From the NCBI RefSeq assembly GCF_023055435.1, contig NW_025963779.1:65968001-66032000 (forward strand): a stretch of 64,000 bases of DNA, written 5' to 3'. Below the pieces are notes generated by a model. It saw only the letters and a list, made by a program, of their open reading frames with translations. It was not told the origin of the DNA and ran no database searches. Below, piece by piece: positions 1 through 64,000 of this stretch (the stretch's first letter is position 1; each line of letters starts with the position of its first letter). The position numbers were made by a program, and so were the translations under genes. The stretch is from Haliotis rufescens (lineage: Eukaryota).

Positions 1-648
1 TTTTCAAACACTGTGATTGTGATCAGTGCATTTCTCTAAAGGGAAGCTAGCTGATGTACATGATGTAGCTTAGAAGTCTAAGAAATTATGGGTAATAAAG
101 AAATTTTTACGCTCACATGTGTGTCACACTGATTTTATGAAACTTGTATGAGAATTAATGTATTAACCTCACTCTCACTCGCTTATTGTTTTATTAATTA
201 TTTATAAACACCACACTGAACATGCTGAAATTGCATATGATAATCATGATTATGTTCATAATAATTTAGATTACCAAAATAAAATTCATATTGTTTATTA
301 ATAATAGTGATTAACGCCTATAAAACATGTAGAAATGATTTCCAAATGACTCAGCACAAGTGACCGTCACTGCTTTAGCTCAGTCCAAAGTCCACAAACC
401 ACCAGTATTAGGCCTAATGCTGGTGATAAGTCTGTCGCGACTGCACTCGCTTGTAAAGAATATGTTATGCGATTGTGACCAATGTTGATCCACGTTATAG
501 AACTTAATGTCCTGAAATCAGAACTGACAAAGAGGCGTAAAATAAATCTGGCACATCTGCATAATTCAGCACAAATAATCTGCAAAGAATAATTCAAATG
601 TTCCGCGTTGACAAAAGTAATGTTTGCTTCACTCGATCACTTACTTAC

Positions 649-843
649 CTCCAAGTGAAGATAGCCATGCGTCCCCAAGTCCGGGTCGTTTAGAACTGAT
701 GGCATCACATCTCGTTTCTTGCGTGAGAAAAATGCGATAGGGTGTTTCACAAACCCCAAAGATAAATTGAACAAAACGAATGTTGAATAAAAACAGCCCA
801 ATCCGAAAGAAATACACCTGAGAAAAAGGTCCTTAATCGCCAT
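649..843 (-). CDS. EPHX4: Epoxide hydrolase 4-like copy A, coding exon 1 only (rest lies left of the window)
   Basis: ATG at 843; 65 codons MAIKDLFLRC...[10 protein letters not shown] followed by a GTAAGT donor. Same 195-nt exon as copies B, C and D; hydrophobic N-terminal anchor followed by RKKR. Confidence 0.85.
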
Positions 844-1289
844 ACTTCCTGGTTGGGAAAGTCAAAAGTGCTCACGGGAATGAATAGAAACGAAGTTAGT
901 GCGACCCTGTTTTATATATGCGGCAATGCGCATGAATGGGCGGACTTTAACCCTTGTGGTTAGCTGTATATCATTGATAACACTGTAGATAGTAGTATAT
1001 GGATGTAGTGATTTCATGGATACATAGCTACATTGTTACGCGAACAATGTCCAATTGGAACCACGGAAAGAAAAGATAAGATTAAGTTCTGCTCTTCAGG
1101 TCATAATATATCGGTTTGATCCATTTCAATGTTTTTCGCAGCCTGTGATTCCGTGTAATCAACTTTTTATTAATTTTCATGTGTACCTTGATATATAATA
1201 AAACATATTCACTTGTCACCTGTGACAACCAACGGCCAAGAAATTAGTAACCTATGACGCGCCGTTTTACAAGTCATTCCCTTTTGTAT

Positions 1290-1790
1290 AATATCAATAA
1301 TTTATTCATTGATATTATAAAATAGGGAATATATATCTGTGTATATATCGATATCACAAATTCACCTTTAAGATATAAATAAATCACTTCTAGGTTCATG
1401 AAAATAATGAATTCTACCTTAATGTCATACTGTAGTAAATGATAAAGTTAATTAAAAAGTGTCTACAGTATTGTCTGTCTCGCCTTTCTTGCATAAAGTA
1501 CATTTGATATACTGATTTGGGAAGGGGAATTATTAAAAAATAGATTTAATGAATTTAAGCTGTTAAATTAAACGTGGCAGTCTGATAATAAGTTTAAAAT
1601 TACCCGCACTCCTTGTCTGCAATCAATAAATTATTTTGTGATAGATCTATCTAAAACTTGAATTTGTGATCTCAATAAATCATTTTGTGATACCTTAAAA
1701 TCGAATTTGTTATATAAATAAATCATTTTAAAATCTAATAATCGAATTTGTGATATCAACAAATCATCTAAAAATCGAATTATCTCTGAA
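1290..1790. repeat. AT-rich element with degenerate tandem units (AAATCGAATTTGTGATATCAATAAATCATTT-like)
   Basis: About five degenerate units at 1620-1780 and an inverted-orientation unit (GATATCACAAATTC) near 1350. Confidence 0.5.
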
Positions 1791-2016
1791 AGATCACAGA
1801 ATCTGTAGCCAAGAAAATGTAATTGAAACGTAGTTTGAATAGAATGAAAGATATCTCTTCATCTTTGCCATAATATACAACAGCATATTCTTTTATAAGA
1901 CAAGGGTACTCTCTTGTTAATTGAACCATGCTTGTGAAACGTAAACTGCCACGTGATGTTTTCAAGATGTTTAAATAAAGCCGGTTACAAACATATTAAA
2001 GCAGCTGAAAATAATC

Positions 2017-2484
2017 GTTTCTCAGTCAACCATGACATGACAGATTGTGTTATCTCTTCTGAAAGGCGTGGTCTCACGTCACATCAACCATTGTTTCTCA
2101 GTCAACCATGACATGACAGATTGTGTTATCTCTTCTGAAAGGCGTGGTCTCACGTCACATCAACCATTGTTTCTCAGTCAACCATGACATGACAGATTGT
2201 GTTATCTCTTCTGAAAGGCGTGGTCTCACGTCACATCAACCATTGTTGCTCAGTCAACCATGACATGACAGATTGTGTTATCTCTTCTGAAAGGCGTGGT
2301 CTCACGTCACATCAACCATTGTTTCTCAGTCAACCATGACTTGACAGATTGTGTTATCTCTTCTGAAAGGCGTGGTCTCACGTCACATCAACCATTGTTT
2401 CTCAGTCAACCATGACATGACACATTGTGTTATCTCTTCTGAAAGGCGTGGTCTCACGTCACATCAACCATCGTTTCTCAGTCA
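2017..2484. repeat. 76-bp minisatellite, 6 near-identical units plus a partial unit
   Basis: GTTTCTCAGTCAACCATGACATG... restarts at 2017, 2093, 2169, 2245, 2321, 2397 and 2473 with only isolated substitutions. Confidence 0.95.
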
Positions 2485-2639
2485 CAGGAGGCAGTAGGGA
2501 GAACAAAAGATCTTGTGGTGAAATCCATGCGCGAGGGCCCTGTGCTGAGCTGACAAACATAGCAACATAATCAGAGCGAGCCTGGGATTCGAACACACTA
2601 TTTAGATTTGTGTTAATGCCTAAGTTACACAACTCGGAC

Positions 2640-3096
2640 TTTTCGAACTCACGCAGCTGGTATCGCCATGAGTACCAGAACTCTAGGTGAGGTGAGGTGA
2701 AATGGGGTTTTACGTCGCGTCCAAGATTATTGCACTTATATAGCGACGTGCATGTACGTGTGTGTGTTTGTGTGGCTGCTTGTGCTAGTCCGGACTGATG
2801 CCGATTATAGTGCTAGCTCACTGAGATACCATGCCGTAGTTTAACATGAAAACCCCACTCAGACACAGTATCCTGACTCCGAGCCGACCAGTCCTTGTTT
2901 TAGCCCCTTAATGCCGAGCGCCAGACAGGGTAACAACAAGTACGATCTTATCACGTCTTTTGGTACGACGCGGCCGGGGATCGATCCCCGGACCTTCCGC
3001 TCTCCGGGAGGACGTTCTACCACTAGACCACGGAGGCGGTCCCAGAACTCTAGGAATCCTTGCACAAACAGCTTCAGCAGCTGTGAATTTGTTCCC
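2640..3096 (-). pseudogene. Orphan degenerate EPHX4-like exon 2, split by a SINE
   Basis: Translates to LFVQGFLEFW / [10 protein letters not shown], versus [20 protein letters not shown] in gene B. The flank 3100-3855 matches intron 1 of B (about 19930-20760). Confidence 0.85.
2688..3041 (-). mobile_element. tRNA-derived SINE family 1, full length
   Basis: Head GACCGCCTCCGTGGTCTAGTGG...GATCGATCCCC (A/B boxes), (CACCT)n tail, 13-bp TSD CCAGAACTCTAGG at 2675-2687 and 3042-3054. Confidence 0.9.
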
Positions 3097-3855
3097 CTGA
3101 AACATGGTGCAGTATTTACAGCAGTATACATTTAGTTTCAAACCAAATGAAACTTATCATGGAAAACTTCTTTCCAGGCGCTGGGCATTAAAGGAAAGAA
3201 AGCAAGGACAGCTCGGAGTCAGTATAATGTTTCTAAAATATCTCGTATCTATTTCTGGCATTATCTCGTTATATAAGCATTATAAGTGCAATTATCTTGA
3301 AAGCGACGTTAACCCCGTTTTCACCTCACCTCATATATCCTGTCAAAGACTTAGTTAACATGTGTCATTTGATAACAAATGTAATTACATACACTGATAA
3401 AATCGGTTCCCATCATTTGTGTCGGATAAAGCCGATTGTCGGATTAACGAGTGTCGGATTAACGAGACTTGACTTGTCAAATATCACGATAAACCATCAT
3501 CACAATTGTACATTTGTATACGTACAATATTATAGGAGGTACAATTAGATTTGAAAACGCACAGGGTGAGGTTACACATGATAGAAATAAAGCCATCAAA
3601 TCTACAGGTAGCTCACTATACATAGCTCCACATTGAAAACACAGAACCTGGTACATTATCTCCATTCTGCCATGAAAATATCAAGCCCAAATTTTGATGT
3701 CAGCGAAGGCAATGAGTACAGCAGCATCGTCTGATTTAAACCTTAAATAGTTTGTCGATTAGCAGCGGTGAGAATCATCTTGAAATAATGAATGTCACTT
3801 TGTACGGATAATACACTGAAACATTGGTTTAACATGAATATACTTTACTCACATA

Positions 3856-4190
3856 CACTCTTCAAAAAATGAAACGCACAGGTAGTATGTAGTTCATTAC
3901 ACAAAAATCCGGTATATAATTTGGATATATGTTATTGGAAAATGTTGGTGGCCTGATATTCGACAAACGGTGCGTCTAAACGCAGCCATTGACGATTTGC
4001 ATTGTCTTAAACGGCATTGTTTTCACACTTGTTAAAAATGTCATGGAGGAAAACAGTAGTGGCTATAAAAAGGCAAGCATATGCCAATAATGTGTCATTC
4101 AATTGTCAACATTTTTCAAGTTTGACAAACTTAGCGCTGCCGATCGGAACAGCGCCATAGGACGTATCCAAAGAGGGGAATCGCAATAAC
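3856..4190 (+). mobile_element. Tc1/mariner 5' fragment
   Basis: TA|CACTCTTCAAAAAA end and N-terminal transposase-like peptide KLSAADRNSAIGRIQRGESQ near 4127-4186. Confidence 0.55.
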
Positions 4191-4869
4191 TGAATTATAT
4201 CACAGAGGCCTGAAACAAAGTAAGTTGGGACCAGACAAACCGGAAGTTGAAAATAGATATGTCAAGGTACGATAACATGCAACCAACCACGTCACCAAGC
4301 CTTACTACCCGATACATTTGAGCAGATGAGTGCTGGTGACTTCATTTCTTGTTCACTTTCAACCGCAGGTTGCCTGCCAACTGCAATGTGATAGATTGTA
4401 TCATCTACCTCTGTGGGCAGGGGCCACAATCATGCCATCGTCTGGAAAGAATGGATCGATCTTCACACAATCAATCATTGTTTGTGAGTTTGCCATGAAA
4501 AGACAAGACAGGTTTGCCATGACAAGGGAGATAGTTCTGTGTATATACATCTTCTTTATTATAATGAATGCGACGTTTCGGTGTAGATACTAACTCCATT
4601 ATCAAGCAAGTGATGTACAGGAATGTGAAGTAGGGAGGTTATATACGTGTGGATAATTGATGTTTATGCAATGTAGAATGATGATAGATTGATGTTTACA
4701 GATAAGGCTTAAGTATGAAGCCTGATGATGTGCATTGGAATAAACAATAAGGAATCAGTGTAAAAACAGTACTACACAGTACTGACTGAAGGTGTGGATG
4801 GGTTGTTATTACAAACATTATTGTCCAATCTGAGTCTATTCCTATGATCTACTATCTTCTTGTGGTTAG

Positions 4870-5500
4870 ATGCATGCTGTATTCTATAGATCAGTTAAGA
4901 AAGCTTTGCAAGTATGTGGTCAATCCCCATGTATTTACAGTTTAAGACATTTTCCTTTGGTACTGTAGGGCAGAAAAGTAAAACTTAGTCCCCTGCTTGT
5001 AATTGTTCTGCATGCGATTTGCGATCATAATACTCTTTCTGATACTGGGATGATCGTTGTAGATTTTTCTTGACTATTTCCTAAGTCTTTGTTATCCGGG
5101 ACTCCATGTCTTCCACACCATTCCCATTTTCTTCCTCAACTGATGGCTTCACTGTTGGCCCATACATGATATCTACTGGTAGGTTAATTTCCCTACACAC
5201 AACAAGGTAGTTTGGTGTATACTTGGAAGAACTGTGTATACTGGAGCCATAAGTAGATGTTCATCCCAGTCACACTGACTTTTGGTAGCATCACAAATCG
5301 ACGATAATATGAGCACAATCTCAGAGAAGTTCTCAATTCAGTAAAATTTGATAGGGCTTGCCATTTTCGAATACCTTCAGTCTTTGCAGGAGCCATTGAA
5401 CCACCTTGAGCAGAAACAATATGTCCAAGATAATTCACCTCTTCTCAAAGAGTTGACATTTCTTTGGTTTACACTTCTACCCTGCCTTCCTGAATCAATT
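4870..5500 (-). mobile_element. Ty3/Gypsy pol relic (RT end fused to integrase C-terminus)
   Basis: YLGHIVS...ELRTSLRLCSYYRRF (5193-5438) is the Gypsy RT/connection motif; QKEYYDRKS-like integrase tail downstream. Confidence 0.75.
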
Positions 5501-6907
5501 CAGTACATGTGAGAGAACAGGCATGCTCGTGCACACTCTGAACCAGACTCTGTTTACGTATTGTCTAACATTATACGTGAATACACTCATGGACACAAGT
5601 CACACGCCAACACTGATACCTGGACAATGGGCAGTCAGAGGCTTATTACCTTGTTTACCGAGCAGCAGCTTCTACACTGACTACTTGTTGTATAGGAACG
5701 ATGGTTGCTCGGTAAAATATAACTACACTGCTTATTGGCTATGGTCAAGTAGTTTCTATACTACTGGAAATATTTCTACACTGAACTATACTAAGAAACT
5801 TATAGTGTTTTCTACATGAGGTTCGGACACATGACCTTGGTTAGTCCGGGTATAACTCACTTGGCAGTGCATGTCTAGGGTAGATACCGACCGAGCAGGA
5901 GAAGTTGGTTTATTTTCTCCCGTAGAATGGTCGTTTGAAACACTGCCCGCTGTACTAGAATTATCATGTTATGTCTTTGTGACATCTTCAACAGACGTCT
6001 TCGTCGCCGGAAGTGAAATGGCCTTCTATCATACCTGTATGTGTGGATATCATAATGTCATGTTTAATGTGACGCTACGTCCGTGTCTGGTCCTTGTTCG
6101 CACTTGGAGTTACCACACTGAGAGTCCTACGACAATCTCAACATAGATCTTAAATGGTAGTCTCCTAACTATCAGACCGGTGACGCTTTCTAACCTACAG
6201 CAAAATATGATACCTGTTTCATGGCACATAACAACTGAAAGCGGTGAACCGATACCATTTTGAATCATCACAGGACTAACCAGTTTACGATGTTTGGCCC
6301 TTCAGTATGACACACACAGGTAAAGATAATGCTGCACCGTAAACAAAAAAGAAAGTACAGTCTTGTACTGATCACTTTCCAAAAATGATAACAAAATATA
6401 TTCTTCAAGAAATAAACACAAAAATATGATGTTTATCCATATTAGTTTAATAGTTATCAACAGGAAAGTTACAACATGCTGCATTTATCTTTGTCACTCT
6501 GACATCACAACAATAAATGTCACTTTGAACAAGTAGCACAACAGTGTGGTTGGTAGGACTTTAATCTATGCCAGAGATCCCCATGCATGGCAGTATGAAC
6601 AATTTTATTGTTATGACATCATGACGTCAAAGTCAATACCGCCACGTCATGTTGAGAAAAGTTGATGTGATGGCCAGGGATGCCATCTATTTTCTTCTTA
6701 AGGTTCTGTCCCAGTCCAACAAAGCAAATCTAGTTTCATTACTCAACATGATTCTGACAATGTCGGTAAGACCTCCACAAAATTTACAACACATCTGAGA
6801 ATCCACCACTCATTTGATACTGATCTCAATTTTATGATATTTACTTTATGATATAATTTATTGATAATCTCTGATGTGTTCTTACCATGGATCTGAGCCT
6901 TACATAT

Positions 6908-9900
6908 TTACTTAAGAAATTCGGTCATGTGTTTGTTAACTTGGTCCGGAGTGTCCATCATGACCCAGTGACTGGCCTCCTCTATGTATTTGACTGTGTA
7001 ATTATCTGCAACAGTATTACCAGCCGCCCCCAAGGCCTTCTCCAGGAACGCGTCCTTGCAGCCCCAGATTGTCAGGACAGGACAAGAGATCTTTGGGGTT
7101 TTACTCGGAGGGAACCGGGTTAAAGCTCGATAATAATTGATAGAAGCTGTTGCAACACCTGGATGCAGGGAAAAAGGGGTAAACATGAAAAATACAGCGT
7201 TACATATATACATAAAATCAATCTGCATGAGTTGCAGTGCCTCAAGCTAAGGGTTTCCATATGACCAAGAAGGTTACTGATCTCAAACGACTAATCCCAG
7301 CTCCAGGCAATACTAAAATACTAATCCCCCTGTGAGGATCCCAAGGGTGGAATAAGTACCTAGCAACCTGTGCTTGCAGCATGAGGCGGCTAAAGGGCCC
7401 GGGTGGTTAGGCTAGGTGCCTTGGTTGATTTTGTGCCATCATGACTGGAAGGTGCGAGACGTTGTTCATAATTACAATCACTGGTTTGGTTTTTGCAGAC
7501 TTGATTATTTACAGCCTGCACTCATATTTTAAAAACAATATCTAAGTATAAACCTAACATCCTAAGGATATATGGGCCACTGACCCCTGAAAGAACAAAC
7601 AATCCTATTTCACGGATCAATTCTGATGCCATAATTCTGTTACAGGTAATGTTTCATTTGACCCATGAGTACCCTCAACTACTCGTAGCTTTTGACTGTC
7701 CATTGTCTAATGTCAGTATATCCATGTAAAGTTTAAATATAAATTGTTAACATTAATATTGACAATTCATCTCGATATAACGACTGAATACTGAAAACAA
7801 CATAATCATCTACTCCACCACAGGTTCATAGCCACAACAGAGGTGACTCCACTCTTAACAACTCTCAAGCAATTCATTGAACCAGGGACAGGGCCCATAT
7901 GGTGACTATCCGTTTTGCAGATACCCCGGCCAAGTTAGCAGACAGCATAAACAAACAAAAGACAAGGTTAAATACACTGCAATGTACTCCCTTCCTACCT
8001 CTTCATTGAAATCGTATAGGCCACAGATACACCCATTTGTTGCCATTAGTTAAAAGAAATACAATAAAGAAACTTGAATTCCTCCATAGTTCAGGGCAGG
8101 CACTGAAAGTTCCATTCATGTAAACGGTGTCGGATGACTGAAGCAATCTCATCATGTGCAGTTGTTCAAAAAGTGACATACTCAACCACTGAACGCCAGC
8201 CATGGTTTTTGATGTGCAAGGATCTGACCATATCATTAAGAAGCAAATATTGCAATAACAACTCCACTAAATATAAAGAGTTAACTAAATGACCCTCAAT
8301 TACTGCTCTAATCATTATAAACAAGCTCACTTTAATCATATTTTCATATCAGATGTGTGTTGTGATAAAGAGCTTGTTTACGAGCCATTACTGGGCTTCT
8401 ACTCAGTAAACACATACACGGGTATGTTTGAGGTAGGGTGGCCTTTCACTAAGAAATGATGACAATCCATTTGATCGAGGCATTTATGGCACAAGTCTCA
8501 TTTTCTACATTGTAACAAAAAATTGTAAAATATATAATCTGTATTCTGGAAGATTCCATTCCATTGTGATGTACACCTGTCAGACTGCAAAATGTGGTAC
8601 CACATGTTGGGCCTTGACACCAAGTAGAATAACGATAACTGTAGTGACATTACTCACCCACAACCACCCTAGCAATGTATTGAACCCAGGACATGCACAC
8701 CCTTGACATGCACACTAATGTAGTGAAACCTACAGCGTGGGTAGGTCAAAGTCCTCCTCTAACTGTCACAACACAATTCAAATAGTGGTACTCGATTACT
8801 ATTATCATAGTTGTACTCCTATAACTATTATCATATTTGTAACCACTGCAGTTACCTGGTCTGGAGAAAGCATATTTGTAGGCCTCAATCTCGTCTATCT
8901 CTGTGGTGACCCCATACTGACGCCCCGTCAAGATTCCTTCTAGAGCCCACATGTCATTCAGTCTCAGTGACCACTCAGGAAGAAATGGAACTTGGAAGAA
9001 GAACACGTACCTGATACAGAACAAGAAAGTCAAATATTTACAAAATCACACTCCTCCTCAAAATATACCTATTATTATTTTCCTTTACCACATTACTGCA
9101 TACACAAATTCATAACGATACATGAAGAAATCCCTGTATACTAGTATTGGACAAACAAATGATTTTCAATATGACTGCCAGTGTGTCCATGTTCAATCTG
9201 GAAAAGTCTTCTTTGACAGTTTTATTGAGATAGGATCATATACCTTTAATCATGAAATTAATGTGTCTCCCTTGCGGGCGTTAATTAAGTGGCCTCGAAT
9301 TTACCGGTGATCAACTTTTACAAAATGGTGTGTCCACTGTCATCAGTATGCGGATTTGTCCGTGGGAACTTTCGTTTATTCAGTGATCGTATATATATAT
9401 AAATTTTATATAAAAATATGCCATGTAAGACAGAAATACACATCAGTTCGAAATTATAATAAAGACCTATGTATGGAGAAAATGGATGGTGGATTTATTA
9501 TGTTTGTTGATAAATTTAAAGTAGCCTTCTGTGAACACGACAATGAACAGTTCTGTTCCATGCTTTCGGGTACAACAGACCATAAAAACGAACTCAATCA
9601 CACCCAAGGACCGGATATGTCACTTTGAGACTCTATTTGGAGGCATGGGTGATATTGATGACTATATTGATTTCCATACAACTATCGACGACTTTGTAAA
9701 TTCATTATCCGATTAACTTATTAATAATTCGGTTGACAAATATTCATTTATGGTACTGATTTAACTGAATCTGAACTCTTGGGAGCCATCCATGATATGA
9801 AATCTGGAAAATCACCTGGATATTGTGGTTTGCCAATCGAATTTTTAAATAATATACCCCAACCCTGTATCGAAATGTTATTAACATTATATAATGTTGT

Positions 9901-12900
9901 CTTGCGGACGGGAATTTATCCCGACCAGTGGACATATGGTGTTATCTTGACTATTTATAAGAAAGGACGATCCAATGATCCAGGAAACTATAGACCTATC
10001 ACATTACTGGAAGTTGTAGGGAAAATATTTGCAAAACTTATCTGATCTAGATTAACATCTGATCATGCAACATGAAGTTCGCTTGTTGCATATGGGAAGG
10101 ACGTGTGGCCGAATAATCTCATGCGTGTAACGTTGTGCCGTTAAAATCCCCAGCACCAAGCCTGTTCTACCATTGTAAGAGATGGCTTCCCGCATCATCA
10201 CATCATGACAATACCATCACCGGCGCGAATACCTGGTATTGTCGTACTTGTAGAGGTGGCCGTGGTGGTTCTTTTACGCAAGTGACGTAGCCTTATGGGA
10301 CCGCCTCCATGGTCTAGTGGTAGAGCGTCCGCCCGGAGAGCGAAAGGTCCGGGGTTCGATCCCCGGCCGCGTCATACCAAAAGACGTTTAAAGATGGTAC
10401 TTGTTGTTACCCTGTCTGGCGCTCGGCATTAAAGGGCTAAAACAAGGACTGGTCGGCTCGAAGTCAGTATACTGTGTCTGAGTGGGGTATCCATGTTAAA
10501 CTGCGGCATGATATCTCAGTGTGCTAGCACTATAAAATCGGCATCAGTCGGGACTAGTACAAGCAGCCACACACACACACACATACACGTGCATGCACGT
10601 CGCTATATAAGCGCAATAATCTTGAACGCGACGTTAAACCCAATTTCACCTCACCTCTCCGTAGCCTTATGTATCTGCCCTGTGGTCTCGTAGTGATACG
10701 TAGTCGACCGTATCTGGGAAGGTCCCGTGTTTCCACTGTGTCTGATAGCGGTTCCACGGTCTTGAAATGGTGCTTTGTGCTATGTGAGAAGGCTGGATAC
10801 AACTGAAGATGATGCTACTGATTGCAGTTGGCCGACGGCGTTGTTGCGTTTGGCTTCCGTCAGTCGTGACATGTTTTCGTTGTTCACTTGCTGCAGTTTA
10901 ACATGAATACCCCACTCAGACACAGTATACTGACTCCGAGCCGACCAGTCCTTGTTTTAGCCCCTTAATGCCGAGCGCCAGACAGGGTAACAACAAGTAA
11001 CATCTTTTAACGTCTTTTGGTATGACGCGGTCGGGGATCGAACCCCGGACCTTTCGCTCTCCGGGCGGACGCTCTACCACTAGACCACGGAGGCGGTCTC
11101 AATTGTGGTATTAACTTTGTATGGATGTCGGCAACACTATCAGATATTAAGTTTTCTTTACTTTTAAGTTTCATTTTTTGCAGAGTATATATAACATCAC
11201 TTGCAATAATTCCATGACGACAATTTTAGGCTAAGGGTCGACACACTATTGTTTGGTGACGCATTATTTTCAAGAATTACACTAAACAAACGTTCAGCAA
11301 CAAAAATCCCAGAAGTTTCAAAATAACGTAAAACTTGACCTTATCTCAACATGCTCAAGAGAGACTCAAATATGTTCCAAATCGTATCCCATTGTTCCAG
11401 TGCATAACAAATATCAACTTTTCAAAGACCTAAAAAAACGTTCTCTCTTAAGCTTGCAATGACCTTTGGGGCTAATCATGCTTTAGGAAGCATCCTCTTT
11501 GGTCACGTTGGACAACAGTTACCATGGCTACAATTAGTAGGTAAAAGATGCATATTCGTGTATCGTGTACCTTAAGCGTGATTAGCAAATGGAGAATAGA
11601 CTATATTTTTGTTACCAAGATTTCTTGAACTGTGCCAAACTCTTCTCCATGTAGCTCCTAAAGGCGTCTAGAGGGGGACAGTTCATCATAATCAGTTTGT
11701 CGACCAGTTCAGGGTGCATGGCAGTGAATGTCCAGGCAATGGCGCCACCCCAGTCATGGGCTACCAGCACACATGATTTGTAACCTAGAGGACAGAAGCA
11801 GATCAGATGTACTGTACACAAGAAATACATCAAAATAAATCTTTTGTGTATCTGAATATTTATCATGGTTATCACACTTAATTATATTTCATTTCGCAAA
11901 TCTATACCGATACACGGACATAACTTTCAAAATTAGTTTCTTGTATTAGTTGTATGATATTAAAGAACGAATTGAGAACACATTACAACCAGTAGTGAAG
12001 TATGCCAGAGGGTGTTATTGCCGCTATGTTATGATCTTGAAGGATCTTGAGGGATGATAGTGTTAAGATAGGAAATTTCAAAGTTGACGTTTTTGGATCA
12101 GTGTTGCGTAATGCCACGATTTGTCAAAAATTAATTCACACGACGAGGCATATTACATATGTGTCTCCCAGTGGCGATAGGAAAGAGTCTGTCCCACTCA
12201 TCTTTCAGCGCCTGGCCAAGTTTAGACAACGGGGCCGGCGGCCTGACGTTCACGCACTCGTTTCCGTATCATGTCCCAGACGTGTTCAATGGGGGAATTG
12301 CTGGCCATGGCATTCTATGGATGTTGTGCTGCTGGAGGTGAGCATTGACGATTCGTGCAGGGTGAGCACGGGCGTTGTTGTCCTGAAAGACTAAATGTCG
12401 ACCCACACGCCTTGCAAATTGGACACCAAAGGGTGTCAGCATGTTGTCCCAATAGTACTGTCCAGTGACCCTTTCTTACACAATATGGAGTGGGGTTCGC
12501 TCAGTCATAATAATGCCACCCATAACCCCATAATAACCCTTCGACCGCCAAATCTGTGATAAGGTCTCAGATTAACATTGGCTTGACGTTCATTTCGACG
12601 TCGATAGACACGATCATGCCCATCAAGGAAGTGCAAAGTCTCTAGGGACTCACTTAAAAACAGGGGTGGTCGGGTAGCCTAGTGGTTAAAGCGTTACCTC
12701 GACACGCCGAAGACCCGGGTTCGATTCCCGACATGGGTACAATGTGTGAAGCCCATTTCTGGTGTCCCCCGCCGTGATATTGCTGGAATATTGCTAAAAG
12801 CGGCGTAAAACCATACTCACTCACTCACTTAAAAACATGACACGTGGCCAGTTTCGATGTGTAAAACATTGACGTCTGTTGGCACTATGGCGATTTCATA

Positions 12901-15900
12901 GGGGAAGCACAACACGTGGCCATCGAGCAGGTAACTCGTACTTCTGTAGCCTGATGAAAGTTTGAAGCAAGTTGATTCACCGTTTGAGCTCGATTTCGTA
13001 GAGGCTGGTTTCGGATGAATCAATCCTGTACTCTGATCGTTGACCTGGGACGCCCAGAACGGAGTCGATCGTCACCATTTTGGGTTTGTTGGTACCTGCT
13101 TCATAGTCTGCTAATCGCAGACTGTGAAACATTGAACGTTTTGGCCACCACACCCTGACCTCTGCCATTTTCCAGCATGTTAATAGCCTATAGACGCCGC
13201 ATCGCTAGTTCATACAAAACAATGAGTGAAATCACGCAAGTCACAACTGTATGAGAGGCAGAGAGAATAAGATTGACAGAAATAATGGTCCACAGAGATT
13301 AATCGACATTCCTTTAAAGTGTCAAATTCACGCCCTACGCACTTGTGGGGTGCTACTGTGTGAGGCACGTGCACAATATATGATGTGTTTTGATGTTATG
13401 TTTTACAGACATAATCGTTCCTGCGAAGGATGTTTGTCGTCAACACGTATCTTTGTTCTTATACTTGGTGCATACATTTATACTGCATGATACCTTTATT
13501 GAAGAATATATAAATTGTGAGTATTTTCTTATTGTCTAACCTGATTTTTGTTTTGTTTTTGTTGTTTTTGTTTTGTTTTTTGGTTTAAATTTTTATTTTA
13601 TTATGTTTCCTATCATATTTCACATTTCATTTTCACACATAGAGTGTGCATGGACTAGTTATTACATTCGGCATAATTATTATAGTGAGATGTGGTTTAT
13701 TCAATGCCAAAATACAAAATTATAACAAAATACATGTTTGCTGCATAGACAGATGAAATATCATAGTTAATACAGGGTTTCTAAATAATTAATGTAAAGA
13801 ACCAGAAGGCATCGAAACTTGCATAAATACAATAAAAATATGCAATACATTTTGTAATCTCATAATATCTAAATATTTCTTTTAGAATAAGTAGTACAAT
13901 TGGTTTTGCCTTTTCTATTAAATGTATAAAGCATCGATTTTGTTACCATAATTAATGTAGTGATTGAATTGTTATTCGTCAGCAGATATTTAATAGTACC
14001 CATCAGCATACCTTTGATTTTTTTTATTATTTCTTATCATTTTTGCTAAGATTTCTGCACAAAGAATATAGATATATGGGGATATTGGACCCCCCTCCCT
14101 GGCGACAACCCCTCATAACATTAAAATGGGACTAGCATATTCATTTACCAAAAACACATGATTCGATATTTTCAAAAAATTAAAAATGTAAATACTTTTT
14201 GCATAAAATTCCTTTCCACAGAATCAAATGCTTTTTCAAAATCAGTTTATAAAAGCCCTTTCCCTTTTGTATATCTGAAAGTGAAAGAGAAAGAGAAGTA
14301 CTAGAATGATCAGAATGTATACTGAGGGTTATAGGATTATATCGCATTCTTCAACTGAGTGTTAAACATTGTGTGAGACTGAAACATAATCCAAACGTGC
14401 TTGGTGTTGGCTGTCGGCAGGTGAATCTTTTTGAAGGCGTATATAATCCTCGTCATGGGTCTTTAAGATCTCAACTATCAATTGTTTCCAGAAGTACCTT
14501 CCTTGCTTTGGGATGATGAATCCGTTTATAATTCCAAGTGTCCTTGTCGTCATCAAGTATGAGGTTCCAATCACCACATGAAATGATTCTTTCTTGTGGT
14601 TATTCTACAGTTACTTCATCAATACTAAATCTAATGCCACAAAGTTACCTTCATCTTTATCTAGAATTGAATGCATAACCATGAATGCAAAATTGTTATT
14701 AAATTAAAACGATGTACCCTTTGCATTGGCTTTTTGAAGAACAAATTTAACAGTCTTTATAACCCCATTGTTGTTTAATTATCTGGGCTTTTTTCATTTC
14801 TCAAAAAAACTAAATACTTGTTTCTTTTTAAAAGTGTTATGTAAGCCTCTACAATTTAATGATAATATGTTAAATTTTCCCTCTGTGTACTTTGTCATAA
14901 ATTACATATTTTGCCATTATAAAATAGGTATAATTTTGTTTATGTTGTATATATTTGCACACGTCAGGTTTGGATGGAAAAAAGTATTAAATATGAACAT
15001 AAACATGACGAAGTATGAAAAATAAATGCTTCCTTCGGTTTCATACCGAATCCATACCTAAAACCGCCCAAGTATAAGTAGACAACGGTATTAATACAAT
15101 GTCAGTGACTGCTCAACGTCAGGTATCAAACACAAGTATTTTCGATTAAATGAATCACTTGCACACTGATAAAAATCAATGTTTTATATAGCAAGGACTA
15201 ATATATTTACAGGGCATTATTATCTTAGTGTCTTTTTAAAAGTGTCTTGCTACATGCATTGAAAGTCAGTAAAACATTTTATCGCTCGTGAATGAACACT
15301 GAGAGAAAACACGTGTGATGTGTCCTTGGCCTTGGAAACGAAAACATCCGGTTAAGAGTTCACGCAGTCACCTTGTCAAACGTTGATAAACAAATCAACG
15401 TGCTTATCGGCAAGCTTCACGTGGTCTCATTTCTTATCCTATCATACCGTGATCCGAAGAAGATCCAACGTTGGATCCATATATGTGTAAAACAAATTTA
15501 TGAATGAACTTCATCAAAGATATATCATCTGTGACCTGAACGTGATGTGGATCTTTAGCTGACACTGACATCACGTTCAGGTCACAGATGATATCATCTT
15601 GAAGCCCAATGGCTTTCCACGAAGAGGTAATGTTCCTTCTGTACCCAGGAATCACATCGATGCCTTTCTAGGAGATTATGGTCTGTACTTTATGTTCTGT
15701 GCAGAAAATGTAGGCCTTTGCCACTGTACCTTTTCAGAAGAACAGGTAGATCAGTACGGTCGATACCTTTCTTTCCCTTAACATTGCCGAGTTTGAGAAA
15801 CTACCTTGCCACACATCCTGATTATCAGCCATATGTACAAATTAAGATATGTACAGATTAAGGAGAGTTTTTTAACGCTCATCTGTAGTGTGGCGTGACA

Positions 15901-18900
15901 GCCGGTGAATGTCTACAACATCCAAGGCGGAAGTAAACCCCATGTCCGAGAAAAGTTCATGACAAGATACACCTGGCTGCTCTTTGTCGGGGATGCCATA
16001 GACAAGCAAGTTTTGTTTTGGGGAATACATTTCTTGTGTAAGCAGGTTATTTCCCATTTCTTTTCTGAAATCAGCAAAATCCTGTCTTATATTTTCAATT
16101 TCTTTTCTGTTACATGCGATATGCTCAGTGTTCATCTCGGCATATTGTACTAAGTCATCAGTCACATACGTATTTTCACTATTTCCTCATTTATTTCTTC
16201 CATTTTCAGTGTGAGTTCTGTAGCATTCTTAAAGCGTTTTTTATGAGAGTTTTCATGTCGTGATTTTTTTCGCCTACCTAGTTTCCTGTGTTGTTTTCTG
16301 CTATATATGATGTGTTTTCATTTTGGTGTAGGTATTCCTCCATTCTGCCTTTTGAAGATCTTTCAGAGGTGTCTGTTTTACTTTGTCCAGATCCTTGTCG
16401 TGTTGCTGGCATTGTATTTTGTCAGGATTGTGGCGGATTTCGGGAGCTGGTACAATCTAGCAACCTGTCGCTATACGAGTACAACCAGAAGTTGGCTGAT
16501 ACTTGATGTAGCGGGAAAACATTAATGCTCAGTATGTGTAAAATGAAGAAAGTGTATTTGCTTCACACGAACACTATTCCGTACCTACCCACTAGACCCA
16601 CGAACTCTATGACATAGACAATATATTTAACATATGTTTCATACTCCTCTAGGAAAAGAAAGAAATGCACAATCAGCTATCTAACTATATATAAAATGTA
16701 AGGCACCTGGCAGCATTTCATTGATTTGTTTACAAAGTTACATAGAGAAATATCAAACCCATCTTAACCATGTTCAGTTCAATGCTTCCAAACTGACACA
16801 GCTACAACAGGGTCATGTCGATGGACCCATGCATGCATGGTAGGGGACATAAACATTATGATAAAGGTGGTTGCACTATTTATATTTTTGTTTCTTGTTT
16901 AAAGGCGGAATATTCCAGCTATCTGAAGGCGGCCTGTACATTACTGATTCTGGACCCGATAATCCAGTGATTGATAACACTCCCGGACGGCTTTTCTTTG
17001 TTTGTTGTTTAACGCCGCAATCAGCAATATTCCAGCTATATGACGCCGGTCTGTACATAATCGAGACTGGTTCAGACAATCCAATGATTGATATCATGAG
17101 CATCAACATACATCAACCAAGTCAGCGAGCCTGACCACCCGATCCAATTAATGGGCTCTTACGTCAAGCATAGTCGCCTTTTACGACACGCATGGGTCGC
17201 TGAAGACCTATTCTAACCCGGATCTCCACGATATTTACGTGCAACACTCCCGGCCGTCAGGATAGGCTAACATACCCACAACCATGTCTCCGATCCTATT
17301 CATCCAATTCATTAAGTCGCATCTGACTTACAACCACCATGGGTTGCTTGTGAATATGTCGTACCCAGAATTTCCTTGGGAGTAAATTTAATTTTACCTA
17401 GAGCAGGGATGAGTTGCTTAAGATCGGCCACCATCTTGGAAATATTGTAATTGGAGATACCGGAAGGCTTGTCGGAGTCACCATAGCCTCTCAAATCAAT
17501 GGCCACAACCCTGGGGGAAATAACACAGGTCTTCAAACTCGTGATGAAAAAGGAGGAAAAACAAATATCACAGGAATCAGTAGGACACCAGATCTATGAC
17601 GTTTACCACTGTGGTGAAATCCATGAACAAGGGTACTGTGCTGACAAAGATAAACACAATTTGGATACGATGACATGCATCATCTAAGTCGGAGAGCCTG
17701 ACCACCCGATCCCCGTTAGTCGCCACTTACGACAAGCATAGTCTTCTCTTACGGCACGCATGAGTTCCTGAAGACCAGTTCTACCCCAGATCTTCACCGG
17801 TCCTTCAACATGTAATATGTTAAATAATAAAACTAAATAACAATAATTATCCATCCATTATAGTAAAAGCGACAAAACCCATATTCATCAGACATCTCTG
17901 CTAAACGCAGAGTCGATTCTACGATTCCGACTATATCATGAGCATGTGTTTATAAATCACTATCAAATAGTGATGATACAAAACACATGCAAAGTCGAGT
18001 CAATTCTTCATTTAAAAAAAACCCACGGGAACATACGTTGCAAGTGAAAATAAGGAATTGCATCGGATATCATTTTTGTCACTGATGGTCAAATTTGGAA
18101 ATGTTCTCCACGTGTCTACATAAAACCTTTTGAAAGCTTTACCGAGACCGTGGATGTTGTAACCTTGATCAAACAACCTCTGAGAAAAGTAATATGACAC
18201 ACTTTGAAATCGTGGTAGAAGGAGAATGCTCGAGTGTACAACAACAGCTGTGATAAGGATGGAGTGGCTGGAATATTGCTCGACGTGAAGGGACAGCTGA
18301 CCATTGGAAAGTTGAAGTTATCCCTCCTGTCATACAGTCTTGTGGAAAGAATGTTGATGCATAGATATAAATACGAAACGGATAATGCAGTCTCACTGGT
18401 CTCCGGTTCAGATGTGAAAATCAGTTGAAGGGAATTAGCCATCTGATGGTTATTAAACGATATTAGATCATCGATATACCTAAAGCTATAGTTAAACATG
18501 TTGACCGAATTCCCTTGTTTTGACTTTGCCAATCTGAGTTGAAATTCCGATTCATATTGTGGGTATATATGCTATGCATGCACGTTGTGGTATAGGGGAG
18601 GTAACTCTTTGGTAACTCTTCACGTGCGAGGTGCGTCACATGAATGGAACTTCACGTGCGATATAACACATGTGCTCGCCGGGGTCAGCCATCTTAGATG
18701 TTGTGCACGACTGTTACATTCCTGAATAAATATTGGAACATGTTCAAGACTTGTCATACGACGGACACAACACATACTAGTATGCATTTAAAAACATGTC
18801 TTACCTCCAAATCTTACATGGATGTAATCAAAGTCCAGCATTTCGCATATTGTTTTCTCAGTAAACTTAAGATGGCATTTGCTTTCATTGTGGACAAATT

Positions 18901-21900
18901 GAGAGATATGAAACTGTATCTATTTTGTAACAACAGCCCCATGGATCAAGGAATGAAGTTTTCTCTTAAGTCTCTCATGTGGGATAGTGGTGTACAAACT
19001 TGAAAGGTCAAATGTTTTGACTGAATAAATCTTGGTTCTTTTCTGCGATTACAAAAAGTCAAGCAAATCCTTTGAGATTTTGAGAATCCACATGGTATTA
19101 ATAACACTTGTCGCAAATACTTTCTGTGAATATAAAAAAGTCCTTCCTTGATTGTATCAATGATTATGGTTTTTCTTTGAGACTGGGAGTTGGTGGTACA
19201 TTTGCTTGACCGGCATATATCTATCTTATTTTTTATGAAGCTTTGTAATCCAGTATAATAGAGGAATGGGCATTTCTGCAGGTTTTAGAGTCAAGTTCAA
19301 AGTTGTTAATACTTATGCATGCTTTTGGCAAATTTCTTCCTCAGTTAACATACTGGGCTTTTATGTGGCATGTCACTTATGCATTTATCAAGTTCTTTGA
19401 TCAAGCAATTGATAAGGTGATGCTTACATATGATCGTTATGTTATTTGAGGCCTTGTCAGTGGCAACAAGTACATGTACAAACTTTTCATGTCAGGCAGC
19501 CAGACTTTTGATGACAGCTAGCTGGGACAGAATGGATGTATTCAAAATCTTTTTCAATTTGTGCATTCTACCAATGTTAAGATCAAGCACTGACTTAACC
19601 CACTCTGACAGATATTCAACAGGCTTCTCTTCTCTTTTTGCCTATTTTTGGCAACTGTTTCGACAGCATCCAAAATTATTTTAAAGTTGTGATGAAACGG
19701 TTACATATCATCATGATCATTTCATTATTAGATTGGAAAGACCCTAAACACATAGTAATTCTGTGTGGTGAAAGCTGTCATAATCACCTGTAATCCTTCT
19801 TGAACTCACGCAGCTGGTATCGCCATGAGTACCAGAACTCTGGGAACCCATGGACAAACAGCATTAGGGGCTTGGTCTCGTCGCCCTGGGCAACGTAGTG
19901 GATCTTTACCTCCTGAAATGAGTAGAGCAATGTAAATATGGTGCAGTATCTACAGTAGCGTACATTTGATCCAAACAAGATGAAACCGTATTATGGATAA
20001 CTTCTTTATTCTTTATCCATAACAAGTGTAATGTCTCCATGTTCTTCTACCTTCTACCATGACTATATATCCTGTTGGTAGCCTCTGCAGTCTCATGGAT
20101 AGAGTGTCTGTATGGGGTGCGGAAGGTCCCCGGCTCCGTCATACCAAAACACGTTAAAACACACGTGCATTCACGTCGCTATATAAGCGCTATACGTGTA
20201 ATAATCTTGAAAGCGACGTTAACCCCCAAATTCACTTCATCTCACATCACCTGTCAAAGACTTTAACATTTGTCATATCATTCATAAAATTTATTAACAA
20301 ATGTAATACAGAATTAACTTGACTAACATGAATTATAACTGAAAACGGTGTCAGCATGATCAGCTCCTACATAAAGTTTCATCCTCACAATATTAAATTT
20401 TTGTATGTTCGATATATTAATATAACTCACCGCTCAGGGTTAGGTTACAAATTATAGATTTGGGGCCATCAAATCTTAAGGTAACACACATCACAAGACA
20501 TAGCTCTGTATTGAAAACACAGAACTTGATGTATTTATCTTCATTCTAGCACGAAAATATTAAACGCAAACTCTTTGGTGTCAGCGTGAGTGAGTGAATC
20601 AGCATCGACTGAATTCAGCTTTTTTAAACAGTTTGTCAATTAGCAAGGGTCAGAATCAAAGACACACTGATCATCATCTTGAAAAAATGAAAGTCACTTT
20701 GTACGAATGATACACTGAAACATTGTTTTTTACATCGATTTACTTTGCTCACACATATGATGAGTATTATAAAATATGTTGAATAGCTACTGAAGACATT
20801 GAGTGGACAACCCTGAAATGAAGCAAACCTTGCAAGGTTTCGTTCTGCACCGTACACCACGTTATCATGATTATGACACCACATCGTTCATTGTGACGTA
20901 ATCGCTATGACAGAATCGACAGTTCAATCTGTCAGTCGTCACAAAAACGTGTAGTATCTTCCATAGTGAATGTCTATTATGTCTACCTGATATGTATTGC
21001 CATGCATACATTGTTTATTGTTAGAAACGTAACTCTGCATTTAGTATCCTACAAATTGTATTGATAATATAGTTCAAAATTTACCGACAATGACTGACAC
21101 GTTTAAGAAAGAAGTACTTTCCAATATAAATATTATCTTCCGTTGTGATAAATATTATCTTCTGTAGTGAGTGATGCAGCTGTCAAATCAGCTGTGTCTA
21201 TCAAAGGTAGTTATTGTGACTTGAAGCCTCAAAATATACCGACAATGATTGACACGTTTGACAAAGAAGTATACGAGGAGACTAAATGGATCGGGTGGTC
21301 AGGATCTGTGGCTGTGTTGACTGTGTACCGTCGATGTGAATTATTGTTCATAATATCAGTCACTGGATTGTATGGTCAAGGCACAGATAGATGTGGACCA
21401 CTGTCATAAAGTTGGATTTTTATCAAACAACAAACAAACAGTAAAAGCCTAGAAGTAATATTGATATATCCGACTTTTGTTTGGTCTCTAGTCTGCAGGT
21501 ATGTGTGTCACGTCTATTGTACAATTTATCATTTATGTATGTCATCAGCTGATCAACATGACCAATATGTGAAAAATACTTCTAAGCTGCCAAGTGATAA
21601 GCAAATAATCACAGCTGATAGTGAGTATGTGAGTATGTTTTTACGCCGCTTTAAGCAATATTCCAGCAATATCACGGCGGGGGACACCAGAAATGGGCTT
21701 CACACATTGTACCCATGTCGGGAATCGAACCCGGGTCTTCGGCGTGACGAGCGAACGCTTTAACCACTAGGCTACCCGACCGCCCCACAGCTGGTAGAAT
21801 GTGTGAATATGCATAATGTATTGTCTGTGAGACCCTTGACATTTTAGAGCCGAAATTAAACATGAATTAATGTGTGCACATGAAACCATGGTAACAGAGA

Positions 21901-22528
21901 TCTCTGTGGAACGTTTAGGGACATTCACGTTGATAATATTTATTGCAATAATGCATACACCAGGGAAATTGTAATAATTATAATCATGTCACTCATGATA
22001 AGGTTCTTAATAATATCTTACATTAACATAATAAAATTAATATTGTTTATTATTATGCCTCAACGGCGTATTAACGCCCACAAAACATGAACAAATGGTT
22101 TTCAAATGACTCAGCACAATTTTAGTCGAAAGTCTACAAAATACATGTATCCCTGATGGCGATAAGTCTGTTAACTGCACTCGCTTGTTATCTGTGGCCA
22201 AAATTGCTCAACTTCGTACAATTTCATGTCGCGAAATCTGGAACGTCTGCATAGTTAATATTATGAGCACAAATTATTTGCAAAGAAAACATCAAATGTC
22301 CTGCTTTGACGAATGATATGTTTTTTTACTTACCTCCAAGTGGACATAGCCATGCGTCCCCAAGTCCGGGTCGTTTAGAACTGATGGCATCACATCTCGT
22401 TTTTTTCGTGAGAAAAATGCGATAGGGTGTCTCACAAACAATGCAAATAAAGCGAAGAAAACGAATGTTGAATAAAAACATCCCAGCCCGAAGGAGATCC
22501 ACCTGAAAAAAATGTCTTTAATCGCCAT
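6908..22528 (-). CDS. EPHX4: Epoxide hydrolase 4-like copy B, complete 6-exon gene, 335 aa
   Basis: Exons 22334-22528, 19788-19912, 17398-17510, 11616-11784, 8856-9010, 6908-7158. All GT-AG, phases 0/2/1/2/1, 1008 nt with stop. Motifs HGFPE, DLRGYG, HDWGG, NYYR, WGCKD, ASHWV. Confidence 0.93.
7800..8260 (-). mobile_element. MULE-type transposase relic
   Basis: [17 protein letters not shown] resembles the MULE DGTF-x2-CP motif; heavily degraded. Confidence 0.4.
9480..10060 (+). mobile_element. Non-LTR retrotransposon RT fragment
   Basis: [15 protein letters not shown]...[18 protein letters not shown], the typical LINE RT N-terminal motifs. Confidence 0.8.
10075..10872 (-). mobile_element. 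Tc1-like transposase relic interrupted by a SINE1 copy
   Basis: [17 protein letters not shown]... and [27 protein letters not shown] (HTH / GRPR-like), continuous across the SINE. Confidence 0.7.
10298..10659 (+). mobile_element. tRNA-derived SINE family 1, full length
   Basis: Near-identical to 2688-3041; 12-bp TSD CGTAGCCTTATG at 10286-10297 and 10660-10671. Confidence 0.9.
10893..11098 (-). mobile_element. SINE family 1, 3'-truncated copy
   Basis: Reverse complement of 10299-10504 with few mismatches. Confidence 0.9.
12047..13480 (-). mobile_element. Degenerate Tc1/mariner element
   Basis: [26 protein letters not shown]-terminus and FQDNNARAH-like DDE region. A related 3' fragment lies at 42832-43080. 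Confidence 0.75.
12663..12825 (+). mobile_element. tRNA-derived SINE family 2
   Basis: GGGGTGGTCGGGTAGCCTAGTGG...GGTTCGATTCCC head, (ACTC)n tail, TSD CACTTAAAAACA at 12651-12662 and 12826-12837. Confidence 0.9.
13545..16550 (-). mobile_element. Internally deleted L1/Tx1-like LINE
   Basis: ORF1-like coiled coil plus NLLVYGIPD (15872-16165); APE endonuclease motifs QARLDY and HSDHS (14300-14410) followed by GKGFYKL; A-rich tail at 13545-13585. Confidence 0.7.
16990..17231 (-). mobile_element. Family 3 short retroposon (no tRNA head)
   Basis: Matches 26005-26242; partial extra copies at 16890-16980 and 17660-17800. Confidence 0.85.
17866..19690 (-). mobile_element. Penelope-like retroelement RT relic with 3' region
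   Basis: [29 protein letters not shown] and [11 protein letters not shown] motifs in order; many frameshifts and stops. Confidence 0.75.
21622..21785 (-). mobile_element. tRNA-derived SINE family 2
   Basis: Full consensus copy; imperfect TSD CACAGCTG(A/G)TAG. Confidence 0.9.
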
Positions 22529-23536
22529 ACTTCCTGGTTGTGAAAGTCAAAAGTGCTGGCGGGAATGAATAGAACGAAATTAGTTCGTCCCTCTTATATG
22601 TGGTAATGCGTGGACTTTGATCCGTTTCATAAACTGTTTAACATTGATAACACTGTGCATGCTGGTATAGGATTTCATGGGCACGTAGCTACTTTGTAAA
22701 GCGAACATTGTCCAACTGGACGGAAAGAAAAGATAAGCTGCTCGTCATATCATTACGACCTTGAACTTCATTTTGCAAGTGGGACTAGCTCCCGTCATAG
22801 TGTGACTTTTCACACAGACAGTGAAACGCTGCACAAAGCAATATTTAAGGTGTATCAAAGCGGCCGGAAAGTGAGCATGTTGAGACCAGACAAACCTGAC
22901 GTTGAAAATAGATATGTACCACGCAGTCAAGCTACGATGACAGGAAATCCACCACGTCGCCAAGCCTTACAACCCGCCACTTATGATAAGTAGTTGAATG
23001 CTGGTGGCCTCACAGCTGGCTCTCACTTTCGACAACGGGTTGCCTGCCAAAATGCAGTGTCATAGATTGTGTCATCTAGCCCTGATAGCAGGGGCTATAA
23101 TCACGCTATCGTCTGAAATAAAGCGACAAAACCCTTTCCATGGCCATAAAGCAGAGTCGATTGTACGATTCCGACTATATCATAGTGTTTATGAATCACT
23201 ACCAAATAGAAATGATACCAGGTGTTCGCGAGTCGGAAAATGACAATGATTTTGTAACCTAATGGAAGTAGTAGGTCGGACAAATGTAGCCTCTGTAGCT
23301 CTGTAGCACAGATGAAACAGTTTTCTGTAATATTATATTACCATTATTTGACCAGAAAGGTTATACAAACACATGCAAAGGCAAGTTAACTGTTCATCTG
23401 AAAAACATGTGAACATATGGTACCAGTCAAAATAGGGAATTGCATCGGACATCATTTTATCACTGATGCGTCAAATTTGTACGCAACGTAGCAACGTTCG
23501 GAAGAAAATGAGTACTTCCAAAAACAAGTTAGTCGC

Positions 23537-23640
23537 AAAACTAGGAGACTTAATTGTGATGGTAATTGATAAAAGCTATTGTAGCACATTGGGACAGGAA
23601 ACAAGGGGTAAACATGGAATAAACAGTGTAAAATAGAATA
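23537..23640 (-). pseudogene. Relic of EPHX4-like exon 6 start and intron 5 end
   Basis: Reads (G)ATIAFINYHHN* versus [11 protein letters not shown]; acceptor CAG mutated to AAT; upstream matches the intron 5 ends of B and C. Confidence 0.65.
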
Positions 23641-24534
23641 TTTTTTTAATTTGAAGTTTACACGATATACGGCTTTTCCATTGGACGAGAGGTCGGTCAC
23701 CTGACCGCGAAATTGACGTTCATAAGTGTATGAACGACACAATTTGACGTTCATACGTTTTTCACGAGACTGTGTTCTTGAAATGACGTAAACACTGACG
23801 AACTACTTCCACATTCCTGGGGAAGCCCCTGGGAATTCCCTAGCACGATAACACACATAAGCGTTCTTTCTGATCATTTAGAACCTTTATTCTTGGTCTC
23901 AGCGTTTCAGTATACATTGAGAAATGTCAGAGCGCGTGACTGCATGATTGTTCACGAATATCCTCGCTGCGGCCTATCCTAATGACCAAACGATGAAATG
24001 CACATCTAAACTATCGTAGTGTCGACTCGATCCGTGCCTAGGCTGACATTGACCGTCTCCAGCAATCTATGAATTTACCTTAGTGTCTGTTTGACGCATC
24101 TTTATTCACCTTTCAATGATCGGCCAGTTGATCAATGATGACGTACACATGTAACCGCCACACGTTCATTAACAACTCCGGAAATTCTCTCCCGTCACGT
24201 TTATCGTGTCGGCCATTTTGACGTCTTGTACTTGATGTAAATGTATTACGAAGCGCTGTCATTGTGACTGACTTACTGAGGCAGTTCTTTACAGACCTTT
24301 CTCATCTAATAAGGATACGATTTGAACACATGTGCTGCTTAAGATGTTTCTGGAGAGCAAGTTGTGCATCCATACGCCCATGTCACCTCTCTTTTTGAGG
24401 AACTATTTTACTCCGCGATATAGCTGGTTGTTGTATGGCTGTCAGTGTAAACATGAAGTCACACGTACTAAATGAAATTGTGTTTAGATCTTGGCCTACA
24501 TCCTTTGAGGTAAGAAATTGTGATGAAAAAATTA

Positions 24535-24706
24535 TAAGAATTGACATTCACTTTGTGTGAGTTCATTGGAGTATGAACCTTCATAGAGTGGGGGCCAAAC
24601 AGTGTATGAACGTCGTCGCAGGTTCCGACGTTTGTACAGTTTGGCCCTTACTCTAGGAAGGTTCATACTCCAATGAACTCAAACACAAAGTGAAGGTCAA
24701 TTCTTA
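24535..24706. repeat. 172-bp foldback (MITE-like hairpin)
   Basis: TAAGAATTGACATTCACTTTGTGTGAGTTCATTGGAGTATGAACCTTC... is matched by its reverse complement ending at 24706. Confidence 0.9.
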
Positions 24707-24739
24707 ATTGGAAAATACATAACATCTGCAATGGTGTCA

Positions 24740-25040
24740 GATGGTAGTTTTGACACAGCATCAGAATCCACATGCTTGACTCATGGACTGTGTTGTATGG
24801 TAAACTCATACTCAGAGAGGATTTCCAACCAGCGGGCCACCTGTGCCACTGGCTCTTGTAAAGTCATTTTAAACTTCCATGGTCAGTTGTGAGTAAGAAT
24901 GTTTGCCCCATCAGATAATGTCTAAAGTGTTGTGTCATGTAAACCACTGCTAAGAGTTCTTTTCTTGTCACAGGGTATCTTCTTTTAGCTTTAGACAAAG
25001 ATCTACTTGCAAATGTCACTGTTATCTTGAGATGTGGGAG
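24740..25040 (-). mobile_element. Ty3/Gypsy RNase H relic
   Basis: VTRKELLAVVYMTQHFRHYLMGQTFLLTTDH...VAQVARWLEILSEYEFTIQH. Confidence 0.8.
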
Positions 25041-26004
25041 CTAAAATTAATTATGCATCATGGTGTGGACATGTAACGATGCTAACATATCATTTGACCA
25101 CATGGATGTTTTATTTATCTTTCTGTGGAAACGGTTATGGAAATTCATGTTGATAATGTTTATTTCAATTATATACACACCAGGGAAATTGTATAATGAT
25201 AATCATGTCATTCGTGATAATGTTCACAGTGATATCTTAAAAGCCAATTCGCTTGGCTGTTGACACATCGTGTGACATGTAGTCGTTTACAGACTCCCCC
25301 TCGAGGTACGACCGATGGTGAATAAGTCTGAACTTTTGCTGAACTTGTTCACTGTTTTGGTTTATTGACTTTTTCGCAACGAGTCCAATTGGAGAAACTA
25401 TTATATCGTGAAATGGTGGTGCTGTAAATGGACCTATATTCTACCTGGATCAATTTCATTTTGTAACAATGTTGCCATAATCTTTAGATGTCGGTGGGCC
25501 TTCAAGGACCAGGTGGACCCATATACTGTAGAAAAAACGTTTGATAAAAAGCTTGCTGCGTGGACAATAGTGTGACTAACGAGCTAGGTGCTAGGCCTTG
25601 AGTTGGTATTGTTTGCGTTGGGTTTTGTTTGAGTGCTGGGGGTTGGAACAATTTGTTAAAATCCAAGCAAAACTTTGGGACAGTACCGGCAGTTGCACTA
25701 CCCGTGTTGACATTGTTATTGTGGTGGTGTTTGTTACGCGTACGTGCGTTGATTTTTGATTTGGAAGCATATACTGTAACCATAAATAGCCATCTATCGC
25801 CCACCAGGAGCGAGACGGGTCGCGTTGCATTCTTTGTAACCGTGAATCTCCACCGAACCGAATAGCAGCCCCCACCCACCAACCAAGCAGGTCCTATATC
25901 TTCTCTGGGTATTTTCTATGTACGCTCATGAAGATGTTAAACGGGGACGTCCATCGTCAATGCCTGATGGACGCGTTTGTTGTTGTTTGGCTTTAAACAT
26001 TATA

Positions 26005-26242
26005 TGTGAAGATCCGGGGTAGAATAGATCTTCAGCAACCCATGCTTGCCGTAAAAGGCGACTATGCTTGTCGTAAAAGGCGACTAACGGGATCCGGTGG
26101 TCAGGCTCGCTGACTTGGTTGATGCATGTCATCGATCCCAATTGCGTGGTTTTGCCTGGTCCAGACTAGATTATTTACAGACCGCCGTCATATAGCTGGA
26201 ATATTGCTGAGTGCGGCGTTAAACAACAAACCAACCAACCAA
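26005..26242 (+). mobile_element. Family 3 short retroposon
   Basis: GTGAAGATCCGGGGTAGAATAG...GTCGTAAAAGGCGACTAACGGG head, GCTGGAATATTGCTGAGTGCGGCGTTAAAC(AAC)n tail, imperfect TSD TTAA(A/G)CATTAT. Confidence 0.88.
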
Positions 26243-26876
26243 TTAAGCATTATCTGACCAGTGGCGTTGAGCGCCATTGTGAACGCCGATATCTCTTGAG
26301 GTGCCTGATTTTGGGCCGATAGGAGTTGATTGAGCTCAATGTATTCGCTGTTGTTTATTTTGCTCCATAGTTGCTGGGAAACGTATGATCCGTTGTTTAA
26401 GCTGTAGACAGAGTGTATTTTTTGCGGGTATGCCAACCTTGGTTGAATCATTTCAATTCCTAGATGCGAATGGATTGAGTGGTGTTGCTTGGGGCGGATG
26501 CATATTATGCATGTTATCAGTGCTTGTTGACCCTTCCCTGTTTGTTTGCGAGCGTTCGCGTGCCAATGTCTAGTCGTCCTTGATTGCTTAAAAACCTATC
26601 CCGCGTCGCCGTCTCATTGTCTACAAAGATATGCGTGTCCCCGTTTGTGAGCGTGCTGTTAGCAAGCATGGCTGGATTTGTTTGTGTGATGGTAGGTTTC
26701 ACTGTCGTGGCCAAGTTGGTATTACATGTATGCATAATATTGTGCGAATTGATACAGACTCAATCCTGCTGTGTTTTGGTCTACTCCATCTCCACCGCTA
26801 GATCCTATGGCGGTTGGCGCCTACGCGTCTGCTCCAAACACATAACTCCTCCTTATCCCCGTCCTACTGGCTTTTA

Positions 26877-27052
26877 CCCGTGAAGATCCGGGGTAGAATA
26901 GGTCTTCAGGAACCCATGCGTGTCGCTAGAAGCGACTATGCTTGTCGTAAGAGGCGACTAATGCATGTCATCGTATCACAATTGCGTAGATTGATGCTCA
27001 TGATATCAATCACTGGAGTGTCTGGTCCACCAAACCAAACCAAACCAAAACT
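26877..27052 (+). mobile_element. Family 3 short retroposon, internally deleted
   Basis: Starts CCCGTGAAGATCC; 11-bp TSD TACTGGCTTTT at 26865-26875 and 27053-27063. Confidence 0.85.
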
Positions 27053-27294
27053 TACTGGCTTTTGGACCTTTTACTAGTGAGTGGGCCAGCGGCTACTTTC
27101 CTTATGGGACATGGAGGAGGTGAAATTATTAACACCCGGACGTAACGGTTTGGGAGTAAATTGAGTAACGTCATATGACCATGGGTAGTGACGTCGAGGT
27201 CCTTTGGGGCTCTTACGTCGGGTTCAGCATTATTGCACTTAGGTCGCGACGTTCATATAACATTGATAACATTCTACATGCTAGTGTGTATCAC

Positions 27295-27540
27295 TGTTTT
27301 AACAGTATTCCAGTTATATCACAGCGTGTCACCTTAATGTGGGAGAAAAGCCCTAAGTGATGCAGGACGTTTACCACTTCGGTGAAATCCACGAGTACGG
27401 GTATGGTGCTGACAAACCTAAAACATAATCGGGGCGAACCGGGATTCGAACCCACAATCAAAGGTTTCTGGCGTGCCCAAGGGACGCAACTCTGCACAGC
27501 GAATTGCGGCGCCTCAATCGACTGGGCCAGCTATGCCCCC
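27295..27540 (-). mobile_element. tRNA-derived SINE family 4
   Basis: A box TGGCCCAGTCG and B box GGTTCGAATCC; second copy at 53230-53482; tail GCTGTGATATAACTGGAATACTGTTAAAAC. Confidence 0.75.
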
Positions 27541-29357
27541 TGTTACACAATGCATTTATACAGTAACTTGAACGTTGATTTAGCATTTATATCTCCGGGT
27601 GAGTGATACAAATCAATAAGAAGCAGGTGTGTAATAAGCATTTTATTCGCCCTAGAGCAGTGTTGACGTTATGCAGACACCATTTGTGATGTAATACAAT
27701 ATAATTGTTGAAGTGATGTGTGATGACATTGCTGTCTGTCTTTGTTAACATCATATTGACACTGCAAGCTTATCGTTACGTTTTGTAATAGTGTAAACAC
27801 GTGATAACATGGGCCGTATTGGCCAGATTAGTGCGTACATGTTGCCTGGAAATAGGTCATTTTGATACACGTGAATCGTGGCGTCTCAGACGACTGGGCC
27901 ACCCTGCCCTGTTTCAACCTTGAGATAACAGTCCATGATCGACTTATCAGCAAAGAATGTTGATGACATACAATCAACCACGTCACCACTGGATACATTG
28001 TAGTCGCCTCTTACGACAAGCAACACGAATTATATATTCAAATATGATCACTGACACCTGGATTTTTGTGCATTGAAAATCTATATACATTTACATGACA
28101 AGGTATCATATACAGTCACATCAAAACGTAATCTGAAAACTTTTTCTCTCATTAGTTTTTATTAAGAAAAATAATTGAGTGAGGTCGGATGATTTTATCT
28201 ATTTCAGTTTTAAGACACGCATAATTCCTTAAAAAGAGCATTCTGTATATTAGATGTTAATAGCCTAATATAAAAGGCTAAAATCTAAAGTGGTATAAAG
28301 TAGTGTCTTGAGAACTCTTGCAAACACAACTGATGAAAAGACTTCATTATTACTTGGAAAAGAATCCAGGTAACTGATCGGCCAGTTGTCATCGTGTAAA
28401 AATCCATACAAGCCAGATGGCCTGTATGTATGGATATCAATGTCATAATGTTTGATGTAACAACACATGCTTGTAAAGTCCCTGTTCACACTTGGAGTAA
28501 CCATACTCCGATGAGTCCCATGGCGGTCTCATTATAGACATACATGTATATATCTTTGAAAATAACTCTACGTGAAGTGTAGACGTTTCAACAGCAAATG
28601 TGGCGGATTTTACGAACTGAACGTTCGCATACATCCGTCGAATGACTGACTATCAAGACTAACAATATGATTCCTGTATCACGGCTTGACATAAAGCAAG
28701 GCGATACACAGATGCTACCACAGCGCTAACCTGTCAACTGTGTACATGTGTGGCACTTTAGTAAGGCAAGCTGGGATACACACCGGTAATTATTATGCTG
28801 CATCGTGAACACAGGTGTAACAAAAAATACAAATTCGCACCAATCACCCTTCAAAACATATTTATAATTCTCAAAACTATTTTCTCATCAAGTAAAAAGA
28901 AAACAAAATATTTACCTGTATCATTTTAGTAGCGACAGTAACATTTATCAGGTTGATAAGGTTGATGTTACTGCAAGGGATGTCATCTGCTTTTTTCGTA
29001 TGATTAAGTATCAAGTCCGCCTTAACTAAGGTGTCCCTCTGTACACATTACTATAAGGGGCAGTTATACATTTGTGGTGTTTTTTTATAGCTTAACGAAA
29101 GAATCTAGTCCCATTGCTCTGACAATTTCAGTAAGATAAATTAAACTTGCCACACGTCAGAGAATCTACTTTACATCTGATATTAATCTTTATTTCATGC
29201 ATGTTTTCTTAATGATATAATATATCAATAATATCTCATGTGTTTCAACCATGGATCTGAGCATTCCATATTTTCCTAAGAAACTCTCCTGCGTTTCTGC
29301 GATGGCTTACCTAAGAAAATCGCATCTGTTTCTACCATGGATCTGCGCGTTACATAT

Positions 29358-32300
29358 TTACTTTAGAAAATCAGTCATGTGTCTGTTTACTTGGTCCGGA
29401 GTGTCAATAATAACCTGGTGACATGCCTCCTCTATGTATTTGACCGTGTGATTGTCTACAACAGCACTAGCAGCAGCGGCCAGGCCTGTCTCAAGGGCGG
29501 CATCCTTGCAGCCCCAGATTGTCAGCACAGGGCAAGAGATCTTAGGGATCCTTCTCACAGGGAACTGGATTTTGGCTCGATAGTAATTGATGGCAGCTGT
29601 GGCAGCACCTGAGGTAGGAAACAAGGGCTAACATGGAAAATACATTGTTAAATAAATAAAAATAAGAGCGACAAAATCCTCTCCATATTCAAAAGAAATA
29701 TATGCCAAAAGCAGAGTCGTTTGTACGATTCCGACAATATGATGAGCAAGTGTTTATGAGTCACTGTGAAATAGTGATGATATATGGTGTTCGCATATCT
29801 GCACGAGTCTTTATAAATATAAGTCGCAGTGCCACAAGCTACGGGAGTTCCATGCTATCTAGGCAATACTAAAATCAGAACCCACTGTGGAGATTCAAGG
29901 TTAGAATAGGTGCCCAAACAATCTGCATGACTTGCTGGCTGATCGAAGAAAAAATCTTCTCTGCTCTAGGCATTACTAAAATCTAAACCCAAAGTGGGCA
30001 TTCCAGGTAAGAATAGGTTCTGTTCGAAACAACCTGTTCTTGTAGCATGAGGCGACTAAATCCTTTGGGTAGTCAGGCAAGATGAATTAGCTGACTGCGT
30101 GTTATCATGCCCCGACGGTGAGAAATGATGTTCATAACGTCAACCACTGGTTTATCTGGTCAAGACTTTATACAGGCCGCATGTACCTGTATGTTCTTGA
30201 TATATATATACCTGTACTATTTCTGAGTATGTGATCCAATAACAAACCAGCTCTGTGCACAAGAGCCCCTGGCCCCTGAAAGAACACATGATCCTACATG
30301 GATCCTATATTTATGTTACCTTGGTCTTCATTCCACAAAGCGATCTTAGCGCAAAGACCAACGTAAATCCCATACTGTAACACAGATGTACAACAACCGA
30401 CGTGCTGAGATAACTTTGTGGAACAGGGCCTTTATATTCACTGGCAATTGACCCTTTGGCCCCTGTGTTCCTACAACTACTTGAAGCTCCGGACGGAGAC
30501 GAATGTAACACTTACACTGTCCATGTACGTCGAAGTACGAGAAGTTAAAATATCAATGGCCGATATCATTANNNNNNNNNNNNNNNNNNNNNNNNNNNNN
30601 NNNNNNNNNNNNNNNNNNNNNNNNNNNNNNNNNNNNNNNNNNNNNNNNNNNNNNNNNNNNNNNNNNNNNNNNNNNNNNNNNNNNNNNNNNNNNNNNNNNN
30701 NNNNNNNNNNNNNNNNNNNNNNNNNNNNNNNNNNNNNNNNNNNNNNNTTCAACAATGCGATCTTAGCGATACGTTTTTCATAAGTCATAAGTCTGTGTTA
30801 CAGTATGTGAGCTACGATCGTCTTAGCGCAAAGACCGCTTAGAGGAACGGGACCCTGTACACCAACAGCCGCGGTAGCCACTGCTCATTTGCGTTTAAAA
30901 GGATTGTTCTGAGAAACATGTACAATCTCTGTCAGCAACTTGACCTATCCTATTTTAACATGCCCTATTTGGAACGTAATGCTACTAATGCATGTATAAG
31001 TGCAATAATCTTTAATCTTTAACGCGACGTTTAACTCCATATCACCTCACCTCAAAGAACGTCATACGACTTTTGCTGAGTTGCTACAACATTCACGGCC
31101 TCGGTAAAGCTTTCCAAAAGTGTTTTAGTTGACATTTGAACGACATTGGACGAATTTGACGAATCAGTGACAAACATTATGTCCGATGCAAGGGGGGGCA
31201 GGATATTCTCACCTTTTCGCGAAAACCAGGTACTATCATTATTTGATAGTGACTCATAAACACGTGCTCATGTTATGGTCGGATATATACATCCCAATGG
31301 AAATAAGCTCATATTATGCCACTTTTCAAAAAGGTGATCCAACACTATCATCAATTTATAGACCAGTATCTTTGATTAACTGTATCGAACAAGTTGTGTT
31401 CAAGCACTTGCACAATTATTTTCATGTTCACTTGTTGTTGAACAAATACCAATCAGGATTCCAAGCCGGTCACTCGACCGTCCACCAACTGGTGGAATTA
31501 TATAATCAAGTGTGCAAAGTAGTCGTTAACAAAGAGTTCTAGTGTATGGTATTCTTGTGATATTTCAAAAGTGTTTGATACAGTATGGCGGAGTGGGCTT
31601 AAATAGACATGTTATTGTATAAACGATGAATTCCTGGAGCTCGCAATCAAATGGAACATTGTCTGATACTGAAAAGTATGGTGTGCCACAGGGATCGGTA
31701 CTTGGCCTTTTCCTGTTCCTTGTGTACATCAATGATATTACTGATAAATTGAACTGTTCAATAAGATTGTTGCCGACGACGCATCCATGGGCATATCATC
31801 TAACAACACTGAATATATAGAAAATACTATGAATGGCAATTTAAACAAAGTTAATGAATGGGCTCAAAACTGGCTAATTCTTTATCATCCCAGCAAAACA
31901 AAATCAAATCTTATTTTCACAAAAGAGCAGCATCGAACTCTGAAATTATTTTTGGATAATGAAAACATTGAACATGTTAAAACTCACAAACACATGGGTA
32001 TTATGTTGCCGTCATCGTTAAGTGGTTTTGTCATAAAGACTCAATAATTAAAACTCCATCAAAGATGATTCGTCCAATCTTGAGAAAGCTTAAGTTTATG
32101 CTCAGTCGTAGTGTGTTGAACAAGGTGTATGTATTGTTTATTAAGCCACATTCTGAATATGGATGTGAAGTTTGGGACGGTTGTACCAAAGAGTAGAGTG
32201 ACAGATTAGGAAAACTCCAACTAGAAGCAGCAAGAATTGTAACTGGTCTACCAAGCTATTCTTCTGTCAAATAATTATATTTGGAAAGTTCCCGTGAACC

Positions 32301-35300
32301 CTTATCAGAGCGTAGGGGAAAACGTAAATTGTGTTTATTTTAAAAATTATATAACAATACACACCGTCATACCTTAAAGATCTATTACCTCACTCCGTCG
32401 GGACAAACATTCCACACAACCTTAGAACTGCTCATAACATAACTATGCCTTTATTACGAACAAGATTTATGAAAACTTGTACTCGTTTATACCATCATCT
32501 ATTATAATGTGGAATACCTTACCAATTCAACAAAGGAGCATGGAAACCTCTCGATTTAAAACCAGTGTAAGAACAGATAAATCTACTGTTCCATCAATTC
32601 TCTTTATCCGGGTGCATGTAGGCTATCGGGCCATATTACATTGTTACAGCAATATTTCATCATATTTCTCATATGGTCTCAGGAAAATTAACATAATACA
32701 AACATAATTAAGACGTGGTGATAGTGAATTAACAAAATGACCTAGAAAAGGTTAATACGATGATCCAAAATGCCGATTTGGCAGCCTATGTGAAAATTAA
32801 TGTCAGTTTTTCATTGAATGTCCATTCACTATTGTTTATTGTGAAAGATACTTGTGATGTTACTATTGACCTGATGCTGGTTGGCAATGCAGTTTTACCT
32901 AATCATGTAAAGGAAAACATTTTAGGAATGCACATACATATATAAAGAAAACAAAAGGGTTGAGTGAGCAATGTTAATGTACATACGTTTCTCTATTTCT
33001 TTTCTTTCCTTTCTGTTATTAAATTTATTAATTGTAAATATGCATGTTTATAAATCTATGGGAGAGGGCATTCTAAGTTGTAATAACTTGTGCCCAATCC
33101 TTTTCATGAGAATAAAATATGTTTAAACTATGGTCGGAATCGTCCAATCGATTTCTTATGAATATGGAAATGGTTTTGTCTTTTGTATTCTAACAATCTA
33201 TTAAAGCAGCCTATTAAATCTGGGGCATAGCAACAATCTCCACAATAATCAGTTGAACCTAGGACATTGCCACACGTACGGCCTTGCAATGCCATCTACA
33301 GCTTGAGTAGGTTATAGGACTCCTCCTACTGCCACATCTCTATCCAAGAAGTTGTACTCCTATTACTATAGTATTTTAGCTTTTAACCATTACGTTGTAA
33401 TTACCTGGTCTAGAGAAAGCATATTTGTAGGCCTCTACATCCTCAGTGTTACATGTCTCTGTGAAGATGATTTCCAGAATTTTCATGTCATTCCTTCTCA
33501 GCATAAACTCGGGAAGAAATGGAACTTGGAAAAAGAAAGTGTACCTGAAACAAATAATGCGTTTTGTATGGTACTCGGAAAATGACAAGGATGATATAAT
33601 CTACTGGAAGCCGAAAATGGGGCCGCTGTAGCTCTGTAGCTCAGATAAAGTCTTTTGTAATGTAGTATTACGATTATTCGGTCAGAAAGGTAATACAAGG
33701 GTAAAGAAATATCAGAAACAACAGAAGTATGTATACGACAGATTTCCCCACATCACGTTATTCACATAATGACGCATGCATGACCGGCTTTGTAGACGCC
33801 AAGAAATACACATCCATCGTGATTGCTATGGTACAGATGACAGCACCAGCCGCAGCTGAACATGACGATCAAAAGGTCACAAATTCCACAAAAGTTAACA
33901 ATTGTTAGTATCAGTTACCACGTCACTGCATATCACAAATTCATAACAATATATATATAGACATGCCTGGGACAAGAATAACATTTTGCCATATGGCTGC
34001 CATCATGGTCATGTTTCAACTGGAAACTACTTTGGGGACAATTTTATTGAGATACCACAGCTGGAATCATATACTGTGAATCATGAAATTAATGCGAGCA
34101 TAGAATTCACGAATCTCCCTTGCTCGCATTAAATAGAGGACGCATTCTCCTCTGGACATATCACCTTCACTGCACATGTGTCAAGTATAGCCATTTTGTT
34201 TACAACATGATCAAGTAGTTCGAACAGTCGTATGCTGTATGGGTTGGGATCTTTGTTCCTGGTAACCTTGTCAAATAATCTGTNNNNNNNNNNNNNNNNN
34301 NNNNNNNNNNNNNNNNNNNNNNNNNNNNNNNNNNNNNNNNNNNNNNNNNNNNNNNNNNNNNNNNNNNNNNNNNNNNNNNNNNNNNNNNNNNNNNNNNNNN
34401 NNNNNNNNNNNNNNNNNNNNNNNNNNNNNNNNNNNNNNNNTTCAACAATGCGATCTTGGCGATACGTTTTTCATAAGTCATAAGTCTGTGTTACAGTATG
34501 TGAGCTACGGTCGTCTTAGCGCAAAGACCGCTTAGAGGAACGGGGCCCTGTACACCAACAGCCGCGGTAGCCACTGCTCATTTACATTTAAAAGGATTGT
34601 TCTGAGAAACATGTACAATCTCTGTCAGCAACTTGACCTATCTTATTTTAACATGCCCTATTTGGAACGTAATGCTACTAATTTCATGGCAAGTAGATCA
34701 AGTTTATGAAGATGGGAGGGGAGCTATCATCTCATACTTTATCATGGAAAATATCAGTCTACAGTCGTAGTGTTATTGTTTTCTAAAAATTGTCATTGTA
34801 GAGTTACTCGCACTTGTCTTATGACGCATTCTTGGCTAAGGGCGACACTCACTTTAATTTAGGGAAGCATTAGTTTCAGGGTAAGTACACAACATTCAAT
34901 AAAAAAAGCACAGCGGTTTCAAGTGAGATTTCGTAAATGACGTGAAACGTGACCCTACCTCAAGTGAGCCAAAAATATTCTTCCTAATGAAATCCCAATG
35001 TACCAGTGTATAACCAATATCAACTATTCAAGACATTAAAAACCTTTCTCTCTTGCTATGGTCTTGTAGGTGGGGTCTAATCAGGCTTTAAGAAGCATCT
35101 CATGTGGACTCATGGGTGAACTGTTCCCATGGTTACCATTGGTAGCTAAAAGACATATAGTTCTGTGCCGTTAGCCAGTGCAAAAGAGAATCAATATAGT
35201 TTTGTTACCAAGATTTCCTGAACTGCGACAAATGCTTCCACATGTAGCTGTAAAAGATGCCAGGATGGGGACAGTTCATTACAATCAGTTTGTCGACCAG

Positions 35301-38300
35301 TTCTGGGTGCATGGCAGTGAATGTCCAGGCAATAACGCCACCCCAGTCATGGGCTACCAGCACACATGATTTGTAACCTAAAGGACAGAAGCAGGTGAAA
35401 TATACAGTGTTCTCATGTCTAGATTCCACACAACATAAGAGAGGAATTAAAATACATATATTTATCTAAATATTTATCACGCTTATGTTCATTCATTTGG
35501 TAAATGTATACATATATATTGTAATATCTTTGTGCAGGCTGATTGTTGATTTACAAGGAAAAACTAAAATGCTCAAAAAGTTTGAAGTTTACTACTTTTT
35601 TCAAGAACAATATTCCATACATCCATTGATAAACTAGAACCAGGAATTCTATGCCATAGCAAAATATTTAACCTTTGTTTCATTTTTCTTTAGGAATCAG
35701 CACAACTCTAATTCTAATTCTAAATTGATAAAAATCAGACAGCGCTTGGTTCACTGGTGTACAAAGTTACAAACAGAAATATCAAACCTATCTTCAGCAT
35801 GTTCAGTTCAACGCTTCCAAACTGAACTACAGCTTGATCGTGTCGATATATCCCTGCATTGATTACATGGTGGGGGATATAAATATCACTATCATGACAA
35901 AGGTGGTTGCATTGTTTTTCGTTTGGTTATTTGTTTGTTATGAAGAGACGCAATATTCAAGCTACATGACGACGGCATATACATAACTGAGTCTGGTGAC
36001 AATCCAGTAACTGGTTTTAAAGTCAGGGCACGATGACACACAATCTACCAAGTCACCGATCTTTACCATCAATCCATTAAGTCGCCCCTTACAAACAGCT
36101 GGCATCAAATACTAACCCGGAATTGCTCAAGGTAGATTTTAATGTTACCTAGAGCAGGGATGACTTGTTTAAGATCGGCCACCATCTTGGACACCTTGTA
36201 ATTGGCAACACCGGAAGGCTTGTCGGAGTCTCCATAGCCTCTCAAATCAATAGCCACAACCCTGGGGGAAAATAACACAGGCCTTCAAACTTGTGATGTG
36301 ATTAGAATGGAGAAACAAAAACAAATGCCATAGGTATCAGTGTGTAGGGAACCACAAAGTGCTTTCAACATGTTTGTAAAACCAGTAGATGTCTGATAAA
36401 ACTGGTAGGTTTAACAGAGCTGGTAACTGTCTGATGGGTGGTTACGTTTTGATAATACGTTCCGCCCTGACGGGGTGGGTAACACTTATGTTTTGATAGT
36501 CCATTACTCTCAGATAGGATGGCTTACTTTCTGAAAGGTAGTTATGTCTTTATAGACTGTTACCTTATCATAGGGCAGGTACCTTTCTGATAATGACGGT
36601 CACGCTTGGATAGTCAGTACCTTTCTGATAGAGTGGACCACTCTCTGAAGAGGCTGATTATGTTCTGGTGGGAGCTTTCTGATTAAGATGGAAACAGGTC
36701 TTTGACTTTGATGTGGGAAGAAGATCCCAGAGTGCTGCAGATATCGATATTAGACGTTTTCAACTGTGGCCATGACTTAGAACCAAAGATCACAGGTTTC
36801 CTCTGCTCAGCAAATTGGACAATTGATTCAATATATCGGGTTTACTTCACAACTGTTAATATGTCATCACTATCATCATGATCTTATTCGAAATACTCGG
36901 TAAACATAGTAAATCAGTCTAATGAAAGCTGTCATTATCACCTGTAATCCTTCTTGAACTTCCGCAGCTGGTATCGCCATGAGTACCAGAACTCTGGGAA
37001 CCCATGCACGAACAGCATCAGCGGCTTGGTCTCGTCGCCCTGGGCAACGTAGTGGATCCTTACCTCCTGACGTTAGAAAAGCACTATAGACATGGTGCAG
37101 TATTTGCATACATTTGATTCGAAACAAATGGGTCACAAACCTTTTATGGATAATAATTTAACCGGTTTCACGTCTATTAATTCTACATATCCTATCAACG
37201 ACTTTTGTATGTCATGTCATTAATAAAACTTAATAACGAACGCATAAACAGAATTAATATGATTAACTTCACTGATAACGAAAAACAATACTGGCATTGT
37301 TGGCTTCTTCATAAATTTTCATAATAACAATAATATACTCAACAACAAAAATTCCTGTGACACCAATATTTTAGTGTATTTTTCAAACAAGTAAAGTTTT
37401 CAATCTGGTAGTACATGTATGGAATCAAGTCACAAAAAACGCAACTGCTACAGAAAAGCATGCATTCCATGCAAAAGTTGACTTTTATGCAAGCCCCATG
37501 CATTTCACTACCCAAGAATGGGTATTAAAAACATATGCATTAACGGGATTCCATATGCATTGTTTTGTATCGTACTAACAACAACCACTCAGAAAAACAA
37601 CAAAATTTCGCAATTATTAAACATTACGAAATGCCACGCCTGTCCGAAAATGAGCTTCTGCGAGCCATTGGTATGCTTGAAGCAGGATCGAGTCAACGTG
37701 ATGTTGCAAGACAATTTAACGTCAACGGAAACACCATTTGGTGTTTATGGCAACGTTGGCAACAGACGAATGCAGTCAGAGTTCATCCTCGGAGTGACAG
37801 GCCACGTGTAACCAATAATCGACAAGACAACTTGATTCGTACAACACACCTAAGAAATCGATTCCAGCCAGCAAAAGTGACTGCAAGAAGCACCCCTGGA
37901 CTTCGTCGAATATCTTCACAAACCGTACGTCGTCGCCTCAGATGTGCAGGGATTGTTGCCAGAAGACCCACCAGACGTCACATTTTGACAGGACGGCCAT
38001 GCAGTGGGGACAAGTTCTATTCACTGACGAGTCTCGTGTTCACCTCAGCCTAAGCGATGGACGGATTCGAGTGTACCGACGTCGAGGTGAACGTTACGTC
38101 AATCATTGTGTCATGGAAGAAGATCGGTTCGGGGGCGGCAGCGTTATGCTATGGTGTGGGATTACAGCAAGACAGAGGACCCGTTTGATAGTGGTAGTGG
38201 TCTTAATGGATAGCGCTACCGCGACGAGATCATCGGCCCTGTTGTTCTACCGTTTTTGCGTCGTCATGGCCCAGGCATTACCTTTCAACATGACAACGCC

Positions 38301-41300
38301 CGGCCTCATATTGCTCGACTTGATCAGGATTCTCTTTAACAAAACAACGTGAATGTCATCCCCTGGCCGGCTCGCTCCCCTGATCTCTCACCAATCGAGC
38401 ACATGTGGGTTGAGATGGATCGGCGCCTTCGAAGTCAACCACGTGTTCCACAGACACTCCAGGAACTTCGAAACATGCTGCAGCAGATATGGACAGATAT
38501 CCCAAAGGACTTTGTACGACGACTAGTCCATTCCATGAGACGAAGATGTGTTGCTTGCATCGCAACCAGAGATGGACACACACGCTATTGATTTGTAAAT
38601 TGACATTTTGGAAAGTTCATGGGTTTTTTATGAAATCATGCATTTTCTGAAGTCAGTATGGCAAATTAAACCAATTTGAACACTTACAGGAGTCTTTTAT
38701 CTGTTGCAATGTTACAGGAACTTTGTTGTTAAGTATACGTTTTTATACGTGCAATATATACTCAACCGCAAAAGAAACGCAAGTTGTACATAAAATGCGG
38801 ATAACGTTAAGACCATAAAAGATAAATTATGTACATGTAGATAATGTTAAGAAATGATAACAAAGAAAACATTTAATAACAAATTGGCGTTGATTGTTGA
38901 TGACAACCATCCGTGTTAATTGAAAATCCCCCCGAAAACAGGGTACCCCAAAAATAGATAAATGACAAGTGTCAGTCGTGTCCATCAATAGTGTGTCCCC
39001 TCCGTTAGCTGCGACACAGGCTGCACATCGCCTTCTCGTTGAGTCGACAAATCTGTGGAAGAAGGCTTGAGGAATCCCTTTCTATTCCCGCCTAACAATG
39101 CTTCCAGTTCCTGAAGTATATGTGGCTGCCTTGCAGCCTGAAAATGTCTCCCAATGTCGTCCCAGATATGCCCAATAGGCGGTGTCCGGTGACAAAGACG
39201 GCCAGGGCAACACAGAAACTTTGAGGAAGTCCATAGAGACCCGTGCTGGATGACGTGGACTTTGAATGGTTGCAACTGTCTGTGTTGCTCGTCGCTGTTG
39301 GTCACGCAGATGTGTCACCCGGATGTAACGGACCTGCGCTGGAGTAGTGACCCTGGGCCGTCCAGAATATGAGGCCGGTCCTGGACACTGCCTGTCTGTT
39401 GATGCCTTGCGACCAATCTGATGTTGGTTGACACATGACATCCAAAGTGCCTCGCCACTGCAGGTGACGTTGATCCCGTCTGTAGCATCCCAATGGCAAC
39501 GCCTCTCTGGAGTCGAGTATGACATGTTTGGTGTTTTTTCATATAGTGGCTTATAAAGAATGGAGAAGGAAATGCACGCATTTTTGCCTGTGATTTTTGC
39601 GTTTCTTTTGCGGTTGAATATATCAGGAGAAAGAAACATGGCAAATATGCGGACCCCGCTATGTTGATGGTTCAGTACTGCTCGACGGTACAGAAATAAG
39701 TGTCAACCAAGCGAAGTGTCATATCAAATCAGCCCAGAGTCAGTTTTTCAAGGATAGACTATATGAACGACCACTGCATCGGGTTTATGAGCAGTGTGTT
39801 GACACGATCAGCAACCCTGCAGAGTCCTTCGCTTGGAAGAAGTCGGCTGGACTGAAAAGTGAAACAAGCAGAAGGCTTTCTGTTTGCTGCTCAGGACAAG
39901 TCACTTCCCACTCGAAATCGTCAATGTGGGATTTTTCATCAAAATGAAAATATGAAATGTAGAATAAATTGATAATAAATAATTCTATTGATTATGCAAT
40001 GAATTTAATGAGACTGTCCAACACATTATCAGTGAATGCATATCTCAAACGACATGATGTAGTGGCTTGGTCATTTTATTTCCGTCTTCGCAATGCTTGT
40101 GGTTTTAACACAGAGGTCCATCCATAGTTCGACCCAGAATATGTAGAGGGCGTCATGGAAAATGATAAATACAAAATTCTTTGGAATAGGCCCGTATACA
40201 GCCTCAGACGTATCCAGGCCAACAAACCCCTGATCTTGTCCTTTTTGATGAATCCAATGAAATCATTTATATCATTGAATTTTTCTGTCCCTTTTGACAC
40301 TAATGACATTGAAAAGATTCAGGAAAAACATGGCACATATGCGGACCTAAGTGTCACGCTTGCATCCCGACTAACCGAATCCCCATTGTTCTCGGTGCCT
40401 TAATCTTGGTACCTCCCAAAATGACATTGGGAGAGCACCCGGTTTTGTTACCAGTAATACAGCCCTTCTGACAATCTGGGTAATGCAGAAGGCTGCAGTG
40501 TTGAGGAGTGTTAACATTCTCCGACAAGTTCTGAGAGGGTACAGCTAGGCAGCGCTTCCTGGCAGTCCCATTCGCTGTCTGGGCTGCGTGTAGAGGGGCC
40601 AAGGGCCCTGATCTGATGATGAGCCTAAATAGCCTGACTGTGCCAGGATCATCCAAACCCTCTTTGCTGGATTTTGTTTATTTTGATATTCTGAATGTGA
40701 TAATAATAATAACGTTTATATAACTAATTATAATAAATTATCAATGTATAATTGATATCGGTATTAGTGTGTCTCAACAGCCGATTAACGGTCACGTATA
40801 TAGAACAGGTGAAAAGAAATGATTTCCAAATGAGTCAGTACAAGTGACCGTGACTGTTCTATTTTCGTGCAACGTCAACAAAGCACCAGTATTCACGATG
40901 GTGATAAGTATGTCACGACTGCACTCGCTTGTAAAGAGTAAGTGTGCGATTGCGACCAATGTTGATCCACGTTATACAACTTAATGTCGTGAAATCTAAC
41001 TTGACTTTAAAGGTGTAAAGAATATATGGAGCGTCTGCATAATTAAGAATGTGGCACAAATAATTTGCAAATGACAAATACAATGTTTCGCGTTGACACA
41101 AGCTATGTTTGCTTCTCTCGGTCACCCACCTCCAAATGAACATAGCCATGCGTCCCCAAGTCCGGGTTGTTTAGAACTGATGGCATCCCATCTCGTTTTT
41201 TACGAGTGAAAAATGCGATAGGGTGTCTCACAAACCATATAAGTAGAGCGAACAAAATGAATGTTGAATAAAAACAGCCCAGTCCGAAGGAAATCCACCT

Positions 41301-41324
41301 GAGAAAAATGTCTTTAATCGCCAT
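29358..41324 (-). CDS. EPHX4: Epoxide hydrolase 4-like copy C, complete 6-exon gene, 330 aa
   Basis: Exons 41130-41324, 36942-37066, 36149-36261, 35209-35377, 33405-33544, 29358-29608. All GT-AG, 993 nt with stop. HGFPE, HDWGG, NYYR, WGCKD and the His (ACHQV) are intact. Two N gaps lie in introns. Confidence 0.9.
30572..30747. other. Assembly gap (176 N)
   Basis: Run of N. Confidence 0.99.
31250..33129 (+). mobile_element. 5'-truncated CR1/L2-like LINE (RT and 3' UTR)
   Basis: YRPVSL, QSGFQAGHST and GVPQGSVLGLFLFLVYINDI motifs, frameshifted; ends AATAAAATATGTTTAAACT. Confidence 0.85.
34284..34440. other. Assembly gap (157 N)
   Basis: Run of N. Confidence 0.99.
36385..36690. repeat. Degenerate ~22-bp minisatellite in intron 2 of C (paralogous tract in D at about 56310-56500)
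   Basis: Recurrent CTTTCTGATAG-like units. Confidence 0.55.
37336..38735 (+). mobile_element. Full-length Tc1/mariner element with frameshifted transposase
   Basis: Imperfect ~28-bp TIRs (TACTCAACAACAAAAATTCCTGTGACA and its reverse complement ending 38735), flanked by TA. Transposase 37631-38591 has MPRLSENELLRAIGML, VLFTDES, FQHDNARPH and WPARSPDLSPIEH. Confidence 0.92.
38759..39620 (-). mobile_element. Internally deleted Tc1/mariner element
   Basis: 24-bp TIRs TA(C/T)TCAACCGCAAAAGAAACGCAA with TA flanks; SGRPRVTT N-terminal half fused to the WPSLSPD C-terminus. Confidence 0.9.
39700..40712 (+). mobile_element. 3' fragment of an RLE-type (R4/Dong/NeSL-like) LINE
   Basis: EGFLFAAQDKSLPTRN, ETVQHIISEC, ENDKYKILWN and IEFSVPFD motifs; (TAA)n tail. 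Confidence 0.65.
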
Positions 41325-41437
41325 ACTTCCTGGTTGGGAAAATCAAAAGTGCTGACGAGAATTAGTAGAAACGAAATAAGTTCCACCCTTATGTAGGTAA
41401 TAATGCGCGGACTTTGACCCATGTCATAAGCTGTATA

Positions 41438-41496
41438 GTTGAAGTGAAATCGGGTTTAACGGCGCGTTCAAGATCATGGCACTTACATAGTGACGT
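41438..41496 (-). mobile_element. 5'-truncated SINE1 tail in the promoter of C
   Basis: Matches the SINE1 3' end; 14-bp TSD TCATAAGCTGTATA at 41424-41437 and 41497-41510. Confidence 0.75.
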
Positions 41497-41939
41497 TCAT
41501 AAGCTGTATATCATTGATAACACTTTACGTACTGGCCCACTTTAATCAAACATACCCATATTCCTAGTCAGCAAGCACGGACTAGTCTGCTTTATACTGC
41601 CAATATTTGTGTTTGCTCTGTTAACACCCGTATCGATAAGCCAGCAGTGGCAACATGGTGTCTACAATGACGGGCGACCATCCCATTACATAACTGCATA
41701 ACGTCAACAATGCTGTATCGTGTATAAAATCCTCATTTCTAAATAACGCGTGCTTCGTATGGGTTTGTATAACCTGTTGGAGATATCATGTTTAATTAAC
41801 ATACACATTGTGTAATAACATTCAGGGGCTGGCTGGATTATTTCACTGAGACGTCGGTTGCAGATTGCAACTGCTCCAAGACGGATAATCTGCTCCCGAC
41901 AGGCACTACAACTTATCCTGAAACTGTGGAGATGCATTG

Positions 41940-42830
41940 ATATAATGTTACATCAAAACTAGCAGACTGGTGACCCTATCTAACCTAACGATATGACAGC
42001 TGTGTCATAACATAGTATATCGCAAAGCGATGCACCGATACCGTTTGGAATCATCGCAGCCCTAACCAGTTTATCATGTATGGTGTTTCAGGAAGACTAG
42101 GTGGGACACACTGGTAATTGTTATGCTGCTTCGTGAACACAGTTAAAACAAAATATACAAATTAGTGTAAATCACTATTAAAAAAACACTTATAATTCTC
42201 TAAACCTATTTTTCATCAACTAAACATTAAACAATAATATTTTACCTATATCATTTTAATAAGCGATAGTAACATTGATCAATAGGAGAGATTTAACAAG
42301 CTGTCGTTATCTTTGACGCTGTGACATCACAAAAATAGGTGCCATTTTTGGCCAAGTCTGATTGCTCCCGACAGAACGTTGAATTGCATAACATGACAAA
42401 TAGCTCAACAGTGTGGACAGTAGGATTCTGTGGCATCATGTCTGATGGCCACATTAAAGCTACACGGTGTTGAGAAGGTTCGTGTGACTGCCAGGGATGG
42501 CATCTGTTTTGTTCCTATGGTTCTGTATCGTCCCCCCTTGTGGTAGGCCCTTTGTGCACATTACTATTAGGACAGTTTTATTTTTAGGCTGTTTGATAGT
42601 TTTACAAAAAAATCAAGTTTCATTACTTCACACGTTTCTGAAAATGTCACTAAGATCTCCAACATAAAAAAAAACATGCCACACTTCAGAGTTAGTGAGT
42701 ATGGTTTTACGCCGCTTTTAGCAATATTCCAGCAATATCACAGCGGGTGACACCAGACACATTCAGAGAACCTACGACATATCTGAGACTTGTCTCCATT
42801 TTGTACCTCCATTTTGATCATTTGACAATA
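41940..42830 (-). pseudogene. Orphan 3' UTR / downstream flank of a lost EPHX4-like copy
   Basis: Colinear similarity to the downstream flanks of B (6170-6800), C (28770-29170) and D (60000-60610, reverse); no coding exon remains. Confidence 0.7.
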
Positions 42831-45559
42831 TGTACTCTTAAAAAAGAGGGGATACTTAGAAATAACTTAAAATTTCAAAGTTGACGTTTTGAGATCATGA
42901 TCAGTATTGCGTAATACCTCCACGATTTGTTAAACATTCATTCACTCGACAGGGCATACTGCGATTGAATTTCGCAATGGCGATTGGAGAGAGTATGTCC
43001 CACTCCTCTTGAAGCGCCTGGTTCAGAGAACGTGGTCGGTGGCCCAGGACGTTGACGCACACGTCTCCCTATCATGTCGATTGAGGTATTAAAATCTGTA
43101 AAGTTACTATGTAGGGTTTACTTGCTATTTAAATATAATTCACTTAAGAGTTACACATGATTCACCCAGTGTGTTGATTGATCTAGGGCACTATTATGCA
43201 TTATAGTTTAACAAATAATACTCTTGACAATCGTCCATTAAAGTGAAGCCTTTTGTGTTTTCAAAACACTCAGCATGGTCCCTATATACAGAAATACGTT
43301 TGTGCATGATTGTACAGGCGGGCACGACACACGAAAACATCACACGTGTTACAGGGAATGTGTACAGATTGATAGATTGTTCTACACGGATCAACCTACC
43401 ACTTGTCACATTACATCGTGCATTAGACATCCGTTCTCTATCCGAAGCGGCTAGTTGGACGAGGCCCGTGTGGACAACATCAACTAAGACATCATTAATG
43501 TATAATGAAAAGGGTTAAGATAGTTAGAATGATATTTCCTCCAGCATCTTACTACTTTATAAGGCCACAGGGTCTCGTGTGAGTCCGTTAAGATGAAGCG
43601 CTTTAACTATACATTCTCAATATAGTCTCTGTCAGAAGTGTTCACTGTTCATCGTATTTAAAGCAAACACGTTTGTTAAAGTGACGCCATGTTCCCTCTA
43701 CTCTCAACACTGTCTCTATCAGAAGTGTTTGGTCTGTGTTCAGTCCGACTTGGCCCGGGTGGTGAAAAGCAACAAGCCTCAATGTATCACGGAAAGAGTC
43801 TGTATCTATAGGCTAGTGTTATACCCGCCGACATACCATTTTATACTGTATATTATATTTTCTCAAGAATATCAATGTCACAAGTGTTTGGTCCGACTTG
43901 GTCCGGGCTGTCATAATCAGCTTAAACGTCAAAGATGTATCGTCACATGTATTTAGACATGCAGAATAGTATAACTTCTACCTAAATACCACTTTGAAAT
44001 GTCACAGATCGTGGTATTTAAAACAAACACGTTGCTCAATGCGAAACTCTCTTTCTTCCATACCATCAACATAATCACAGTCAAAAGTGTTTACTTCGGC
44101 TTGACGTCACAAGACAGACACGTCGTGCAAATAACTCTTCGTTCAGCCCTCTGTATGTCATAAAAGTCTATAGTGGATGTGTTTACTAGATGACACAGTA
44201 AATTGTCATTGCACGGAATCCATATCTCCTGCGTAGCTCCATTTTCCCCTCTACTAAGTATATATGATCTCTGACAGAAATATCCGAATTTCCTTGTTGG
44301 ATTGTTCAACATGAATGACAAATTAATCTTGTGACATTGTCGTTAGTTCACCTCCTCGTTCACCACCTCCCCCTCTTCCATTTATAAAGAACAGTAATAG
44401 ATTTATAATTGAATAAGTCCAAAATAGATATATTTACCGTGGCTACATTTGAAAATTGGCATCTGACTTGGGGAAATATACGTACATATCAACTTGTGTT
44501 TGTTAAACCATTTGCTTGTGTTAAAACGTGTGTTATTTCAAAGGGAGGGGTATGGCTATATAACTTTTGTTCGCCCATTTTTTTATGTAACTAATTCTAC
44601 CTGCTAAATCATACTGAAATGACTCTTGAGAATAAGAATATTGATACATCGAACTTGATATCACAGTAATATGTGATAATAATGCAAACATAGGCTCTAA
44701 ATGGACATGAAAACGTATATGTTACGTTGAATACTCCCGCATATTTCAAAGTATGTAGATGGTAATTCCGGTAGACAATAAATGTAGCATAAATAGTACC
44801 ATTTTCCCATGATAGCCGCAACCTAATTTGTACAAATCACAAGTCATTAAAGTATACGATCAATTTACTGACATACCAGCTCCAAGTAGTGAGTAGTCAG
44901 CTGCATGCTCGACAATCCAACAGGCTAGATAACATTGACAGTCTCAAAGTAGACACAGTTTATGGATAACAACTTACTGTAAGGGCAACGTTTCGGTATA
45001 GATCCTTGTACCGTTGTCAAGCAAGACTGAATTAGGAACATTGTACAGAATATATATAGTGGTGGATAAACAGTAACAACAATTGCATACAAGAGTGGGA
45101 TGACATTAGTAGGTAATGAGTAGGTAATGTCATCCCACTCATGTATAATCACTAATAATCATAAAGTTTTAAACCTGACATTCCAGATCTATCTTGGATG
45201 AATATTTTCTCTTATAACTTTAATTATAAACAGTCCAAACTTTGGATTTTCCTTGTAATCATATGTCTATTAATGTGTGTACGTATGGTATTTTGCCAAT
45301 TTGCATTCTGTAATCATGCTTGTAATTGTTTTGTTGCTGGAGCGGTATTAATATAAACAAGCTGCACTGGTTTACCAATGTAGGTTTGTACATTGTCTGT
45401 GCGCATAGAGCTATCACATAGAGCTATCACTTATCACATCACACTGGAATTAAGTAACTAAACTCATTCTAAGGCCGCTTTTGTTTCTCAATGACCAGGA
45501 ATTTTTTCGCGTATGAAATATTATTTCTCGTATTAATAGTGATATAGAGATTATATATA

Positions 45560-46050
45560 TGTGTGTCATACTGATTATACGAAACGAGTGTCAGAATTCT
45601 TGTATTTCCCGAGCGAGAGCGAGTGTATTACATGAATTCTTACACGAGTTTCGTAAAATTAGTGTGACACACACGTGAGTGTAATAATTTCTTTATTACC
45701 CATTATTTCTTACTTCTTTTCAGCTCCCCTAAATAATGCAATGCTCACCACCGCTGTCCTCACCATGCTCACCAACCACAATTTGTCGTATGACACCAAC
45801 AATCTTCGTTTTGACTTCGTTTCTAGTGTGACGTCATTCCGTACTTACGTCACAATATGATTAGACGTCTGGATGACGGAAACAATACACTGTTGCGCGA
45901 GAATTTATATTTGCACTGGGTCACATAAGGTTTTTATCAACTAGGTTTTTTCTAACACTATAAGGGTAACAAATAGATGATATTATATGAGTGGTCACAC
46001 TATGTTTACACACGAGTGTCTAAATTCCGGTATTTCGCGAGCGAGAGCGG
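45560..46050. mobile_element. Non-autonomous element with terminal hairpin
   Basis: Foldback 45560-45673 around GAGCGAGAGCGAG; a partial second copy of the motif lies at 46010-46050. Confidence 0.6.
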
Positions 46051-46759
46051 ACATGTTTGTTTATAAACAGTTAAAGTAGTCCCTACTTCACCTTTCATAT
46101 TTGCATTTCTATCCGCATATGACCCAAAACGGATATCGTTTTCATGCGTTGGTTTTATCCTGCCGAGAAACCTTCCATTATATGTATGATAAAATAGGTT
46201 ATTATTTTATTTCACATTTTCGAAGGAAATTAAATTCCCATTAAAGTCAGACATATTAACGGAAAGCTGAAATTACAATATCTTTGATTTCTTAATTAAC
46301 CTTCACGGATGTATAAGTTAACGTTATCTCTATAACTGTCGGCGATGAAATACAATTGAACGTGCATGACACGTAATTAGGGGCAATGGTCCGAATGTGT
46401 TGATTGATTACGCAACACCTATTTGATTGCAGTTACACAGTGGGCAATATATCAATCTGATTACAGGCGTAATTGCTATTAATTCCGCAGCTGCATGTAC
46501 AAACGTTATGATAAGGCTCCATGAGACGTAAGACTTGTAGTTAAGCTAATAAATTCATTTCACCAACATTGCCGCAAATAGAAGCCAACATCTTTAATGC
46601 TTCGGTCCGCCTACGCAACCTGTCAAGATCTAATCATGCGGAATAATCCTTTGCCTAGTTTTTTCCTTTCTATGTGTTTATAGCTGCAAATCAAATAAAA
46701 ACGACGAATGTTTTATCTCCAAAGTAAGTATTAAATTAGACACGCGACAGGCGTGTGAT

Positions 46760-46850
46760 CTGGGCCCAGTTGCACAAAGCGATCTTAGCGCTAAGATGAT
46801 AGGCTTACAATAGTTGTAGCGCTAAGATCGCTTTGTGTAAGTGGGCCCTG
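46760..46850. mobile_element. Small MITE (GGGCCC...CACAAAGCGATCTTAGCGCTA inverted ends)
   Basis: Inverted arms; related sequence at 30320-30430, 30750-30857 and 34441-34550. Confidence 0.7.
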
Positions 46851-46984
46851 GTCAGGGTGATCTCCCATTAGTTACACATCCCATTTGCCATACACTTCTA
46901 TATTCTCAGCCTTGCGGAGGCCAGGGGGGGGGGGGGGGGGGGCAACGTCGAGGTACGCTGTCAATTCAAACTACCTGGGACAGC

Positions 46985-47470
46985 TGCGCCCATATATACA
47001 CTAATGGATGCAATAATCTTATCAACAACAGTGCTGGTTACGGGATCCATAGCCCCAAACCCCAAGACCATTCGGTTCGCCTGCCTGATGGTCAGTCAGT
47101 ATTCACGGCTGAATTGGAAGCAATTCATCATGCACTCAAACTCATACCGGAACTTCCGGCAGCAATTGCAGTCGTCCTATCAGACTCGCTAAGTGCACTT
47201 CAAGCCATCATGATCAGCGGCAGAAACTCAAACTCCAGGCCAAACACAGTCAACAATATTCATTACGAATATTACAAAACTATCGGACCAAGGGCAACAG
47301 CTGGAACTGTGTTGGATCTTCTCTCACGTAGATATTCATGGAAATGAAAACGCAGAGTCACAAGCGAAACTAGCTCTAGACAAAGCGGATATACAGCCTA
47401 TTCCTTTTAGTAAACTAGAGATAAAAAGCAAAATCAAAGCCTCTATAGCAGAAAGATAGCCCAATGGGAC
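46985..47470 (+). mobile_element. RNase H domain fragment of an I/Nimb/Ingi-type LINE
   Basis: HIYTNG, SVFTAELEAI, SDSLSALQAI and frameshifted CWIFSHVDIHGNENA. Confidence 0.8.
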
Positions 47471-47784
47471 GCAAGTAACACCATGTTATCTGTTGTTTGT
47501 GTCATGAGGAAAAGCCATGGCCTTGGGAATGATTGCTGTATGCGCAGGTATTGTGTAGCCTTCAACTCTTATCATGTCGCGTCAAGGCCACTATCAGAAG
47601 TAAGCCAAGGTTGGGACGCCCTGACCTGCACTACGTGACACTGGCAAATAAGGGTCCGTAACGCTGTGTTATGCAATAACACAAAATTGAGATAGCTCGT
47701 TATATACTACTCAACAGACGTTAAAGAACACCCGAGTATTTCATAGTACTATAGTGTTCTTTAACTTCTTTTGTGTACTAAATC

Positions 47785-47941
47785 GGGGCGGTCGGGTAGC
47801 ATAGTGGTTAAAGCGTCACGCCGAAGACCCGGGTTCGATTCCCGACATGGGTACAGTGTGTGAAGCCCATTTCTGGTGTCAATCGCCGTGATATTGCTGG
47901 AATATTGCTAAAAGCGGCGTAAAACCATACTCACTCACTCA
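47785..47941 (+). mobile_element. tRNA-derived SINE family 2
   Basis: Consensus match with a small head deletion; (ACTC)n tail. Confidence 0.88.
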
Positions 47942-50597
47942 GTAAATCATTTGCACAGTGCTTCATTCTGCTTGTTACCCACTGGGAGCCGGGCTAGTAT
48001 TGGACCCCTGCAAGCAGTGATAGTTTTAAGGGTCGACTGATGGGAATCGGGTTGTCAGGCTCAGTGACTTGGAAACTGCGTGACAGCGTACCTCGACGTT
48101 GCTCATAATATCTACCAGTGGTTTGCCTGACATGGATTCGGTTATTTACTTCAGTAATCCAGATCAGGTTAGGTCTTCATGTTTTTCTTAAGTGACGACT
48201 AAAATTGGGATCAGGTGGTTGAAACATGTGTAAAAGATGATCGCGGGGTTGATCGCTTCGAATTCTCAGGTAGTGTTGTCCAGAAACAATCGCGTGTAAT
48301 CATTGCTGAATGGCGCGTAAAACATTCCTTCACTTTAGCGTTTCAATAATAGTACAGTTGTATTTGCAGAGTTAGTATGCAGAACCAGTTTACATTTCAC
48401 ACTACATTACCTCTTTCACTGACGACAGCGCACCAGCTTACTTATGTCGCCACTTAGAACTGAATACACATATAACCCATGGTCTATGATTCTGACATGT
48501 TAACCGCCGAGCTGAAAGAGTTATCTTCCCCAACAGCACGCCCGCCTTCACTGTGTTTCTGCCCGGGACGGGGACAAGCCGTTGATGTTGATGGTGCACG
48601 GCATCCCTGAGGCGTTATATTGTAGGATAAAGCACGTCCGAGGGGTTTTTTAATATTTAAAACCCGTATCCGCGGGATAAAACCGAGACGCGTCAACCTC
48701 GAGGTTTTATCCCAAGGATAAGGATAAGGGGATAAAAACCCGCGGGGAAGTGTGTTATCTTACTTATAAACCGTAAAAAGAAACTTAAAACATTTTCAAC
48801 ATGTTTCAAACATACTTTTTCATGAACCTGAGGAAACGGTCGTAAAATATCTGTTGCTGGCGTACGATTCTTGAACAAGACGTTTTAAAAAGCATTGCGA
48901 CTTATCAGCATCCATGTAGCCTAGTAGTACCCTCAATGGGCTACAGATACAAACGTTGGAAATCCTTGGAAATATAAAGAAAATCGTTTGATTTTGCATT
49001 TCATTTCATGGAAGTTGTGTCAATAAAATACCCGGGATATTATAACGCATTTTCTAGCAAATGTGCCTGGAATATCCCATAACATCCAGGGAATAGTCTA
49101 TAACATACCGGGGACATTAAAACATCCCTGCTTATGAGATTTCACCCGACTGGAGAACAATAGGATGACGTCACTGGAGGTTTAAACCTGAGAAAGACTA
49201 CAGAAAAACACCCAGGCCAAGGCCTGATATAGAGATACTAGCCCCGGCTTCAAACAAACATCCTTCAATCTAAATCGGCTTTTATCCCAACGCAACCCAA
49301 CTCAGTCACCAAGTTATGCCGTTTGAACATAACATGCTGATAATTGCTTGCATATGGATATTTTGTACTGCCAGCTATATTGCGATGGTGTGCGTGTTTG
49401 TCACACCCCTCAAAAGAATTAGAATGTGCAAAAATAGCACATCGGCACATCTACAAAAACATTAATGTTGTTCTAGCTATACCACGGTAACGTGGAAATA
49501 ATCAATCTGGACCAGAAAAAACATATTCTTGACGGCATCAACAGCAGCACACAAAGTCCGGGTACGAAGACACACCACCAGCCAGGTCACAAAATGAGAC
49601 CATGTATTTCAAATTTATTTTTGTTTGTGACCATATGGACAACTGACTCGGAGGTAAGAATTCACTGTTGGATTCCTCATTTCTCATTACTATAGTTGAA
49701 AGCGATGCACTTCATGTAAACTACATACGTTCGCCAATAACACTTCCTCTCCAAGTAGATAATATTTTAGAACATCGAAGATGGATGTGTTATTGAATTT
49801 TCTATTTTAGTGCTCAAACTTGAAGCCCCTGATGTCAGTCACTGGCTTGTCTGGCCAGGATTCAGTTATTAATGTAGGCTTCCGTAAGATGGCTCAAATA
49901 TTGCTGATTGTGTCGAATGAACTCATTCACTCTAAACGGTCTTATGGTCATAAACCAAGTTCAACTTGATCTACCCAGCATCTCTGGGGGAGAAGTTGAA
50001 ATAACTGAAGCCGGATCCATCCCATACATTTAGTCATTCATGTGAGACTTCCGCCAATATTACTTTTAGAGCAACTGGATGCAGCGCTTTTTAAATCAGT
50101 ATTCTATTAATACCGATCTTTAGGCTTTATTATTTCATATACATATTGATAGCGTGAATAGGCGACCAGGGACTGATGAAGTGTGTCCTGCATATGGCGT
50201 CTGATTCTAATCACCTGACGACGGAGGGGGCTGTCACAGGTGACAGGTAAATATGTTAAGAGACATATGTGAACATCAATGAAAATGAATTAAACACGTC
50301 CCATTTTAATTCTGGAAACCCAAAAGTCCAGAAACTCTACGGTCGTTGCCCAATCTCGGTCAAAGGTATTTACAAAATTAAACATGCTGTTTTCATGGGA
50401 ACATACCAAGGAAGAAAAAATTAAAAATAAATTGTTCAAAAACTCAATATTTACACTATGTCGCCCATGGGCCTGATCACCTGCATATTAGGGGGTAGAC
50501 CGTTGGTTGTCACAGCTGACAAGTGAATTTGTTTTATTATGTGTGTTGTCATTGTCCTACAGTTAATAACATTGGTCAAAGTTTTCGCAGTACTGAA

Positions 50598-50627
50598 TAT
50601 AAAAGGATCGAGCTCATATACTCATTC
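50598..50627 (+). promoter_or_regulatory. Putative TATA box plus Inr-like TCATTC upstream of D
   Basis: TATAAAA at 50598-50604 and TCATTC at 50622-50627; equivalent motifs upstream of A (916-910, 883-878) and B (22598-22592, 22568-22563). Confidence 0.45.
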
Positions 50628-50661
50628 CCATCAACACTTTTGACTTTCCCAATCAGGAAGT

Positions 50662-53600
50662 ATGACGATTAAAGGAATTTTTCTCAGATGTTTTTTCTTC
50701 GGACTGGCCTGTTTTTATTCAACGTTCGTTTCGTTCACTTTATTTGTGGGGTTTGTGAAACACCCTATCGTATTCTGTTCACGAAAGAAACGAAATGTGA
50801 TGCCATCAGTTCTGAACGACCCGGACTTGGGGACGCATGGCTATCTTCACTTGGAGGTGAGTCAAGAAATCATTAGAGCTTTACTCAACCCTGTACATTT
50901 GATTTATTCTTTGCAAATTATGTGTGCTTCTGTTCTTAATTATGCAGACGTTTTTACGTCTTTACTGTCAATTTAGATTTCACAACATAAATTTTACAAA
51001 GTAGGGCAACACTGGTCTCGGTTTACAAGAGCGTGCAGTCAACAGACTTATCACTATTCTTACGCGTCAATAAGCTGCTGAGACATATTAATACACAATA
51101 TTGATTTTATTATATTAATCTAAGATATTATGATGAACATATATGTAATCATTAATGACATGATTATCATTTTCACATTTTCCAAGGTGTATGTATAATT
51201 GAAGTAATCGTTATCAACATGAATTTCCATAAACGTTTCTACAGAAAACTTTTTAAAATATCAATGTGACCATAGTTACATGTGTACCCACAAATGCATG
51301 CTCCCAAACATCAAGGTTCATATGTGGTGTAATCACAAGCGCACAACATTTTTGTACAGGCGAGTGCAGTCGCGACAGGCTTATCGCTATCATGGATACC
51401 GGTATATTGTGGACTTAGGACTAAAATTGAGCAGAGTCACGGTCACTTGTGCTCAGTCATATTCTATACGTCTTAGTCATCAACATTGGGACATACTGAT
51501 TTCCGATATTAATTGTATATTGATAATCTAAGTTATTATTATGAACATAATCATTACAGCAATTTCACTGGTGTATACATTTATATAAACTGACGGCCAA
51601 AAGAAAATGTCCATAGCTATAAATCACTCTAGTTTAAAAACAATAAAGATAGATGCATGAAGTAATATGTTTTTAAAAGATCAAAATCTCAATGAAATCA
51701 ACATTTATGATGACAGTCATACGGCATCTGATGTTGGTATGCCAGTTGCCCGCATTGAGGTGGGGTAGCAAAAACAAGCTTTCAACGTAATGGACAAAGG
51801 TCACACATCTAAAAATCGCTCAAGTTCAATGACACGTTTATTTGTCATGCTAAAATGGGGTTGTTGCCCTATGAGTACCACGTGAACCTGTAAATTGGTG
51901 CATTTACATGTCTACGTAACCTGTCAATACATTGCATGTGTATTTGCTAACACGGCTTGTATCATCATCATGACTCAGCATGACAAGCAGTTTCTACAGT
52001 GTGTTTAGTATTAGAATGATCAGTTCAGCGTGGTAAAACACACAAATTGAATGTACATGCATAAAGTCTACAACTCTAAAGCGAAAATAACTGTATAATA
52101 ATCAAAGTTTCGGCGGATAATCAAGACTGGTTATTTTCTTGCATTGACAATGTATATTATTTATAAATGTTTTAAAATATTGTTAATTTATTAATATTAC
52201 TAATGAACCAGGTTTGATTGTACTGATGTTAGGTATGTACGTATAGTGTATACAAGAAATACATGTAGTTATTACAATCTAGTGGCAAATCTAAACTTTC
52301 GCAGTCCTCCCGAACTGAACATTTTATTTCCATCCTTGTTTCATTCTTCTGGAGAAGTCCAACAACAAGTACATCGGGGTTTTGAGGCGTTTTCTAATGT
52401 AGAACCTTACATTGAAGGTATATACATGCCCATTGAGGTAGATTAAACTAGTCAATATTGTGTAGAGTTTTTAATTTTTTTAAACGATTTCTTAATTTGT
52501 TGATGAATACACGTACATTTTTTTGTAATCGCAATTCATTGTAGCTGTTGCAATTGTAACTTTATTTATGTGCGGATTGACTAATACCTTCAGTGAAACC
52601 TCTTATTATAATTAGGTAAGTTTTCTCTTGAATACACAATGTCACTCGCCAATCAGAGAGTCGGCCTAAATTACATTATCTTCCCGAGGCAAGAGCGTTA
52701 ACTGACTTTAAAAGTCCAGTTTCCACCCTTGCCGAACCAGGCTGGAATTCCTGTGCTCGATCGTAGCGCCACCAGTGGCAAATGCATGTGATACGAGAGG
52801 TGGAATCTGATTGGTCCATATGGGAGAGGCATAGAATGGACATAACTCGTTATAGCCACTGGCGGCGCTACGATCGAGCCCAGGAATTCCAGCCTAGTTC
52901 GGCAAGGGTGGAAACTGGACTTTTATAGTCAGTTAACTCTCTTGCCTCGGGAAGATGAAATTACAGGTGAGTCTACAATACCTGCTCCCTCTTTCATATT
53001 TGATCAGTCTGCCACACCAAGCGTGAATAAACAGTTACACAGGTCTTGCTTTGGGCAAATACCTAGCAGGTGTACATATTTTTTGTGGATACATGTATTA
53101 CATATCTCCTTAATTGTCGATAAATTAGGCACAAAGACACAAAACAAATTCAAATTTATCTTCTGTGTGAAGCACAATGACGCAAGAACTGAAAAGCCAA
53201 GTATTACGTGGATTCACTCACGGGAGCAGTGAGTGAGTTGTGTTTAACGCCACTTGTAACACATATTCCATGTACATCACGGCGTTTCAGCTTAATGTGG
53301 GAGGAAAGCCCGAAGTGATGCAGGTCTTAGACGGTGAAACCCACGAGCATGGGTATGGTGCTGACAAACCTAGAAACATTATTGGGGCGAAATCATAGGT
53401 TTCTGGCATGACCAAGGGACGCAACTCTTTACAGCGAATCGCGGCGCGTTATATTAGCCGGATGGGCCACCTATGCGCCCCACTCAAGGGAGCCATACAT
53501 ATTGTGTGTTGTGTCCTTTCCTATGAAAACTGTGGCACTCAAATATTTTTAATTGTAGTAAATACAAAATTGAATAAAACTTGGTAACTCAAAGTTAATT

Positions 53601-56600
53601 GTCGTGTCTCCGATAGATATGATTGGCAGTTTATTGACAGCTTTGGTTAATAGGGATTATTAAATCACTTTCTCTTATTCGCTTGATAATTAGATTTTTT
53701 TTAGTTATAAAGATAAAGACCCGGAGTTATAGACCCTTTCGAGTCTATTCTCAAGCATGATTTATTTTCCGACGACATATGTTGAATGAAAGGAATTAAA
53801 AAGAAATTCGTTTTATAATAATATTTTACAAAACTGTTTATGAACAAATTCCAAAACTTATACAACCGTTCTACATTTCGTTCCACTGGACGTGAATCAT
53901 TCAACTCGCTGGGGAAGGTCGAAAGTCGTATACGGCTTTGAAGTGCATATACAGTGTATAAGTATAACTATACGCATAATACATATTCATGATGACCAAT
54001 TAATCTCTTTCCTAATTCGAATGAGCACATTCTGAATATATAAACTTGCAAAATGACCGACAAAATCCAATTCTTATTTGTACAATACAAACGTTCATGT
54101 AGTGCCTGATAAAACAGACAATAACTGAATAATCTAAAACGTATCACAAAATTCCTGCGGTGTCTCCGTGGACGTTTTGCGACAAATACTTTTCCGACGT
54201 GTAAGTTTCTGGAGAACAATTACAACCCGTAATCCCCAATTGGTTGTTACGAGGCATACGTGATAAAGGAGTTTAAACAAATTTCTATCACAAAGGACAA
54301 GAGATAAATTTTAATTGCCAATTTTATTTATTATGTCTTAGGGCACTATGGTTACCGGTCCAGATTTTACGTTCACATATCAGCAATCAGAGAAGAAGTT
54401 TTCAATGTTCATCATGTCCATGACTGTAATACCAACGAGATAGGAAAACACATTCACAACCAAAGCGTGATGTTGCATGGCTCATCATACTAGCTTTTAA
54501 AGATATATGCTGCCCTGGGTTTGTGAAATACTGGATTGATCAGTCAGAGGTTTGAAGTCACAATAATTACCTCTGATTGAAACAGCTTATTCGACGGCCG
54601 CAGCACTGAGTTTCTAACAATAACTAAATTACGTGTGACGATACATATCAGGTAGAGTGAGTGAGTGAGTATGGTTTTACGCCGCTTTTAGCAATATTCC
54701 AGCAATATCACGGCGGGGGACACCAGAAATGGGCTTCACACATTGTACCCATGTCGGGAATCGAACCCGGGTCTTCGGCGTGACGAGCGAACGCTTTAAC
54801 CACTAGGCTACCCGACCGCCCCCCATATCAGGTAGAAGACACAATATAAATTCGCTAAGGAAGGGTACTACACATTTTGTGGGCAACAGACAGCTTGAAA
54901 TATGGATCTACACTATCCTTAGCTGCGATGTTATAGCTACTGAGTCACCACGAAGGCGACTATGCTTGTCGTAAGAGGCGACTAACGGGATCGGGTAACA
55001 CTTGCCTGGTGTTCCTGTAATAAAACAACATGTTCACTGTAAAAGTGATAAACTTGGATACATTATAAGAATTATGTTAAACGTTCCATGCAAATTGTAA
55101 CATCTTGACTATTTCAACTAACGGGATCAGGTGGTCAGGCTCGCTGACTTGGTTGATGCATGTCGTCGTATCCCAATTGTGTGGATCGATGCTCATGATA
55201 TCAATCAATGGATTGTCTGGTCCAGATTCGATCATTTACAGACCGTCCTCATAATAGCTTGGATATTACTGAGTGCGGCCTTAAACAACAAACAAACAAA
55301 ACAAACAATGTTTTAAGACGATGATCAGTGGTCTCCCTTAAATTCTAACCATTGCTATCATGGCTTATTGAAAAACTATTCAAAACGTTGAACCCTAGCT
55401 GACCCCGCTAACACTGTTTTAGTCATTTGTCATGTTAATCAAGATTTAGTTAATTCTGTAAATACAATTTTAATTTTTTTTATGAACATGTTAAAGTTTG
55501 ATAGGATATGTGAAAGTGAAAACATGAAACATTTTATAGTTAAGAAATGAAGAACTTATTCTACATAAAAAGTTTCATGTTTGTGACACATTTTGTTTGG
55601 AATCAAATTTATGCTGATGCAAATACTGCAGCATGTGTACGGTGCACTTCCTATTTCAGGAGGTAAAGATCCACTACGTTGCCCAGGGCGACGAGACCAA
55701 GCCGCTGATGCTGTTTGTCCATGGATTTCCAGAGTTCTGGTACTCATGGCGATACCAGCTGCGGAAGTTCAAGAAGGATTACAGGTGAACAGGACAGCGT
55801 CCATTGACCCATATACTATGTTTACTGGGTCTATTCAATGATCATGGTGATGTAACATATTACATGTAACCCGTGAAGATCCGGGGTATAACAGACCTTA
55901 AGCAACCCATACTTGTCGTAAGAGGGGACTAACGGGATCTGGTGGTCAGGCTCGCTGACTTGGTTGATGCATGTCATCAAATCCCAATTGCGTGGATCGA
56001 TGTTCATTATGTCGATCACGGGATTGTCTAGCCCAGACACGATTATTTACAGAGCGCCTTCATATAGCTGAAATATGGCTGAGTACGGCGTTAAACAACA
56101 CACACACAAACATGATGGCATGTTGAATAACATTTATATCAGTACCTGGGGATACTGGTGGTGCAGCTGTGTAAGGCGTAACTCTTCACTGTGATTGGGG
56201 GCATTATCAGAAACCGATGATCATGTTTCTAGGTCTGTCAGCACCACACCCGTACTCATGGGTTTCTCCTCAATGGTATACGCCATTGAGACCTACACAT
56301 CAAACTCAGAGACCTGTTTACATCCTTATCAGACAGTAATCATCCTTATCAGAGAGTAGCCTGCCCTATCAGAAAGTTACCAAGCGTATCCAATAGTAAA
56401 AGAGTATCCACCTTTCATATAGTTACCCACCAAATTAACACTACGATCAGATAGTTACCAGCTGTTATATTTACCAGTCTTACCAGAAAGATACACGCAC
56501 GATCACACAGTTACTGATTCTGCAAATGTGATAAATCATGTACTGTTGCTCCAACTGTGACCTTTGTTTTTCTTTCTTTATTTTTATCACATGTCAAGTT

Positions 56601-59600
56601 TGAAGACCTGTGTGTTTCTTTTCCCAGGGTTGTGGCCATTGATTTGAGAGGCTATGGTGACTCCGACAAGCCTTCCGGTGTTGCCAATTACCAGATGTCC
56701 AAGATTGTGTCCGATCTTAAACAAGTCATCCCTGCTCTTGGTAACATTTAATTTACCCCTATGTGCATTCCGGGTATGAATTCTTTTAAAGCTATTTATG
56801 TCACAAAATGTGTGGAGGTAGATTGGTAAAGATATAATTACATATCAATGCCGCTCCAGATGTCGTACAATGTAATCAGTTATGCTGTACAGTCAAGGAT
56901 AAACATTAAGGTATTATATTGTATACAAACATAGATATCGACTCTGAAGTCAAACATTTGTAAGCAAAAAGGAAATAAATGTTGCGAATTTAAACGACAG
57001 TTTGCAATTTGATAAAATTTGGAAATCTCGGAGAGGCGTATGTAAATCTGTGAACGGATTTAGATATTTCAACTTTATATTTGCTGTAACATTTACATTT
57101 CCAAAAAGAATAGGGTTTCTTCTTATAACAGTGCAGTTGGTACAAGTAAAGAAACAGTGGAGTGCGTCTTCATAGTGGAAGTCACAAGACCAACGGTTAC
57201 GAGTTAGTGCTAAAACACGACTACGAGGGTTTGGTTGAAAATGTAACACCGCGAGCGATCTTTTACATTTTTAAACAAAACCGAGGAGTTATTGAACTAG
57301 ATTATGAACCATCTAAATGCAGGAAAATCCAGAAAGAATAGAAAACATAGGGGTACCTTTCAGTAAAACAATACAGTAAGCGCGGTATACAACGAATTCG
57401 ATGACAGCGAACAGAGGAAGACTATGTGCAACATGCAGACAACTGAAATTAGTGACATGTAAGATTAAGCACCGATGTTTATCACCTGTCGCGGTGGCTT
57501 AGTGGACAAACAGTTGCAGTTCCATTCGCAACATGGAATTTTCATTTAAACAAATCGCGACAATTAACCAGTCAAAAGTCTACATTAGACGCTCATTAAA
57601 AAGGATGTTTTTAAATCTTCAGTTAATTTAGAACGTCGAGGGCATTCTCCCGGAATACTAGCCACTGAGTTTGTGGGCTTTCCACTATTTAAAGTAACCT
57701 TAGGAAATTGGGATGACGTCACAATTGGTATATGAATGGCCCCCATCTAGGACTTAAGGGGCGAGACCGAGGACTTAATTGATTGGGTGATCAGGATCGG
57801 TGACTTGGTTATGGCGTGTCATCGTATCCCGACGGCAGAGATTGCTGCTCATGAATATTAATCACTGGATTGTCTGATCGTAACTCATTTTTTCTAGAAA
57901 ATCTTCAGGTAGCTTAGATAGCAACAAACAGTAAAATAAACAATGCATCTACCTCTGTATCCCCCTCCATGTAATCAATGCAGTGATCCATGGACATGAC
58001 CCAACTGTAGTTTCAGTTTGGAAGTGTTGTAAACAAGTCAACGAGGTGCTACCTGTTGCCTTTTAATTAAGAATTCGAGTAAGATCTGCTGATTGTACAT
58101 TTCTTTCCTAGAGGATAATGAAAAATATGTTACATATTTTGTCTATGTCATAGAATTCTCAGGTCTACTTTATCATAGTATATATGAAATATTTTCTTTA
58201 GAAGGTATTTCAAACATATTTATGTATACCTGCTAAATCAACCATCAGCCCACACAACGGAAATACACACTATTTATATATATATGTGTGAATTGAAATA
58301 AAAATTGCTCCTGTCCTCCAGGCTACAGATCCTGTGTGCTGGTAGCCCATGACTGGGGTGGTGCCATTGCCTGGACATTCACTGCCATGCACCCAGAACT
58401 GGTCGACAAACTGATTGTAATGAACTGTCCCCATCCAGGCATCTTTCGGAGCTACATGGAGAAGAATATGGCGCAGTTCAAGAAATCTTGGTAACACAAA
58501 TATAATTTGACGCATCAGTGAGAAAATGAAGTCCAATGCAATTCCCTATTTTGACTTGTACCATATGTTCCCATGTTTTTTCAGATGAACAGTTGACTTG
58601 CCTTTGCATGTGTTTGTATAACCTTTCTGGTCAAATAATGGTAATATAATATTACAGAAAACTGCTTCGCCTGTGCTACAGAGCTACAGAGGCTATATTT
58701 TTACGACACTGCCAGCGGGTTATTTTCCGAGTTATATAAAGTGAGTGGTATTTGCTTCAGGTACGTATTCTTCTTCCAAGTTCCATTTCTTCCCGAGTTG
58801 TCACTGAGAGCAAATGACATGAAAGCTCTGGAAAGAATCTTCACGGGGCGTAAGGGTGGTGTCACCACGGGCAAATGCAGCACTGACGATATAGAGGCCT
58901 ACAAATATGCTTTCTCTAGACCAGGTAAATGTAATGTACCTGTGTAATGGTTACAAATTATGATATTATGGTAATAGGAGCACAGCTGTGATGACCTGTT
59001 GGAATTGTTTTGTGGCGGAAGGGGAGTACTTTAACCTACTTATTCAGCAGATATCATTGCATTATTTTACTTGATGTCAAGGCTGTACATGTGGAGTTGT
59101 CCTAGGTTCAATAGATTGTCAGGGAGTTTGTTGGGTACATGTATTTGGAATAAGAGCACATTGTAAGGTAACTGAGTATGACGATTATCAGTATTTATTC
59201 ATGTTATATTAAGATGAATTGTCAGTACTGATGTCCACAAATAATACTTTAACTTGTCTCGATGTCTTACATTCTCATCCTTCAAGAGCTTCATGTAGTT
59301 GTGGGTACTGATTAGTCAAATGACCATTTGCCTATGGACATTATTGACCAGGTAACATATATACATAGGATCCGTACTGTTTATAATCAATTGTTCAAGG
59401 GGTTTTAGTCCCATGGCCCTTAGCTTGTTCTTGTTCTCAATGCCCCACTCAGCCAGCATCTTGGACACCTGGAGCCAACCCTGGGAGTTTCAGCTTGTGA
59501 CACTGCGACTCATGCAGATTGTTTGTATGTATTCAACACCATGCTAAGCTTTTGTTTCCAACCTCCAGGTGCTGCCACAGCTGCCATCAATTATTATCGA

Positions 59601-59819
59601 GCTACAATGCGGTTCCCAGCGAGAAGGATCCCGAGGATCTCCTGCCCGGTGCTGACCATCTGGGGCTGCAAGGACACAGCCCTGGAGACAGGCTTGGCCG
59701 CTGCTGCTAGTGCTGTTGTAGACAACCACACAGTCAAATACATAGAGGAGGCTAGTCACTGGGTCATGATGGACACTCCGGACCAAGTTAACAAACACAT
59801 GACTGATTTTCTTAAGTAA
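50662..59819 (+). CDS. EPHX4: Epoxide hydrolase 4-like copy D, complete 6-exon gene, 338 aa
   Basis: Exons 50662-50856, 55660-55784, 56628-56740, 58322-58490, 58761-58924, 59569-59819. All GT-AG, 1017 nt with stop. HGFPE, DLRGYG, HDWGG, NYYR, WGCKD, ASHWV. Confidence 0.93.
52678..52956. mobile_element. MITE-like foldback with ~105-bp inverted arms
   Basis: ATCTTCCCGAGGCAAGAG...AGCGCCACCAGTGGC is mirrored by GCCACTGGCGGCGCT...CTCTTGCCTCGGGAAGAT. Confidence 0.9.
53230..53482 (-). mobile_element. SINE family 4 copy
   Basis: Similar to 27295-27540; B-box region deleted. Confidence 0.7.
54657..54823 (-). mobile_element. tRNA-derived SINE family 2
   Basis: Perfect 13-bp TSD CATATCAGGTAGA at 54644-54656 and 54824-54836. 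Confidence 0.92.
54953..55308 (+). mobile_element. Family 3 retroposon, split
   Basis: Head piece 54953-54996 and body 55117-55308 with (CAAA)n tail. Confidence 0.75.
55870..56110 (+). mobile_element. Family 3 short retroposon, full length
   Basis: CCCGTGAAGATCCGGGG head through GGCGTTAAACAAC tail. Confidence 0.88.
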
Positions 59820-61104
59820 ATATGTGATGCTCAGATCACTGACGGAAACACATGAGATTTTCTGTAATATACATGTGACACTTGTAGAAACACATACAAA
59901 TATTAATATTATATATTATCAAGACTTTTCATATATGTATAAAAAGGTGATCAGCGAACGATTTGTGGAATAATCTCATCTGAGAGGCATTTTTATGCTG
60001 GAGACCATGTTGAGTAAAGGCAAAATGGTATATTTTCTTAAACTATCAAACAGACTTAACATAAAATTGTCTCCAACAGTAATGTGTACAGAGGGCCTAA
60101 AATATAGCGTACTGACATAATGTCATGACAATTAGATTGTTAGTACTGCAACACATGAGAAACTCTACCATAAAGATATATGTATGCTATTTTCCATGTT
60201 ACACAAAACAATATTATGTCAGGAACAATCAGACGTCGCTAAAAATAACATCCATTGTTGTTTTGTCACGGTACGAGAGATAAAGGAAGCTTGTTATAAC
60301 GTTCATGTTGATAACTTTCGCTGTAAGAATGATAAGGTAATAATATATTTACAAATGTTTATTTGACGAAAAATATGTTTTTATTGTTACAAATCTGTTG
60401 GGTTTTTTAAATTTGTTCGCGATGCAGCATAATAATTACCGGTATGTATCCCATCTAGTCCTACTGAAGTACCATACATAGTAAACTGGTAAGAGCTGTG
60501 ATGATTCGATATGCTATCGGTGCATCGCTTTGCAATATTTTATGTTTTAATACAGTCTGAGATATTATATTGTTAGGCTGTAGGTAAGATGGGGTCACTA
60601 GTCTCCTAGTTATGAGACTAAATTATAACTTGCAAGGACTCCTTTTTGCTTTTATTTACATGACATGTATTAATACGGGTGACTGGGGTTTTATGAGCTG
60701 ATTGGGCTTGTAGATGCTCGTTAAACCCATGATTACACCCTGCGGTTGAAACGTAACAAGACTATCATTACAAGTTCACACTTTACGAGGAATATTTTCG
60801 GAGATATATTCGTGTGTAACAACAACATCTATCTTAAGAGCCATCGGGATCTCACAAGCATGTCCGTACATGCAGGCCAACGGATTTTGTATAGGCATTT
60901 ACTCCAGTTAACTACATGGTCATTCACTTTGATGAAGGAGTCGCGGGTGGCCCAGTCGTCTTAGGCACCGCAATTCAAATAAGTATCATGACCTGCGTTA
61001 TTTACAAAAGAGTATTACAGCCTTGACTATACTTACAAATATAAACTTTTGCTTTTCAGGTAATATAAGTATAATTCAAGGCCATATGCGAATAAGTGTA
61101 TTTT

Positions 61105-61350
61105 TGTTTGTTTGTTTTTTGTTTTGCTTGTTTGTTTGATTTTAAGCGCCGCACTCAGCTATATGACGGCGGTCTATTAATAGTCAAGTCTGGACCAGAC
61201 AATCAAGAGAACATCGATGTGCGCAATTGGGAAACGATGACATGCATCAACAAAGTCAACGAGCCTGAACGACCGATCCTGTTAGTCGCCTCTTATGACA
61301 CAACACGCATGGGTTGCTGAAAAACAATTCTAACATGGAATCTTCAAGGG
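61105..61350 (-). mobile_element. Family 3 short retroposon
   Basis: Reverse-strand match to the family consensus. Confidence 0.8.
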
Positions 61351-62509
61351 GCTCTTGAGTAATAACCCCTCGTAATATTTGTATTTATTTATAAATATGT
61401 GTGCCTTTAAACCGAAATAGATATAATCCTCTGGTTCAATGTGTGAAAACTAGCGTTAGAAATCTTTTTCAGATTACGTATTGATGTGATTGTATATAGA
61501 TTTTTAATGAACAGACATCAGGTGTCTGTGATAATATATCAATTCATCAATCATGTTTTGAGAATAACATTTTATTTATGTTATCAGGAAGCGAGCGCAC
61601 GACTGGATGCATTTGAACTGGTTGTCATTTCTTTTTTAAGCTTCCGGTTGTTTTGTGTGAAGACTATGTATACAGGTTCAAATGGTACTGTCAACAATAT
61701 TTTGTCGTTATAATTTTATTGTGTTATTGAATTGATAAATACACTTGTAGAGTTTTATATTTATTTAGTCAGGAGGGAGGTGGGCTATATGATAAATCAC
61801 GGTGATCAGGGTGCAAGTTAAACGACAATGGTTGGCTGTGTCATCTCTTTTAAAGGCATTGGCTGACGTTACACCATCTATCACGTTATCGATAAAGCTA
61901 GCAGGGTGAATACAGCATTCGTAGCTGATGACTTGATCATGCACTGTAGTATGGCATTGAAGGGCGCAGCATTCTCAAGAATCCATTGCATGCAGATTCG
62001 AAAATCACGTCTATAATAGCATAAACACAAACCTAACCAAGTTAAAAAGCTCTGCATTAACGGGAAAATCTAGCTTCATAATATAAAATTCAGTTCAGCG
62101 TATTCGACGGAAGCTTGAGAAACGATCGAGTCAACACTCACGTCATGTTGACTATGATTTCACAAAAGGTGCATGTGTATTTTATATGGTATAAAACTAA
62201 TTGTAATTACCGTTAAGCAAGGCCAATAACGACGCACAAAAGACGCAAGACTCGCAATTGCATTGGTTGACATAAGTACGACATTTCTTACGACTATCTT
62301 CTCAATGCAAGGAGGCTTATCTCATGGTTCATTGTCGTAAGTAGACGCGGCCATGAATGATGGCTTGATGTTACGTTTTGTTTATTAGAGATGCTCTGAA
62401 CCTTTCTGATGCCTCAACGCTTGCAATACTGCCACACACAATGAGTATCTGTCGCACATTCCAAATTACGCACGGCGTTACTGATCACCTGTATATTTGA
62501 TGGGTATAG

Positions 62510-62890
62510 GCCGTAGCTTGTCACAGCTGACAAGTGAATATGTTTGCCTACCCCCTGATATGCCGGTGATTGGTTACTCCATGATTTGGTGTATGCATCA
62601 GATACACATTGTGTGTCTCACCAGGAGCATGTACAATACGAGAAACATGTTAATATGTACGTATATTTTTAATAAATAATCACGTTGACAAAACAGAACA
62701 ACACAGACCGTTATGATATTGACATGATGAGCTGTCATCTTTACTTTCCGTGGTTTCCATGGGATATTGTTCGCTTAACAAAATTAGCCAGGTTTCCATT
62801 AAATGACCACAGCCATATATTGGTAATTTTTAACTATGTACAAGGTTATCAATGATATAAAGCTAATGAACGTCACTATATAAGTACAAT
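62510..62890 (+). pseudogene. Orphan EPHX4-like upstream/promoter region without exon 1
   Basis: Reverse-complement similarity to upstream of A (960-1080 and 1200-1235) and C (41480-41525). Confidence 0.6.
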
Positions 62891-63191
62891 GTATATATGT
62901 ATGCATCTGCGTATATCCTGACGTCATATGTCTTAGTAATTATCACGTAGTATTGTACTTGTCTAATGAACAGTGGGCAGGGTTTAGATTTAATTTAAAT
63001 ACATATTAGCACCATAAGCATATATGGTACTGTATCATTATGCAATACAATTTTGGACAGGTTACTTACTACATGAGTAACATAGGTTTCTCGCTATTTT
63101 AAGTTCATGTAATTGAATGTCCATTAGATTTAAGGCCACTATGTATGTTATAATATATTATTATATATTATATTATTTTATATGGTTATTT

Positions 63192-63197
<6 letters not shown>

Positions 63198-63224
<27 letters not shown>
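63198..63224. repeat. (TA)n microsatellite
   Basis: Direct observation. Confidence 0.9.
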
Positions 63225-63227
<3 letters not shown>

Positions 63228-63835
63228 AATATCTTATTATTTATACATTGTTACAGGCCGTTTTTTGTCTTTCTCATATCTCTTCTGGGAGAATAAACAG
63301 CCATCAGCTCACACCCTGTAGCCGTTTGTTGTGTGTTCACGACCCCGACAACTAGGTGCTACTACACATTGACATGTGGCAGTATAAATATTATAGTTGA
63401 AAACTGGTGTTGGCATGTCAATAACCGCATTTAGATGTTTCTGGCTAAATGTACTTATTGACCAACGTATGTACATGTAGTTTGTATGAATGAAGTGCCC
63501 TACTGCATCAATAACATCGCTTTGAACTGTAGTACGGAAATGAGGATTTGGAATCTAATGGTTATGAATTTTTTCTCCGGGTCAGTTGTCAATGCTTATC
63601 ACAAAAGCAAAAATATAAATCGGAGGCATGGTCTAATTGTGTGACCTGGATGGTGGTGCGTGGACGTCGACCCAAAAGCATATATTGCTGTTCATTGTGT
63701 CAAGAATATGGTTTGTCTGGTCTATGGTCATGTAACGGTTATATGGCTGGAATATTACTCAGAACAACATTCATTCCTTGAAGATATGCTGATGTGGGAG
63801 TTGCTGCAAGTGTTTTTCCTACTTTATTTTAACTG

Positions 63836-63978
63836 GTAAGTGAGTATGGCCTTTCGCCGTTTTGAGCCATATTTCAGCAAAATCACAGCAGGACACCCAG
63901 AAGTGGTCTCCATATATTGTACCCATGTGGGGACTCAAACTTGGGCCTTTGGCGTAAAGACCGAGCACTGCCCCGCCA
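63836..63978 (-). mobile_element. Degenerate SINE family 2
   Basis: Diverged match, including ATTGTACCCATGT. Confidence 0.65.
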
Positions 63979-64000
63979 CGCAGAACACAGCATGCTACAA

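What the first reader, a model, noticed from the sequence alone, without database searches (positions are those of the whole stretch)
649..59819. Birth-and-death array of membrane-anchored epoxide hydrolases: three complete copies, a fourth exon 1, and relics of about four more
Seen: three complete genes and a fourth exon 1 share exon sizes and phases; A, B and C are head-to-tail on minus, and D is inverted, head-to-head with C. Established: HGFP oxyanion motif, Asp in DWGG, two cap tyrosines (WY at the exon 4/5 junction, NYYR), acid in WGxxD and the C-terminal His define alpha/beta-fold epoxide hydrolases. Inference: a lineage-specific, rapidly turning-over expansion, possibly for dietary algal epoxides/oxylipins or lipid-epoxide signalling in a grazing mollusc.
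Basis: partly seen in the sequence, partly recalled or inferred. Interest (0 to 1): 0.72.

Follow-up and report, generated by a model that had tools for sequence, protein, structure and literature searches.

The report
Abalone tandem epoxide hydrolase gene array
An abalone chromosome carries four intact side-by-side copies of a gene for a likely membrane-bound fat-epoxide-splitting enzyme, next to an older sister gene and several broken leftovers; this is an ordinary gene-family expansion, and its possible use against epoxide-bearing kelp defence chemicals is untested.

Summary
The array is real. B, C and D are complete six-exon genes. A is complete too, running past the window's left edge. 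All four keep every epoxide-hydrolase catalytic residue. A, B and C are identical to RefSeq 'epoxide hydrolase 4-like' proteins of Haliotis rufescens; D's RefSeq model has another first exon. Two genes of an older sister family (E, broken by a stop; F, intact) lie just to the right. Three genome searches found no intact exon outside this cluster. Three of the four in-window relics hold up. Spliced contigs match A, B and C; D shows only unspliced cover. The four copies form an abalone-only clade, so they are neither pan-molluscan orthologs nor haplotype duplicates. 'Rapid turnover' is overstated: four abalone species each have about four copies, A-D pair one-to-one with black abalone, genus-wide orthology is not rejected, and dN/dS is 0.25-0.42. 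A dietary role is plausible, since kelp ecklonialactones deter abalone feeding, but it is untested, and carnivorous snails also have several copies. Two look-ups found no earlier scan note on this.

The parts
649..843 (-). Gene A exon 1 (N-terminal hydrophobic helix). Exons 2-6 lie left of the window, down to G000:C1:65955823; whole gene intact, 338 aa
   Evidence: translation identical to P0156; spliced contigs match A at 23 of 26 listed exon sites
2639..4447 (-). Relic R1, family I: exon 2 split by a roughly 350-nt insertion flanked by a 12-nt direct repeat, with intron 1 and upstream flank; exon 1 not found
6908..22528 (-). Gene B, 335 aa; exons 22528-22334, 19912-19788, 17510-17398, 11784-11616, 9010-8856, 7158-6908; D155, Y202, Y262, D288, H316; Phe at the pocket position that is Ala in A, C and D
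   Evidence: same sequence as P0005; exon 1 contig joined to an exon 2 in 3 of 4 runs
23558..25239 (-). Relic R2 (weak): end of intron 5 plus about 30 nt of exon 6 (23558-23640) and an intron-1 piece (25099-25239)
   Evidence: the neighbouring 23365-23480 stretch is an interspersed repeat
29358..41324 (-). Gene C, 330 aa; exons 41324-41130, 37066-36942, 36261-36149, 35377-35209, 33544-33405, 29608-29358; D155, Y202, Y257, D283, H311; 8-aa cap deletion; Gln after the catalytic His
   Evidence: same sequence as P0003; spliced exon 4-5 contig in 1 of 4 runs; model pLDDT 96.9; Gln in 1 of 91 aligned rows and shared with the H. cracherodii partner
41953..43078 (-). Relic R3, family I: 3' flank and an intron-3 piece, no exon left
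   Evidence: 41953-42690 matched only this cluster in the genome
47486..49818 (+). Relic R4, family II (E/F type): intron 1, truncated exon 2 at about 48537-48611, intron-2 and 3'-flank pieces
   Evidence: 84.5% over 97 nt to F around exon 2
49594..49653 (+). Alternative first exon used by the RefSeq model of D (P0001, and P0154 in H. cracherodii); it would replace the membrane helix
   Evidence: locates it; a GT donor follows; one contig ends at 49651 and another runs through unspliced; no joint seen
50662..59819 (+). Gene D, 338 aa; exons 50662-50856, 55660-55784, 56628-56740, 58322-58490, 58761-58924, 59569-59819; D155, Y202, Y265, D291, H319; inverted, head-to-head with C
   Evidence: exons 2-6 equal P0001; only 3'-flank, intronic and 5' contigs seen for D itself

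Best explanation
This is a tandem array of four intact EPHX3/EPHX4-type genes, likely built by local duplication in the abalone lineage and since kept under purifying selection with slow gain and loss; the proteins are predicted to be membrane-anchored enzymes that turn fatty-acid epoxides into diols. Shown: gene structures, intact frames, catalytic residues, the abalone-only clade, dN/dS below 1, relics, spliced contigs for A, B and C. Inferred from the family: two cap tyrosines hold the epoxide oxygen, Asp155 opens the ring to form an ester, and the His-Asp pair activates water to release the diol; the N-terminal helix would anchor the enzyme in the endoplasmic reticulum. Inferred from trees: most duplications are about as old as, or older than, the split between North-Pacific and Indo-Pacific abalones, followed by local gene conversion (A to D, exon 6), later duplications and losses. 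Inferred, weakest step: the copies persist because changes in the cap and pocket broaden the set of lipid epoxides handled, dietary and endogenous.
For: Gene models. Residue-by-residue match to the solved epoxide hydrolase CH65-EH, E 7e-71, whose D101, Y148, Y209, D241 and H270 are the published catalytic residues (PMC6198070 passages). Model of C: pLDDT 96.9; best fold match CH65-EH, rmsd 2.0. Haliotis family I is one clade at 100/99. Six intact-length exon matches in each of three genome searches, all in this cluster (counts are lower bounds). dS 0.18-0.30 and dN/dS 0.25-0.42; core 0.16-0.26; cap 0.52-0.67 in 5 of 6 pairs. A-D exon 6 has 4 of 58 synonymous sites different against 34 of 177 elsewhere, p 0.038, inside a 402-nt tract at 95%. 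Subtype-specific pocket changes are shared between species. Reviews describe EPHX3 as an ER protein with an N-terminal anchor acting on fatty-acid epoxides (PMC7792612, PMC7696575 passages).
Against: No enzyme assay and no tissue data. EPHX4 itself had shown no activity on any substrate tested (PMC7696575). The cap diverges faster than the core in ortholog-like pairs too (median ratio 1.6 over 14 pairs against 2.0 over 15 paralog pairs), so cap divergence is weak evidence of new specificity. Deep branches inside family I are unresolved. The conversion p-values (0.037, 0.038) are marginal, uncorrected and chosen after seeing the data. No other vetigastropod was in the hit list (best 120 of 285), so 'abalone-only' cannot be told from 'vetigastropod-wide'. 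RefSeq models D without the membrane exon in two species. The runs laid are only guessed to be RNA.
Confidence: 0.78

Rival explanations
1. The array is a dietary counter-defence: the copies sit in the gut or digestive gland and open the epoxide ring of kelp and diatom oxylipins, including feeding deterrents.
For: Ecklonialactones A and B were isolated as antifeedants against Haliotis discus hannai and also occur in Egregia, Cymathaere, Laminaria and Eisenia; cymatherols carry epoxide rings (PMC4728519 section 2.1.2, part 1 of 2 read). Benthic diatoms make epoxyalcohol fatty acids (PMC7024367 passages). Grazing limpets and a chiton also have three genes each in the hit list. Pocket residues differ between copies. 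That ecklonialactones A and B bear an epoxide is recalled; the review only calls them tricyclic.
Against: No tissue, diet or assay data. The carnivorous Nucella (3 hits) and Babylonia (2 hits) also have several copies (their diets are recalled). EPHX3 is described as inactive on a generic xenobiotic epoxide and as acting on signalling lipids (PMC7792612). No dN/dS above 1 over whole genes or the cap.
Confidence: 0.25
2. One reading: A-D are young North-Pacific duplicates that replace each other quickly.
For: At least three relics in the window, a stop in E, more family-II relics to the right; a recent-looking pair in H. asinina; no strongly supported one-to-one pairing of A-D with Indo-Pacific copies.
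Against: North-Pacific monophyly rejected, p-AU 0.018. B groups with H. rubra and H. asinina copies at 77/60 and shares their LDAFRSY motif. A, C and D pairings with Indo-Pacific copies are not rejected (p 0.33, 0.17, 0.33). About four loci in each of four species. A-B, A-C and B-C protein distances exceed the F distance between H. rufescens and H. asinina.
Confidence: 0.2
3. The extra copies are redundant or kept for dosage: A does the ancestral job on endogenous lipid epoxides, and B, C and D drift under relaxed constraint.
For: A has the shortest branches. B and C have in-frame cap deletions, and C lost an aromatic residue kept in 90 of 91 aligned rows. Cap/core excess is modest against the family background.
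Against: Core dN/dS of 0.16-0.26 in all six pairs. B, C and D are intact in H. cracherodii with the same peculiar residues. B and C have spliced contigs.
Confidence: 0.3
4. Assembly artefact: uncollapsed haplotypes.
For: An 11-kb tandem duplicate at 99.8% lies 10-32 kb right of the window, so such artefacts may exist nearby.
Against: A-D proteins are only 80-91% identical, their introns align only in patches, mostly at 65-85%, and each has its own partner in H. cracherodii.
Confidence: 0.01

Closest known systems
Vertebrate EPHX3 (ABHD9) and EPHX4 (ABHD7)
   Same: N-terminal hydrophobic anchor plus alpha/beta core and cap; Asp nucleophile, two Tyr, His-Asp pair (PMC7696575 Table 1). Fish EPHX4 proteins are among the hits at 48-49% identity.
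   Different: One gene each in humans (reviews) against four plus a sister family here. No vertebrate EPHX3 was in my trees, so orthology to EPHX3 or EPHX4 separately was not tested.
RefSeq 'epoxide hydrolase 4-like' genes of Haliotis rufescens, cracherodii, rubra and asinina
   Same: A, B, C and F are identical to XP_046366748.2, XP_046366749.2, XP_046366750.2 and XP_046354764.2.
   Different: These are automatic names. D's model XP_046366844.2 uses another first exon. My four searches (listings only) showed no paper on the array.
CH65-EH (PDB 5NG7) and Bacillus megaterium epoxide hydrolase (4NZZ)
   Same: Best sequence and fold matches among solved structures; all catalytic positions align.
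   Different: The match starts at residue 58, so the membrane helix has no counterpart; 35-41% identity; microbial.
Limpet EPHX4-like genes (Patella SNE40_005080-82; Lottia ESP05421/05422)
   Same: Consecutive locus numbers suggest a tandem cluster that holds both NYYR-type and NYIR-type genes, like A-D beside F.
   Different: The limpet NYYR genes form their own clade; pairing with A is rejected. Adjacency is read from accession numbers, not from sequence.

Membership tests
alpha/beta-fold epoxide hydrolase | alpha/beta hydrolase core with helical cap | tested here: met
   Pfam PF00561 at 96-105 bits, cut-off 25.8, for B, C and D's RefSeq model; model of C matches CH65-EH, TM 0.78-0.90
alpha/beta-fold epoxide hydrolase | Asp-His-Asp catalytic triad | tested here: met
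   D155, D291, H319 (A numbering) in A-D align with CH65-EH D101, D241, H270; invariant in 91 of 91 rows
alpha/beta-fold epoxide hydrolase | HGXP oxyanion motif | tested here: met
   HGFP in A-D
alpha/beta-fold epoxide hydrolase | two ring-opening cap tyrosines | tested here: met
   Y202 and the second Tyr of NYYR align with CH65-EH Y148 and Y209 in A-D. Not met by the neighbours outside the finding: F has Ile at the second position, E has Phe and Ile
alpha/beta-fold epoxide hydrolase | hydrolyses epoxides to diols | not testable with these tools
   needs an assay
EPHX3/EPHX4 subfamily | single N-terminal membrane anchor | tested here: inconclusive
   Best 19-residue hydropathy 1.64-2.09 within residues 6-32, at most 1.20 after residue 60; helix 3-33 in the model. 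Prediction only; anchor not told from signal peptide; RefSeq D lacks it
EPHX3/EPHX4 subfamily | closer to EPHX4-like proteins than to soluble EPHX2 | tested here: met
   full-length hits to fish EPHX4 at about 1e-98 to 1e-101 (query P0002) against partial hits to EPHX2 chains at about 1e-33 (query B); different queries and databases; no EPHX1, EPHX2 or EPHX3 in the trees
birth-and-death multigene family | intact copies under purifying selection mixed with pseudogenes and lineage-specific gains and losses | tested here: met
birth-and-death multigene family | rapid turnover, copies grouping by species | tested here: not met
   A-D pair one-to-one with H. cracherodii; North-Pacific monophyly rejected; copy number about four in four species
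haloalkane dehalogenase and other alpha/beta hydrolases | curated NCBIfam cut-off reached | tested here: not met
   all listed models score far below cut-off for the 4 proteins scanned; library is prokaryotic

The most novel reading that the evidence does not exclude
Abalone expanded these enzymes as a counter-defence against kelp: copies with reshaped pockets (B's bulky Phe, C's Gln and shortened cap) open the epoxide of ecklonialactone-type and epoxyalcohol oxylipins that deter abalone feeding. Beside them sits an old gastropod paralog (F) that has traded one ring-opening tyrosine for isoleucine and may do different chemistry.
Probability: 0.2. Interest if true: 0.65.

Novelty: new member of a known kind. 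Interest (0 to 1): 0.33.

Why it matters
Invertebrate EPHX3/4-type enzymes are little studied and vertebrate EPHX4 had no known substrate in the reviews read. A natural series of four expressed-looking paralogs with species-shared pocket changes is a ready panel for finding substrates. If they act on kelp feeding deterrents, they would be a named enzyme counter-defence of a marine grazer, of use to kelp ecology and abalone feed work. Without that, it is an ordinary, already annotated tandem family.

Tried and rejected
The run search listed no holder on record as RNA. D-specific splicing was not seen; the spliced contigs laid on D match A, and only the top 15 joints of each lay were shown. Contig depths were not used to rank genes. 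The 23275-23477 match to D intron 4 was rejected as relic evidence in part because it holds a common repeat. The first self-BLAST of the wider region was swamped by a tandem repeat and redone after masking. Cap divergence as proof of adaptation was rejected as weak. The 105-row tree is the quick version, SH-aLRT only; unnamed metagenome rows were left out of it. For one search I dropped 6 of 34 rows: H. rubra 2062 (identical to part of 2029), H. rubra 2049 (looks like a chimeric isoform) and four bivalves; keeping 2049 changes the placement of B's partners. My first D coordinates and first E/F models were off by one and were corrected. The primary papers on EH3 and on the C. elegans enzymes were not held. 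A search for B. megaterium tyrosine numbers found nothing. Three papers opened for the ecklonialactone epoxide did not state it. No tRNA genes in the window. No supplements were read; abalone genome-paper supplements might list this family.
Full report
Observation. A six-frame motif scan and exon mapping give three complete six-exon genes in the window: B (22528-6908, minus), C (41324-29358, minus) and D (50662-59819, plus), of 335, 330 and 338 aa, with GT-AG junctions and equal phases. Five of six exons have equal sizes; exon 5 is 164, 155 and 140 nt. The fourth exon 1 (843-649) belongs to a complete gene A that continues 12 kb to the left. A, B and C are identical to RefSeq proteins named 'epoxide hydrolase 4-like [Haliotis rufescens]'; D matches a fourth model from exon 2 on, but that model starts with another exon at 49594-49653. 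The organism is therefore inferred to be red abalone.

Surroundings. Right of the window lie two genes of a second family, about 55% identical to family I: E (G000:C1:66032874-66037757, minus), with one in-frame stop in exon 5, and F (66135519-66140569, minus), intact and identical to P0059. Three genome searches, with exon 4, exon 2 and F's exon 6, each returned the same six genes; the exon-2 search also returned relic R1. These counts are lower bounds. After masking tandem and interspersed repeats, four relic regions remain in the window. R1 has an exon 2 split by an insertion with a 12-nt flanking repeat. R4 is a truncated family-II exon 2 with intron pieces. R3 is 3' flank and intron only, and its flank part matched only this cluster. 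R2 is small and sits next to a common repeat. A further family-II relic lies at window-equivalent 73.7-75.2 kb and again at 84.8-86.2 kb, inside an 11-kb duplicate at 99.8% that may be an assembly artefact.

Identity. Pfam gives Abhydrolase_1 well above cut-off. The best solved relative is CH65-EH, E 7e-71. Its published catalytic residues D101, Y148, Y209, D241 and H270 (PMC6198070, passages) align with D155, Y202, the second Tyr of NYYR, the Asp of WGCKD and the C-terminal His, all kept in A-D. A model of C, the most altered copy, is confident (pLDDT 96.9) and matches CH65-EH at rmsd 2.0. The N-terminus is one long hydrophobic helix, as described for EPHX3 and EPHX4 in two reviews (PMC7792612, PMC7696575; passages). 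The two-step ester mechanism is taken from those papers, not shown here.

History. In a 105-row quick tree and in 34- and 28-row careful trees all Haliotis family-I proteins form one clade (99; 100/99; 100/99), apart from limpet and Gigantopelta genes. Pairing A with limpet genes is rejected (p-AU 1.5e-29). A, B, C and D each pair with one H. cracherodii protein at 97 or more. Cluster look-ups name four family-I proteins in H. rufescens, four in H. cracherodii, four in H. asinina and six in H. rubra, of which two are labelled isoforms and two are identical where they overlap, so about four to five loci. North-Pacific monophyly is rejected (p-AU 0.018). B joins H. rubra 2040 and H. asinina 6826/6828 at 77/60, and pairings of A, C and D with Indo-Pacific copies are not rejected, nor is Indo-Pacific monophyly (p 0.14). 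So the array is likely old within the genus, with later local changes; this is inference, as deep branches are unresolved. F is one gene in each of the four species and groups loosely with limpet and heterobranch genes. An E-like protein was found only in H. rubra.

Selection and conversion. Among A-D, dS is 0.18-0.30 and dN/dS 0.25-0.42; the core gives 0.16-0.26 and the cap 0.52-0.67 in five pairs, 0.22 for A-D. The cap excess was significant in the four tested pairs with B or C (p 0.004-0.02) and absent for A-D; B-D was not tested. The cap also diverges faster in ortholog-like pairs of other animals (median 1.6 over 14 pairs against 2.0 over 15), so this is weak evidence of new specificity. 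Informative sites cluster by topology (17 of 30 neighbours alike, p 0.037), and A and D are unusually close over exon 6 (p 0.038; 95% over 402 nt including intron), which suggests local conversion. Pocket changes are shared across species: B has Phe where CH65-EH has the substrate-contacting Ala243, C has Gln after the His (1 of 91 rows), and an Indo-Pacific pair has Phe after the nucleophile.

Expression. The run search listed no holder on record as RNA, but contigs from guessed-RNA runs join exons. Laid on D, exon 5-6 joins with GT-AG ends appear in 4 of 4 runs from 3 studies, and the differing letters match A at 23 of the 26 exon sites shown; 97 further rows were not shown. B exon 1 contigs are joined to an exon 2 in 3 of 4 runs, all one study; the two listed have 0 and 1 differences. 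A spliced exon 4-5 contig of C with 2 differences appears in 1 of 4 runs. For D only 3'-flank, intronic and 5' contigs were seen.

Function. The best reading is a set of ER-anchored fatty-acid epoxide hydrolases. Whether the substrates are dietary is open. For it: ecklonialactones A and B were isolated as antifeedants against an abalone and occur in several kelps, and related kelp oxylipins carry epoxide rings (PMC4728519, section 2.1.2 part 1); benthic diatoms make epoxyalcohol fatty acids (PMC7024367, passages). That ecklonialactones A and B themselves bear an epoxide is recalled. Against it: no tissue or assay data, several copies in Nucella and Babylonia (carnivory recalled), and EPHX3's described preference for signalling lipids.

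Novelty. The genes are already automatically annotated. Four searches (listings only) showed no paper on the array, in a library that lacks most subscription journals. Two look-ups of earlier scan notes gave nothing relevant. It is a new member of a known kind: a real, moderately old tandem expansion with a concrete but untested ecological hypothesis. Interest 0.33.

Noticed in passing
G000:C1:66135519-66140569 (L018-L019), gene F: Intact family-II gene with NYIR in place of NYYR: Ile aligns with the catalytic Tyr209 of CH65-EH. 15 of 91 aligned proteins have this Ile, among them limpet, heterobranch and abalone genes that group at SH-aLRT 93, plus a chiton, an annelid and two neogastropod genes placed elsewhere. 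May be an old one-tyrosine variant with different chemistry.
   Followed up: partly
G000:C1:66032874-66037757 (L008), gene E: Family-II gene with one in-frame TAG in exon 5, HGLP, and neither cap tyrosine. The H. rubra protein P0060, which RefSeq labels an isoform of F, has the same HGLP and SWF features and no stop.
   Followed up: partly
window 49594-49653: RefSeq models of D in two species start from this 20-codon exon and skip the conserved membrane exon; it may be an alternative, anchor-less isoform or a model error.
   Followed up: partly
window-equivalent 73729-95890 and 118513-138586 (L008-L015): Tandem duplicates of about 11 kb at 99.8% and 98.5%; the first holds a family-II relic. 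Recent duplication or assembly artefact.
   Followed up: no
window 37544-38352 (+) and 39082-39702 (-): Open frames in intron 1 of C that look like Tc1/mariner transposase remnants (resemblance recalled, not tested).
   Followed up: no
window 18116-18571 (-) and 46841-47347 (+): Open frames resembling reverse-transcriptase and RNase H fragments of retroelements (resemblance recalled, not tested).
   Followed up: no
window 2017-2484: Tandem repeat of 76 nt, 6.2 copies, 98% matches; a 56-nt array of about 2.8 kb lies in intron 2 of A, left of the window.
   Followed up: no
window 2688-3038: The insertion in relic R1 starts with a tRNA-like head and is flanked by a 12-nt direct repeat, as expected of a SINE (class recalled).
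   Followed up: partly
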